Part shown: positions 1 through 64,000 of the stretch, piece after piece
Layout: every line of letters begins with the position of its first letter
How positions within the stretch are numbered: the first letter of the stretch is position 1
Source: Candidatus Altimarinota bacterium
GTDB lineage: Bacteria; Patescibacteriota; Gracilibacteria; BD1-5; UBA2023
Length of the DNA stretch: 64,000 nucleotides
Direction: 5' to 3'
Assembly (NCBI GenBank): GCA_043741945.1
Contig: JAYTZT010000001.1
Coordinates: 152,559-216,558, forward strand
Position numbers and translations under genes: made by a program
Notes under the pieces: model-generated
The model's database searches: none
Seen by the model: the letters and a program-made list of their open reading frames with translations, nothing else
What the model was told of the DNA's origin: nothing

Positions 1-899
1 TATCCCTCTACCGTGAAGTCCTCATATTTGAAACTAAATAGATCTTTCACATCAGGATTGATCTGCATAATCGGGAATGGCCGAGGCGTATGAGTGAGCT
101 GTTCAGTCACCTGATCATAATGATTGTGATAGATATGTACATCACCGAATGTATGGACAAATTCTCAGGGTTGGAGTCATGCAACCTGTGCGATCATCAT
201 CGTGAGGAGTGCATATGATGCGATATTGAACGGTACTCCGAGGAACACATCAGCTGACCGCTGATAGAGCTGACATGACAGCTTACCATCGGCAACATAG
301 AATTGGAATAGTGTATGACACGGTGGTGGTGCTGTGTCCTTGTCTTTGATGAGTTCCTCGATCTCCCCGACATTCCATCCTGAGATGAGATTGCGACGGC
401 TATAGGGATCGTTCATGAGGGTATTGATCACGATCTGCATCTGATCTATCACATTCCCTTTTTTGGTTTCCCAGGCTCGCCACTGCTTCCCATAGACAGG
501 ACCGAGATCACCCCACTCGAGTGCGAACTCGGCATCATTTTTGATACGATCGATGAATACTACGAGCTCTGCATCCCACTCTGAGCTATAGCGAGGAAAC
601 TGAGCATCTTTTCCAGTTTTTTTGAGATACTTAGCGAACGCCCACTCATTCCAGATCTTCACATCGTTCTGCACGAGTGGTCGGATATTGGTCTCTCCAG
701 AGATGAACCACAGGAGCTCATGGATGATCCCACGGATGAATACTTTTTTGGTAGTCAGGAGTGGGAATCCCTCAGAGAGATCAAACCTGATCTGATGACC
801 AAAAATAGAACGAGTTCCTACACCAGTGCGATCCATACGATCCACACCAGTATCCATAATTTTCTGAAGCAAGTCGAGATATTGTTGTTCTGTATGCAT
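1..899 (-). CDS. thyA: thymidylate synthase ThyA (3' end runs off the window start)
   Basis: ORF 177..899 is a canonical ThyA ([27 protein letters not shown]). Reading TGA at 177-179 and 165-167 as Gly continues it as [21 protein letters not shown]..., the conserved C-terminal ThyA block. Confidence 0.95.
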
Positions 900-910
900 A
901 GATATAGGGA

Positions 911-1387
911 TTAGGAATTGCGAATGAGAGAGATGAATCGACCCTGAGAAAAATCAGAGCTCGATACTTCATGGAAATTAGAGCGGAATTCCGATACTCG
1001 GATATCTCACTCATGTTCACCATCCAGGAGTGTGAGCTCTACTCGATCGACGAGTACATGAGCAAAGAATTGATCATAGAGCGAGGCTCATCCGATCAGC
1101 CATACTTGCTCGATTTTTTCTGTTTGCATAGCCGAGATAAAAAGCTCAATACTCGAATAGCACTCCAGTCCATCTATCGGTGTGCGAGTGATGACGATAT
1201 TGCGACGATGAGGCAGTGGACGGAATTTTTCTGGCAGAGACACATAGGTATTGCGACCCATCACTACTATACCGCCAGCGGTGAACTCCTTGAAGCGATT
1301 CATATCTTCGGGAATGTGCCATGGAAGTCCATTTTTGTTACCGATCAGGAGCGTCGGGTCCATAGCAAGTATAGCTGTGATTTGCAT
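911..1387 (-). CDS. folA: dihydrofolate reductase
   Basis: ORF 1088..1429 carries the DHFR core ([35 protein letters not shown]). TGA 1088-1090 read as Gly gives LIGGASLY and runs to TAA 911-913. Start placed at ATG 1385-1387 ([10 protein letters not shown]), 11 nt after the dut stop. Confidence 0.9.
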
Positions 1388-1397
1388 AAGTAGTACT

Positions 1398-1826
1398 TTA
1401 ATTGAGTCCTGTCGTCCCGAATCCACCACGATCAGTTACATTCATCATATCTACCAGTTGGAACTCTGGCTTCTCTATCTTCACGAACATACCTTGTCAG
1501 ATTCTCTCCCCTTTTTTGATCACTACCTCTTCTTTTCGCATATTGATATAGGCGAATTTGACTGTATCAGCATCTCCGCAATAATCCTGATCTATAATAC
1601 CGATACTATTGACCTGCATGAGACCATAGTTCTTGAATGTACCTGATCGAGGAGCAATAACGAGACAGTATCCCTCTGGGGTTGCGATCACCGTCCCAGT
1701 GTCGACGAGTTTCCACTCTCCAGGAGCAAATACGACATCCTCGAGTGCCTCGAAATCGAACGCACAGGCCCCAGGAGTCTTGTACTCGAGAACCTTTCCT
1801 GAACTATTTTTGATCCGAACTTGCAT
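1398..1826 (-). CDS. dut: dUTP pyrophosphatase (dUTPase)
   Basis: ORF 1497..1826 has APRSG and GIIDQDYCGD motifs. TGA 1497-1499 read as Gly extends it to the C-terminal RGGFGTTG motif and TAA 1398-1400. Confidence 0.9.
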
Positions 1827-1894
1827 AGATAACCAAATCTTAAAAAAATACCTTCAGATTATATAAAAATAGGAGGATTTTGCTAGTGAAAAAT

Positions 1895-2230
1895 TTATTT
1901 TTTCTCGATGATTCTCAGAGACCGAGAAATGACAACAAATCCATATGCCCAGAGTACTGGGAGCCAAATAGGCATAATCCCAAAGAGGCTATTACGAATG
2001 AAAACCTCAACACCAGTCGAGATAAAAAAATACTCAAAAATCAGCATAGCAAAAAATCCTATAACCAATATCAGATATTCTCATCTATTATACTGCAAGA
2101 AGAAGCTCGTAAAAATTATCAGGAGATAGATACCGCAGAGAATCCAGTCATCCTGAATCAGAGGGATGAGTCCAATCATCAGAAGTATTGGAAGTGCTTG
2201 AATCAGGATTTTGTAGAATTTTTTGCACAT
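1895..2230 (-). CDS. small integral membrane protein (about 111 aa), function unknown
   Basis: ATG 2228-2230 to TAA 1895-1897 with one internal TGA. The translation (MCKKFYKILIQALPILLMIGLIPL...IMPIWLPVLWAYGFVVISRSL) is strongly hydrophobic. It is on the same strand as the surrounding dcd/dut/folA/thyA string. Confidence 0.5.
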
Positions 2231-2390
2231 TTTTATTCTTTAAAGAAATATATGAATGTAGCTTTTGTCATTCCGTAGCGGAGCATAGGAATCGCTTTTT
2301 CCTGCAATTACGAAAAAGAAATAGTAAAAATCTCATAAGATGATTTTGAAAGAGATCCTTACAGGATGACAAAAAATACCAATACGATTC

Positions 2391-2933
2391 TTATTTTTTG
2401 ATATAACCTACCATATTATTTTCTCCTTCTCCATATCTACCGACTTTTTTGTAGTCTTGCTCTGGAGGAGAAGTCATTTCAGCAAAGAGAAGTTGCGCAA
2501 TATCCATACCTGGACGAAGAATGATAGGTACAGAGTTCATATTGGCGAGCTCGAAAGTGATATTGAGATAGTGACCTGGATTGATGAGTCATGCAGTATT
2601 ATGGACAATGAGGCCGATACGTGCCAGAGATGACTTACCCGAAAGTTGTATAAGATATTTTTCAGAACCGAACTTCTCTATACTCGTACCCAGGACCGTC
2701 ACTCCAGGGCGCAAAATCAATCCTTGTTCAGCTGTGACGATGAGTTCTTCGTACTCTGGCAGAATATGATTGATGGGATCAATATTTATTACAGAATAAT
2801 CTTTTACAACGAGGAATCTATTACCAAGACGGATATCGTAGCTTGCAGGCTGAAGACGACTCACATCAAAATCCGAAATAGAAATAGTACCAGAATCTAT
2901 AGAAAGACGGATATCACGGTCGGAGAGATACAT
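2391..2933 (-). CDS. dcd: dCTP deaminase
   Basis: MYLSDRDIRLSI...SYDIRLG...VHNTA, then TGA 2589-2591 as Gly gives GLINPGHYLNITFELAN..RPGMDIAQLLF. Ends at TAA 2391-2393. Start taken at the internal ATG 2931-2933, which matches the usual dCTP deaminase N-terminus. Confidence 0.9.
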
Positions 2934-3093
2934 ACAATAGAATTTATTTTGCTTAGTATATCTATTTTTTTTGAATTTCAACTCCTCGAAGATAGTATTG
3001 TATAATCTTCTTATAATCCCATCATTCATTTGCCCAATAGGTAGCACCGATTCCTGATATTCCAACACCATGACCAGCTCTCACATGTCATTC

Positions 3094-5217
3094 TCATCCA
3101 GGGTCAACTACTGATTGTAGATATGGTATGTCCATACAGTTTTTGGATCCATTGTTATTACAATATTCGAGTGCAGAGAGTGTACGTCCATCTGAGGACG
3201 AGTGATACCATGGCTTGACGAGTTTATCCGCATAGGTAATCACTTGTGCACGAGTCGCATCAACCATATTTGCTACTATTGGAGATCTCAGCTCATAGGA
3301 ATATCCTAGATATTTCTGGAAAGCATCAGGATCGTCAGAGCCATCATAGAGATTCGTATTGAATTTTCGATTCAGCGGATTCATATACCACATCGCATAT
3401 GATCGAGCTGAGACAACTATAGTTTTTATCTTTTCTGCAAGATCACTATTCGAAACTTCTCCCATTCCTTTGAGATACCACTCAATGGGGAGATCATTTA
3501 TGAGAGTCATATTTCAGTTCTCATTGATGACTCGGATAGTATCACGAAACAGATTATCATTGTACTTACCTGTTTTATCCCAATTAGGGATACGATTCCA
3601 TGAATCAACTCGTACTACACTATGTGAAAGTCGAAATACTGATCCAGTATAACTAATTTCTCATACTTTTAATGTGAGTTGGTTATTTCATACTATTCCT
3701 ATTTCATATTTTTGAGATAATGAAGATAGTATTTTTTTTCCATCCATAGTCAATTTTCCTATTTTACCATCGACAGTTGATAGAATTGCACTTTGAGGAT
3801 CAAGGTAGGAGAGCTTCACTCTGAATTTTGGACCTATATATCGTACAGTTGGTATCGAGATTGGTAGTCGAATAGAGGTTGTTATAGGATTCACACTCGT
3901 CATAGCATTCACACTCGTTACAAACACTGACTTTGGAGGAGCAATGACTTTTAGGGTCATATTCATTATTCGATCGGATAAAGGAGACTCGATAACTCAC
4001 TGTATAGGATTGTATACAGGCATATATGGACGATCGAGACGACTTATCCAGTCTGATATATATTGATGAATATCTGATCCTGGACAATCAGTATGACCTA
4101 TATCCTTGTGCCCTACAAGTGACTTAGTTATTATAGTTTCGAGAATAGTACATCATGCAGTTATACATTTTCTAGCTCATTGTTTGCTATCTGATAGAGT
4201 TATACCGTATTTGCTGGCCATCATCGTGATTGACTTCTCGATTCATGCAATTTGATCACGATTGAGATGATCACGACTATAGTCACCGAGTACAGATATA
4301 CCGACAGTTCCCATATTGTTATAAGCGGCATGCGAAGCAACAACATAGTCTCATCCAGCACGACCCTCATATATGAGTCCTCTCTGGCCTATGAGATAGT
4401 TATACCCTATATCACCCCACTCTCGAGAGAGCGTATGGTATGCATATATACCACGGATCATCTCCGCATCTGTCTTGGTGCTATCCATACTCTGAGCTGT
4501 ATGATGTATGACAATCCTGGAGACCTGCTTTACTTTTTGAACTGGCCAAACAAGTGGATGTCAGTTCTCAGTACGAATCAGTGCAGTTGTCTCAGTAGTA
4601 GGTCAGCCATTCTTCATGAGAAAATCTACCCGTTCATCTTCCATCAGAATCGCATCAAGCTGAACCTGAGTCTTTGGATTACGGACATACCAGAGATATC
4701 CTGGATATTTACTCTTCCAATATGGGCTATCTGAATATCGCATGGTCTCATCTGCTCCCCACTCTGCTCTGGAGATAATACCATCTTCTGCAATTGCGCC
4801 AGGGAATCCAATAGTAAAACGAGATCCAGCTACCCGAGTATCCATAGTGTATACAGTGATATCACTTGGATCTATCAGTGCTCATCCCAAAATACGGAAT
4901 GAGGCAATAGCTGTGGCATCAGCAAGTACTGGGAAAGAGAACAATTCAGAATTAGTTTCTCCATCATGATCGATACATTCTTGTTTTTTTTCTGTAGAAA
5001 AATCCCACTCAACACAGAGTTCCTCATCACCTTCTTTGGAGTTTTTGAGTCCTATATACCATATATTTTTAGCATTTTTGGCAGCAATATGATAAGTACC
5101 ATCAGAAGATAGATAGACAGGAGAACGTTCGACAGTCATATCATATGTAGGCACAGAATGTAGAAAAATCCCAAAAAAAGTCAAAAAAATAACGGAAATG
5201 AAAGAAAAATAACGCAT
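3094..5217 (-). CDS. secreted peptidoglycan hydrolase: N-acetylmuramoyl-L-alanine amidase (Amidase_2/PGRP-like) fused to a SpoIID/LytB domain
   Basis: Four same-frame ORF fragments (4882..5217, 4603..4845, 3688..3966, 3094..3510) join through about a dozen TGA codons with no TAA/TAG. N-terminal signal peptide MRYFSFISVIFLTFFGIFL. Amidase_2 motifs IVIHHTA, WGDIGYNYLIGQRGLIYEGRAGG, GHKDIGHTDCPG. SpoIID motifs LPIEWYLKGMGEV, KPWYHSSSDGRT. Confidence 0.85.
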
Positions 5218-5276
5218 TTTATTTGCTAAATAATGAAATAAACGGTAGAATACATATTAAAGGTTATTTCCAAACT

Positions 5277-6122
5277 ATGGTTTTCACGAGCGAAGTCAAG
5301 GACTTCATCAAAAACACACTCATTCTGACGCTATTCTTCACACTTGTCCTGCATCTCTCATGGTGATATATAGGACCGATTTTCTGATTGAAAACAAGTG
5401 CAGGCCCAAATGATCTCTCATTCCAACAAGCAGATATGACCTATATGGGAAATATAGCTACAGCGATGAGTCTCTCTATAGGACAAAAAGAAAATCAACT
5501 CAAATATGCTGGAGTCGATCTCTCGAGTAGCACCATATCTATTGCTGAAGTCCTCTCTATGCCAACTGCAGGACAACAAAAACTCATCGGCAGTAATATG
5601 CTGGCAGTATCGAGCTATACCAATATATTGTCTATGGATATACCGAATCTACTCGACAGTGCTGCGGAGCGGAGTACAGCTCTCAGCGAGCATATTTCAC
5701 TACTCAAGAGCTACTATAATCGTACACTTGAACGACTCACTATAATCGGTGAGCAGATTGCCGATCTTCGTGGGATAATCAGTCAATCAACTGCTACTAC
5801 CAATGGAGCCAAAACCACCATGCAGAATTCGTATGTGGGATTTGATTATTCTGGAGTTGATACTGTAATCGATACCTATTTAGTGGCCAAAAATATGGAT
5901 AGCCGAGCACGAGTATATCTGATCTATCTCGAAACTTTCCAGAAGAGCTACACAGTTCTCCAGCTACGCAATCTCCAGCTCATCGATGCTCTCGTCAACA
6001 ATCGAGATGCTCTCGTCAAGAGATCGAGTATAGTTATCCCTGCTTCTGGTACAGATATCATCAGAACTCTCAAACTGATACAAACTGAAGCACAAGCAAA
6101 AGCAGAGAAGGCTCTGCAATAA
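5277..6122 (+). CDS. membrane-anchored hypothetical protein (N-terminal TM helix, helical/coiled C-terminal part)
   Basis: ATG 5277 (MVFTSEVKDFIKNTLILTLFFTLVLHLSW) continues through TGA 5364 and 5385 into ORF 5388..6122, ending at TAA 6120-6122. No motif recognised. Confidence 0.65.
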
Positions 6123-6250
6123 TAGAGATTTTTATATAAAAATACTGAAATATTTGCAAAAAAATACAAATTATGGTCTAATGATTCCATAGAGCCCATT
6201 TCTGATTTTTGCATCATTTAGAAATCAAGAATCCAGTATCAATAGTAACT

Positions 6251-8647
6251 ATGTTTAAAGGAATTGTCACATATTCACTTCTCTCTCTCGTCGCTCTCGG
6301 TGGGTTTTTTGGAAATGTGCATATTGAAACAGCGAATCAGAGCTATAGTATAGTGAGTGTATCATATGATGGGAATGGGATATATGCTGCTGGTGGATGT
6401 GCAAATCCTGATGGATTTTGAATCTGCCCTTGAGAACCATGATACAATGCTGACGGAACAGCCTGAAAATCAGGAACAAGCTCAGCGAATCAGCTGAAAT
6501 TGTGGAATAATCTCATAGATACTCTCAATATCATCCTCGGTATCATCACTGCTATAGTCTCGCCAGCTATCATGTTTGCTGGTTGGCTCATGTCACCTGA
6601 CTGGACAAGTGGAGATATATTTGGATTGCGGGCACCTATGTATTCCCTCTGGGTGACAGTATCTAATATTGTATATTTTGTTTATGCGATACTCCTCATC
6701 CTTATAGCACTTGGGACTATGTTTGGTAAAGATTCATTTAGCTACAAAGTGATGCTACCGAAGTTAGCACTCGGTATCTTGATGGTACCATTTACATGGT
6801 GGTTCGTCCAATGGACGATATCTATAGCCAGTGTCGTAACCTCTTCAGTGATCACCATTCCTGCTGAGACGATGCAATCAAAAGAAGGCAGACAATCTTG
6901 GGTAGACACACCCAGCATACCAAAAGATATCACGATAGATGAATCAAGTGGGGATCCAGCCAAAAAAAAGCCAGTAGAAAAATGTACTGCAGCGAATTGT
7001 ATCGCCCCATCTACATTTCTCAGAGACGGATCTGGGATGTATGGCTATATGATGGTATATGCATACTCAGTATTCAAATTCCACGAAGTCACTCAACTTC
7101 CACAATGACTGGATATTCTCAAAACTGGACTCGGTATAATCCATCAAGGGATCATCGCGGCGATCATGTTCGTTGTATTTGGTCTTCTCACTATTGCTCT
7201 CGTGGCCATCCTCCTCGTGAGAGCTATCAAGCTCTGGGTATATGCAATATTCTCTCCACTATTTACCTTCCAATTTGTGGCAGGGTCAGCTATGATGGGA
7301 GGTGACAAAGATACCTTCACCTTAAAGGAATTCATCGGACTCGCATTTGTACCAGCGATAGTAGGTCTCGCACTATCTTTTGGACTCATACTGATAAATG
7401 CGGTTTCGAGTAATGAGATTGGACCGAATCCAAAAAAGTGTGATGCCACAAAATTAAGAGGTGAATGATGTGAGATCATAAGTATCACCGGTAATCCAAA
7501 AAATTCTATTATTCGAAAGATACAATGAACAGGAGCAGAGATGTATACTCAGAACATAGTGAATTTCGGCGGAGTTAGTACTACCTTCAATGGTAAGGCT
7601 GGACCAAGTACTGATGCTGCAGCGGTAGATAATACAAATACTATGACAGGGACTCTAAATTCTGCAGGTGGAATATTCGGTACCCTTATTATCGATATTA
7701 TAGCTCTCGTATTTATATGGATAGCGTTCATGGCAGCCAAGACGGTGAATAAAACGGTATCAATGGCGTTCGAACCATTCGAAAGGATCGGAGGACAGGT
7801 GGCAAATCTCGCCAAGAGTATACCGAAATATACTCCTATTCCTGGTCTCGGTATGAGTATGAGTGGTGTCGATAAAGCAGTCCAAAAACAACAGATGAAT
7901 TTGGAATCAAAGAGCCAAGAGAGAGATGCTAATAGCAGTATAGGTCGATGGGCAGGACTGCAGCCACCTCTAACACCCGCAACACAAGACGCGATCAAGA
8001 AACTTTCAGAAACGACGTTTGCTACCGCATCAAATCTCCAACTCGCACGAGCTCAACTCTCTGCACAATCAAATGAACAAAAACAAACTGGTACTATAGA
8101 TGCTCTCAATAATCTCACAAAAGCATTAGGTGACAACGTAGGAAAAGATAACTTTGCAATAAAAAATCCTACAGAATTTAAGAGAATATTAATGGAAGGA
8201 TTAAAGATAGATTCTGTCAAAGCTGAACAATTGATGATTGAACTAGATAAAAAACATGGAGTATTAGCAAAAGATTATTTCAAAACTGATCTCAAAGGAC
8301 AAGATATACTCAAAGCTATATATGCAGGATGAGCACAAACTGAAGGTACCTGAACTTGATCTACTGGAGGAGCAAGTTCTGGTGTGTGATCGAGAGCATC
8401 CGATACTAGTGTTAATATAAATATTGCAGGTACAAGCTTTACAGTTGAGAATAAGAAGTGAGAAAAAAATGTAGTATTTGGTTCTGATGATTCAACGAGA
8501 CTCAAGGGTAAAAAAGCAGGTATGACAGCAGAAGAATTTAGAAAATCTGTTATGACTAATGGTAATATGATAGATACTGCTGCTGATGATCTGATTACAA
8601 AGATCACAAAAGATCATCCGGACTTCTTTACTAAACCAACTCCTTAA
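6251..8647 (+). CDS. large polytopic membrane protein (about 798 aa, roughly 8-9 TM segments plus a long soluble C-terminal region); TrbL/VirB6-like topology only
   Basis: ORFs 6209..6421, 6500..7108, 7166..7468 and 7541..8332 share one frame and join through TGA codons to TAA 8645-8647. Start taken at ATG 6251 (MFKGIVTYSLLSLVALGGFFG, signal-like). Repeated hydrophobic stretches, e.g. LNIILGIITAIVSPAIMFAGWLM and FIGLAFVPAIVGLALSFGLILINAV. Confidence 0.7.
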
Positions 8648-8666
8648 TAACTTCTATTATAACAAT

Positions 8667-8695
8667 AAACACCCATTCTTGGGTGTTTATTTTAT
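8667..8695. terminator. bidirectional rho-independent terminator between convergent genes
   Basis: AAACACCC-ATTCTT-GGGTGTTT perfect 8-bp stem followed by ATTTTAT. It lies between the TAA at 8645-8647 (+) and the TAA at 8692-8694 (-). Confidence 0.7.
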
Positions 8696-9288
8696 CTCAC
8701 GTGTACTACATCTACGAGTTCTCACTCTCGTGTATATATCGGAGCTCAGCTATCTCCAGGAAGGAGAGCAATATCCGTGAGAACAATTCACGAGAGAGTC
8801 TCGACGTGTCCAATAGTATCATATCCGAGAATCGATCCACTCGGATCCAGTACCTTCCCTTCTACTCTCATAATCGATCCAGATCTATTTACCTCAGTAT
8901 ATATCGGGTCTCATTTTTTGATTCCTATTTGGACCTGTTTCCATTTTCCAGAATTGAGAAATGGTAGGTTAGGACTGGGATTATTTATCTTGCCAAAAGA
9001 TGTTGAAAGATCAGATGTTCTAATTTTCTTGAGTAGAGCTCTATCCCCTACTGTATCTCTCTCTATCACCTTATATTCAACTCATCCCACCTCATATACC
9101 AATCGATCATCGCGTACAACATGAGCACTGGTGAGAATAGAATTCTCTGATATCGGAACTCCCATTCACTTGACGACTACTACACTATTTTGTCTCTCTT
9201 TTCCATCAATCTGAACTCCCTGATATTGCTTATTCATACAGGAGGTCAATACAATACAAATAATGAGGAATATAAATATTTTTGGCAT
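8692..9288 (-). CDS. trypsin-like serine protease lipoprotein (S1 family)
   Basis: ATG 9286-9288 to TAA 8692-8694 (198 aa, six internal TGA). Lipobox FLIICIVLTSC. Catalytic triad contexts LTSAHVV, GDRALLK and LLPGDSGAPIY. Confidence 0.8.
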
Positions 9289-9359
9289 ATGCAGATATAG
9301 TAGAGATAAAATATAAAAAGAAAAGTTGAATTTTATGGATATACTCCTAGGATAGAAAT

Positions 9360-10340
9360 ATGCATAAAAATATCATACACATAACAGGCAATGATAGCTA
9401 CGGTGTAGAGTTAGAGCTCCAGAGATGGCTGGGAGTATTTGACGATAAATTCGGAGATATAAATATAGAACGCTACGATCTCAGTGATACATCGAGCCTA
9501 AATTGAATTTGAGATATTCTCCTGATGAGCGGGCTTTTTGCCTCAAGTCGTCTATTTATTTTTAGATGAGGGAGGGATCGCAAGAGCAAATCCAAATGAT
9601 TAGAAAAAATACTAACCGAAAAGATAGAAGATATACCAGAGAATCATTTTCTCTTATTTTATAACATTGGAGAGAAGGAAGAATGACTCTTGGTTTGGCT
9701 CAAGAAAAATGCCGATATCAGACAAATCAATACTATATGGGATATACAAGCTTGGTGAATGAGATCTGATATCGAACCTAATACATTGACACTTGTATTC
9801 AATACATACAAAAAAGCCGAAAATAGTCGTGATAGAGAAGATACAAATCCCCTCCTTGGTCATCATATTGCTCATACACTAGAGATGATAGCTCTCATGG
9901 AAGCAAGTGGACAAAAAATGGAAAAATCCGATATCATAAGTCTTTGTCATGGTTATAGTTGAGGTACAGTATTTTCCCTTACTGATGCTATCATAGGTGT
10001 GAATATACCCCTCAGTATAGAGATATTACAGAAGATATCATCCATCAACAAAGTCGATGGATGGTTTGGTATCTTTATGGGCACATTAAGAAACCATCTC
10101 TATATAAAATACCTAAGGCATCATAATTGCAGTGAATCTGAAGTAGCCAATTTACTCAAAAAAGATTTATATACTATCAAAAAAGGATATACAAGTCGAA
10201 TATCCTATTCATTACTCAGAAGGCTCTATGAAAAGCTCGTCACCATAAATGTGGCATACAAAAGAGGAAAATGACTTAAAGATAATGAATTATGACGAAT
10301 TTTATGAATAGAGCTAGCCCTACTGGACTTGCAAAAATAA
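9360..10340 (+). CDS. holA: DNA polymerase III delta subunit
   Basis: ATG 9360 joined through TGA codons with same-frame ORFs 9759..9962 and 9999..10274 to TAA 10338-10340. HolA-like pattern (IIHITGNDSYGVELELQRW...LLMSGLFASSRLFIF; C-terminal NVAYKRGKGLKDNELGRILGIELALLDL). Confidence 0.7.
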
Positions 10341-10418
10341 AAAAATCCATAAAATGTTTTGTAATTGGTATTCAAATTCTTGTTTGCCTTTATATTTCTA
10401 CTTTTTTATTACTTTCCT

Positions 10419-11330
10419 ATGCGTATTCTCATAGCCTCTGCTCTTCTCCTCTCACTTGCGAGTTGTACTCTTCCAGGTATGAAAGATAACTCCGATACAG
10501 TAGCTCCTGTGACTCGTACACCTGTTGCCCAGACGACAACAACCTCAACGAGTGCTGTTGCAAGTACTGGATCAGTTGTAACTCTCAATTATACACTACA
10601 TACAGATTCAGCTACTGGACCAATCCAAGAGACGACTCTCCAGTCAGTAGCAGTATCAAGTGGACTATACAAGACAGGTTCTACGTATCAGCCTTTTCAG
10701 GTTGCACTCGGACAAGGTCAGGTAATCCCAGGATTTGAGCAAGGACTCATGGGAGTTAAAAAAGGTGAGAAAAAAATGATCAAAGTTATACCATCAGAGG
10801 GGTACGGTCGTCCAGTAACCGTTCCAAAAGAACAGATTGCACCAGAATTCACACTTACTCGTGAGAAAAAAATGTTCGAAGATGTCCTCACTCAAACTAT
10901 CGAAAAATCTCAGTTCCCTGCAGATATGCAAGCAAAAGTGATGGCCGCAAAAGTAGGAGATACTCTAACTGGAGCCAATAATTCTATAGCAAAAGTTTCA
11001 GAAGTATCAAGTGGATCTATCACTCTCGCTATAGCGAATACTGGTAATCCTTTCTATAAAAAAGCACTCACAATTGGTGCTATGGCAACAAGTTCAGGTG
11101 CAGACTTCAAGATACTCTCAATAAATGGAAACAATGTGACACTTCAGATCACAAACAAAGAGAGTCCATTCTATGGCAAATCATTTGCTGTAGGCGAGTC
11201 TGCAACTCCAAAAAATGGAAGTAAAATTACCATTCAGGAAATCGGTGACAAAACAGTTACAATCCTTGCTGATCACCCTTTTATGGCAAAAGATCTCTAC
11301 TTTGATGTTGAAATCGTAGGAGTTCAATAA
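10419..11330 (+). CDS. FKBP-type peptidyl-prolyl cis-trans isomerase lipoprotein
   Basis: Uninterrupted ORF. Start set at the internal ATG 10419 (MRILIASALLLSLASC lipobox). FKBP core GSVVTLNYTLHTD...FQVALGQGQVIPGFEQGLMGVKKGEKKMIKVIPSEGYG. No TGA codon. Confidence 0.85.
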   Translation: MRILIASALLLSLASCTLPGMKDNSDTVAPVTRTPVAQTTTTSTSAVASTGSVVTLNYTLHTDSATGPIQETTLQSVAVSSGLYKTGSTYQPFQVALGQGQVIPGFEQGLMGVKKGEKKMIKVIPSEGYGRPVTVPKEQIAPEFTLTREKKMFEDVLTQTIEKSQFPADMQAKVMAAKVGDTLTGANNSIAKVSEVSSGSITLAIANTGNPFYKKALTIGAMATSSGADFKILSINGNNVTLQITNKESPFYGKSFAVGESATPKNGSKITIQEIGDKTVTILADHPFMAKDLYFDVEIVGVQ

Positions 11331-11331
11331 T

Positions 11332-11982
11332 ATGTTCATAGTTCATATCATCACCCTCTTTCCAGAGAGTATACGACCATATCTCGATTCCAGTATTATG
11401 CAAAGAGCCCAACAAAAGGGGCTCTTTCAGTATGTACTATATAATCTCACAGATTATAGTGTAAAAAGCACAAGACGTGTAGATGATCGACCCTATGGCG
11501 GATGAGCAGGTACTCTGATTACAGTAGAGCCTCTTACCAGATGTTTGCGCTACATCGAAAGTACCTATAGCAAAATGCCTATACTCCTTATGAGTCCTCG
11601 AGGTGATAACCTCTCACAAGAACTCTCACAAGAACTCTCCGAAAAATCGAACCAATATACGATTATCTGTGGACATTATGAAGGAGTTGATGCTCGGATA
11701 CTAGAGTTATTTGATATTCGTGAAGTCTCAATCGGTACATATGTAGTCTCTAGTGGAGAACTTGCATCGCTCGTCATGATCGATAGTATGGTAAGACTCA
11801 TACCCTGAGTTCTCTCTATTGCATCACTCTGAGAAGAGAGCTTCTCAGAAGGTCTGGGTGGAAAAAAAGAATATCCACAATATTCACGTCCTGAAGTATT
11901 CGAATGAATCAGTGTACCTCATATTTTGCTTTCAGGAGATCTAAAAGAAATCCAAAAATGGAAAATAAAAAATCTCTTATAA
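11332..11982 (+). CDS. trmD: tRNA (guanine37-N1)-methyltransferase
   Basis: MFIVHIITLFPE...VDDRPYGG(TGA)AGTL...ICGHYEGVDARI...VVSSGELASLVMIDSMVRLIPG. Same frame as ORF 11545..11808, ending at TAA 11980-11982. Confidence 0.92.
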
Positions 11983-11998
11983 TAAGAGATTTTTATTT
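11968..11998 (+). terminator. rho-independent terminator overlapping the trmD stop
   Basis: AAAAATCTCTTA-TAA-TAAGAGATTTTT 12-bp stem followed by a T-rich tail. Confidence 0.6.
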
Positions 11999-12035
11999 CT
12001 GTAGATCACATATATTCAACCGGAAGAAATACTAA

Positions 12036-12070
12036 TATAGCCTTCCTAACTCTAGGATAGAAAGGCTATA
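12036..12070. terminator. hairpin between convergent trmD and the 623-aa gene
   Basis: TATAGCCTT ... AAGGCTATA 9-bp stem with an inner CCTA/TAGG extension, 7 nt from the minus-strand TAA at 12077-12079. Confidence 0.45.
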
Positions 12071-12076
12071 AATAAA

Positions 12077-13948
12077 TTATGGATTAGTAACAGAACGAAC
12101 TGGAACTACATACCTATCTATTTTCCCATCTTGTGTGATAAATGGTACTGATATTCCACCGATCTCGACTCCTACATACGGTGATTTCAGATATTCGCGA
12201 TATCTTCACTCCTGTAGTAGATCTAGAAATCCAGAAATACGTATGATTGAATCATGCAGTGCCATAAGTGCATATTGTTGCTCCCCAGGAGCATACAGTG
12301 GTGCAATACCCTCATAAATATTTCGGAGAATAGTATAGATTGTCTCGAGATTGTCTTTTATCTTGTTATCAAACTGAACGTTGTCACCGTCGAGATATTG
12401 TTTATCAAGATAGATCTTGTTATCCAAACTGAATGCATAAGTTCCATAGAGTGATCTACTAATCGTATTGGCAATCGGCGCATAGAATTGTATAATGAGA
12501 GTCTGATAGGCTGATTTCTGTAGATCTGGATCTATGAGTCCCTGGATGTATTTCTTTGTGGCTCAGAATAGAGTCTCGATAAGAGCATATGTGGCATCCG
12601 ATGAAAGAGATTCTTGGGTAAACATTTGTTTATCCTGTGCCTTTTGAAGAAGTTGATATGCATAGAGTGCAATATCAAAATAATCTTTGGACTCTATATT
12701 CGCATTTTCGAGTGTTCTCTTGAGCCCTTCAGCAGTTGGTGAATACGTATCTATACCAGAAAATGTAGGATCTCGTCGTTGAGAGATAATATTACGAGAA
12801 TAGATATCAGAGAGGTATTGGAAAAATTTTCACTTACCACTGTCTGGAGTAATACCTAGAATACTTGCAGTCTCAAGATATATAGTATTGAATTGTGCAT
12901 TTGCTACATTCCCGAATATAGCAAAACGAGCATCCGTAAGAAATGACTCAAGTGTTAACTGGACACTATTCCCTTTTACCAGTTCTTGTGACTCTGAATG
13001 GATTTTCTCGATCTTCTCACGAAAAACTGATGCGTCCATCTGGGATTGCACTGCTCGTGATAGCACTGCCCTCAGATCATCAAGAACATAATGATTTCTT
13101 TTGCTCGGATTATATATGAGACTACTGAGTTCACTAGAGGCCAGACCCCTATTACTGCTATAGTTTTTGATGAGGTCTACTTGTTTGATACGATCACGAA
13201 AAAGAAGGTGTAACATCTGAAATAGTGGACGAGTAGATATCGGCAGACGATACACGAAAAATATATCCTCACCTTTTCCACTATCAACTCGTGGATTGAT
13301 AAACTCAAGTCCCGTGATCTTCGAATTTTTCTCATCGCCAAGTACGAGCATAATACGGAAAAGATCAGCTCATTTGAGTTCTCGACTAGCTTGAGGATCA
13401 AACCTGATATACATACCTGGAAACAGTATCATATTCGTCATCTTATTTCCCTGATCAAAAAAGGAAAGATCCAAAACAACGTCAATCGAATATATAGAAA
13501 CTGTCCCATCAGGTTCATCTGATATATAGAAACTGCCATTCGTAATCTGACTGACTTGATAGGTCATATCAGTAGGATGCATATTATAATACATAAATGG
13601 ATCATACAATGAAACAATTCCTTGAAGATCTTTAAAAAAGATATCATGGCTTCCTGAGAAAGATAGCAGTGGAGATGATGTACCCATTACAAAGGCTGTA
13701 GCCAATCTCCCAAATTCCAGAGAAAGAAATCCTGAAGCCGTAGAACCAGTAGAATATGCTGAGTAATCGATATTTTGCGATCATTTGCTGTCAGTTACTA
13801 TGCTTGCAATACGTTGTTTGATTTGATGTGTTCCAGATGTTGTGACATTATTGGTTGTGAAACTACCAAATACGAAAGATCAATATACAAAAAAAGCTGA
13901 AAGAGCAGTCGCAAATACTAGAATGAGAATATTCCTGAAGATAGTCAT
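12077..13948 (-). CDS. hypothetical secreted or membrane-anchored protein (623 aa)
   Basis: ATG 13946-13948 (MTIFRNILILVFATALSAFFVY). Same-frame ORFs 13370..13705, 12830..13351 and 12206..12427 join through TGA. The gap 12428..12829 was checked and has no TAA/TAG in frame. Ends at TAA 12077-12079. No motif recognised. Confidence 0.7.
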
Positions 13949-13992
13949 GAAATGATAGTATCATATCTCATGATTAAAAGCAAAAAATGAGA

Positions 13993-15009
13993 CTATCTGC
14001 AACCATCATGAATGAAATCCTTCTCAATCATATCTATGATATCATCCCGACCCCTGAGAATGATACCCATTTCTCTATTATTCTCGATCGCATTGTTCGT
14101 GAGATTATGACTGCCGATAAATACTCGAGTATGGTCTACAATGATGACTTTCGCATGGAGATAGGGTTTTCGGATCATTTTCCAATGCCAAGATGGAAAC
14201 TCGAGCATACGACTCCGATTTGATTCATTATCTGCAGTGCATATTTCTATATTTTTCTTCTGATGATAGAGTTCTCAAATAAGGGTCAGCATATGTTCAT
14301 CATCAAGGGTTTGTACATATATCACGAGATCTCTTTGGGTAGACAGTATAAGGGTCTCGATTTTGGATCTGGCATCAAGCGGTGACATGACCATATGAGA
14401 TGGAATACTCGAGATATCCTTGTATCCCATATGTGTAGAATCTGCTCGAAATACAGTCTCAAGAAACTCGAGTGTAGTAATATCGTTTGCGGTATAGATA
14501 TATTCCCGATTTTTGGTAAAAAATGATGCCGTCCAGTTCCCGGTACTAATACAGTAAGTATTGTCAATAATCCAGAACTTCGCATGTGTAAAAGAATACC
14601 GGTGATTATCGGCATATACAACATTGATTCCTGCATCTTTGAGTTTTTTGGCTATTGGCATATTGATACGAGGAGTTCCGAAAACATTGCCCTCAAGTAC
14701 TACCGATACATCGACTCATCGAATAAATGCTCTAATAATTGGATCTATTAATTTGGCAGCATCCGTCCAAGTATATATTTCGATCCAGATTCGATTTTTG
14801 GCATTCTCTATGCGACTTAGTAGTTCATTCTGAGTATACGAATTTGGGAGAGACTCTACTCGACCATCAAATTTGGGTAGTTCTATAGGTGCTACGCTTA
14901 TTTGGGATCATATCTCCGGATTTTCACGAAAAAAATGCTCATGATACGGATTGGAACAACCCGAAATAAGAAGAAGAGGAATAAGAATATAGATTTTTAA
15001 AAGAATCAG
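13993..15009 (-). CDS. phospholipase D / cardiolipin synthase-like protein with two HKD motifs, probable lipoprotein (start codon unresolved)
   Basis: HKD motifs FTHAKFWIIDN..STGNWT and YLHAKVIIVDH..IGSHNLT in same-frame ORFs 14275..14661 and 13993..14208. The frame stays open upstream to a lipobox (ILIPLLLISGCSNP), but there is no ATG/GTG/TTG between it and the in-frame TAG at 15061-15063. Confidence 0.8.
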
Positions 15010-15140
15010 AAAATGAAATGTAACTACTTCTTTATAGTGAACTCTGACTTCTGATGATAGCTATGTAGATCTTCGATACTCCCAAATAGTGAGCGTTCTT
15101 CATCTGAATACCGAGAAAGAGCATTTACAAGTGCATAGAT

Positions 15141-15575
15141 TTTACCCACTTTTGGCACATAGTGAGCTCGGAAATCACCCTCAGCGGCAGATGAGCGAAT
15201 GAATAACGATCCATATTTGAAAAGATATCACCACATACTATTTTTACTCACAGCGGAGTCTCGGATATTACGGTAACGAACATTCATTGCATATTGGGAC
15301 CAGAGTCCATTACGGATCGATAGTGTTACTTTCTGATTGCCGATCATGAGCCAAGAGTGATGCCAGAGATAGTGATCATATGCAATGAGCAGTGCAGAAA
15401 TGATGAAAAATAAGAGAAGGGTGATAAACCAAGAGTACCCCGAGAGAAAATAAGCAATTATCGCCAGAGGAATCGCTACAACTATAATGAGTTTGAGGGA
15501 GCTGATGACAGGTATAATCCAATGCTGATGAGTTTTATAGAGAATTTTTTCTTCAAAAATTGGTTTCACAGACAT
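15141..15575 (-). CDS. bacterial PH-domain (YdbS/YdbT-like) membrane protein
   Basis: ORF 15228..15575 shows two TM helices followed by a bPH-like segment. It continues through TGA 15228 and 15174 to TAA 15141-15143. Confidence 0.5.
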
Positions 15576-15598
15576 ATAGGAAGTGATAAAGTATAATA

Positions 15599-16363
15599 CT
15601 AGTGATGTCCATGATCAGGGGCTGTCAATGCTGGAAGTGCTGGTGCACTCCCGTGTCATTCTCATCCCACTCCGACCTCATGAAACTCGACACGATACGC
15701 AGTATCCTCAGCCTTCCGATAGAATCCTATATGTGATAGATTATAAAAAATAGAAAGCGCCACTGCACTAACTATATTAGATAGCAGTAGCTTGTAGAGC
15801 ATCAGGAGTATACCGAGTGGTATAATTACGTCCTTATGTCCCATAATAAAACCAAATACTGCCGAAGAGTGAATCACATTCTGATAATACCAATTATCTC
15901 GAAACCAGACAAATATAGTGCCCACTTGAAATACATAGGTCTGTTCAATCATATAAAAAAGTACTGAAATTGCTGAAAATATCAGAAACATTCCCACAAA
16001 AAGATACTGTAAAATATACATACCTTGATTGGTCGTCTCAGAAATAACGAGACCTCCATGAAGTGGAAAAAGTATAGCCAGCAAAAAAACAGCATATACT
16101 GCTATACTAATAATGAGTACTGCGAAAGGAAATGGGAACAAGCCACCAGCGGTCCCCATCGGTCCATTTCCGAGTAGGAGTACTGAGAGAAGAATATATA
16201 TACCGAGACCTACCATGGCACCAAATGCAATTTCATAAAGAGTATGAAGTGTCCATGAATAGTACATAATCATTGTCATAAAAAATAAAACAAAGAAAAA
16301 TATAATATCAAATTCACTTACCTGGAATGTTTGTGCAAATGCAGTAACAAAACCCATATACAA
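15599..16363 (-). CDS. integral membrane protein (about 7 TM), His-rich C-terminal tail, function unknown
   Basis: ORF 15662..16363 is strongly hydrophobic. It continues through two TGA codons (GGEGHGSAPALPALTAPDHGHH) to TAG 15599-15601. Confidence 0.65.
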
Positions 16364-16417
16364 TCAATTAACTATTAGATATAGTGTATGAAAGACAGAA
16401 CGAAAGGCAAGCGATTT

Positions 16418-16891
16418 TTATACTTTGATTTTGAGGCTCGTTAGATATGCGATGGCAAGAGCATCAGCCGCATCATCAGGTTTCGGGATTTCCTTAAGTC
16501 CGAGTACCATTTTGAGAGCTTTTTGGACTTGGGCTTTTTTGGCAAAACCATTTCCTGCAATCCCCTGCTTCACTTGCAGTGGTGTAAACTCGATGAGAGG
16601 AATCCCCCGAGCAGCAAGCATATAGACCATGACTCCGCGTGCCTGAGCTACATCGATACCATTGGTAACATTGCGCAAAAAAAATAACCTCTCCATTCCA
16701 CATATAATCGGACGGTAAGTATCGAGTATCTCTGTGAGATCAGATCCAATCTGTACCAGTCTATCAGAAAATGATACTCCAGGTTTTGTTGTAATAACTC
16801 AATATTCTAGTATCCTAACTATCTTGCCCTCCTTCTCGAGGACGGCAAATCAAGTCGTTGCAATTCATGGATCTATACCGAGGATTATCAT
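16418..16891 (-). CDS. ruvC: crossover junction endodeoxyribonuclease RuvC
   Basis: MIILGIDPG(TGA)IATTG(TGA)FAVLE... joins ORF 16418..16696 (GIAGNGFAKKAQVQKAL...PDDAADALAIAY). Ends at TAA 16418-16420. Confidence 0.92.
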
Positions 16892-16898
16892 GAAATGA

Positions 16899-17708
16899 TT
16901 ATATAGAAAATATCATTTCAAAGAAACTTTTATAAATTGTTTCATCGATTACTAATTCTCGTATTCTTTTGGCATCGCTGTAACTTACTTTGGCTTCATG
17001 CCGCTTGCGTGAGAATACCTCGAGTTCTATGAGATCGGTGAATGGGAGGAAACAAGTATCAGAAATGAGTATTTCAAATAATTTAGGGATTTCCTTTTTC
17101 CAGTATGTGATAAGACGCTCAATGTTAGATGAGAGGGGTTCATCTTCACGGATCATATAAACTATCTGATAGAGTCGGCCTATAGAGAGAGTATAGTTCT
17201 TGTGGAGAATATTCTCTATGTCTCGATCGAGTGCTTCAGATTCCCGTCGTTGCAACGAATGTGATAATCTAGTGATAAAAAGTGACTTTATTTTGCCTTC
17301 CGGATTGATTTGTATCTCGCGATGACAGAGACGAAATGGAGCAACCAAGCGATCCTCTATCCAGGCATCGAATATTTTCTGATAAGCGAGCACAATTGGA
17401 AGAGCATCCATGTGAGGATATTGTTGGAGTGTCTGCCAATATATTTCGGCATCAATAAGTCGCTCAAGAGTATATTTTGGCGCATTTTTGAGAGAATTAT
17501 CGAATTGTTTTAGAATTCTTCGAGTGAGGATATCGAGTCACTCTGCTTCAAATATATTATGTATAGCGGTACGAGTTTTTTTTGTCGATTGTTCTTTTTG
17601 GATACGGAGAATTGAAGTAGCAACCTCACGACGCATCCACTTTTCGGCAAGTTCAATGCGTCATTTGAGTTCGATATTCTCGCGGATGATATCATCTTTT
17701 TTTAACAT
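16899..17708 (-). CDS. hypothetical protein (269 aa)
   Basis: ATG 17706-17708 (MLKKDDIIRENIELKG...) reads through TGA 17661 and 17538 into ORF 16899..17411, ending at TAA 16899-16901. No motif recognised. Confidence 0.6.
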
Positions 17709-17753
17709 AGTGTGATTGTAGCACATATATCTCACGGGATCAAGTAGATCTCA

Positions 17754-18500
17754 CTAGCCAGCAACAATTATCTCTTTAATGAATTCGTGGGTCATATGTG
17801 GTCCAATAGTTTTTTTGTAATCAATACCCACTTCTACTGCTGCGTAGTCATTGCCTCCTGGGAAGATCGCATCTCCAATAAATAACATCTCCACAAGAGG
17901 AATTGAGAGATATTTTTCCATCTGATATATTCAATATTTTTTATCTACTCATTTACGTGTAACATCGATAGTTGTAGCTCCACCAACCCGAGACTCATAT
18001 TGTGGGATTTTTTTCTGGAGATATGGTAACATCGAGAGCCGCTTCTTCTGATCCGGATCCCACATAGATTTGATTGGAGGAGGACACTGTTGTCCAAGAG
18101 CTGACCACGATACCTGAGTACCACGATCTTCAATTTGGTCACCGTAGAGAGGTCACTCTGTCACTACCGCTGCTTCAAGCTGAGCCTCTTTAAGAGCTAG
18201 AAATATTTTCTGGATATCCTCGGGAGCAAGTCGCTCTTCATATACATTCATCCATTCCCCTTTCTGAAAATGAAAATATGAAGCTCAACAAGTAGGAAAA
18301 AGATACAAATTATCGAATCTAGCATCAGATGGAAGCTGAGAAATAACTTGTTTGAGAATCTGTTCATATTTTCCTCCTGTAATAATAGCGACTTTTTTGA
18401 TCTTGAGAAGTTGAGCAAGCGCTATTGCCATCTCAGGCTGTATCTGAGATTTGCTCTCGGCGAGTGTATCATCGAGATCAAATATAATGAGTGAATGCAT
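17754..18500 (-). CDS. HAD-superfamily (IIB-like) hydrolase / sugar phosphatase or phosphomutase-like
   Basis: MHSLIIFDLDDTL (DxDxT motif), VAIITGGKYEQI, and C-terminal LFIGDAIFPGGNDYAA. ORF 18285..18500 extended through four TGA codons to TAG 17754-17756, checked codon by codon. Confidence 0.75.
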
Positions 18501-18531
18501 AAGTATGAAAAGTTATAAAAGTGGAACTATA

Positions 18532-18652
18532 AGAATTTTTCGAAAACAAGACGGTCGAGTTAGAAATATTTTTTCGAAAGTAGCTTCCTAATAGGAAGTG
18601 ACTGAGAAATAAATTTTTCTAACAAAGAAATTAGCAGTTTTTCAAAAATTCT
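18532..18652. other. long imperfect palindrome (about 120 nt) upstream of the HAD gene
   Basis: Matching arm blocks: AGAATTTTT / AAAAATTCT, GAAAAC / GTTTTTC, TTAGAAA / TTTCTAA, and a central CTTCC-TAATA-GGAAG hairpin (18584..18598). The right arm overlaps the last codons of the FemAB-like gene. Confidence 0.5.
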
Positions 18653-19517
18653 AGAAAAATTTGATCCACATATCGTGAAAATAGACATCATAGTCCGCAA
18701 TCGCAGACTTGAATTGAGTATATCCAGCATATGCCTTTAATTGTCCACTATCTTGCATATGATCGAAGTCACAGTATTTTATTCATAATTCGTATGAGTC
18801 AAGAAACCAGCGATCTATCAGGGCAATCCCGATATGAAATGGATGAGAATCTCTATGATAAAAAGAAACCCAGTACTCACTCGTAACACCCTCATCGATA
18901 AAGAGAGCACCTGCAAGAACGCGACCATCAACGCGAGCAATATATATCCGATATCCTGAGCCTACCTCTTTAAATAGCTTGTTTGTTATACGGATACGAG
19001 ACATTTTATCTCTATCAAATACTGGAGTATCTCTGTAAAGGTTAAGGAATTCATCTAATGAGCAATCCGTAAAGATTTCTATAGTTCCATTTTCGATATT
19101 TTTGAGGACTTTACGTCTATGTGCTCTCGCGGAGGCTGTCCACTTGTTCCAATAATCAGCTCGATCAAATATAGAAAATGCTGAGCGAGATGAATGGATA
19201 TCTCTTTTGGTGAACCAAGTTGGCACTCTCCACCATCCTAGAGGCTTATCCATTTTTCTCATGGGAGTCCACCAAATGATTCCATTAGATACTCAGGATT
19301 TTTGGAGTTTTTCCGTTGTGACTTCGATATCATTTTTCTCTACTATGACACTCCAGAATCCGGGAAATATCTGAAACGCTGTAAAAAATTCATTTCACTT
19401 ACCTATACGATTGATTATTACGCTTGTATACTTTTTATAATAGTCAAAAAATATCCGAGAGCCTGTTCGGTAATAACTAAAATCTATAGGAATGAGAGAA
19501 CGAGAGAGAGTTTTCAT
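18651..19517 (-). CDS. FemAB-like / GNAT (Acetyltransf_6-type) acyltransferase
   Basis: ATG 19515-19517 joins ORF 18783..19262 through TGA codons to TAG 18651-18653. Overall pattern (ARAHRRKVLKNI..., YRIYIARVDGRVLAGALFIDEGVTSEYWVSFY) resembles the FemAB/CelD-like acyltransferase fold. Assignment is by eye only. Confidence 0.45.
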
Positions 19518-19520
19518 AAA

Positions 19521-20153
19521 TTAGATATTCACAATATGATAACTCCTCGCATAACCAACTCATGACTGTAGAACCATACCCCATGGAATCCTATGCTTGG
19601 CGATCTTACCACTATACTCTGTGTACGGTGGAAAGCTATAATAGTTCTGATCGGCAACCACAATATTCCTAGGTTTTCCGAGAATATCTCTCTCAATTTT
19701 GAGAAGTATGGCGACATGTTTGCGACTCGCGAGAGCAAGTGAATAATCAGACTTACCATCGAAACAAGCGATCATCATACCTCGGTACTGAGAGAGGTCT
19801 TTGGCCTGAGGAGTATTGATGAAGTCTACCAGAGAAATCCCTGGTTTCCATCCACTAGTTGGGGTCAATCTCCGATCAGAAACTGCCTTCGCAAAAGCAA
19901 CACACTGACCACTATATCCGACCTCAGAGAATTGTGGATACTCACTATTTCATGAGTATATTACAGAACCTGGATTGGGATTATATGCCATCATCATCAG
20001 ATATTCCATATCAACAGGCCTATTTGGCTCCAATGGATTATGAGTATTGAGTATTTTACCTCATGGTACAATACCACTCTTCCAGTATCATGCAGGGATA
20101 CCACTATTATACCATGGAAGTGTGAATGCAAGGGGGGATTGGATGAAGGACAT
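19521..20153 (-). CDS. CHAP-domain (cysteine/histidine amidohydrolase-peptidase) protein, no signal peptide
   Basis: ATG 20151-20153 through four TGA codons into ORF 19560..19868, ending at TAA 19521-19523. Catalytic Cys context YSGQCVAFAKAV and His context RKHVAILLKI with CHAP-like spacing. Confidence 0.55.
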
Positions 20154-20762
20154 TTATTTTGTAGATAATAAGATCTTAATACCAAGAATAGCAAGGATTC
20201 CTCACATAATCTTATTTAGGTAATATTGCACTGATGATATATGTGATTTGACAGATCTTATATTAATAAGAGTTGCCAGTATAACAAACCATAATCCAAC
20301 GATACTCGCCATCATAATTCCATAGCCAACTTGAGTCATAAGTGAAGTATTTGAGTTTATCACTTGTGTGAATACTGAAAGAAAAAATAAAGTTGCTTTT
20401 GGATTGAGCACATTCGTGATAAAACCTTGGCGAAATGCAGAAACTAGTGACTGATTCATGGAAGCTTCTATAGATTCAGATTCATTCTTTCAAGAACGGA
20501 ACAATTGATAAGAAATATAGAGAAGATAGAGTGCTCCAAATATTTTGATTACTGAAAAAAGAACAATTGACTGTGAGATAATAATCCCAATTCACGCAAT
20601 ACAGTATGCCACATGTACCAATGTAGCCAATCACACGCCAAGAGCGGTCATGTAAGCGAGTTTCTTTGTTTTCAGGGCATTCTTCACAACAATAATCATA
20701 TCTGGGCCAGGTGATATGGCTGAAAGAAGAGTTATAGATGCAAGGATAAAAAGTTCAGTCAT
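20154..20762 (-). CDS. LysE/RhtB-family amino-acid exporter
   Basis: MTELFILASITLLSAISPGPDMIIVVKNAL... joins ORF 20202..20459. The gap was checked codon by codon. TAA 20154-20156 abuts the next start. Confidence 0.8.
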
Positions 20763-20786
20763 AGTATGTGAGAAAGATAAAAAAAA

Positions 20787-22568
20787 TTATACCAATTTCT
20801 CAAACTCCTCCACCATCTTCTCAACCTCTCGGAGTCCAGACTGATAGAAGTCTACTGAAGCGATATCTATACCATATCGAGAGAGGATATCTCGAGGTCG
20901 CTCAGATCCTCCTGAACGCAGAATATCCTTGTAATCTTCTTTTGTTAACTCACCAGATTGTACCTTGTTATAGAGTGTAAAAGTGAGCAAATTGCCAAAA
21001 GCATACGAATAACAATAAAAGGGAGTATGGAAAATATGGGGAATCATAGACCATCCGCTCTCATCCTCGGGGGGTATATCATGGACTACTGTACCAGCAT
21101 AGAGCGACTCCTGTGAGTTTCTCCACATCCGATTGAGATCCTTGTATGAGAGTTCTTCTCCTGTATGGATCTGAGTATGGACAGATCGCTCGAAGATAAC
21201 ATACTGTACTTGACGAAAAATAGTGGAGAATATATCTCACAGTCGCTCATTGAGGTATTCTCTATATTCTTCTGGAGTGATGAGAGACTTTATTTTTTCC
21301 CCAAGTAACATCTCTGAAAAAATAGAGGCAGTTTCTGCCATAGAAAGGGCTGAATCATATACGGGATCTTCTTGTCACTGAGAAAGATGACCATGTATGG
21401 CATGTCCGAGCTCATGTGAGATCGTCGAAACATCTCTGAGCTTCCCTGTGAAATTGAGAAGAACAAATGACTCTTCTCATTTTCGATACGAGGCATAGGC
21501 TCCACCTCTCTTCCCTGCAGTAGGAAAAACATCTATACGTTCCTCTTCAATCATCTTTTTGGAATACTCATAGAAATCAGTATCAAAGTCCTTCATCACG
21601 GAGAGATGGAGATCATATGCTTCATCAAATGTGAATGACTTATCTACGGTTCCCAGTGGGGCACCGATATCATAAGTCGCAAAATTTTCCTGAAGTCACA
21701 ACATTTTTGCCTTGGCACGCAGAAATCTCTGATACAGTGGGTAGGCTCACTCTACCTCTGAAAGGAGCATATCGACGACTCCATCATCCATCTCTTCAGA
21801 TATATTACGCTGTGCCATGACGGTATCTGGATAGCCTCGCATCTTGATCTCTGAGCTCCAGTCCTTCACAATACTCGTATAGATATTTCCAAGTGATATC
21901 TGAGTTTGTTTAGAATTATATATCCGACGCAGAGATTCAGAGGATTCTCTGCGTACATTGCGATTGGTATGTTGGCGATAGCTCCTGACTTCTTCTTCGC
22001 TGAGTTTTTTTTCTTCACCCTCTATCATCATCGTGAACTCATAGGATCCTGTGAGCTCATCATGGAGGGAATTTGCGAGTCCTAGAGGACGAGACTTTAG
22101 ATTGAGGACTTTTTCTTCGGCTTCTCAGAGAATATATCGGATACTGGTAGCTGTAGAGAGGAGATCATTTTTATATTTTTCAAGGGATGGGTTATTTGCC
22201 CAAGATATTATTTGGTCATATCCTATTTTTTTCCAACCCTGAGCCACAAAAAGGAGTCGATTCGAGGCTTCAGTATAGATATACTCTATCTCGCCCATCC
22301 GCTTCGTAATGGCGAGATCCTGAGTATCGAGAGAGGATCGATAGAAGAGATAGTAGCTCGGCGTTGCTATATTGTGAGACATAGCAGTATAATCTGCATA
22401 AAAATCAAGTATTTGATCAGACGTTGTAAAAGTATGAAAAGTCTGCTCATACTTTAGAACAAATTTCTCAGTAAGTGGAAGGATATTAGCAACATCACTA
22501 GCGAGATTGCTATCATCGAGTCCAGTATAAAAGTAGCGGGAAAGATTCCACTTGGTTGGATATGTCAT
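20787..22568 (-). CDS. pepF: oligoendopeptidase F (M3B metallopeptidase)
   Basis: Same-frame ORFs 22125..22568, 21747..22031 and 20787..21128. The HELGH zinc motif is in frame at 21402..21416 (TISHELGHAIHG). Confidence 0.85.
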
Positions 22569-22571
22569 ATA

Positions 22572-23171
22572 TTATCTTTTAAAATGTAAAAATTTCAGGA
22601 GAACTTCCCGAGTAGCGAGCATATCGCCCCGAGCAGTATGTGCCTCATATCCTGTAACATGGAATACTTCCGTAAGTCATCCAGGTTTTGAGAGACTCGT
22701 ACTCTTAAATGGAAGTGGAATATTATTATATCTCGCAATAGCATTTGCCTGATTCGCTATCGACTTGGTATCAATGATGTCATTACCGAGTGAATCCATA
22801 AGAATACTCCGACGAGACCGATCAAACACACTCGAGAGGAATATTATATCTGCCGTGATATACTGTCCTATAATTATCGGCTTCTCAGAAATAAAATAAG
22901 TATCAAAAAAACCGGTAAAAACATCACAAAACTCCTCATATGAACGACCTGCTGCGATACGATCAAGAGTGAATCCATTGTATTCCAGTGCTGCTCTATC
23001 GATGACAATATCCTCAGGAGGACAAAGATCCATAAGGAGCTCGCCGATAATCTCAAATTGTGCGTCGAGTACCATCATACCTATTTCAATCACACCATGC
23101 TGAAAAGGGTTCAGACCTGTCATCTCGAGGTCCATCAGGAGATATGTTCATTTTTTAGGTTGATTTTCCAT
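22572..23171 (-). CDS. DEDD-family 3'-5' exonuclease (DnaQ/epsilon-like)
   Basis: MENQPKK(TGA)TYLLMDLEMTGLNP (Exo I DxE), IIIGQYITADIIFL (Exo II), and after TGA 22677 the EAHTARGDMLAT (Exo III H-x4-D) motif. Ends at TAA 22572-22574. Confidence 0.8.
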
Positions 23172-23242
23172 GCAAAAAGGCTAGGATACAGGCAGCGTAT
23201 TGCCGCTCAGTGTATAGAGATTTCCTTATCTGTCAACCAATC

Positions 23243-23848
23243 ATGACCAAACAATTCATCGTCCAAGATCCCTATTTTGAAAAAGCTAAAAAACTCGGAT
23301 ATAGAGCAAGAAGTGCCTTCAAACTTCTCGAAATCCAAGAAAAATATAATGTCATCAGTCCCAAAATGAATGTTCTCGATATAGCAGCAGCTCCTGGAAG
23401 TTTTCTCCAGGTGATAGCTAAAATAATCGAACCACAGTACAAGGTTGTAGGTATAGATATTCAGAAAATTGATCCTAATTTTGGCCACCCAAATATTCAT
23501 CTTCTACAGGAAAGTATATTTGAATATGAGAAAGTACGATCCTATCTGGATTCACTGGGAATCGGACAATTTGATCTGATCACTTCAGATATCGCCCCAT
23601 CAACTACTGGTATGACAGGTGTAGACCAATATCGATCGGTAGAACTCAATCTAGCAATTCTCAATGTTGTGAAGGTATTTCTGAAAAAGTGAGGTAATCT
23701 CGTACTAAAGGTATTCGTAGGCGAAGATATCAATGACCTCATGTGACCCCTCAAAGAGAATTTCATCAAAGTAAACCGATTTAAACCAAAAGCCTGTCGC
23801 GAGCGAAGTTTTGAAGAATACTTTGTCTGTATAGGGAAAAAAGACTAG
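23243..23848 (+). CDS. rlmE: 23S rRNA (uridine-2'-O)-methyltransferase RlmE/FtsJ
   Basis: YRARSAFKLLEIQEKY, VLDIAAAPGSFLQV, DLITSDIAPSTTG; continues through TGA 23690 and 23741 (GGNLVLKVFVGED...KPKACRERSFEEYFV) to TAG 23846-23848. Confidence 0.88.
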
Positions 23849-23860
23849 TCTATAGTATGA

Positions 23861-24487
23861 CTATAACCAATCAACTATATCAGTGATTTCCTGACTTGTA
23901 ATTGTATGCTCAGCATTATAAAGTTTCAGAGTCGGTTCAATTCCGATATCACGAACAAATTGTGTTGTTAACTTACTGGCACCTATGTGTATCATTCTAT
24001 CCTCCGTTCCATGTCAGATAAATACTCGTTTTGTACTGTATTTTGTCTGATCTATATCCGAAACATCGATCTCAGATAAGAGACGACCAGAAAGAGCGAT
24101 AATCCCACCGATGAGCTCAGGAGACTTCCAGAGCGTATAGTAGGACATGATTGCTCACTGACTGAATCCCATGAGATATATCTGTTCTGAACTGATACCA
24201 TATTGTTCCATCACTTCCCTGATATATGCAGTGATATGTTCATATGCCTTATTAATATGAGTCGTATCATAAACGGGCTTCCCAGTAGAAAAATCAACAG
24301 GAAACCAAGCATATCTGCCACCTCCGAGGTCAAATGGTCATCTCAGAGAGAATACATAGTATTCTTCTGAAAAGTTCTTCTCTAGAGCAAACAAATCCGC
24401 TTCATTGGATCATACCCCATGGAGCATGATGATACACTTGGATTTCTCCGTTGTGTGTGATGGGATGCGGGAGAGAGAATTAGTCAT
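23861..24487 (-). CDS. phospholipase/carboxylesterase-family alpha/beta hydrolase
   Basis: Absent from the ORF track because of four TGA codons. ATG 24485-24487 to TAG 23861-23863 (208 aa). CIIMLHGVGSNEADL, nucleophile elbow GFSQ(TGA=G)A, and IGHGTEDRMI. Confidence 0.75.
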
Positions 24488-24532
24488 GTAGAGTTAGTTA
24501 ATCTGGGTGAATCGCTGGTTCTGTTGTCGGTA

Positions 24533-24751
24533 TTACTCGATGATATCATACCAGAGTGAGAATGGTCGGGTGACGAACTCATATCAATACGCCCAGCTCT
24601 CAGGTAGCACAGGATAGAGTAGACGGTATACTGCCATATCTTCCTGAGTTTCGGAGTGTCGAGCAATACCGATCACTTCATAGGCATGATCGATTCATCC
24701 GATGAATTTGTAGTGACGCCAGTGGGAATGTGGGATTGGTTTATTTTGCAT
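24533..24751 (-). CDS. DUF1653-family small protein
   Basis: 72 aa with two TGA codons: WRHYKFIGGIDHAYEVIGIARHSETQEDMAVYRLLYP...TRPFSLW matches the DUF1653 pattern (YRHYKG..Y.V...A.HSET.E..VVY..LY). Confidence 0.6.
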
Positions 24752-25202
24752 ACAAAAAAGCATCTTTAACAATAGAATCAAATCACTCTCTCCACCCTAC
24801 TATTGTGGGCATCTCGTTCTCAGTTATCCAACGAAACTCTGCGTGTTCATGACTCAGACTCAAAGAAAAATCATCAGGAATCTCATGTAAATAGCAGAGA
24901 AACATAAAGGGAACTTTTTTATCCGAAAAAGTAGTATCTTCATAAGATTTATAGACCATGAATAATTGAGGATCTGACAAGAGGATATTATAATCACTTC
25001 AGAGTTCCTCTCTGAGTTCTCGTGCCAGAGATTCTATAGGCGAAAGATTATAATCTGCCTTACTGATTTTACCACCAGGAAGTTCCCACCACAATGGCTT
25101 ACCTGGTCTATTCTCTGATAAGATCAGGATCTTTCCATTCTTGGAAAGACAGCATTTGGTAGCAACAAAGAATGTTTCTTCGGTCAAAAATGGATCGTAC
25201 AT
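24741..25202 (-). CDS. Nudix hydrolase
   Basis: Nudix box GGKISKADYNLSPIESLARELREEL(TGA=G). ORFs 24999..25202 and 24783..24980 share a frame. Ends at TAA 24741-24743, overlapping the DUF1653 start by 11 nt. Confidence 0.8.
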
Positions 25203-25217
25203 ACAGTAGACAATTAA

Positions 25218-27035
25218 TTATTTCTCCAGCACTGCCTTGATCCTGCGTACTCCTGCTGATGAAGATTCCTCCTTCACAATTCGGAATTTTCCCATTTCGA
25301 GAGAGTTTTCTACATGAGGTCCTCCACATAACTCCCGGGAGTATATAGTACCATCATCTCCTACCATGGAATATACCTTGACAATATCTGGATATTTTTC
25401 CCAGAAAGCCCCAGAGACTCCTGCTAATTGAGCTTCTTTTTTGTCCATATTCGAGATCGTCACGGCAAGACCCGAGGAGATAGCCCGATTCACATATTCC
25501 TCTACTTGTTGTATCTGTTCTGGTGTCATCTTCTCAGAGTGAGTGAAGTCAAATCTGAGTCGTTCAGCCGTGATGTTGGATCCAGCCTGATAGACGTGGG
25601 TACCGAGTATCTGCCTGAGTCACTCGAGCATGAGATGACATGCAGAGTGGAGAGCCACGGTTTCGGGAGAATTGTCTCCGAGTCCTCCGACAAACTTGCC
25701 TGCTGAAGCTGTCCGAGAGAGTTCTTGATGCTTCTGAAATGCAATATCAAATCACTCAGTATCCACTGTAAGACCCTTTTCTTTTGCTAGTTCAACAGTC
25801 ATCTCTAGTGGGAATCCATACGTATCAAATAACGTAAAAGCCTTTCCGCCTGATATTTGTGTGATGGATTGTCCACTTCGTTCGAATGCAATCTTGAAAC
25901 CACTGACGATTTTATCGAACTCTTTTACTCCATCTTTGAGAGTTTTAGAGAACTTCCCTTCCTCTATCGAGAGCTCATTTTTTATTTTCTCTGCATTGTC
26001 TCGTACGCTGTCATAGATAGGAGCAAATTGCTCGATATACATAATAGCGATATCAGATGCAAATGCCTGCTCATATCCCATCTTATAAGCCTCACGGATT
26101 GCCCGGCGAATGAGTCTACGAAGTATATACCCTTGATCCACATTCTTCGGAGTGACACCATCTGCAATCATATGTGTAGCAGTCCGGAGATGATCTGCGA
26201 TAATACGAGCTGACCGCTCTATATAGTTTGTTTCTCATACAATTTCCTTGATCTTCTGTAAGATGTGAGCAAATGAATCTGTCTCATATACACTCTTCAT
26301 ATTATTGATAGTGACAGCACATCTCTCTATACCCATACCAGTATCTACACATTGTGCTGGAAGTATATTGAGAGTATTGGAATCAACACGATTATATTGC
26401 ATGAATACATTATTCCAGATCTCCATCCATAGTTTTGGGTGTGTTCTAACATTGGATCCTATAGGTGGTTCCCCCTGTCCCATATAATAGAATATCTCAG
26501 TATCTGGGCCACAAGGCCCTGTTGGACCTGCCGCCCACCAATTATCCTCCGCTGGCAGATACGAGATACGATCTGTTGAGATACCAATTGATTTCCAGAT
26601 AACAGCTGATTCTTCGTCTCGTGGTGCATTGCTATCTCACTCGAATACTGTCACAGCTATCATAGCTGGATCGATTCAGAGCCACTCAGGCGATGTGAGA
26701 AATTCCCAACTCATTTCTATCGATTCCTTTTTGAAATAGTCACCCAGTGACCAATTCCCGAGCATTTCAAAAAATGTCAGATGCGTGTCATCACCCACAT
26801 CATCGATATCTCCTGTTCGCACACATTTCTGGACATCAGCAAGTCTTCGACCAGACGGGTGTGGCTCTCCCAAAAGATACGGAATGAGAGGTTGCATACC
26901 CGCAGTATTAAATAGTACAGACGGATCATTCTCAGGAACCAGTGGAGCTGATGGGATTATAGCATGACCCTTGGTACGGAAAAAGTCGAGATATTTTTGG
27001 CGAATGGTGGATACGAGGATAGGAGACATAATCAA
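25218..27035 (-). CDS. alaS: alanine--tRNA ligase, short form (about 605 aa) ending after the editing domain
   Basis: Four same-frame ORFs (26676..27035, 26235..26483, 25752..26171, 25218..25529). N-terminal [30 protein letters not shown] and FEMLGNWS. Editing-domain HSACHLML and C-terminal CGGPHVENS...GVRRIKAV, then TAA. Gap 25530..25751 checked for stops. Confidence 0.92.
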
Positions 27036-27113
27036 AGTGATAAGGGTAATAGGAAGATTATATGGAAAAATCCGAAAAATCCACTCAATATTCTAGTAAT
27101 AGAATGTAAGAGA

Positions 27114-27668
27114 TTATTTTGAAATCAAGAACTTGGATCTACGAGCATATAGCAAAATAGCGAGTACAGAACTGATAATTCCTACGCATATGCCAGCGAT
27201 TATATCAGTTGAATAGTGAACTTGCAAATAGAGACGAGATAGCATCACACCAATTGCAAGGATCCAAATAACTATAACAGATCACTGAGATTGTCTCCAA
27301 AAAAAATATGTAAAAAGAATAGCAAAACACCAAGAAATACTCGTATGACCGGAAGGAAAAGACGAAGTAATAGGTTCAGGTATCTTGAGAACAATACTCG
27401 ATAATTCTTGAAATGGACGAGGTCTATTAAAAATATGTTTGAGTATCCCCTCTCCAAGGAGTATATCAGTACTCAGTCAGATCAGAATAACATACCCTAT
27501 AGAGCGATATCGAGCACATAAAATCAGAAAAATTGTCAAAAAAAACCATAGAAATCCACGGTCTCACATGTGGGTCAAAAAAATCATTATACTATCGAGT
27601 ATATCTGTATGAAAGGTGCCAATTTGTAAAATGAGCCACTGATCGAGTTGATTGATATAGTTAAGCAT
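27114..27668 (-). CDS. PAP2-family phosphatase (undecaprenyl-diphosphatase/BcrC-like)
   Basis: Frame differs from track ORF 27272..27457. Motifs KHIFNRPRP, SFPSGHTS and SRLYLQVHYSTD. Start at ATG 27666-27668 (MLNYINQLDQWLILQI), ends at TAA 27114-27116. Confidence 0.8.
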
Positions 27669-28233
27669 ATTTTTAAATTTTTTCTGGATGTCATAATATG
27701 GATATGGGAATCCGAATCCCCAACGAAAGGTGGTAGGGAGTCCGGGGTTTCAACCAAATAGTACTCAAGCGAACATCCAATTTTCCCTGAAATCATGTCA
27801 TTTCTCGGCAATATAAGCATAAAGATTGGCATGGGCAACGAGTTTTTTTAGAGGGCTTATCATTGCCAATAGGCTCGATCATGTGCTTCAGAACAATCTC
27901 TAAAATCATCATCTTCGTAGAGCGTACAGCCATCGGAACTATAAGGATATAGTATATCAATACTATTATTATGGCGTGTAAAAACTACGCTAATAAAAAG
28001 GATTACAAAATGTAATATGAGTGCTGCTCAAATAGCGAGAATACAATAACTGAGATAATTAACATAGACGTATATTTATTTTTTTGCATATGCTGAATTT
28101 TTCTATCAATTAAAATGGTATTAAAAAGTCAAAAGGAGAAACGAACTCAGAAAATGATATTCTATATAAAGAGAAACACAATGTAGGATTATTAATTTTA
28201 TATTGACATAATAATTATATACAATTTATATAT

Positions 28234-28264
28234 AAAAAAACTCCCAAATTTGGAAGTTTTTTTG
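28234..28264 (-). terminator. rho-independent terminator downstream of rplL
   Basis: AAAAAAACTCCCAAATTTGGAAGTTTTTTT: a 7-bp stem with one mismatch, flanked by A and T runs (could act on either strand). Confidence 0.55.
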
Positions 28265-28333
28265 TTGAATCCGTAACTTTCATTCGGGATCAGTATTTTG
28301 TATCTCACTATGAAACACACTGAGATAAAATAC

Positions 28334-28708
28334 TTATTTGATCTCAACAGTTGCTCCAGCATCAGTAAGTTGAGTCTTAATTTTCTCAGCCTCATCTTTT
28401 TTGACACCAATCTTGACATTACCACCATTATCAGCGAGTCCTTTTGCCTCAGCAAGTCCAAGACCCGTGATCTCACGGATTGCTTTGATAACTGCGATCT
28501 TCTGTCCTCCAGCAGAAGTGAGAACAACATCGAATGCTGTTTTCTCATCATCACCAGCAGCGGCAGCAAGACCGGCAGCAGCTACAGGAGCAGCAGCAGA
28601 AACTCCAAATTTCTCCTCCATTGCAGAAACAAGATCAGCGAGCTCGACGATCGTGAGAGCCTCGACGAGTTCCATAATCTTCTCAGCATTCTTAGATAAA
28701 TCAGCCAT
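28334..28708 (-). CDS. rplL: 50S ribosomal protein L7/L12
   Basis: [41 protein letters not shown]...[18 protein letters not shown]...ATVEIK. Start at the internal ATG 28706-28708 of ORF 28334..28759. Confidence 0.95.
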
Positions 28709-28794
28709 AATAGAAAAAATAAAAAAATAAATATATTTACCGAGATTCTCACCTCGCACCTATCCGCTAGAGCGGACAGGATGCCAGATAACAA

Positions 28795-29472
28795 TTAGGC
28801 AACGGGAGTATCTTCTACCTTTGGATCCTCAAGTACTGGAACGTCTATTGTTGCAACAGTATCTACTACTGGAGACTCAGGAATAATAACTACTTCTGGA
28901 GTTGATTCAACTTTTGGAATATCTACCACTGAGGTAGCGGAGATGAGATCACCCACTTTCGTGAGAGATTTGGCAGTGAGATCCTTGCCTGCAGCGTCAA
29001 AAAATCGAGCAAGACCAGAAAGAGGAGACATAAGAGATCCAAGGAGTTTCGCAAGGAGAACTTCTCGAGATGGGAGAGTTGCTAGTTTCGCAGTTTCGCT
29101 CGCACCCATAAGTCGACCTTCCATATATCCTGCTACGAATGTCATTTTCTGTTCTTTTTTCCAATCATTTGCAAATTTGTTTGCAATAGAATATGGAGTG
29201 AGAGCATCACCTTTTGCTATAACGAGACCAACTTGACCTGGAAGAGTAGCAAGATCTACATCAACGCCGTATACGGTCTTGAACGCGATACGAATAAGAG
29301 TCTTCTTTGCAGTGAGATATATTGCATCACTTGCACGGAGATCTTTTTTGAGAGCAGAGATTTCGAGAACAGTTACTTTGGTATTAGAGGTGAATGCAAC
29401 ACTCGTAGCCGTCTTGAGGTGAGCTTCGATGACAGCGAGTTGTTCGCTCTTTTTTGCTTTTGATACAGCCAT
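28795..29472 (-). CDS. rplJ: 50S ribosomal protein L10 with an acidic/Pro-Val-rich C-terminal extension
   Basis: Uninterrupted ORF immediately upstream of rplL. L10-like N-terminal two thirds (AVIEAHLKTATSVAFTSNTKVTVLEISALKKDLR...). Confidence 0.9.
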   Translation of the reverse strand: MAVSKAKKSEQLAVIEAHLKTATSVAFTSNTKVTVLEISALKKDLRASDAIYLTAKKTLIRIAFKTVYGVDVDLATLPGQVGLVIAKGDALTPYSIANKFANDWKKEQKMTFVAGYMEGRLMGASETAKLATLPSREVLLAKLLGSLMSPLSGLARFFDAAGKDLTAKSLTKVGDLISATSVVDIPKVESTPEVVIIPESPVVDTVATIDVPVLEDPKVEDTPVA

Positions 29473-29686
29473 ATGAGATGATGATTAGAGAGATAATACT
29501 TCTCGCGAATGGCAAAAAAAATCGTGCCATATCGCACGAACAGAATCAATTTTGGTTTTTGGCCATAGATTATAGGTTGTTTCCAACTCATAACGAATAA
29601 CTCATAACAAATAACTATTATGTCCATCTCGGTAGGGTATTTTTATTGCGGTAAAGCAACCTACGGTCTGCGATAGAAGTGAGTGG
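29473..29686 (-). promoter_or_regulatory. putative rplJ (L10) leader with an attenuator-like hairpin
   Basis: About 210 nt of untranslated leader between the promoter-like hexamers and the rplJ ATG. On the minus strand CGTGC-GATATG-GCACG (29523..29538) is followed by a run of nine T (29513..29521). Confidence 0.4.
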
Positions 29687-29713
29687 ATTATAGCGAAAAA
29701 TTCTGTTTGTCAA
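29687..29713 (-). promoter_or_regulatory. sigma70-like promoter candidate for rplJ-rplL
   Basis: The minus strand reads TTGACA-aacagaatttttcgc-TATAAT. Both hexamers are consensus, but the spacer is only 15 nt. Confidence 0.45.
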
Positions 29714-29742
29714 AAGATTTTTTGTATATATACTCACAATCT

Positions 29743-31614
29743 ATGAAAAAATGATTATTCTTCATCTGTTTTATTTTTCTGGCAATTGTCACCTTTTTTG
29801 TCATAGGTGTTTATAATACAGTACATCAAAAAACCAATCTCGAATACGGGCATATTCTCTTATATGATCGATCCAGAATGGTCATCACAGATAAGTGAAG
29901 ATCTGGTGGATATGGTCTTCCATATACTGGATCGCTTGAAACTGAATTAGTGAGAGATATATTACTTGTAGAAGATGCTCGTTTTTATGAACATAGTGGG
30001 ATCAATCTTAGTGCCAAAATCGCAAGTATATATCAGAATATCCGAGCAGGTTCAGTAGTGCGAGGTGGCTCTACTATAACAGAACAGTATGTGAAAAATA
30101 TCTACTATAGTAATAACTCTCGGACTATATTACAAAAGATCCGTGAAGCTCTCGGTGCTCTCTTCATAGAGAGTAGATCCACAAAAGACGAAATACTCAG
30201 ATGATATCTCTGAAGTGTTTATATGGGCAAGGGTCTCTATGGGATAGCAACTATTATAGGAAGTGAATCTGACGATGATACTATTCTCGATATCATCACG
30301 AGATTGCGATTTCCCAATATTTCAGACTCTAACAAAGATATAGTTCTCGGATATCGAACTAGGGTCAGTGAGAAAATCGGTAAAAAATGAAAAAATAAAT
30401 CCACCTGAGAAAATAGTATAAAAAAATCTATCGATCTCTTCCCTATTCTCACAAACCGAGTCGATAGAGAGATATCCGCATATTGCAATGGTAGTGCAAA
30501 TACCCTAAAAAAATGGACTAAATCTATCCCATCAGATATGTGTGAATCGAGAGAAGTAAATCTCACCCTCACTATATCTAAAAGTCTGATGGATGAGTCA
30601 CTGCGTATAGCTAGATGAGTACTCAAATCCCTTGAATCCAAAAATGTCACCAATTCGTCTATCTATATCACGGATCCTCGGTCAGATACAATTCTTGCCT
30701 ATATCGGGAATGCGAGTGCTACCGAACAGATCGATATGATCACGAGACGAAGATCCGTCGGTTCTCTCCTGAAACCCCTCATATATCTGATGGCATTGCA
30801 AAAATGAACCGATGCAGAGGACTATCTTCTCGACGACAAGGCGAGCTATGAGACGAGTACAGAGTGAAAATACTTTGTTCCAGAAAACTATAACCCAAAA
30901 TCATATGGACCGATTCGCCTCCGTGAAGCTCTCGGTAACTCACTCAATGCGGCTACTGTCAGGCTCACTGATACCCTCGGTATATCACAGGTCTATGATT
31001 TTCTCAGGAATCATGGACTCTCTCTCGATCACGATACAGGATACTATGGATATGGTATATCACTCGGTACAGTAGAAACGTCGATGGAGAATATCGTAGA
31101 TACCTATAGGACTCTCCTTGACTATAGCAATGCGGATATCTGGCAGATTGGACAGATACTCTCAGATCCTCGGAATCGAGCTCATACTTTTGGTATATCC
31201 AGTATTCTCAATACCTCGATACCGATGTCAGTAAAAACAGGTACAAGTACAGACTTCCGTGATAACTGGACTCTCTCCTACTCAGCTGATGCGATTATAT
31301 GAGTCTGGGTCGGTAATAGTGATGGATCACCCATGTGAGATGTCTCAGGTGTGAGCTGAGCCTGACCAATCTGGAAAGCGATCACGGAGTATATGATCAA
31401 AAATGGAACCCTGCGGACAAATAGATTTCCTATACCAAATTGACTCCATCAGATTCCAATATGCTTGGATACTGGTTGTTTGCGAAAAGAACTCCTCTAT
31501 AGTAAAAAATCCGAGAGTCCTCGGAGTCGACCGAGTGAATGAGTTTATTTTCGATCTGATTTTTTTGGGAATGTATCCAGTGAAGAGATAGAGAGATGGA
31601 ATATCCAAAAGTAG
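29743..31614 (+). CDS. class A penicillin-binding protein (glycosyltransferase 51 + transpeptidase)
   Basis: ATG 29743 with an N-terminal TM anchor. GT51 motifs EDARFYEHSGIN and RGGSTITEQYVKN. Transpeptidase motifs SVGSLLKP (SxxK), GNSLNAA (SxN) and VKTGTS (KTG). Frame checked through 30181..30960 and at the 3' end; ends at TAG 31612-31614. Confidence 0.9.
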
Positions 31615-31731
31615 AAACCCATTGGTGGTATTAAGGTATATAAAAAAACAAGAGGAAATTTAAAAAAATATAAATTTTCTTCTTGAAAATGATATCTGTT
31701 GCAAATTCTCTATTTTCTCTATAATTCCTCC

Positions 31732-32274
31732 ATGATAATAACACTTTGATGACATCATGGAGGTGGCAAGAGTACCCTAGGGGTTCGTCTAGCAGAGCAT
31801 TATGGATACAAGCGGTATTCAACAGGAGACTTCATGCGAGGACTTGCTCTAAAGCGATGAGTATCTATTATAGATATCAATCGCGAAGCAGAAACAGATG
31901 GTGGAATCATCGATACTATACTCGACGATCGACAACGAGATCTTTGAAAAATTGAAAACAATTTTATTATTGATGGTAGACTCGCATTTCATTTTATCCC
32001 TCACGGAATCAAGATATTTCTCACAGTTACACCAGAAGAGGCTGCTCATAGGATATTTGCGGATCAGACTCGTCAAGGATTAGAAACGCATTATACGATC
32101 GAGCAAACGATAGAAAATATAGAGACACGTCGAAAAAGTGAGAACGAGAGGTATATAAAATATTATGGACTCCATATCTATGATATGTGACTCTATGATA
32201 TCGTAATAGATACAAGTAGTCGGACTCCAGAAGAAATATTTGATATAGTAATCCAGACTATACATGAACTATAA
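31732..32274 (+). CDS. cytidylate kinase-like P-loop nucleotide kinase
   Basis: MIITL(TGA)(TGA)HHGGGKSTLG Walker A. The whole frame was checked (five TGA codons), ending at TAA 32272-32274. Confidence 0.6.
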
Positions 32275-33019
32275 AAATAAAAACACACTCACCCAAAAAC
32301 TCGGAAACAATGCATTCGCATGGGATAAGAGAAATCATAAACTGAGTCATTCTCCTATTCTCACTATTCCTGCATGTATAAAATGAACTCTAGTAGATGT
32401 GCACATCTGAGAAGATATTGTTTTCGAAGAGATCGAAGATGGTATACTCAGATCATGTGTTTGACTCGAGAATTTTGTGCAATTGAGTGAGAATATAGTA
32501 GTATTTGATAATCACAATCATGCCCTCTACTTCTGGTGTGATGCGGTAAGAAGATGAATACTTGAAACAGGATTTGAACTCATACATATTGATGAACACT
32601 CGGATCTCTGGGACAATGAGAATCATCTGGATCTGGGTAGATCCATCCTCGATAGCGAATATACTTGGGAATTTACCAATCTCTCCTGCAATGTTGGTAA
32701 TTATATACTCCCCACTATAGAATCTGGGCTTGTTGGAAATATGATCCGCATCGAAAATGAATACCAGATAGATGCCTATATGAACTATATACCGAGTTCG
32801 AATAGCGTACTCAATCTCGATATCGATATATTTGCTCCTGAACTCGATCATATCCCAAGTGAGAAAAAAATAAGAATCATCAAAAACTTGATACAAAGAG
32901 TAAAATATATTACAATAGCAACATCTCCCTATTTTATAGAACAATGAATCGCCATACAAAAACTACACCAAATATTTGATGATCTGAACTCTTACCCTCT
33001 AAATGAGAAACTTGGCTAA
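32264..33019 (+). CDS. UPF0489-like protein (possible metal-dependent hydrolase fold)
   Basis: ATG 32264 overlaps the preceding gene by 11 nt. Frame checked. Includes ORF 32741..32947. Motifs VVFDNHNHALYFW, LIHIDEHSDLW and VLNLDIDIF resemble the UPF0489 pattern, from memory only. Confidence 0.45.
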
Positions 33020-33027
33020 TTGTAGCC

Positions 33028-33285
33028 ATGCGAATTGCCAAAATTATAAGCAATGACTTCCAAAAAAATAAGCGACCTTTTTCATTAGATATTCTCCATG
33101 AGGACGAGTCCCATATGATGTTTTTGGAATCTTTTATCTGAGATGAGGAAAAATCTCCCACACGCACAGGATTATCAGATTGAGAAATGAGTTCTATAAT
33201 AGATCTCATCCTTATATACAAACAGTTAGTATCTTCAAATTTTGAAGGGCAAGAGTTAGAAAACTATCTAAGAAAGATTCTTTAA
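33028..33285 (+). CDS. small acidic hypothetical protein (85 aa)
   Basis: ATG 33028 to TAA 33283-33285 with two TGA codons. Competes with antisense ORF 32934..33221. Preferred for protein-like composition and same-strand context. Confidence 0.4.
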
Positions 33286-33608
33286 AAAAATATGACTCTT
33301 TAGTAATTTTGCTCTTCATCTTCTCTTTTTTTTCGCATACTCTCATCGAATTTTTTGATATGATCAGTCTGATGATGGCCATGAGGTGGATGTTGCATAT
33401 GAACAGTATTCAATTCTCGAGATTCTCATTTCTCAGAACTCGCCTCTACGAACGTATAAGAACCAAAAATTCCTCATACGAAAATAACTGTAGCGATACA
33501 TATAATTTTCATACCATTATATTACCACATATTTATATATTGACAATTATTATTATTAGTTTTTTATAAAATATAGACTTTTAGGGAGTTTCTCATATAA
33601 TCTAAGCC

Positions 33609-34058
33609 ATGTGAACCCTAGTCAATAAAACCATTATAGAAAATAAGAAAGCTCTCTTTGATTACGAAGTCATAGAGGAATTTGAGGCTGGAATAGTGCT
33701 CATAGGAAGTGAGGTCAAGAGTATCCGCAATGGAAGTGCGAATCTAAAATGAGCCTATATCACACTCCACTCCGGAAAACCAGTACTTGTATGATGTCAT
33801 ATCTCAGAATACAAAGGCAGCACTGGTATAATAACGGATCCCAAGCGAGAACGACTCATCCTCATGTCGAAAAAAGAAATCCTTAGACTCTCACAAAAAG
33901 TCAAAGAAACCAGTGCTACTCTGATTCCCATGAGTATATATTCGAAATGAAATATCTTTAAGGTGAGAGTTGCTCTCGGCAAATGACGCAAAAAATGGGA
34001 GAAAAAAAATCTCCTCAAGGAGAGAGATTTAGATCGAGAAAATCGAGTTCATTTTTAA
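33609..34058 (+). CDS. smpB: SsrA-binding protein
   Basis: M(TGA)[40 protein letters not shown]...[15 protein letters not shown]...ALGK(TGA)RKKWEK. Frame checked end to end, ending at TAA 34056-34058. Confidence 0.92.
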
Positions 34059-34247
34059 AATAAAATAAAAGTTTATGATTTCGATTGAATTTTTCTGCCA
34101 TTATGAAAAATGAGAGAGAAATCTTCCATATAATAATACTATAATTTGAAGATTCCTCATCGTCAATTACCGAGACAGAATGACTCGCTCGAAATGACAC
34201 TATTTTTATACAAAGACTCCATTCTTAGCTTTTTTTCCTATTTTTAT

Positions 34248-46000: not shown

Positions 46001-48865
46001 CATAGTACTGATACTATAGTATCTGGTACTTCTATCACAGGAAAGAGTCTCGATCTCGATACAAAGTGACTAAAATCGGGTGAATATTTCTTGCGTATCC
46101 TCCCCATTACGAAGGTGGGAGTTGAACCACCTAAAGAAACCATCTATGAAACACTTATATATCTCACGGGTAACTTCAACAGCCGTGATAGTACCCTACG
46201 CGTAATACCCGAGAAAACAATATATCAAAACGGTGAAACCGCTCATATACTCATTACAACCCCATTTTCGAGCGGTGGATATCTCTATATTACTCGCGAG
46301 CGAGGCGGAGTAATAGACCACGAGTATGTTGCCTATTCTGGATCAACATATACACGAGACTATCTCATCGATGATTCATTCTATCCCAATGTATATATCG
46401 GAGCTATTGCATTCCCTAGAGGAGGAACGATTGATCGTGGATATGCCGTCGGATACTCTGAGATTATTATGGATCTGGCAGGGAAAAAATGAAAAGTGAG
46501 CATCATACCAAACAAAGAAACGTATAAAAATCGTGAAATGATTACTATCGACCTGACGCTAACCGACAAATCAGGTATATCACAACCAGGAGAGATAGAA
46601 GTGATGGTCATCGATGAGAGTCTCATCCGTCTTCTGGGTAATATTGACCTCGACATCATCCCAAAGTTTTTCCAGAAATATCCATTCACCATGAAGACTG
46701 CATTGACAGCTATCGGTATAGAACGCAATCGATTCCTCTCTCGTAAAGGGTCCAACGGTGGAAGTGGTAACAAGTGAGGAGATGGAGCTCAGATATCAAC
46801 TCGAACCCTTTTCCAGAATACTACCTATTATAATCCATCGATTCTCACAGATACTAAAGGTAAGGCAAGGGTCACATTTCAGCTCCCGGATAATGTCACA
46901 GATTACCGTATTATAGCGATCGGACAAACCAAATCATCTCAATTCTCAGTCAGTGAAAAATCGATTGCAGTCCGTCGAGACTATACAATCGAAGTATATG
47001 CCCCGAGTTTAGCTTATGCAGGTGATAATACTACTATTACAGCATCATTATTTAATAGTACTCCTCGTATAACACCTGTAAGCGTATCTCTCGATATCGG
47101 TACTGGCGGTACTCTACTCAAAAAGTCAGAAATGCTCATCTTAAATCCGAGTCAAGCCATTGCTCACGACTTCAAAGTGGAAGTATGAAAAGTATGGAAT
47201 GGAGATATTCCATATACAATCACGATTCGAGAAAAATGAATCGTTCTCGATAGTATTACCAAGACACTCCATATTGCTCCTCCACCTATCATTGCTGATG
47301 TGAACCGAGTATCTGGTTCTACGAATACTGGAGTGGTTGTCAGCCTACCTCGCCCTGGCACAAATACAAACGGAGAATCTCGGGTCACCATTTCAGTATC
47401 AGATAGTCCACTACAAAATCCAGAGCGAACCATAGCATCGATGATTTCCTATCCCTATGGATGTATCGAACAAACGATTTCGAGTACACTTCCAAATGCT
47501 ATAGCAATACAACTCGCATCGAGTTTTGGTATCTCTATAGATCTGAAGACGGTCAAAAAAAATCTAGAAGATGGAGTTGCAAAAATACTCAAAATGCAAG
47601 ATCCTACAGGTGGCTGGAAATACTGGGAAAATGATACAACTCCAAATGAGCATATAACCCCTTATGTGATTCGTTCACTCTATGAGTTTCGGAAACTAGG
47701 AGTTATAATCCCTGATGATGTTTTCAAGCGAGGGCTCGATTTTATTGCGAATACAGTAATACCTGAGGATCAGATGGATCAACGAGCAGAGATATTCGCG
47801 ACCCTTGCTCAGAGCAAGCATGCTAAAGCCAAAGAATTACAAGCAACTATCAATCTCCAAAAACTCTCACGACATGGATATCTGATGTACTCAGTAGGAC
47901 TCGCATCAATCGGACAACTGGATATAAATATGAAGAAGAATCTCGAGACTCGTATGAGTTCTCGCAATAAAGAATCATATTGGTACTGGGACGATACAGC
48001 AGATCAGTCTATCTATGCTCGCCTACTCCTACGAATTGGGGATAGAGAAAAATCCAGAACTATCGTTACGAACATGCTCAGATGAGTAGATCTAGAATCT
48101 TACTATGTATCGACTCAAACCAAGATTCAACTCTTTATGGCCCTTGTAGAACTCTCATCGGGAAACGTTTTTCTCTCATCATTCCAAATAGTTACTGGAA
48201 GCCTGAAAATACCAGTCAATGGAAAAAAATGAGTTCATAGGTATAGTTACAATACTCGGCGATCACTCATCGGAAACACACTCGAGATATCTGGAGTCAA
48301 ATGATCAGGCAGCATCTACTATGAAATCAGTCTCCGCGATGAACCAATCGATATATTCCAAGTTGCACCAGTATCTCATCCTGAGATGGGAATAAATCGA
48401 GTATTTGAAAAAGTTGATGAGTCAAAAGGACTAGATGAAAGAGGGCAGTTCTTATCAGCAAGTCCTATTACCAATGGGATTTTTCGCAAGTGAGAACTCT
48501 ACCGAGTCCGTATCACTGTGACTCCTAAACCAGGAAATACACCAAAATACTATCTGACTCTCGAAGACTATATACCGGGCGCATGGAGACCGATACAATC
48601 TATGTTCAAAACTGAAAGTTCGAGTACTACAGATAATAATAGTGAATATGGATACTGGAATGGATGGACCCATGTAGAATCTCGTATCGATCGTATATTC
48701 GCCACTCAGGAGTACGCGGGTCAAACAGATCTTCCTTATACCTATATCTACTATATTCGACCAGAATATATTGGCATCTACCTACTCCCCCCAGTTACCG
48801 CTTACTATATGTACCAGCCGGATATCCATGCCACTGGCAAATATGAAAAAATACGGGTACAATAA
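43088..48865 (+). CDS. alpha-2-macroglobulin-family protein (1925 aa), N-terminal membrane anchor, thioester motif present
   Basis: Nine same-frame ORF fragments. All inter-fragment gaps were translated and contain only TGA. MG-domain signatures (YVHADRKLYLPGDIVYIKGIIR; APLGAYKIEV; TLFQNTTYYNPSILTDTKGKARVTFQLPDNVTDYRIIAIG). Thioester context ISYPYGCIEQT with CIEQ at 47462..47473. Anchor LLILLATISVGLLGFYAY. Confidence 0.88.
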
Positions 48866-48907
48866 AAAAAATAGAACAGATACTACCAATTCTTAAATTC
48901 CAACACC

Positions 48908-49354
48908 ATGAAATGTCCAAAATGCCGCAATCTCGATACTCGTGTGATCGATTCTCGTACTACGGATGATGGTAAAGCGATCCGTCGTCGTCGTGAATGT
49001 GAGAAGTGCAAATCACGTTTTACTACCTTTGAACGACTCGAATTTGTTTCCTTTATGGTTACCAAATCCTCAGGCGAGCTCGAGCCCTATGATCGTACCA
49101 AGATCGTGAACTCTATGCTAAAGGCCCTAGTAAAGAGACCATTTGATCCAGATAAACTCGAAGATACTATCAATACCCTCGAAAATGAGTGGGCACAAAA
49201 TAAACAGGCTATAACCTCTAAACGTGTCGGGAAAGATATACTGCGAAAACTCAGAGACTTTGATGAAGTAGCATTTGTCAGATATGCTTCGATCTATCAC
49301 AATCATGACAATGTGAAGGGATTTGTAAGATTTATTGAAGAAGAACTCGGATAA
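48908..49354 (+). CDS. nrdR: transcriptional repressor NrdR
   Basis: MKCPKCRNLDTRVIDSR...RRRRECEKCKSRFTTFE zinc ribbon plus an ATP-cone. Uninterrupted ORF. Confidence 0.95.
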   Translation: MKCPKCRNLDTRVIDSRTTDDGKAIRRRRECEKCKSRFTTFERLEFVSFMVTKSSGELEPYDRTKIVNSMLKALVKRPFDPDKLEDTINTLENEWAQNKQAITSKRVGKDILRKLRDFDEVAFVRYASIYHNHDNVKGFVRFIEEELG

Positions 49355-49358
49355 CTAT

Positions 49359-50333
49359 ATGACCTCTATTATCACTATCATACCACTTCAATCAGCCAAA
49401 CTCGAAGCTCCTTGTATCTCAGCCGAGATACTCAGCGTGATCGAAAATATAAAGCAAAGTGGTAAAAAATCTCTAATATTTTATTCACGTAGAGGGAATG
49501 CGAGAGCTTGGATATGTGCTGACTGTGGCCACTATGAGAAGTGCCCACACTGTGATATTGCATTCGCCTATCATACAATTCCTCATAAGTGTTTGATTTG
49601 CCATCACTGCAATCAAGTCGCGGCATTCCCTATTGTATGTCCAGAGTGTCATGGCTCACATATCAATCCCGTATGAGTCGGCATACAACAAATCGAGGAC
49701 AATCTCAAGAAACTCCTTCCAAAAGATATACAACTACTACGTATTGATAGTGATACTCGAGAAAAGGCTGAAACTCTCTACAGTGAGATACATACGAGCG
49801 ATATTGTGCTGACGACCCAAATAGGCGGTACAATTATCCATCCTGAGATAGGAGCCGTTATCTGGCTTTCTTTTGAACTCAATCTCTCTATTCCCTCATA
49901 TCATATTGAAGAGGATATCTATAATGAGATCTCATACTACAAGAAACAAGGTCTTCCTCTCTATCTTCAGACGTATACACCCGATCATCCTCTTCTCAGA
50001 GAAATTATGGATGGGAATACGAGATCATTTCTATGATATCTGAGTCGTGAGCGATTAGACTTTAAATATCCACCATTTGCAGAACTCGCGACCATCCGAA
50101 TACATGATGAACAAAAAAAGAAAGTTGAAAATATTATGAGCAAACTTATCCATAAAATATGACTCCTCAAAAAAGAAAGCACCTTTTTAGCTTTTGATAG
50201 AGAAATCCATGAAAAATATGGAGGTGAATGGCAGCAGAAAATAATCCTCAAAGATAAAAATATATCCTATATACTCAGAGAACTTGAGGTAGAGATAGTA
50301 AGAAATCGAAGTGTCACACTCGAATGGAGCTAG
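49359..50333 (+). CDS. PriA-like protein consisting only of the C-terminal half (Cys-rich zinc region + degenerate helicase lobe 2 + C-terminal domain)
   Basis: KSLIFYSRRGNARAWICADCGHYEKCPHCDIAFAYH...LICHHCNQ...CPECHG matches the PriA FLNRRGYA + CxxC..CxxC..CxxC..CxxC block. Same-frame ORFs 49335..49676 and 49806..50036, with gaps checked; ends at TAG 50331-50333. No Walker A/B lobe is present, and nrdR ends 5 nt upstream. Confidence 0.65.
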
Positions 50334-51883
50334 AGCTGAATACGTCCTCTATATCAGATTGTCCAATACAAGAGTCATATAATAAGAAGGCCAAAGAGTA
50401 TAAAAAATGCAGGAAATCCGAAACCAATGAGAGCACCACCGATGATGAGCCCGATGACATTTGCCATATTCTGTATTACCTTCATAGGACCTGATGAGGC
50501 ATTCGCATTGATTTCTGTGAGATTCTCATGTTCGGCATATATACGGTTGTAAGTATCTAGGAACTGATTCTGTCCTGTCGACATACCACAGGCATATCCA
50601 AGTGAGTTAATGAGTGCTAACGAGAGTATGACTAGAGGACTCAATGTAGAACCCAGTGCAAATATACCCATCAATATGAGAGAGCCTCAGGAGAGAACTA
50701 ATCCAATTATACCAATCGTCTTGACACCGATTTTTGCTCCGATCTTACTCACTGTTTCTTGGAGGACTATACCAGGAACTGCGATAAATGCTAAGAGAAC
50801 ATAGCTCCATCCTGGTTTGATTTGATCGAGAAATCCCAGGAGAAAACTCGAAGCAAATGTATCCCAAAATCCGAATGTCAGAACGAGAGTAATTGTCCAA
50901 AAGAGTGAAATATGCATTGGTTTGTGTATACATATCTCCCAAATAATAGCGAATTCTCTTTTACTCGAAGTGAAAATGGCCTTCCATGGAATACTAGTAT
51001 CTTTATTTTTTTGCTTTGGCTTGAGCATGAGATATTTGGCTCCGTTCACGATGCGTTCGAGGTCGACTTTGCTAACCGTTTCAGTGATATATTCTCGAAC
51101 ATTTTCCTTATTCCATCGTTCCACGGATATACGGAAACTTGTGATATCAGATATATCTACCGAATCAAGTGAGTTATCAAAGTAACGAATTGTAAATATA
51201 AGAAATCCTGTAATAATAACGCCCAGTATAACTACAGCAAATGCAGGATTAACAGATAATATAAGCCCAGAAACCAGAAGTCCAGTTAGGGAACCAATCC
51301 CAAATGTGATATTATTACGAGCGAGGATAGTTCCATATTCACTCGGATCCGCCTGGGAAAGAATATAACCATATGTGGAAACATCATTGATTTCTTTGGT
51401 GAGTCCATAACAGATAGATGCGATAATCACTCCAATCAAGTTGAGCGCACTACCAAAAAACCAATCACTCCCAGCCTGAAGTGATTCAGGAGTGATAACC
51501 GATCCAACAGTATGAATAAGACTAAATACATGGAAAATGAAACCAAAAAATATACCCGTAGCAATCAGCTGAGATACAGCAGCAATGATAAACATACGAC
51601 GAGTAGGGACATAGCGTTGTATGATGCCGAGAGGGATATCAATCCCGAATGCTATCAAATTCGCAAATCCCAAGAAAAACCCCACGAGTGCGATATTGTG
51701 AAGGAGAAAGCCAAAAAAGAATATTACAGAAAAATGGAAAATCATCCAAACAAATCCCTGTAGGCCATTGGTAATATAAAAATTACGAAGACGATATCCT
51801 CCCAAACTTGTTTGAATAGAGATGACAATAGGATTCGATCCTCGATTGGTCATAGGAATATCTGTGATTTCTGGAAGACTCAT
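50330..51883 (-). CDS. MFS-type transporter (about 517 aa)
   Basis: ORFs 50687..51904 and 50375..50674 share a frame and are strongly hydrophobic with about 12 TM segments. Reads through TGA 50375 and 50354 to TAG 50330-50332. Start set at ATG 51881-51883. Confidence 0.7.
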
Positions 51884-52053
51884 AGAAAAAATAAAAAAGA
51901 CCAATATATTATTGGTCTACGACTATACTTGAGGTGAGAGCTTGTCACATGACCAACTGTGATATATATACTCTAGCATATCCCTTACTCATCTGCAATT
52001 TTTTTCCCTATTTTATACTTGCATAAGGACCAGAAACTACTCCTAATACATAT

Positions 52054-52428
52054 TTACCTCCCTATTATATGGAGATCCTTTATTTGTCGAAGCTTTTGTA
52101 CCTGATCATACGCTATTGCTGCTTCGAGTTGAGCTCGAACTTGTTTTTTATTATGATCTCTTTCGGATTGTTTCTCAGCTTCACGGGTAATTGCCTCATC
52201 GAGGATTATATCGATTGCTTGGAGTCCCGAGAGGAACTTGCGAGCTTCTTCCTCAAATATCTGATCTCGTATCGCTATAAACCGCGATATGTATTCATCC
52301 CACTCTGAAATCAGTGCTGCTTGTCTCTCAGATGATAGAATTGTAAAAATACGAGAGATATTATGGCGATCCTCATCACTGATGGGAGCCCGTTCAAGAA
52401 GCAGTTGGAGACGAGTATTTTGCATCAT
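52054..52428 (-). CDS. hypothetical helical protein (124 aa)
   Basis: Uninterrupted ORF with no TGA; charged, coiled-coil-like composition. Confidence 0.55.
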   Translation of the reverse strand: MMQNTRLQLLLERAPISDEDRHNISRIFTILSSERQAALISEWDEYISRFIAIRDQIFEEEARKFLSGLQAIDIILDEAITREAEKQSERDHNKKQVRAQLEAAIAYDQVQKLRQIKDLHIIGR

Positions 52429-52446
52429 TCGATGAGAAGGTGAAAA

Positions 52447-52770
52447 TTAAGCAGCCGATTGAAACTGTTTATCATTTGCGGCCTTGAGTACCCTATGTTG
52501 CGAATTAATTGCCATGATAACTGCGGTTATGGTTCCCATATTAGCAATCTGGGAGTCCAAATTGGCTTGCAGGAGTTCAGCTACAGTCTGTCGTACTCAT
52601 ATTGGTACCTGTTGTACCTTAAGGGCAATTCCACTGAGCATCAGCAAAACTTCAGCATTCGTTGCATATTTGATTTTGAGAGCCTCGATAATTTGTCCTA
52701 CCTGAGGTACTTCTAGTCTATTGACAGTGCTCGTATGATCTGAAACATTATTTCGTACATTTTGACTCAT
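52447..52770 (-). CDS. hypothetical protein (107 aa)
   Basis: ATG 52768-52770 to TAA 52447-52449 with one TGA. Lies directly upstream of, and on the same strand as, 52054..52428. Confidence 0.5.
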
Positions 52771-52853
52771 ACTATTTATTATTAAAATATAGATTTAGTA
52801 TATCTGAAAGACTCTTTTTTTGCAAATAAAAGAAATATAAATATCATCATATC

Positions 52854-54077
52854 ATGAAATCCTTTCCTTGGCAGATACTTCTCGACTGGTATAGACAGCA
52901 CTGACGACACGACTTCCCCTGGAGGCAGTATGATTTGGGTGATATGAGTGGATACCGAGTATGGCTGGCAGAAATCCTCCTCCAGCAAACACAGGCTGAT
53001 AGAGTAGTCCCTTTTTATGAGAAAATACTAAGTAGATATCCTACCATAAAACAACTTGCACGAGCTGATTATGATGAGTTTTTTCCGTATTATCAGTGAC
53101 TCGGTTACTATTCTCGAGCAAGGAATCTACTCAAAACCGCAAAGACCATACATGAAGAGTACGCTAGTATATTTCCAAGAGATAAACAATCACTCAAAAA
53201 ACTTCCTGGAATTGGCGAGTATACTGCTCGAGCTATTCTTGCATTCGGCTATTGAGATCCACTCCTCGCTTGGGATACGAATCTAGAAACAATATTCTCG
53301 AGATATTATAAATGAGCAAAAAATATCAAACTCAGTGAAGATGAGAAAAGTGAAATAGAGAAGGATTTTCAAAGTTTTGTATCTAAAAAGTCTCAAGAAC
53401 AATGAATGGGGGTTCGGAGGGGAAGCACTGTTTCAGCGGTGATGAAATCAGAAAAAAAGAAGAGCGAATCGAATACTGAGCGAGTGCCCCTTTCCCGCTG
53501 AGCGGGATTGGAAATACCCTTGGGATATTGATTCCCCACCGATGCTTTTGATACTTTTGGCAGCAAAAGTATGGAGAATGGTGTCTGAGAAAATGTAATA
53601 GTCCAAAATATCAATAATGGACTCATGGATTGGGCTCGCACCTCTGAGCCAAAAACTGCTAATCTATTGGATCCAGGTAACTATATATTCACAGGTAGTC
53701 AGTTCTATACATCACGATGAACCATTGAAGTGATAGAGAAAAAAACATCTATTTCCTTCCCTACACCTGACGCTCAGGTATTGGTGATACTCCATCAGGA
53801 TCACCGTGTGTACTATTCTCTCGACTCAGAGTCATATTCACTATTTACCCTACCTCCTTCAGAGCACCGAGATACTCGCAAATATGTACAAGACTATTTC
53901 CGTAGCAAATATGGACTCGAACTCTCAGTACGACCAATCCATAAAAAATGGCTCTCCATAGATGGAAAGCCATATATCACCATGAATGCTCAGATACAAG
54001 CTGGAGATGCATCAGTATTCAAACAATACAGCAAAAAAGATATGAAGAATGTTACAGATCACCTGTATTCTTTATAG
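52854..54077 (+). CDS. mutY: A/G-specific adenine DNA glycosylase (MutY-like) with an internal insertion and no Fe-S cluster cysteines
   Basis: YRVWLAEILLQQTQADRVVPFY, HhH-GPD LKKLPGIGEYTARAILAFGYG, catalytic Asp context AWDTNLETIF, and a C-terminal Nudix-like domain in ORF 53730..54077. The frame 53280..53732 was translated codon by codon and contains only TGA. Confidence 0.8.
53403..53590 (+). other. GC-rich, hairpin-dense in-frame insertion inside mutY
   Basis: Locally much more GC-rich than its surroundings. Hairpins: TCCCGC-TGA-GCGGGA (53493..53507), ATACTTTTG-GCAG-CAAAAGTAT (53551..53572), and GGGG..GCACT / AGTGCCCC (53419..53429 with 53483..53490). Four TGA codons in about 62 codons. 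Confidence 0.6.
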
Positions 54078-54522
54078 CATCAAGAAGCATTTCAGTTTCT
54101 CTATCCGTCACCGGTGTGATCGATAGTCGACTTCCCTTTTTTAAGATCTTCATAGTAGAGAACTCGGGAATCAATCTAATCTGACTGATCGAGAGTACCG
54201 CATCAAACTTCTGAACGAATCCGACATCCACACATTGCCATATGGGCTTCTCTCGGCTCGATTTTGGATCATAGTGTTTATCCAGCATATTGAATTGTGT
54301 CTCATCAGCATGTGGAATTGATACCACCTTTGCCAGCCCTACAATCCCAGGAGTCGGGCATGATGAATGGTAAAAAAAAACCAGATCTCCAACTAGCATA
54401 TCATCTCTCATATAGTTACGTGCTTGATAATTACGTACGCCATACCAACTTGACGATCAATCCCGCATGAGGTGATCTATCGAGTATTCCGTGGGTTCTG
54501 ATTTCATGAGCCAAGAAGACAT
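54052..54522 (-). CDS. EVE-domain (PUA-like, thymocyte nuclear protein 1-like) protein
   Basis: MSSWLMKSEPTEYSIDHL...(TGA)SSSWYGVRNYQARNYMRDDMLVGDLVFFYHS joins ORF 54052..54411. This is the classic EVE N-terminal signature. Confidence 0.85.
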
Positions 54523-54589
54523 AGAGAAAATATATGAGAATTGGTAGGCAAAAAATCTCGAGAACTCTCGAGATTTTTATAATTTAATG

Positions 54590-56530
54590 TTACATCGCGA
54601 TCTTGGTCGGTACTCCTGCCACTCCATCGAAGAATACATCGAACTCCTCTTGTGTCATCTCTTCCACTATGAGAAGAGCATTAGCAATATTCTCATGGAG
54701 TTCTCGATTTTTATTGATGATCTTCTGAGCGAGAGCATAGGCATCCTGGAGGAGTCCTCTCACCTTTTGATCTATCATCATACGGGTGTCGTTCGAAATA
54801 TCTTTGCGTTGTCATTCGACGTGATCTGGAGCATAGTTCTCAGCTCAAAGATCAGGATCAAATCCAAATCGCATCACCATAGCTCTCGCTATCTCAGTCG
54901 CTTTTTCGATATCAGATGAGGCCCCTGTCGTGATATAATTAGGGCCAAAGAATATCTCTTCAGCAACTCGTCATCCATAGAGAGTTGCGAGTTCATCGAG
55001 GTATTTTGCCTTGGATGTATAGGTTCGGTCCTTCTCCGGGAGAAACCATGTTACACCCCCTGCCCCACCTCGTGGTAGTATAGAAATCTTGTGGACAGGA
55101 TCAGTATGAGCCAACATCTTCCCGACGAGTGCATGACCGACCTCATGTAGGGCAGTAAGTCGCTTCTCCTTATCTGTCATACGAAGGGATTTTTTCTCAT
55201 TTCCCATCACTACCTTTTCGATAGATTTCTGGATCATATCTTGATTTATACTTTTCGCACTTTTCTTACCTGCAAGTATGGCAGCCTCATTGAGGAGATT
55301 ACCGAGCTCAGCACCAGAGAATCCAATAGTTATACCAGCGATACGATCCCACCTGACATCATCTGCGAAAGGCTTCCCTTTGGCGTGAACTTCGAGTATT
55401 TTTTTACGATCTTCGAGAGTTGGCAAATTGATCGTCACCTTCCGATCAAATCGCCCTGGACGCAGGAGTGCACTATCGAGAACATCAGCTCGATTTGTAG
55501 CTGCTATGATGATAACATTGGTTTCATTATCAAATCCATCCATCTCCGTGAGGATCTGATTCAGAGTTTGTTCACGTTCGTCATGGCCTCCTCCTATTCC
55601 AGGTGACCTCTTTTTTCCGATCGCATCAATCTCATCAATAAATATGATCGATGGTGCATGCTCACGAGCCTCACGGAAAAGATCGCGAACACGAGCAGCA
55701 CCCACACCAACAAACATCTCGACAAATTCAGAACCAGATATAGAGAAAAATGGAACCTCACTCTCCCCAGCAACAGCACGAGCGAGAAGTGTTTTACCAG
55801 TTCCTGGAGGTCCAACCATGAGGATACCTCGTGGGATTTTGGCTCCAAGATCCTTGTACTTGGCTGGATTTTTGAGAAAGTCAACAACCTCTTCGAGATC
55901 AGATTTTTCTTCATCAGAACCAGCTACATCAGAAAAGGTAACCTTCTCATCAAGTTCTGGGTCATACATCTTTGCTCGACTTTTTATAAATTGCATAGGA
56001 TTCGCCATCCCACCACCACCCATACGAGCCATCAGAAATAACATCAAAAGTAAGAATACTATAGTCAAAGCAACACTTGGGAGAAAATCCCATAATGCCT
56101 TGGACCAGTCATTATTTTCGATAGTGACTCGGGTAGGATTGCTAGGATTCGAGAGTCCAATATCAGTGATAGAGACGTTCGCTGGGAGTATAGTACGGTC
56201 AATATCTCGCTTTGTGAGAGTCTTTCCTCAAACAACATTTGCCATTGCCTGTTTGCGACCTTCTATACGATTACCAGAGATAACGATCTCTTCATATGAT
56301 CACGACTCATAGTTTTGACGGATTTCATTGACTCCGATCTTGTCATTATAATTAATAGTCTCAGTACTAGTCTGAGCCCACAAACTATACAGTGCCCAAA
56401 TAAGTGAAATACCCAAAAGTGGGAACAGAAAAGTTCGAGGAGTAATTTCAATAATTTTGACTTTAGTATCTTTCGGGATACGAAACACAGGTTTTTTTGA
56501 AGTTGATTTTTTAGTATTTTTCGGTGCCAT
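54590..56530 (-). CDS. ftsH: ATP-dependent zinc metalloprotease FtsH
   Basis: Same-frame ORFs 56300..56530, 54971..56068 and 54590..54781, with gaps checked. Walker A GPPGTGKT, Walker [12 protein letters not shown] region [19 protein letters not shown], zinc motif HEVGHAL. Confidence 0.95.
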
Positions 56531-56610
56531 AATAATAGTAAATATATACAGAAATAAGCTGCTTTATTATATAAAAATATGAGGAAAAAGCAAAGAAAAG
56601 TAGCAACATA

Positions 56611-56952
56611 TTACTGCGAATACCGAATCTCAAAAGTGAAATATAAGTGATCACTACGAAAATCAGTACTCGCAGATAGATCTACTAGGATGGCTCGGAA
56701 TCGATTCAAATCAGTATCAGAAAAGGCTCATTCCAAATGATCAAAACCGGAAAATATAAGGTGTATTCCAGTGAGTATTTGTGGCATATCTCAGAAAATA
56801 TCTGACCCAGGATCGAGTGAATTCATCATATCAAAAAGGGCATCCCAATTGTTTCCAAAATAGGAAGGAAATGAGAAAATATGAGAAAACTCCTGAAATA
56901 ATTCATGAGGAGTAATTATCTTCGACAAATCTATATATATTTTCTTGATCAT
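56611..56952 (-). CDS. barstar-family ribonuclease inhibitor
   Basis: MIKKIYIDLSKIITPHELFQEFSHIFSFPSYFGNNWDALFDMMNSL follows the barstar pattern (FP.YYG.N.DAL.D.L). Extended through TGA 56791 and 56728 to TAA 56611-56613. Confidence 0.7.
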
Positions 56953-57062
56953 AATTATCTTATTGGAGTCTTTGTAGTATTGGGTTCGTGTTACTCTTTG
57001 GGCTCTTGTCATTCTTCAGATACTACGAGATGACGGATACAGGATAATTTTTATAGAGATTT

Positions 57063-58049
57063 CTACAAACTATAAGGTGCACTGCTCGTGATATGAGTTA
57101 TAACCCAGCCTATACTGCTCTTTTGTAGAGCCTCATAAACTCAGTTGAAGTGAAGTGCACCATAGATGATTGCAATATTCTGATTCGGATGAGTCTGGAT
57201 ATATGTAACGATCGCATCATTGCGACGATCGATAATAGTAGAGAAAAGTCGAGACTGATCGGGAGAACTCAAAATCATATCGAGATTACCTGATCGTTTA
57301 AGTCCCCAATTGAGCAGACCTCGACCCACCCAACCGAAAAATAATTGTTCTCTAACAGACATATTTTCTCAAAGGGTTTTGATTTCCAATGAGAGATCAG
57401 GAAGAGCCTTTGGGATAAAAGATATTCATCAAGTGCCCATGAGATTCATGATATCGTCAATCGAGAGATCTACCGATATGAGTGAGCCTGTTGAGACATT
57501 GGCAAAAAGAAACTTGTTGTCCTGACTCATAAGATCAATAAGAGAAGCAATATCTGAGTAGAGACTTGGTGTCAGATCGAATCCTAGAGACTGTGCAAAG
57601 AGAGCTTGATTAGAGGCTGTACCTGGCTTCACACCCTCGATCAAAAGTGTATATCCACTCTGAGTCAAGCTCTCGAGAGTTGATTTTTTTTGCTGGTAAA
57701 ATTTTGGAGTCGCTATATGAGACATCTCGATAAATACGACCTGTTGTCCAGAATGCGATAATGTAATATCAGAAATTACACCTGGAACAATATACTGATA
57801 GCCTATAAAAGTAAGAAATAGCATCATAAAAAATCCCACAGTTGCCATCCCTATAATAATATATTCGAGAATTACCTTTTTCCAGTCTTGTCTAGCTCCT
57901 CGACGAAATACCCATAAGAGAAGAAAAATAGCAAAAGATAAGAGTATTATTTGTAATACAAATAATACAAAAGGAATAGTTCCAAAAAATCCCTCGAATA
58001 AGAGGGCTATAATGACAAATATATAAGTGAATAAATTTTTGGAACTCAT
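57063..58049 (-). CDS. membrane-anchored TraB/GumN-family protein
   Basis: Three N-terminal TM helices, then VVFIEMSHIATPKFY...TLLIEGV and a C-terminal IAIIYGALHF(N)(TGA=G) resembling the TraB/GumN His/Gly motifs. ORFs 57429..58172 and 57141..57362 share a frame. Start at ATG 58047-58049, ends at TAG 57063-57065. Confidence 0.55.
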
Positions 58050-58071
58050 AATGAAAATATAAATACGTATA

Positions 58072-59550
58072 TTATCTCTTTTTTCTCGGCTTCTTTTTAC
58101 CAAATGTATCGACTTTTTTCTCCGCGAGTTTTTGCTCCAGTTCCACAATCTCTTCTCCAAAGTGATCCTCACGAGATCCTCCTTGTTCTTTCGGCTTAAA
58201 CATACTCTTCCGACTTCTGAGTTCGAGCTCTATCGGAGTACCTTCGAATCCAAATATTTCACGGATCTTATTCTCTATATAGCGAACATAAGAAAAATGA
58301 AAATGATCCGCATTGTTAACAGATATCATGAATTTTGGAGGATTGATATCTACTTGTGATCCGTAATATATACGAGGCTTATGAGACTTTCGATTTCCAG
58401 TCGGAGCATGATCATACGTGATCTGTTCAAGAAACTTATTAAATACTCATGTTTTTACTCGTTTATTTCGCTCCTCTCGAATCTTGATAGCATGTTCAAG
58501 AACGAGATCAATCCGTTTATTTTCGATAGCTGTAGTGAACACTACTGGGGCATACGAGAGAAAATCAAATTTTTTCGAAAGATAATGCATATATCTCTCG
58601 AGAATTGTATCCTTGTTGACTCCTGACTTATTCATCACCTTATCCCACTTGTTGATTACGAGGATAATTCCCTTCTTTTCTTTCATTGCTTCACCGACGA
58701 TATGCTCATCCTGATGAGCTACTCCTTCGAATGCATCGATCACAACCGCAACCACATCTGATCTCTCTACGGATTTCTCAGCTCGCATCACACTCCATTG
58801 CTCTATATTCGCCGATCCTATCTTACCTGCACGACGTATACCCGCCGTATCGATGAGCACAATATCCTGATCATTAAACTTTATAACGGTATCGATAGCA
58901 TCTCGTGTCGTACCAGGCATATCAAATACTATGGATCGAGTTTCTCCTGCTATAGCATTGACAAGCGATGACTTACCTACATTTGGACGACCGATAATAG
59001 CTAAACGGAGCATCCCTTCGTGGAGCTCGTTTGGTACGAAACCGAATCCTAACTCCTTGAGCATCTCAGCAACTTTGGCTCTTAGCTCACCGAAACCACG
59101 AGTCTGTACAGCACTCACTGGAACGACGTCACCGAGTCCGAGACTCATATGTTGGTAGGCTTCGAGGGCTCTTTTTGGATTGTCAGCCTTATTGGCCACT
59201 ACGAGAACTGGTTTCTTGGATCTACGGAGTAACTTGACGATATATTCATCGAACTCCGTCATACGATCATACTCGACCACGAAGAGAATGAGATCAGAGG
59301 CCGCGATAGCCTCATTTGCTCTCGCTCGTACATCTATGAGCAGTGTCTCGTTATCGGCACTCACAATACCTCCACTATCAGCCATCATATAGGATATCTC
59401 GTTCTCAGAATCATCGATATGGTACTCGATAATATCTCGAGTCGTATTCTCGATATCGGAAATGATGGCGATACGATGTCCTGAGAGCGAGTTAAATATA
59501 CTCGATTTTCCGACATTTGGACGACCGATGATGGTGACGCGAGCAAGCAT
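58072..59550 (-). CDS. der: ribosome-associated GTPase Der (EngA) with a Lys-rich tail
   Basis: Two G domains (GRPNVGKSS twice, DSGG / DTAGIRR, NKAD / NKWD) in ORF 58447..59550. TGA 58447 leads into the KH-like domain in same-frame ORF 58072..58329. Confidence 0.95.
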
Positions 59551-59635
59551 AGTATCTATAGTTATTGGATTATCTTTTCTTTTGTATTATTTTCTGCACA
59601 GTATAGTGAAAATAGAGAAAAAGCAAATTAAAGCA

Positions 59636-62600
59636 CTATTGCATCGTATAGAAAAAATCGATACGATATTCTATATCAGCTATCACACTTCCATTTTGGA
59701 TAAGTTCTATATCCATAGAGCCCCTTTGAGATCCATACCTCAAAATAATATTCTTATCTAGGCTATAGATATTACCACTTCGATCCACTGCTGCGAGGGC
59801 ATGGTATGTAGAGTCGGTGACATATACACCTCAAGGGATAGAACCATCTTTGGAGCTCGCAGAAATAATTCGAGTTAACCCACTGCGTGGGGTCAAGAGG
59901 ACTCCCTGAGTCATTGGAGTGGAAGCTTTGGAAGTATCGATAAAGGGAGTATTTTCGGGAAGTGAAATAGTATGTGTATGTGATATGGATCCAGATTCAT
60001 TCATGATGAGTATCCGCATTGGATCTGTTGAAGTAGCAGGTACAACCTCGCTATGATATCCCGACTGGAGTTGCATAATACCTCTATTCGAAATCGTTCC
60101 AAAATCTGTAGTATTTCTCAGAGTGATAATCTCGGAAGGTCGCAAAAATGAATTTGATACAAACGCTCATCAAGAATTCGAAAGTGTCGCTCCTGAGCTC
60201 AAAAGAATAGGCCCCTCCCCTGGTCTAATACGGAAAAAATGAACGGGAGTATTCTCAATTGGTTCAGGGAGTACACCGATAATGGTACCAGTTTCGGTCA
60301 CTCTCTGTATCTGAGGGATCAATGCATATGACTCAATAGTAAAAGGCGTACTGGTAGTATTACCAATCTCATCAGTAGCCGTGAGGAACATACTGTGATT
60401 TCAAGGTTCCTTAAAAGGACCAAATGATAGGTCTTGACTCGTTATACTAAATCCATTACCAGAAGTAGTAAAATCATCTTCAAATATACCATTCCCATTG
60501 TCATCAGTAGATGTATCTCCATCGATAGTCATAATCACAGCACTCTGATCGGTGAGGATATCTGCAATACTATATTTCTTGGTGGAATATATAGGAAGCC
60601 GCAATCGTGAAGGAATATCAAGGATAGGTGCTCCATTATCACTTGCAGCCTGAGGTGCGAGTAGCACTACTCCTGCTCGGTCCTTTTTTTTATCAGTCAG
60701 ATTTTGTAATCTTGCATAATAGTATCCATTGGAATATGGAAGAGATATTTGGTATTCATCGGATTTTTCTCAAAGATCATAGGTAATATAGGTGGCTCCA
60801 TCTTTGAGAGGAATATTCTGATTGGTGGTATGATTGCGTAATTGGGCTCCAGCATCCGATGCATAGAGACGCATACCTGGGAGGATAGGTAATCCTATCA
60901 ACTCGTCTGAATAGGTATATCTAGAATTGTCTTCTCAGCCGATGAGATAGAACTGTCATCCATTCGTGATAATTTCGGTACTCTCCACGAACTCATATCC
61001 CGTGTAGGGATCAAGGGTGATTGTTTTGGGAGTTGATGTTGTTTGATTGGTATACGTGATCGTAACACTCTGATCTCCTGTATAGAGAAGTCGACCTGCT
61101 GAGAGAGAAATCGAAAGGGCACCCGCATAAACATCTATACTACGACCCTCCAAAATGAATGAAGATTGGTCACCAACAGATGCAAGTGAACGACGCACAG
61201 CGTGAGTGAGGATAGCTGGCTCATCTAGTGCGGCAATAGCTGGAACCTTAAGTGATATATCAATCGTTGTTTTTGGAGAGATCTGTGGATTATGATCTCC
61301 GATATCTACATGGTCCCACTCCGTATACTGATCATAGAAATCGAGTCTCCACTCAGTTTCCGTAGAAGATGCAGGAACAAATGTGAAATTGATATTTTTG
61401 GGACTAGAGATACTTGAGTGGAAATAATCAGGCACATATGGAGGCAGATCATTCGCAGAAATGTCTGAAATTTTCTTTGTATTGTCGATTATCTTATTTG
61501 GAGTATTAAGCCATGAATACTTGACGTAAAGAATGCCATCCAATACATACATATAATCTGTATCTCCATCTTGGTCAATATCTATGGATTCTATATGCGT
61601 ATCAGGAGTGACTGGTGAAGTATAGTCAAAGAGACGAGTCTGGATACCACTTGGTGTACGTACATATATTCCCTGATAGTTCGGAGTATATCCACTTGTA
61701 ACTGGCTCAGTAGCAGAAGAAAAACTCGAGGTAGTTGCCGCAATCATATTAGAGACTTTTTGTTGGAGTGTTCTCTTCGAAAGATCGATTCCTCATTGTT
61801 GTGAAGTTACAGTTGCATCCGTTCTCAATCACACTGAATTTTGGTAGTTATTAAATTTTTCAAGAAGACGAGTCGAGCGAGATGTCCCTTCTTGTATATC
61901 TGATATAAGTTGTCTAGGTTCATCATGGATATCTTTTTTGAGGAGATCGACAATATTCTGAAGATGAGCCGTATTATCATTCTCTGCTACAATATAGTCT
62001 TTGATCAGCTCAAATCTCTTATCATTATAGCTCATGAGCTCATTTTGAAGAGTTTTAGCTTCTATCTCGGTCGTTCTGAGTTCTTTTTTGAGAGAGAATT
62101 GATTATGAGCGAATTCTGGAGTGCTCAGTTGTCCGATGAGATATTGAGTAAATTGCCCTACTTCTAAAAATATATCCTTCTCCTTAGTGAGAGTATCGAG
62201 CATGGTTGCTACTCTCACAGGAAGGACTTCATCAGGATTTTTTGGAACATAAGAACTCGGCTTTATATTTACCTGAACACTCGGAATGATGACATCAGAG
62301 CCAATTTTTGATGGGATTGCCATTTGCATATCCGTCTGGAATGAGTTAATGGGTCTCACCACTGACCGAGCGAATTCTGAAATAAAATCAGATCGAATTT
62401 CGTAGTTTACATGACTCGAAACACGGATTTCTCGTAGTGTCGGAAGAGTAAATTGTGGAAGATTGAGATTGATAAAATCGAATGGCGAAGTTCCTTGACG
62501 CTCAGTTCTCTGCGCTATAACATCTCCGGCTTGCCATTCGGGAACGAGGGCAGTTTTCTGATAATAACAGTACATCTTTGATATCAATTTCATCACACCC

Positions 62601-64000
62601 AAAAATGCTGAAATAGAACCTGCAATCTTTGGCAGTTTTGGTGGAGGTGGAAGATCTGGAAGCTTGATTCGAGGAAGGGATGGGAGATCTGGAAGATCGG
62701 GAAGAGGTGGCAGTGGAGGGAGAAGCGGAAGAGCCGGTAGTGTTAAAGAGGCTCGAACTGATCCGATAGACAGATTCGGAAGGTTCGGAAGTCGAATTGG
62801 GGAGATCCGTGGGACAAAATTGGGGAGAGCCACATTGATACCAAATCGGATATCCGAAAGATCAAGAATAATATCAGGCCACTTCGGAAATTTGATAATA
62901 GGTATAGATGGGATAAGTGCGGAAATGAGCTTGAATTTCCAATATTGCAGGTTGTTTCGCTCGTTGCGACAAACTCAACAACTTGCACTGGTGTCAGCAA
63001 AAATATCCAGAAGCGGTTGCCAGCTGTCTGCAATACCCTTTATGAGAACAAAAAGTTCTGCCCACTTACGAAATCTCAGCCCATTGTTACGAAGCCATCC
63101 ACTCGTTATCTGTTGAATAGTATTGATATTACAGAGAATCTGAGCGATATATCGTTCTTTCCAGGTGATATATTTCTGGATCTTCATCGGGAATTTTTTG
63201 TATTCTTCAATACGCTTGAGGTTTTGTCTAATACTATTGATAAGTGGTCCTGATTGGATCTTGGCTTTTTGATCCAGACATGTTGCAGAGGGATCAGTGA
63301 TACAAAAATTCTTTCCTGCAATCTCCAGTTCTCTGAGATAGCCATTAAGAGATCTCGCATACTTATCCAGCTCTCTTTTATCAATCCATGGAATATTGAG
63401 AGGAATATTCACTTGTCTGACCGTGATAAATGGGAGTTTCCCAATAAGCGTATAGGCAGCTTTGAGACTATTGAGGGTTCACTTAGTATTGGATATGGTG
63501 GATTTGAATGCATCTGGGATGGGGGTCGTATCAGCTTGTTTAGAATCAAATGCTTGTGACATTCCCTGTTGTATATTTTCCAAATTAGCACTCGAATAGG
63601 CTTCTCCGAGTTTCTTGGAGAAGTCCGTATAGGTAGTATCTACATGTGCATTCTGTCCGAAGTCAGTTGGAGGTATGATCGTGAGGTTTGGTGGAGTGAA
63701 GAGAGAGGTAGTGAGCTCCTCAGTCTGACGAGTCAGCCATTCCATAACAAAATCCGGAAATGCCGCAATTCGCTTATTTTTGATTTTTGTAACAGCACTG
63801 ATATCTAATAGCTTTGTATCTGGGTCTACTTCAATAGAGAACTCCGATCCTCCACTCGATGGAGAGCCTATAGTGAGAAGAGGTTGCCCCGAATTCAATC
63901 TCGATCCTCGTCTACTGATACTGGTATAGATACTAGTGAGTCGCGTCGTATCAGGACTCTTCAAATAGTTTACTATACTATTTGTAAGACCTTTATTTTC
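59636..64000 (-). CDS. giant secreted/surface protein, C-terminal 1454 or more codons (5' end beyond the window)
   Basis: Seven ORF fragments (63479..63964, 62975..63412, 61829..62833, 60956..61747, 60401..60667, 60170..60391, 59831..60145) share one frame. Every gap was checked and contains only TGA. Ends at TAG 59636-59638. Contains a Pro/Leu LPxLP repeat tract and two Asp-rich calcium-binding-like loops (DIDQDGDTD, DGDTSTDDNGNG). Confidence 0.8.

Follow-up and report, generated by a model that had tools for sequence, protein, structure and literature searches.

Evidence that UGA is an ordinary glycine codon in a 64-kb chromosomal stretch of an uncultured member of the Gracilibacteria

The question raised by this locus is what TGA means in it. 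The window, by which we mean the whole 64-kb stretch of DNA that was analysed (positions 1..64000), has a GC content of 38.9%, and 56 curated genes cover 91% of it. Under the standard table 11, 222 of 366 stop-to-stop open reading frames of at least 60 codons (61%) end at TGA, with 73 ending at TAA and 71 at TAG. The initial annotation had claimed that TGA interrupts open reading frames that continue in the same frame, and this was borne out; when genes were re-called with alternative stops, ORF lengths recovered only with TGA as a sense codon, the number of ORFs of at least 300 aa rising from 5 to 31, as against 6 with TAG and 6 with TAA made sense. Within the curated genes, 243 in-frame TGA codons are found across 51 of the 56, together with no in-frame TAA or TAG in ~19,400 codons. 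Translation passes UGA within almost all genes, and TAA and TAG still terminate. In fact, the 55 complete genes end with 37 TAA and 18 TAG codons and no others. That all genes end at TAA or TAG, as had been claimed, is partly so by construction, yet it is upheld by the uniform distribution of TGAs along genes, where 3′ enrichment is absent, and by orthologue alignments that run through the TGAs and reach 0–11 residues from the TAA/TAG-defined ends.

Under table 11, both giant genes of the window and several essential ones would be interrupted:

11332..11982, plus strand: trmD, with the TGA at 11503-11505 as the third Gly of PYGGG
25218..27029, minus strand: alaS, in a short 603-aa form, 3 of 4 aligned TGAs being opposite Gly
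43088..48865, plus strand: alpha-2-macroglobulin-like giant gene of 1925 aa (MG2, A2M, TED and bMG10 domains), split by 24 in-frame TGAs into 25 table-11 fragments
54590..56530, minus strand: ftsH, with TGAs at LYG-X-R and FG..L-X opposite Gly of E. coli FtsH
58072..59550, minus strand: der (engA), with 1 TGA among 32 Gly codons
59636..64000, minus strand: giant gene without assigned function, of at least 1454 aa, its 5′ end lying beyond the window, split by 11 TGAs into 12 table-11 fragments

The splitting of both giant genes by TGA had been recognized in the initial annotation, although the nine and seven fragments given there fall short of the actual 25 and 12; probably only the long pieces had been counted. 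If the standard code applied and these TGAs were real stops, the locus would be a pseudogene graveyard or an artefact of assembly or sequencing, and in a public assembly short gene calls made with table 11 do exist for this DNA (contigs L002 and L004). Yet TGA alone interrupts the genes, the frame is kept across every TGA, and none of the essential genes alaS, ftsH, der and trmD would be intact. Moreover, two SRA runs, each assembled on its own, gave contigs with 100% identity to the window sequence, and relatives either conserve the TGA positions or have GGN there. With no other in-frame stop and with this conservation across strains, the reading was rejected, and we grant it practically no probability.

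As a sense codon, TGA was assigned an amino acid by three independent lines of evidence, none of which presumes a translation table: solved structures, UvrC alignment columns and codon pairs. Further genes that enter these comparisons or the motifs discussed are:

3..899, minus strand: thyA, truncated at its 3′ end by the window edge
911..1387, minus strand: folA (DHFR, PF00186), with the TGA at 1088-1090 (minus strand) in the motif WLIG-X-ASLY
1398-1826: dut, clustered with dcd, folA and thyA
2391-2933: dcd, clustered with dut, folA and thyA
29743..31614, plus strand: PBP1A (Transgly and Transpeptidase), with 15 TGAs in the ORF as first called
33609..34058, plus strand: smpB, with 5 TGAs, one of them in the conserved GKK motif opposite Gly
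36789..37766, minus strand: tsaD, with a TGA in the conserved G-x-T-x-DDAAGE motif opposite Gly
38586..40565, minus strand: uvrC, with 14 TGAs
52854..54077, plus strand: mutY-like glycosylase, with TGAs in the W-x-G-LGYY and helix-hairpin-helix region opposite Gly

In nine protein families with solved structures from standard-code organisms (ThyA, TrmD, UvrC, FtsH, AlaRS, PBP1A, TsaD, SmpB and MutY), 37 TGA positions could be aligned, of which 21 lie opposite Gly, none opposite Trp and 16 in variable columns (binomial P ~3e-14 for 21 of 37, with an assumed Gly background of 8%). The residues opposite those 16 are D, N, E, S, A, K, L, V and R, and their columns vary within the lineage as well. 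Gly stands opposite all five PDB-aligned TGAs of uvrC, whose D-G-G-K-G-Q motif is written GAT TGA TGA AAA TGA CAA (39099-39116, minus strand), and opposite three of four in trmD, where the sequence around 11503-11505 is CCC TAT GGC GGA TGA GCA GGT. Both thyA TGAs at 177-179 and 165-167 (minus strand) face Gly in the three thymidylate synthase alignments shown. The lowest agreement was that of PBP1A, with Gly opposite only two of eight aligned TGAs in PDB homologues, because most of its TGAs are in columns that vary; L006, a relative, has TGA, GGA or polar codons at these positions. One TGA lies opposite the Asn of the GT51 “YLN” motif, a residue usually conserved, for which L006 has Asp. The UvrC, TrmD, ThyA and DHFR positions given in the initial annotation all proved correct, and the motifs it had named, esterase GFSQ-X-A, Nudix REL.EEL-X and EVE WYGVRNY with Trp as TGG, are present in the translations. 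Its wider claim that TGA occupies conserved Gly columns likewise held in the orthologue alignments, both by these structural counts and by the exchanges with GGN described below.

The second line came from 111 UvrC homologues that had been translated with TGA as Trp. At the columns of the window TGAs these homologues carry G 701 times, W 502 times and other residues 232 times, 11 of the 14 columns being nearly G/W only; no such mixture is seen at the real Trp columns or at any of the remaining columns. The third line was codon alignment of the window with two syntenic relatives, L006 and L007. Window TGAs lie opposite GGN in 48 cases, TGA in 57, TGG in 2 and other codons in 41, and window GGN lies opposite a relative's TGA in 102, whereas among 111 pairs window TGG lies opposite TGG 97 times and opposite TGA twice. 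In both directions together, TGA is exchanged 150 times with GGN and 4 times with TGG. These alignments support the reading of TGA as Gly in the window genes, and TGG is the sole remaining Trp codon.

The reading of UGA as Trp (code 4) is implicit in the public Logan and JGI gene calls for this clade. Code 4 is used by Mycoplasmatales, Entomoplasmatales and insect endosymbionts. It resembles the window in having UGA as a sense codon and restores ORF lengths as well as code 25 does, so heuristics based on ORF length or coding density cannot separate the two; moreover, the database copy of the window UvrC (P0001) has W at 14 of 14 TGA positions. The solved structures and the codon exchanges, however, place TGA on Gly columns and in exchange with GGN instead of TGG, and Trp would replace invariant Gly in UvrC DGGxGQ, TrmD PYGGG and ThyA AQVTGL.PGE. 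Composition speaks in the same direction; with TGA as Gly, Gly amounts to 7.0% and Trp to 1.1% of residues, but with TGA as Trp the latter would reach an abnormal 2.4%. As TGA is found opposite Gly and never opposite Trp in the solved-structure homologues, code 4 was rejected as extremely improbable. The W residues in P0001 reflect the table choice of a pipeline and no measurement.

It could also be asked whether UGA has a dual meaning, being Gly inside genes and a terminator at some ends, or selenocysteine at a subset of sites. A few TGAs do occur only 7–15 codons before the TAA or TAG stop, as in the MFS gene. Against termination stand the even spread of TGAs and the orthologue alignments, which pass the last TGA before ending close to TAA or TAG. 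For selenocysteine, 243 sites over 51 unrelated genes and aligned with Gly are far too many; Cys is found opposite window TGAs once or twice at most, and the tRNA(UCA) genes of the clade have a variable loop of 4–5 nt and a Gly acceptor identity, not the long variable arm of tRNA-Sec, even though ARAGORN labels them “SeC”. We would allow a dual UGA only an exceedingly small chance, and consider it very likely that the organism uses NCBI code 25 with UGA as an ordinary Gly codon, the window being part of the chromosome of an uncultured Gracilibacteria bacterium (BD1-5/Candidatus Altimarinota; Patescibacteria/CPR).

UGA as Gly in Gracilibacteria is NCBI table 25; it is already known, and no discovery is made here. 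Table 25 in Gracilibacteria/BD1-5/Candidatus Altimarinota is attributed to Rinke et al. 2013 and Hanke et al. 2014 (passages in PMC8629427 and PMC11452946), and the earlier statement that confines its known occurrence to Gracilibacteria and Absconditabacteria agrees with the Codetta survey, in which UGA = Gly is common to both (PMC8629427). The best named UvrC homologues, and indeed all named close homologues (46–68% identity), carry the name Candidatus Gracilibacteria or Altimarinota. Gene order is common to the window, the Gracilibacteria assembly GCA_014377305.1 and a 1.29-Mb JGI contig, with an amino-acid identity of 64–95% to GCA_014377305.1. These named best hits and this synteny, which favour what had been proposed on lineage, support an assignment to Gracilibacteria. 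Known table-25 Gracilibacteria, the source of the closest homologues and of the gene order, have in-frame TGA at conserved Gly and terminate only at TAA or TAG as the window does, and we see no substantive difference between them; the GC of the window falls inside the range of 0.21–0.53 reported for table-25 clades.

A host from Absconditabacteria (SR1) using the same code would also account for UGA as Gly, which is a feature of the SR1 code too (Campbell et al. 2013; Shulgina and Eddy 2021, PMC8629427), and the Gracilibacteria placement was made from best hits and gene order; the 64-kb window contains no rRNA gene. Besides the homologues and the gene order, arginine codons argue against such a host. 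Codetta infers CGA and CGG as Trp in Absconditabacteria (PMC8629427), whereas in the window they are common Arg codons (CGA 219 and CGG 59 among 18,299 codons), whose orthologue partners are Arg or Lys and never TGG. On this pairing CGA and CGG are still Arg, so the extra reassignments reported for Absconditabacteria are absent, and an SR1 host appears very unlikely. The Gracilibacteria lineage in question is not represented at species level among GTDB representative genomes, in which an exact 60-mer is absent.

All gene models of the window depend on table 25. With table 11 the genes fall into fragments, and fragmented gene calls are found on some Logan contigs, while table 4, the usual pick of coding-density heuristics, turns every UGA-encoded Gly into Trp. 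The public copy of the window UvrC thus contains 14 false Trp residues, and 111 of 119 related UvrC entries look code-4 translated. UGA makes up ~18% of the Gly codons of the window and ~1.2% of all residues in its genes, and mis-decoding renders this share of glycines and residues wrong. Many of these residues lie in catalytic motifs (UvrC DGGxGQ, TrmD PYGGG, esterase GxSxG and the Nudix box). With errors of this kind, CPR proteins make poorer input to homology searches, structure prediction and profiles.

As regards the decoding machinery, a dedicated tRNA-Gly with anticodon UCA would decode UGA, bearing the Gly identity elements G1:C72, C2:G71, G3:C70 and U73, and RF2 would have been lost, leaving nothing to compete for UGA. 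We infer both from what is established for the lineage, because the 64-kb window has no tRNA gene, nor do contigs L001-L007 (including the loci of both relatives), and no release-factor gene or domain was identified among the annotated window genes. Other TGA-recoded metagenome contigs, which gain in ORF length once TGA is read as sense, carry five tRNA(UCA) genes that fold as cloverleaves and have the Gly identity elements. One of the five, a tRNA-Gly(UCA) gene on contig L057, adjoins a pair of nrdR and priA-like genes matching one in the window. This pair and the ribosomal-protein genes of the window are:

28334..29472, minus strand: rplL and rplJ, both TGA-free (0 of 25 Gly codons)
48908..50333, plus strand: nrdR, which has no TGA, and after it a priA-C-terminal-like gene

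Since rplL and rplJ are TGA-free, their products are identical under any code, and they were used as anchors for exact-match look-ups. Perhaps UGA decoding is not simply a matter of a canonical tRNA-Gly(UCA) and RF2 loss, or is costly or ambiguous, although we hold this to be rather unlikely. If true, decoding of UGA-Gly would be slow or prone to error and the codon would be excluded from highly expressed genes, with wobble of U34 onto UGG or some remaining termination as possible routes and a regulatory use as a further possibility. The hint comes from the purging of UGA from ribosomal-protein genes in the window and in a relative: UGA is used at 0 of 55 Gly codons in rplL, rplJ, FKBP and nrdR of the window taken together, and at 0 of 23 in rplJ/rplL of L006, where its share in other genes reaches up to ~50%.

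Our analysis showed that UGA is read as glycine in the window, as claimed in the initial annotation, and this is already known, since it is the code of NCBI table 25 described for the Gracilibacteria host lineage; in-frame UGA, Gly columns, termination at TAA/TAG and lineage were all borne out in the window. In this DNA (GC 38.9%), the proposed re-calling of genes raised the number of stop-to-stop ORFs with 300 aa or more from 5 under table 11, the standard bacterial code, to 31 with TGA as a sense codon, two of them 1971 and 1454 codons long, while control recodings of either TAG or TAA as sense gave 6. Of the table-11 ORFs with 60 codons or more, 366 in all, 222 end at TGA, 73 at TAA and 71 at TAG. 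Splitting of genes into same-frame fragments had been noticed from the sequence; the fragmentation itself stands, yet the counts given were too low, with 25 fragments in the A2M-like gene and 12 in the last gene. In a map curated by hand, 56 genes take up 91% of the window, with 243 in-frame TGA codons spread over 51 of the 56 genes and not a single in-frame TAA or TAG. Gene ends at TAA (37) and TAG (18) only, as had been claimed, are reached by orthologue alignments, which cross the TGAs and stop 0–11 residues from the C-termini that TAA or TAG defines. Since TGA positions are moreover evenly distributed along the genes, it serves as a stop in none of the genes examined. Selenocysteine recoding and pseudogenisation were considered as well, and both failed their defining tests.

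Curation by hand was required because greedy longest-ORF calling with TGA as sense chose spurious antisense ORFs (g1, g2, g3, g7, g12, g22, g32, g40 and g47), which were corrected. Reading TGA as sense also lengthens antisense ORFs so far that they oust real genes from automatic calls, as at the following loci:
13993–14661, minus strand: PLD-like gene with two HKD motifs and PF13091 matches on its table-11 fragments, ousted by a 254-aa antisense ORF (13987–14751, plus strand) without a family match
32264–33019: similar miscall, in which a 153-aa opposite-strand ORF overlaps a conserved FlmR_OhkR_N gene

To read the amino acid, TGA was translated as X, so that none was presupposed, and three independent tests were applied: homologues with solved structures, UvrC homologues and codon-level orthologue alignments. 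The first test covered nine families (ThyA, TrmD, UvrC, FtsH, AlaRS, PBP1A, TsaD, SmpB and MutY) and is not circular because its sequences come from standard-code organisms. Among 37 aligned TGA positions, 21 stood opposite Gly, none opposite Trp and 16 opposite assorted residues in variable columns, an enrichment in Gly of P ~ 3e-14 if a background of 8% Gly is assumed. Near-invariant motif glycines are matched by TGA in UvrC (YVGKA and D-G-G-x-G-Q), TrmD (PYGGG), ThyA (TGL.PGE), FtsH (LYGGR), TsaD (G-x-T-x-DDAAGE), SmpB (GKK) and MutY (GLGYY). The alignment of ThyA, TrmD, UvrC, FtsH and AlaRS to orthologues, as had been proposed, thus placed no TGA on a Trp column, and the individual codons singled out from the sequence were found where they had been placed:
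39099–39116, minus strand: UvrC, GAT TGA TGA AAA TGA CAA
11503–11505: TGA of TrmD
177–179 and 165–167: TGAs of ThyA
1088–1090, minus strand: TGA of DHFR

Only one TGA lies opposite a normally conserved residue other than Gly, namely the Asn of the GT51 “YLN” motif in PBP1A (residue X177, 30211–30213). This column varies in the lineage, being Asp in L006, a syntenic 1.29-Mb JGI contig, which indicates that the motif position is relaxed there.

In the second test, a Trp excess in 111 of 119 related UvrC sequences indicates that these were translated with TGA as Trp, and any G at such a position must therefore come from a GGN codon. Opposite the TGAs of the window UvrC, 11 of 14 columns hold nearly only G and W; over all columns facing these TGAs the 111 sequences total 701 G, 502 W and 232 other residues. 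The 8 UvrC sequences apparently translated with code 25, several of which are NCBI entries, carry G at those 11 columns. The third test compared 27 orthologous gene pairs between the window and L006 and L007 (GCA_014377305.1, a second syntenic relative), the counts being taken from the best non-overlapping orthologue pairs, excluding conserved antisense shadow ORFs.

Codons of the relatives opposite three codon classes of the window.
Window TGA: GGN 48, TGA 57, TGG 2, other 41
Window GGN: GGN 404, TGA 102, TGG 2, other 160
Window TGG: GGN 0, TGA 2, TGG 97, other 12

These counts show that TGA is a synonym of GGN but not of TGG. Code 4, under which UGA would be Trp, hence failed its defining test, with 0 of 37 TGA positions opposite Trp and TGA not interchangeable with TGG. 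Composition points the same way, since TGA as Gly gives 7.0% Gly and 1.1% Trp, and TGA as Trp would give 2.4% Trp.

The CPR lineage proposed in the initial annotation is supported by the nearest named UvrC homologues (46–68% identity), which belong to “Candidatus Gracilibacteria bacterium” and “Candidatus Altimarinota bacterium”, and by the gene order common with GCA_014377305.1. NCBI taxid 363464, now Candidatus Altimarinota, is the taxid given for Gracilibacteria in the Codetta paper (PMC8629427). Gene order is largely common to the window, L006 and L007, with amino-acid identities to L007 between 64% (A2M-like) and 95% (NrdR); genes common to the window and one or both relatives include those for MFS, priA-C-like, nrdR, A2M-like, dnaJ, uvrC, tsaD, DsbA-like, rsmB, smpB, PBP, rplJ and rplL. 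The window also carries housekeeping genes (alaS, ftsH, der, trmD, ruvC, holA, ribosomal proteins and a dcd/dut/folA/thyA cluster), and its DNA is cellular, not phage. It is 100% identical to Logan contigs from SRR22198262 and SRR23617261, which are at most 25.8 kb long and none of which reaches past the window. The exact 60-mer at 58501–58560 was absent from GTDB representative genomes, and that at 63941–64000 from JGI metagenome contigs and IMG/VR.

According to Codetta, CGA and CGG are also reassigned to Trp in Absconditabacteria, and CGG in some Gracilibacteria (PMC8629427). This extension failed for the window: CGA and CGG, used 219 and 59 times, stand opposite Arg or Lys and in no case opposite TGG. 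Unlike in the Absconditabacteria code, CGA and CGG are ordinary Arg codons here; plain table 25 applies, and Gracilibacteria are favoured over SR1.

A dedicated tRNA-Gly(UCA) and the loss of RF2 are known for this lineage (PMC8629427; PMC11452946). While this mechanism has been established for the wider clade, for this organism we infer from the lineage that UGA would be read by such a tRNA and that RF2 would have been lost. ARAGORN detected no tRNA genes in the window, in L006 and L007, or in the loci L001, L003 and L005, and no release-factor domain was found among the annotated genes of the 64-kb window. As an indirect check, a metagenome collection was scanned for a pattern anchored on tRNA structure (anticodon UCA, T-arm and C70-G71-C72-U73), and 5 of the 120 stretches returned were real cloverleaf tRNAs, all with Gly identity elements:
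L057, 2721–2799, minus strand: tRNA(UCA) gene
L016, L032, L053 and L113 (further metagenome contigs): tRNA(UCA) genes

All have 76 nt followed by an encoded CCA; the acceptor starts with GCG, position 73 is U and the variable loop is short. The label “SeC” that ARAGORN gives to all five reflects the anticodon only. ORFs lengthen with TGA as sense in all five contigs; in L057 (GC 37.8%) the number with 150 aa or more goes from 3 up to 17. The tRNA gene of L057 precedes nrdR by ~750 bp, and after nrdR comes a priA-C-like gene; this pair has 62% and 30% amino-acid identity, respectively, to that of the window at 48908–50333. The place that the tRNA has by nrdR in L057 is taken by the A2M-like and dnaJ genes in the window and in both L006 and L007, and no tRNA is present there. 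With the five recovered tRNAs as queries, nhmmer and blastn gave no match in the window, L006 or L007. Neither the 64-kb window nor the 44 kb of sequence examined from L006 and L007 contains a tRNA, tmRNA or rRNA gene, which is somewhat below expectation for a genome of ~1.2–1.3 Mb.

TGA makes up 18% of the Gly codons in the window overall, with differences between genes (chi-square P ~ 1e-4). The highest shares, 36–42% of Gly codons, are those of uvrC, holA, PAP2 and smpB. Genes free of TGA (0 of 55 Gly codons, P ~ 1.5e-5) are as follows:
28334–29472: rplL and rplJ
10419–11330: FKBP lipoprotein gene
48908–49354: nrdR

Similarly, rplJ and rplL of L006 (20660–21800) are free of TGA (0 of 23 Gly codons), and in its uvrC and PBP genes TGA is about half of the Gly codons. 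This codon usage suggests that UGA-Gly may be disfavoured or avoided in highly expressed genes.

The value of the code assignment is practical, since correct gene models for the window and the quality of database entries both depend on table 25. The stored copy of the window UvrC (38586–40565), P0001, carries Trp at 14 of 14 TGA positions, and among the Logan contigs that cover this DNA, some (L002 and L004) have table-11 fragments as gene calls. Public copies of the proteins are either fragmented (table 11) or hold Trp for Gly (table 4).

Finally, several other genes of the window are worth recording:
43088–48865, plus strand: giant A2M-like gene, 1925 aa, with MG2, A2M, TED and bMG10 domains; it is conserved at the syntenic position in relatives
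59636–64000, minus strand: giant gene truncated at the window edge (1454 aa or more), whose product has a stretch of proline-rich LPxLP repeats
56611–56952, minus strand: inhibitor of the Barstar family; no barnase gene could be recognised next to it
54052–54522, minus strand: stand-alone EVE-domain protein (E = 1e-49)
37910–38572, plus strand: SRA-like and HNH nuclease adjoining uvrC, resembling the architecture of modified-cytosine-dependent restriction enzymes, with an SRA match under the Pfam cutoff

Two small paralogous putative lipoproteins (40638–41048 and 41752–42252, both plus strand) start with MEKLxxE...IS, have a signal-like segment with a Cys and resemble each other in their ...(S/T)(T/Q)..C(D/H) tails; the ~700 bp between them hold weak ORFs only. 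Genes for pyrimidine and thymidylate metabolism form a compact cluster at 3–2933 on the minus strand:
2391–2933, minus strand: dcd, motifs read from translation only
1895–2230, minus strand: small membrane protein gene
1398–1826, minus strand: dut, motifs read from translation only
911–1387, minus strand: folA
3–899, minus strand: thyA

Follow-up and report, generated by a model that had tools for sequence, protein, structure and literature searches.

The 64 kb stretch of DNA that was analysed (the window) contains a mutY-like gene with an additional segment in frame, and the features of both are listed in Table 1. In the window, which is from a Gracilibacteria-type genome, TGA is a sense codon (Gly, code 25). 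Only 14 ORFs of at least 200 aa (3,771 aa) are found using code 11, compared with 55 (20,996 aa) using code 25, and one TGA is aligned with the conserved MutY glycine in YYQ-G-LGYYSRARN. A gene for tRNA-Gly(UCA) was looked for in the window and not found, and the window includes no tRNA genes. The mutY gene has nine in-frame TGA and no in-frame TAA or TAG. Four of the TGA (53403, 53499, 53529 and 53586) are within the additional segment, as was counted in an earlier note made from the sequence of this DNA.

The protein matches Pfam HhH-GPD (aa 39-174) and HHH, and a MutY in the PDB (E 4e-33 over aa 8-158). The earlier note placed the additional segment ahead of the Fe-S loop, but the window protein contains no cysteine at all, is cluster-less and thus has no such loop. 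All four Cys ligands are missing, as in other MutY-family glycosylases known as cluster-less MutY or MutYX. However, these were reported only in Lactobacillales and an anaerobic clade, with no mention of CPR or Gracilibacteria (PMC12631127).

The segment at 53403-53590 adds approximately 65 codons, and its coordinates and sequences were found to be correct on re-checking. Close homologues (P0014-P0019, P0022 and P0023; 331-339 aa) read ...DFxxFIsk-(0-3 aa)-nnxxRxINNALMDWAR and are empty at this site, which lies between two helices of the would-be cluster domain. In other lineages, the same mutY site holds other, unrelated inserts. The insert had been described as conspicuously GC-rich, and its GC content (0.479) does exceed that of the gene and the window (0.39), placing it in the top 2.8 % of 188 nt windows, but the excess is modest. 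The predicted folding energy of the 188 nt insert is -62 kcal/mol (z = -3.0), none of 200 shuffled sequences was equally stable, and the insert is the fourth most stable 120 nt segment of the window. Two stems that had been pointed out, TCCCGC/GCGGGA (53493-53507) and ATACTTTTG/CAAAAGTAT (53551-53572), are both present. A third, GCACT/AGTGC, is not a feature of the family described below, because it uses a nested piece of 42 nt that is private to the window lineage. A pseudoknot suggested between CGGTG and CACCG has a pairing rate of 47 % in 35 family members, which does not exceed that of shuffled or slid controls, and CACCG is part of the 3' strand of a long-range helix.

Table 1. Features of the mutY gene in the window and of the element inserted in it
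Feature	Position	Strand	Remarks
mutY-like adenine glycosylase	52854..54077	+	407 aa under code 25, stop TAG
Whole inserted element, family A, 'GGGGGTTCG' subfamily	53386..53597	+	Ends uncertain by ~15 nt
Long-range helix, 5' strand (TCGGAGGGGAA)	53414..53424	+	Pairs with 53532-53542
Conserved box 1 (TTTCAGCGGTGATGAAA; family consensus TYTGAGCGGGATGAA)	53431..53447	+	
Variable middle	53448..53475	+	Neutral-level identity in distant pairs (26-63 %)
Conserved box 2 (CTGAGCGAGT; family consensus nAGCGAGT)	53476..53485	+	
Nested 42 nt secondary insertion with two small hairpins	53486..53527	+	Includes TCCCGC-TGA-GCGGGA (53493-53507)
Long-range helix, 3' strand (TTCCCCACCGA)	53532..53542	+	Pairs with 53414-53424
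Pseudoknot triplet TGC	53543..53545	+	Pairs with loop GCA 53560-53562
3' module: TTTTG linker and 9 bp hairpin ATACTTTTG-GCAG-CAAAAGTAT	53546..53572	+	
Conserved 3' tail (GGAGAATGGTGTCTGAGAAAAT)	53573..53594	+	

The insert belongs to a family of elements (family A), for which a covariance model of 133 model positions (R1) was built. In the family fold, a long-range helix of 11 bp is combined with two conserved boxes and, outside the helix, a 3' hairpin. The window copy matches the covariance model at 53400-53581 (88 bits, E 5e-17), and its nhmmer envelope is 53393-53604. It is approximately 210 nt long, compared with approximately 130 nt for the family element, because the 42 nt mini-module is nested inside it. 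This nested insertion is private to the lineage of the window and P0001 and is missing in the mutY copies L001 and L002, and a related module, [hairpin]-ATTKGAAATACCCTTGGGRTA, is found in the opposite orientation inside L202. The 5' and 3' extensions of the window copy are common to the non-orthologous copies L004a, L174 and L202. Across the family, double compensatory changes are seen at 10 of the 11 pairs of the long-range helix, and GGGGAA/TTCCCC in the window corresponds to GGGGAG/CTCCCC in L001, itself a compensatory change, though the register of the helix in the window copy is ambiguous by 1 nt. Among mutY orthologues, box 1 is 82-88 % identical and the 3' module 91-100 % identical. The 3' tail is 95-100 % identical in the window, L001 and L002, and is also found in L005, L004a and the non-mutY copy L202. 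The variable middle includes small hairpins in one subfamily.

When mutY orthologues are compared in pairs, identity is 83-94 % in the arms, boxes and hairpin and 38-58 % at four-fold sites in the flanks (p 1e-12 to 1e-28), and the nucleotides of the insert are therefore constrained. Synonymous positions are more conserved in the insert than in the rest of mutY, and the 5' half of the element is in three different reading frames across lineages. These observations support the view that the DNA, rather than the peptide, is what is conserved. The opinion that the insert is not ordinary protein sequence thus held, given this and the dispersed copies described below. An ordinary lineage-specific protein loop that compensates for loss of the [4Fe-4S] cluster domain might have been suspected, as the host MutY is Cys-free and cluster-less MutY clades reshape the cluster-domain region, where the insert lies (PMC12631127). 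However, the close homologues that lack the insert are equally Cys-free, the frames differ though the DNA is conserved, and the same DNA is found in other genes and between genes. The peptide is also predicted to be disordered (pLDDT 32-40, with flanking helices >90, in the AlphaFold model of P0001, which was used in place of the window protein). A compensating loop, already contradicted by the dispersed copies, is therefore close to untenable.

Translation of the insert together with MutY, without splicing, is the most likely outcome, and is favoured because the length differences among mutY copies (21 and 42 nt; 153, 174 and 195 nt) are all multiples of three, because in-frame TAA and TAG are missing and because the peptide is predicted to be disordered. 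Of 10 genic copies examined, all 10 are open in a sense frame using code 25, and none is using code 11. The combined density of TAA and TAG is 1.2 per 100 nt in genic copies and 2.7 in intergenic ones, a depletion expected under translation and not under excision. The alternative is that the segment is an intervening sequence (a self-splicing intron, a cleaving and ligating ribozyme or a bypass 'hop') and that mature MutY lacks it. Introns are known in the rRNA genes of CPR bacteria, group I matches were found in the 23S rRNA of L160, and both the stable fold and the three-way-junction layout, which resembles that of small ribozymes, would suit such an explanation. However, intron and ribozyme models remained unmatched even at E<=10, many copies are intergenic, and approximately 130 nt is below the size of group I or II introns. 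In addition, all mutY copies are in frame, with indels that are multiples of three and no TAA or TAG, and neither frame-keeping nor stop depletion would be selected if the segment were excised or skipped. The RNA-level intervening sequence offered as a second option in the earlier note is thus exceedingly unlikely.

Further candidates were considered and rejected. Rfam (thresholds for introns and ribozymes E<=10 for the window copy and E<=1 for canonical copies) gave no family for the window copy, the canonical copies, the GC-rich tandem units or the loci of the further families B-D. Group I introns are at least ~250 nt and group II introns have domains I-VI; at 130-210 nt, and with no catalytic-core match, the element is neither. 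None of the small self-cleaving ribozymes (hammerhead, twister, pistol, hatchet, HDV-like) was matched in Rfam, and type II hammerheads have a similar layout but the conserved box here is nRnCGAGU, not CUGANGA. Box C/D sRNA (k-turn) gave sub-threshold matches that originate in box 1 (SNORD49, 22 bits against a gathering score of 37). It was rejected because the C/D boxes are peculiar to the mutY subfamily and are not family features, the family consensus at these positions being GGGATGAA and TAGCGAG. Translational bypass (T4 gene 60, mitochondrial byps) requires take-off and landing codons that match, with a stop following the take-off codon, and the gap need be neither in frame nor open. In every mutY copy, by contrast, the insert is an open, in-frame segment, and the indels are multiples of three. 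Inteins are at least ~130 aa, with an N-terminal Cys or Ser and a C-terminal His-Asn followed by Cys, Ser or Thr. The insert is approximately 65 aa and starts G-M-G in a protein without Cys, and the next residues are N-V-I.

A lack of further copies had been named beforehand as grounds for refuting the earlier note. Neither blastn nor an exhaustive scan with the covariance model found another copy in the window, but more than 100 metagenome loci were recovered, an outcome in favour of the element reading. No dispersed repeat family was detected within the window, and there was no match in phage and plasmid collections. The pattern scan recovered at least 120 metagenome loci with the element, and 113 of 124 profile matches are away from mutY, with 51 near full length. 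Its members are dispersed over Gracilibacteria-type genomes in which TGA encodes glycine, with copies both intergenic and in frame within genes. At the DNA level, mutY copies are found in L001, L002 and L005, and two are present at different sites in the mutY of L004. Other in-frame hosts are an AAA+ ATPase (L110), endonuclease III (nth; L186) and recJ-like fragments. The last were identified using a profile of the translated element, which matched only 12 short fragments among proteins, probably because code 11 gene calls break at TGA. L005 was recovered in a contig search with a MutY alignment, which otherwise returned mostly ordinary MutYs; this search apparently reads TGA as stop, ranking close relatives low. 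L099, L153, L205 and L144 were considered as stop-bearing intragenic copies and rejected, as they are intergenic and adjoin nth. The nth genes with and without an intragenic copy differ by approximately 10-15 % in flanking DNA and the junctions are untidy, and no consistent flanking direct repeat, as expected of a target-site duplication, was found in 35 aligned copies. Mobility of the element is thus suggested by its distribution.

Pairing in the family fold was seen in 96 % of cells, compared with 43-54 % in slid controls, and double changes in 122 cells, compared with 8-24 in controls, with none of 500 shuffles as good. The pseudoknot TGC/GCA has three pairs, all co-varying, and is 94 % paired in 35 copies. 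It is fully paired at 53 of 100 unique sites, compared with 3 of 100 in a shifted control. On the sense strand, G-U outnumbers A-C by 35 to 12. The G-U excess and the pseudoknot covariation point to RNA-like selection on a single strand, which to our knowledge is absent in ordinary MITEs and REPs. The 3' module, xyz-UUUUG-GUACUUUUG-z'y'x'n-CAAAAGUAC, appears to be arranged, in strand order, like an H-type pseudoknot, and its U-rich loop 1 would face an A-U stem. Unrelated scaffolds (families B-D) from distant organisms also end in this 3' module, and families A-D together occur in code 25 CPR bacteria, in GC-rich organisms and on a viral contig. On the viral contig (L085), a reverse transcriptase gene is 2.6 kb from the units, a candidate link only. 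A partner enzyme was also sought among the genes beside the GC-rich arrays, and nothing recurrent was found.

These features bear on whether the element is a functional structured RNA, tolerated in coding sequence, with an RNA-level role at mutY, for example in mRNA stability or in translation of repair genes. This would account for the covariation, pseudoknot and G-U excess included, for arms, boxes and hairpin that are strongly constrained in situ next to a drifting middle, and for a single 3' module at the end of several scaffolds. Copies also cluster at the HhH-GPD repair genes nth and mutY and at recJ: some share the strand of nth and lie approximately 50 nt upstream of it, and others are inside nth, mutY and recJ. 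However, approximately 95 % of copies lie away from repair genes. Inside ORFs, nine of nine copies are in the sense orientation, but filtering by stop codons could also give this result, and intergenic copies are found in both orientations relative to neighbouring genes, with no bias. No Rfam family matched, and the junction departs from the hammerhead core. We consider this explanation possible but doubtful, and note that it overlaps with the repeat-element reading favoured below and is not exclusive of it. The third option of the earlier note, an embedded structured RNA, was therefore borne out for the fold, which is real, co-varying and constrained in situ, but not for action as an RNA.

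In mutY, nth, recJ and the AAA+ ATPase, the hairpin is read in one frame as (S/T)FGTFxxKST(E), and repair enzymes are three of the hosts. A peptide module, ...SFGTFxxKSTE..., could hence have spread through DNA-repair proteins as a short linear motif, for example for binding a partner. However, many copies are intergenic or in another frame (FWYFCxQKY, LLVLLAxKV), synonymous sites are conserved too and follow the base pairing, and the insert peptide is predicted to be disordered and has no Pfam match. Spread as a peptide is very unlikely.

The first option of the earlier note, a mobile palindromic element inserted in frame like those of Rickettsia, fits best of its three. Such Rickettsia palindromic elements (RPEs) were reportedly described by Ogata et al. 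in 2000. We conclude that the insert is probably a frame-keeping copy, read through as a loop of MutY, of a new family of RPE-like, non-autonomous structured repeats. Copies would enter DNA without regard to orientation, those that break a frame would be lost, and those in a tolerant surface loop and with an open frame would persist. The window copy would be transcribed and translated with mutY, adding approximately 65 disordered residues, and its read-through is possible only because TGA, present in the conserved boxes, is a sense codon. A purely selfish relic is not expected to keep its fold in situ, yet the fold is kept. Either the fold still works at this locus or copies elsewhere in the genome might homogenize it, and an RNA-level role in situ may coexist with the repeat-element reading. 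More speculatively, and in our view unlikely, scaffolds A-D would make up an undescribed superfamily of structured RNAs that share a pseudoknotted, possibly triple-helical 3' module as a handle for machinery (a reverse transcriptase, a nuclease or an RNA-binding protein), with family A selected in or beside base-excision-repair genes (mutY, nth, recJ) and translated within coding sequence.

The family is apparently previously undescribed, as the literature searched, which had most subscription journals outside it, yielded no account of an element of this kind in Gracilibacteria or CPR. Covariation, constraint in situ, the common 3' module and clustering at repair genes define a new RNA/DNA structural family (model R1). 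If the repeat-element reading is true, this would be a second, independent case of the Rickettsia phenomenon, in another phylum, and reassignment of TGA to a sense codon would open genes to elements that otherwise truncate them. Such inserts also matter for annotation, as they make CPR proteins longer, break them into fragments and give rise to spurious 'lineage-specific domains'.

The element can be compared with several known systems. Like MITEs and REP/BIME repeats (Correia, ERIC, REP-RAYT), it is short, non-coding, multi-copy and hairpin-forming, and it is modular and nested, with second modules after or inside many copies. Unlike MITEs, it has no terminal inverted repeats, the paired arms being internal with the hairpin and tail outside, and the arms are not conserved in the manner of protein-binding sites but co-vary. 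By definition, REPs lie outside genes, and they are palindromes of 20-40 nt with a RAYT gene, whereas this element is approximately 130 nt, composite and also inside genes, and REP/BIME was rejected. The 3' module resembles H-type pseudoknot RNAs in strand order and U-rich loop (possibly a triple helix) and, being common to unrelated scaffolds, resembles non-autonomous elements whose 3' recognition tail is common to them and a partner enzyme, but it has no Rfam match, and no such enzyme was found for it. RPEs are approximately 100-150 nt with a stable fold, are found in a reduced genome, both intergenic and in frame in unrelated genes, and are translated as extra, structurally tolerated surface segments; we know of no transposase for them. 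The element examined here differs from RPEs in phylum and genetic code, with read-through that depends on TGA=Gly, in having a long-range helix, boxes and a pseudoknotted 3' hairpin outside the helix rather than a simple palindrome, and in its strong covariation and constraint in situ. Because of the code 25 Gracilibacteria-type host, it is not filed as an RPE proper, and is likened to RPEs as a kind and not by sequence: it too has a short stable fold and is dispersed, with copies both intergenic and keeping the frame in mutY, nth, recJ-like and AAA+ genes.

The mutY-like gene that carries the insert contains nine in-frame TGA codons, several of them at conserved MutY Gly positions (WYRQH-G-RHDFPWR and YYQ-G-LGYYSRARN). 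ORFs of at least 200 aa in the window number 14 (3,771 aa) under code 11 versus 55 (20,996 aa) under code 25, which reads TGA as Gly, and TGA (1,529) is the most common of the three standard stop trinucleotides (TAA, 923; TAG, 861), which fits its use as a sense codon. No tRNA or tmRNA genes were found in the 64-kb window. The nearest relatives of the host gene are in Candidatus Gracilibacteria assemblies. HhH-GPD is the only Pfam domain detected in its product, and residues 8-158 align to solved MutY structures (E about 4e-33). The protein has no cysteine at all, as is the case for its Gracilibacteria and Peribacteria relatives, and is therefore a cluster-less MutY, so that the description of the insert in the earlier note as lying before the helix preceding an Fe-S loop is not strictly applicable. 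A 2025 paper on MutYX records cluster-less MutYs only in Lactobacillales and one anaerobic clade, with CPR bacteria going unmentioned (PMC12631127); the host gene extends cluster-less MutYs to a clade absent from that list.

The position of the insert (53403-53590) and two perfect stems reported previously were correct when checked against the sequence, as was the count of four in-frame TGA and no TAA or TAG. The insert is indeed GC-rich (0.479 versus 0.39; top 2.8 % of windows), and its predicted RNA fold has an energy of -62 kcal/mol (z = -3.0). A protein search recovered many MutY relatives, 331-451 aa long, and in the protein alignment eight close homologues are empty at this site (…DFQKFISN-NNTIRDINNALMDWAR). 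The same kind of insert is present in proteins P0001-P0004, and a diverged form in P0010, P0011, P0013, P0020, P0021, P0030, P0039, P0067 and P0070. Judged from this alignment, the mutY segment is an insertion. Unrelated inserts occupy the identical site in P0005, P0006, P0012, P0025, P0026, P0028, P0029, P0056 and P0058 (columns 255-375 of the MutY alignment), and their peptide sequences resemble what other repeat families would give on translation. Variation and insertions also affect two further mutY sites, one in the N-terminal loop (after PWRxY) and one in the C-terminal domain (after …YYS). In the AlphaFold model of P0001, the closest relative sharing the insert, which is confident overall (mean pLDDT 82), the insert stretch has a pLDDT of 32-40 and no secondary structure, and both bordering helices exceed 90.

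A three-way DNA alignment of the window with the related loci L001 and L002 revealed 93-97 % identity over 53537-53596, including third codon positions, versus 50-80 % for the remainder of mutY. The arms, boxes, hairpin and tail of the element are 91-94 % identical in this close trio and 75-83 % identical to the loci L004 and L005, compared with 43-58 % and 38-43 %, respectively, at flanking four-fold degenerate sites (binomial p 1e-12 to 1e-28). Identity in the variable middle of the element drops to 26-63 %. Between the second copy in the L004 mutY and that of L005, 45/45 positions of the 3' arm, pseudoknot and hairpin are identical, although the MutY proteins share 59 % identity. The frame of the 5' half varies by lineage (GMGVRG…, ENGGSRGRHC… or VGLGERNCLS…), and the 3' hairpin translates as …FG(T/S)… in all of them. 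A 42-nt nested piece (53486-53527) is private to the window, and a different nested hairpin of 22 nt is common to L002 and L005. In these alignments it is the nucleotides of the insert that are conserved, and not its peptide.

Neither blastn nor an exhaustive covariance-model scan, in which the lone match was 53400-53581 (88 bits), found a second copy in the window, but many were found at metagenome loci. The only sizeable repeat of the window is a 107-nt direct repeat (40552-40658 and 41666-41772; 82 % identical, 1,114 nt apart), which is not related to the mutY element. When the 3' hairpin was searched for as a degenerate pattern, at least 120 metagenome stretches and one viral contig matched, and a whole-element profile gave 124 matches over 108 loci among the loci listed, of which 51 are near full length and 11 are near mutY. 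Four loci with what seemed to be stop-containing copies close to mutY really hold intergenic copies, beside nth. No matches to the element were found in phage and plasmid collections. The family is thus dispersed, and contexts are mixed, with some copies lacking a spanning ORF and others within long sense-strand ORFs. The nth DNA of L186 and L125 is about 85-90 % identical, and only L186 has the intragenic copy, a presence/absence difference in close relatives with untidy junctions. Many copies of family A, to which the window element belongs, have a second palindromic module 15-25 nt downstream, CCTGGATTCC-(6-20 nt)-GGAATGAC (GGATTCC…GGAATGAC), translating to …FVPQNDG/…RNDG… strings that are present too inside the L005 mutY. 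Some have nested mini-hairpins; a 20-nt example, CCTGCCTGACGGCAGGCAGG, is in the upstream copy of L186 (~330-350) and is missing from the orthologous L125 copy, and a similar one is in the L091 copy.

Locations of the host gene, element copies and related scaffolds. P, protein homologues; L, DNA loci of relatives, metagenome or viral contigs.
Feature	Location	Strand	Details
mutY-like host gene	Window 52854-54077	+	407 aa; frame open only with TGA as sense codon
Copies at repair genes	L125:7367-7461; L186:255-378 and 760-877; L099:1897-2029; L144:818-941; L190:3052-3594; P0121, P0122, P0125		
Intragenic host, AAA+ ATPase	L110		sense-strand ORF
Intragenic host, endonuclease III (nth)	L186		sense-strand ORF
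Intragenic host, protein of unknown function	L174		sense-strand ORF
Intragenic host, recJ-like exonuclease fragments			found at protein level
Family-A copies with second module in flank	L119, L126, L132, L134, L154, L185, L087, L091, L177		
Family B	L143, L160, L178, L201, L089, L142, L136, L137, L150 and others		GGGTGAAATCACCCGA…AAAATAGCGCGACTTTCAC…GCTCGCGAGT + module
Tandem units	L114:3300-4850	-	GC-rich organisms and one viral contig
Tandem units	L190, L141, L203, L103, L085:5880-6324		GC-rich organisms and one viral contig
Unrelated mutY-site insert type B			…DEMSQKQEVRGRKIFSKG…WEINFSDKEIRSFSGIS
Unrelated mutY-site insert type C			…HCEERSNPE…
Unrelated mutY-site insert type D			…SPLRKRDVTEWQGDL…IPPTPFIKGE

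An alignment of 35 unique copies supports a common fold, in which a long-range helix of 11 bp is combined with a 3' hairpin of 9 bp and the hairpin loop forms 3 bp with the triplet just before a UUUUG linker. RNAalifold recovers both helices, with double compensatory changes in 10/11 long-helix pairs. Pairing in the full structure holds for 96 % of cells, versus 43-54 % with the partners slid, and double-change cells number 122 versus 8-24 in controls, with 0/500 shuffles matching the observed values. All three pseudoknot pairs are formed at 53/100 unique pattern sites versus 3/100 in the shifted control, among the sites listed; the CGGTG/CACCG pseudoknot proposed in the earlier note fails this same test. 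Paired positions include about 35 G-U versus 12 A-C, an excess indicating that the displayed strand, which is the sense strand of the mutY mRNA, is the selected one. The arms enclose two conserved boxes, TYTGAGCGGGATGAA and nAGCGAGT; they also enclose a variable region, in which one subfamily has small hairpins. The invariant U4 and A4 tracts are ordered as in an H-type pseudoknot, and the U-rich loop could form major-groove triples.

The 26-nt 3' module of family A also ends other scaffolds (families B-D). Family B is low-GC, shares the box TAGCG(C)GA(C/G)TTT with family A, seems to hold a pseudoknot of its own and has no match in Rfam. One family-B contig (L160) also includes a CPR-type 23S-5S rRNA operon (1-4276), and two weak hits to group I introns fall within its 23S gene or past it. 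In families C and D, which are GC-rich, units of 415-515 nt are arranged in tandem and the shared module (GGC-TTTTGGTACTTTTG-GCCC-CAAAAGTAC) closes each of them; these units, too, have no match in Rfam. The viral contig L085 has two family-C units and, 2.6 kb from them in the region 2198-3298, a reverse transcriptase-like ORF (2291-3298) with an above-threshold Rfam RT-17 match ahead of it (45.5 bits).

Among 121 listed loci (786 kb), all selected by the module pattern, an HhH-GPD gene is present in seven, and in each of these save L190 the module is inside or no more than 64 nt from it. In L190, from an unrelated GC-rich organism, the distance between a canonical mutY and a family-C array is about 600 nt. 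At nth, copies lie about 50 nt upstream, within the gene and 60 nt past it (convergent); others are within recJ-like genes and at two sites in mutY. Taken with the recJ hosts, this proximity suggests an association with repair genes. However, about 95 % of copies among the loci listed have no repair-gene neighbour, and the association could not be told apart from relaxed selection acting on these genes, from local hopping or from small-sample chance.

Searches of Rfam gave no matching family for the copy in the window, for canonical copies or for the related scaffolds. Sub-threshold hits to eukaryotic and archaeal C/D-box snoRNA models at 53435-53503 (SNORD49, 22 bits, E 0.014, threshold 37) arise because the mutY subfamily contains GUGAUGA … CUGA, and these boxes are not family-wide. 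The layout of the junction is like that of a type II hammerhead, with a mismatched core sequence; the element is too short for a group I or II intron, and it lacks the terminal inverted repeats of a MITE and the defining features of a REP, small ribozyme, C/D RNA, bypass element or intein. Removal at the RNA level is disfavoured by the lengths of the mutY inserts (153, 174 and 195 nt) and nested pieces (21 and 42 nt), which are all multiples of three. Under code 25 the sense frame is open in all genic copies, whereas code 11 leaves it open in none, and read-through thus depends on TGA being read as Gly. TAA and TAG together occur 1.2 times per 100 nt in genic versus 2.7 in intergenic copies. 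Within ORFs, 9/9 copies are on the sense strand, and between genes orientation is unbiased (9 versus 15; 8 versus 14).

The elements occupy tolerant loops in frame in several genes, under constraint at the nucleotide level. Copies would enter DNA in either orientation, purifying selection would discard those that break the frame, and the surviving MutY copy would be translated as a disordered loop. Resident copies may retain the fold because it functions in situ, as RNA or as single-strand DNA, or because they are homogenized from other copies. It is less likely, but a real chance, that the family represents a new type of functional RNA. No description of such an element was found in the searchable literature, and we rate it as similar in kind to the Rickettsia palindromic elements (RPEs), in a form not described there. 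RPEs are short folded repeats that keep the reading frame of the unrelated genes they occupy and add translated surface segments that the proteins tolerate, and the element described here works in the same way, as a folded in-frame gene insert. However, it differs from RPEs in phylum and architecture, and the likeness is drawn from its description; for these reasons we do not classify it as an RPE.
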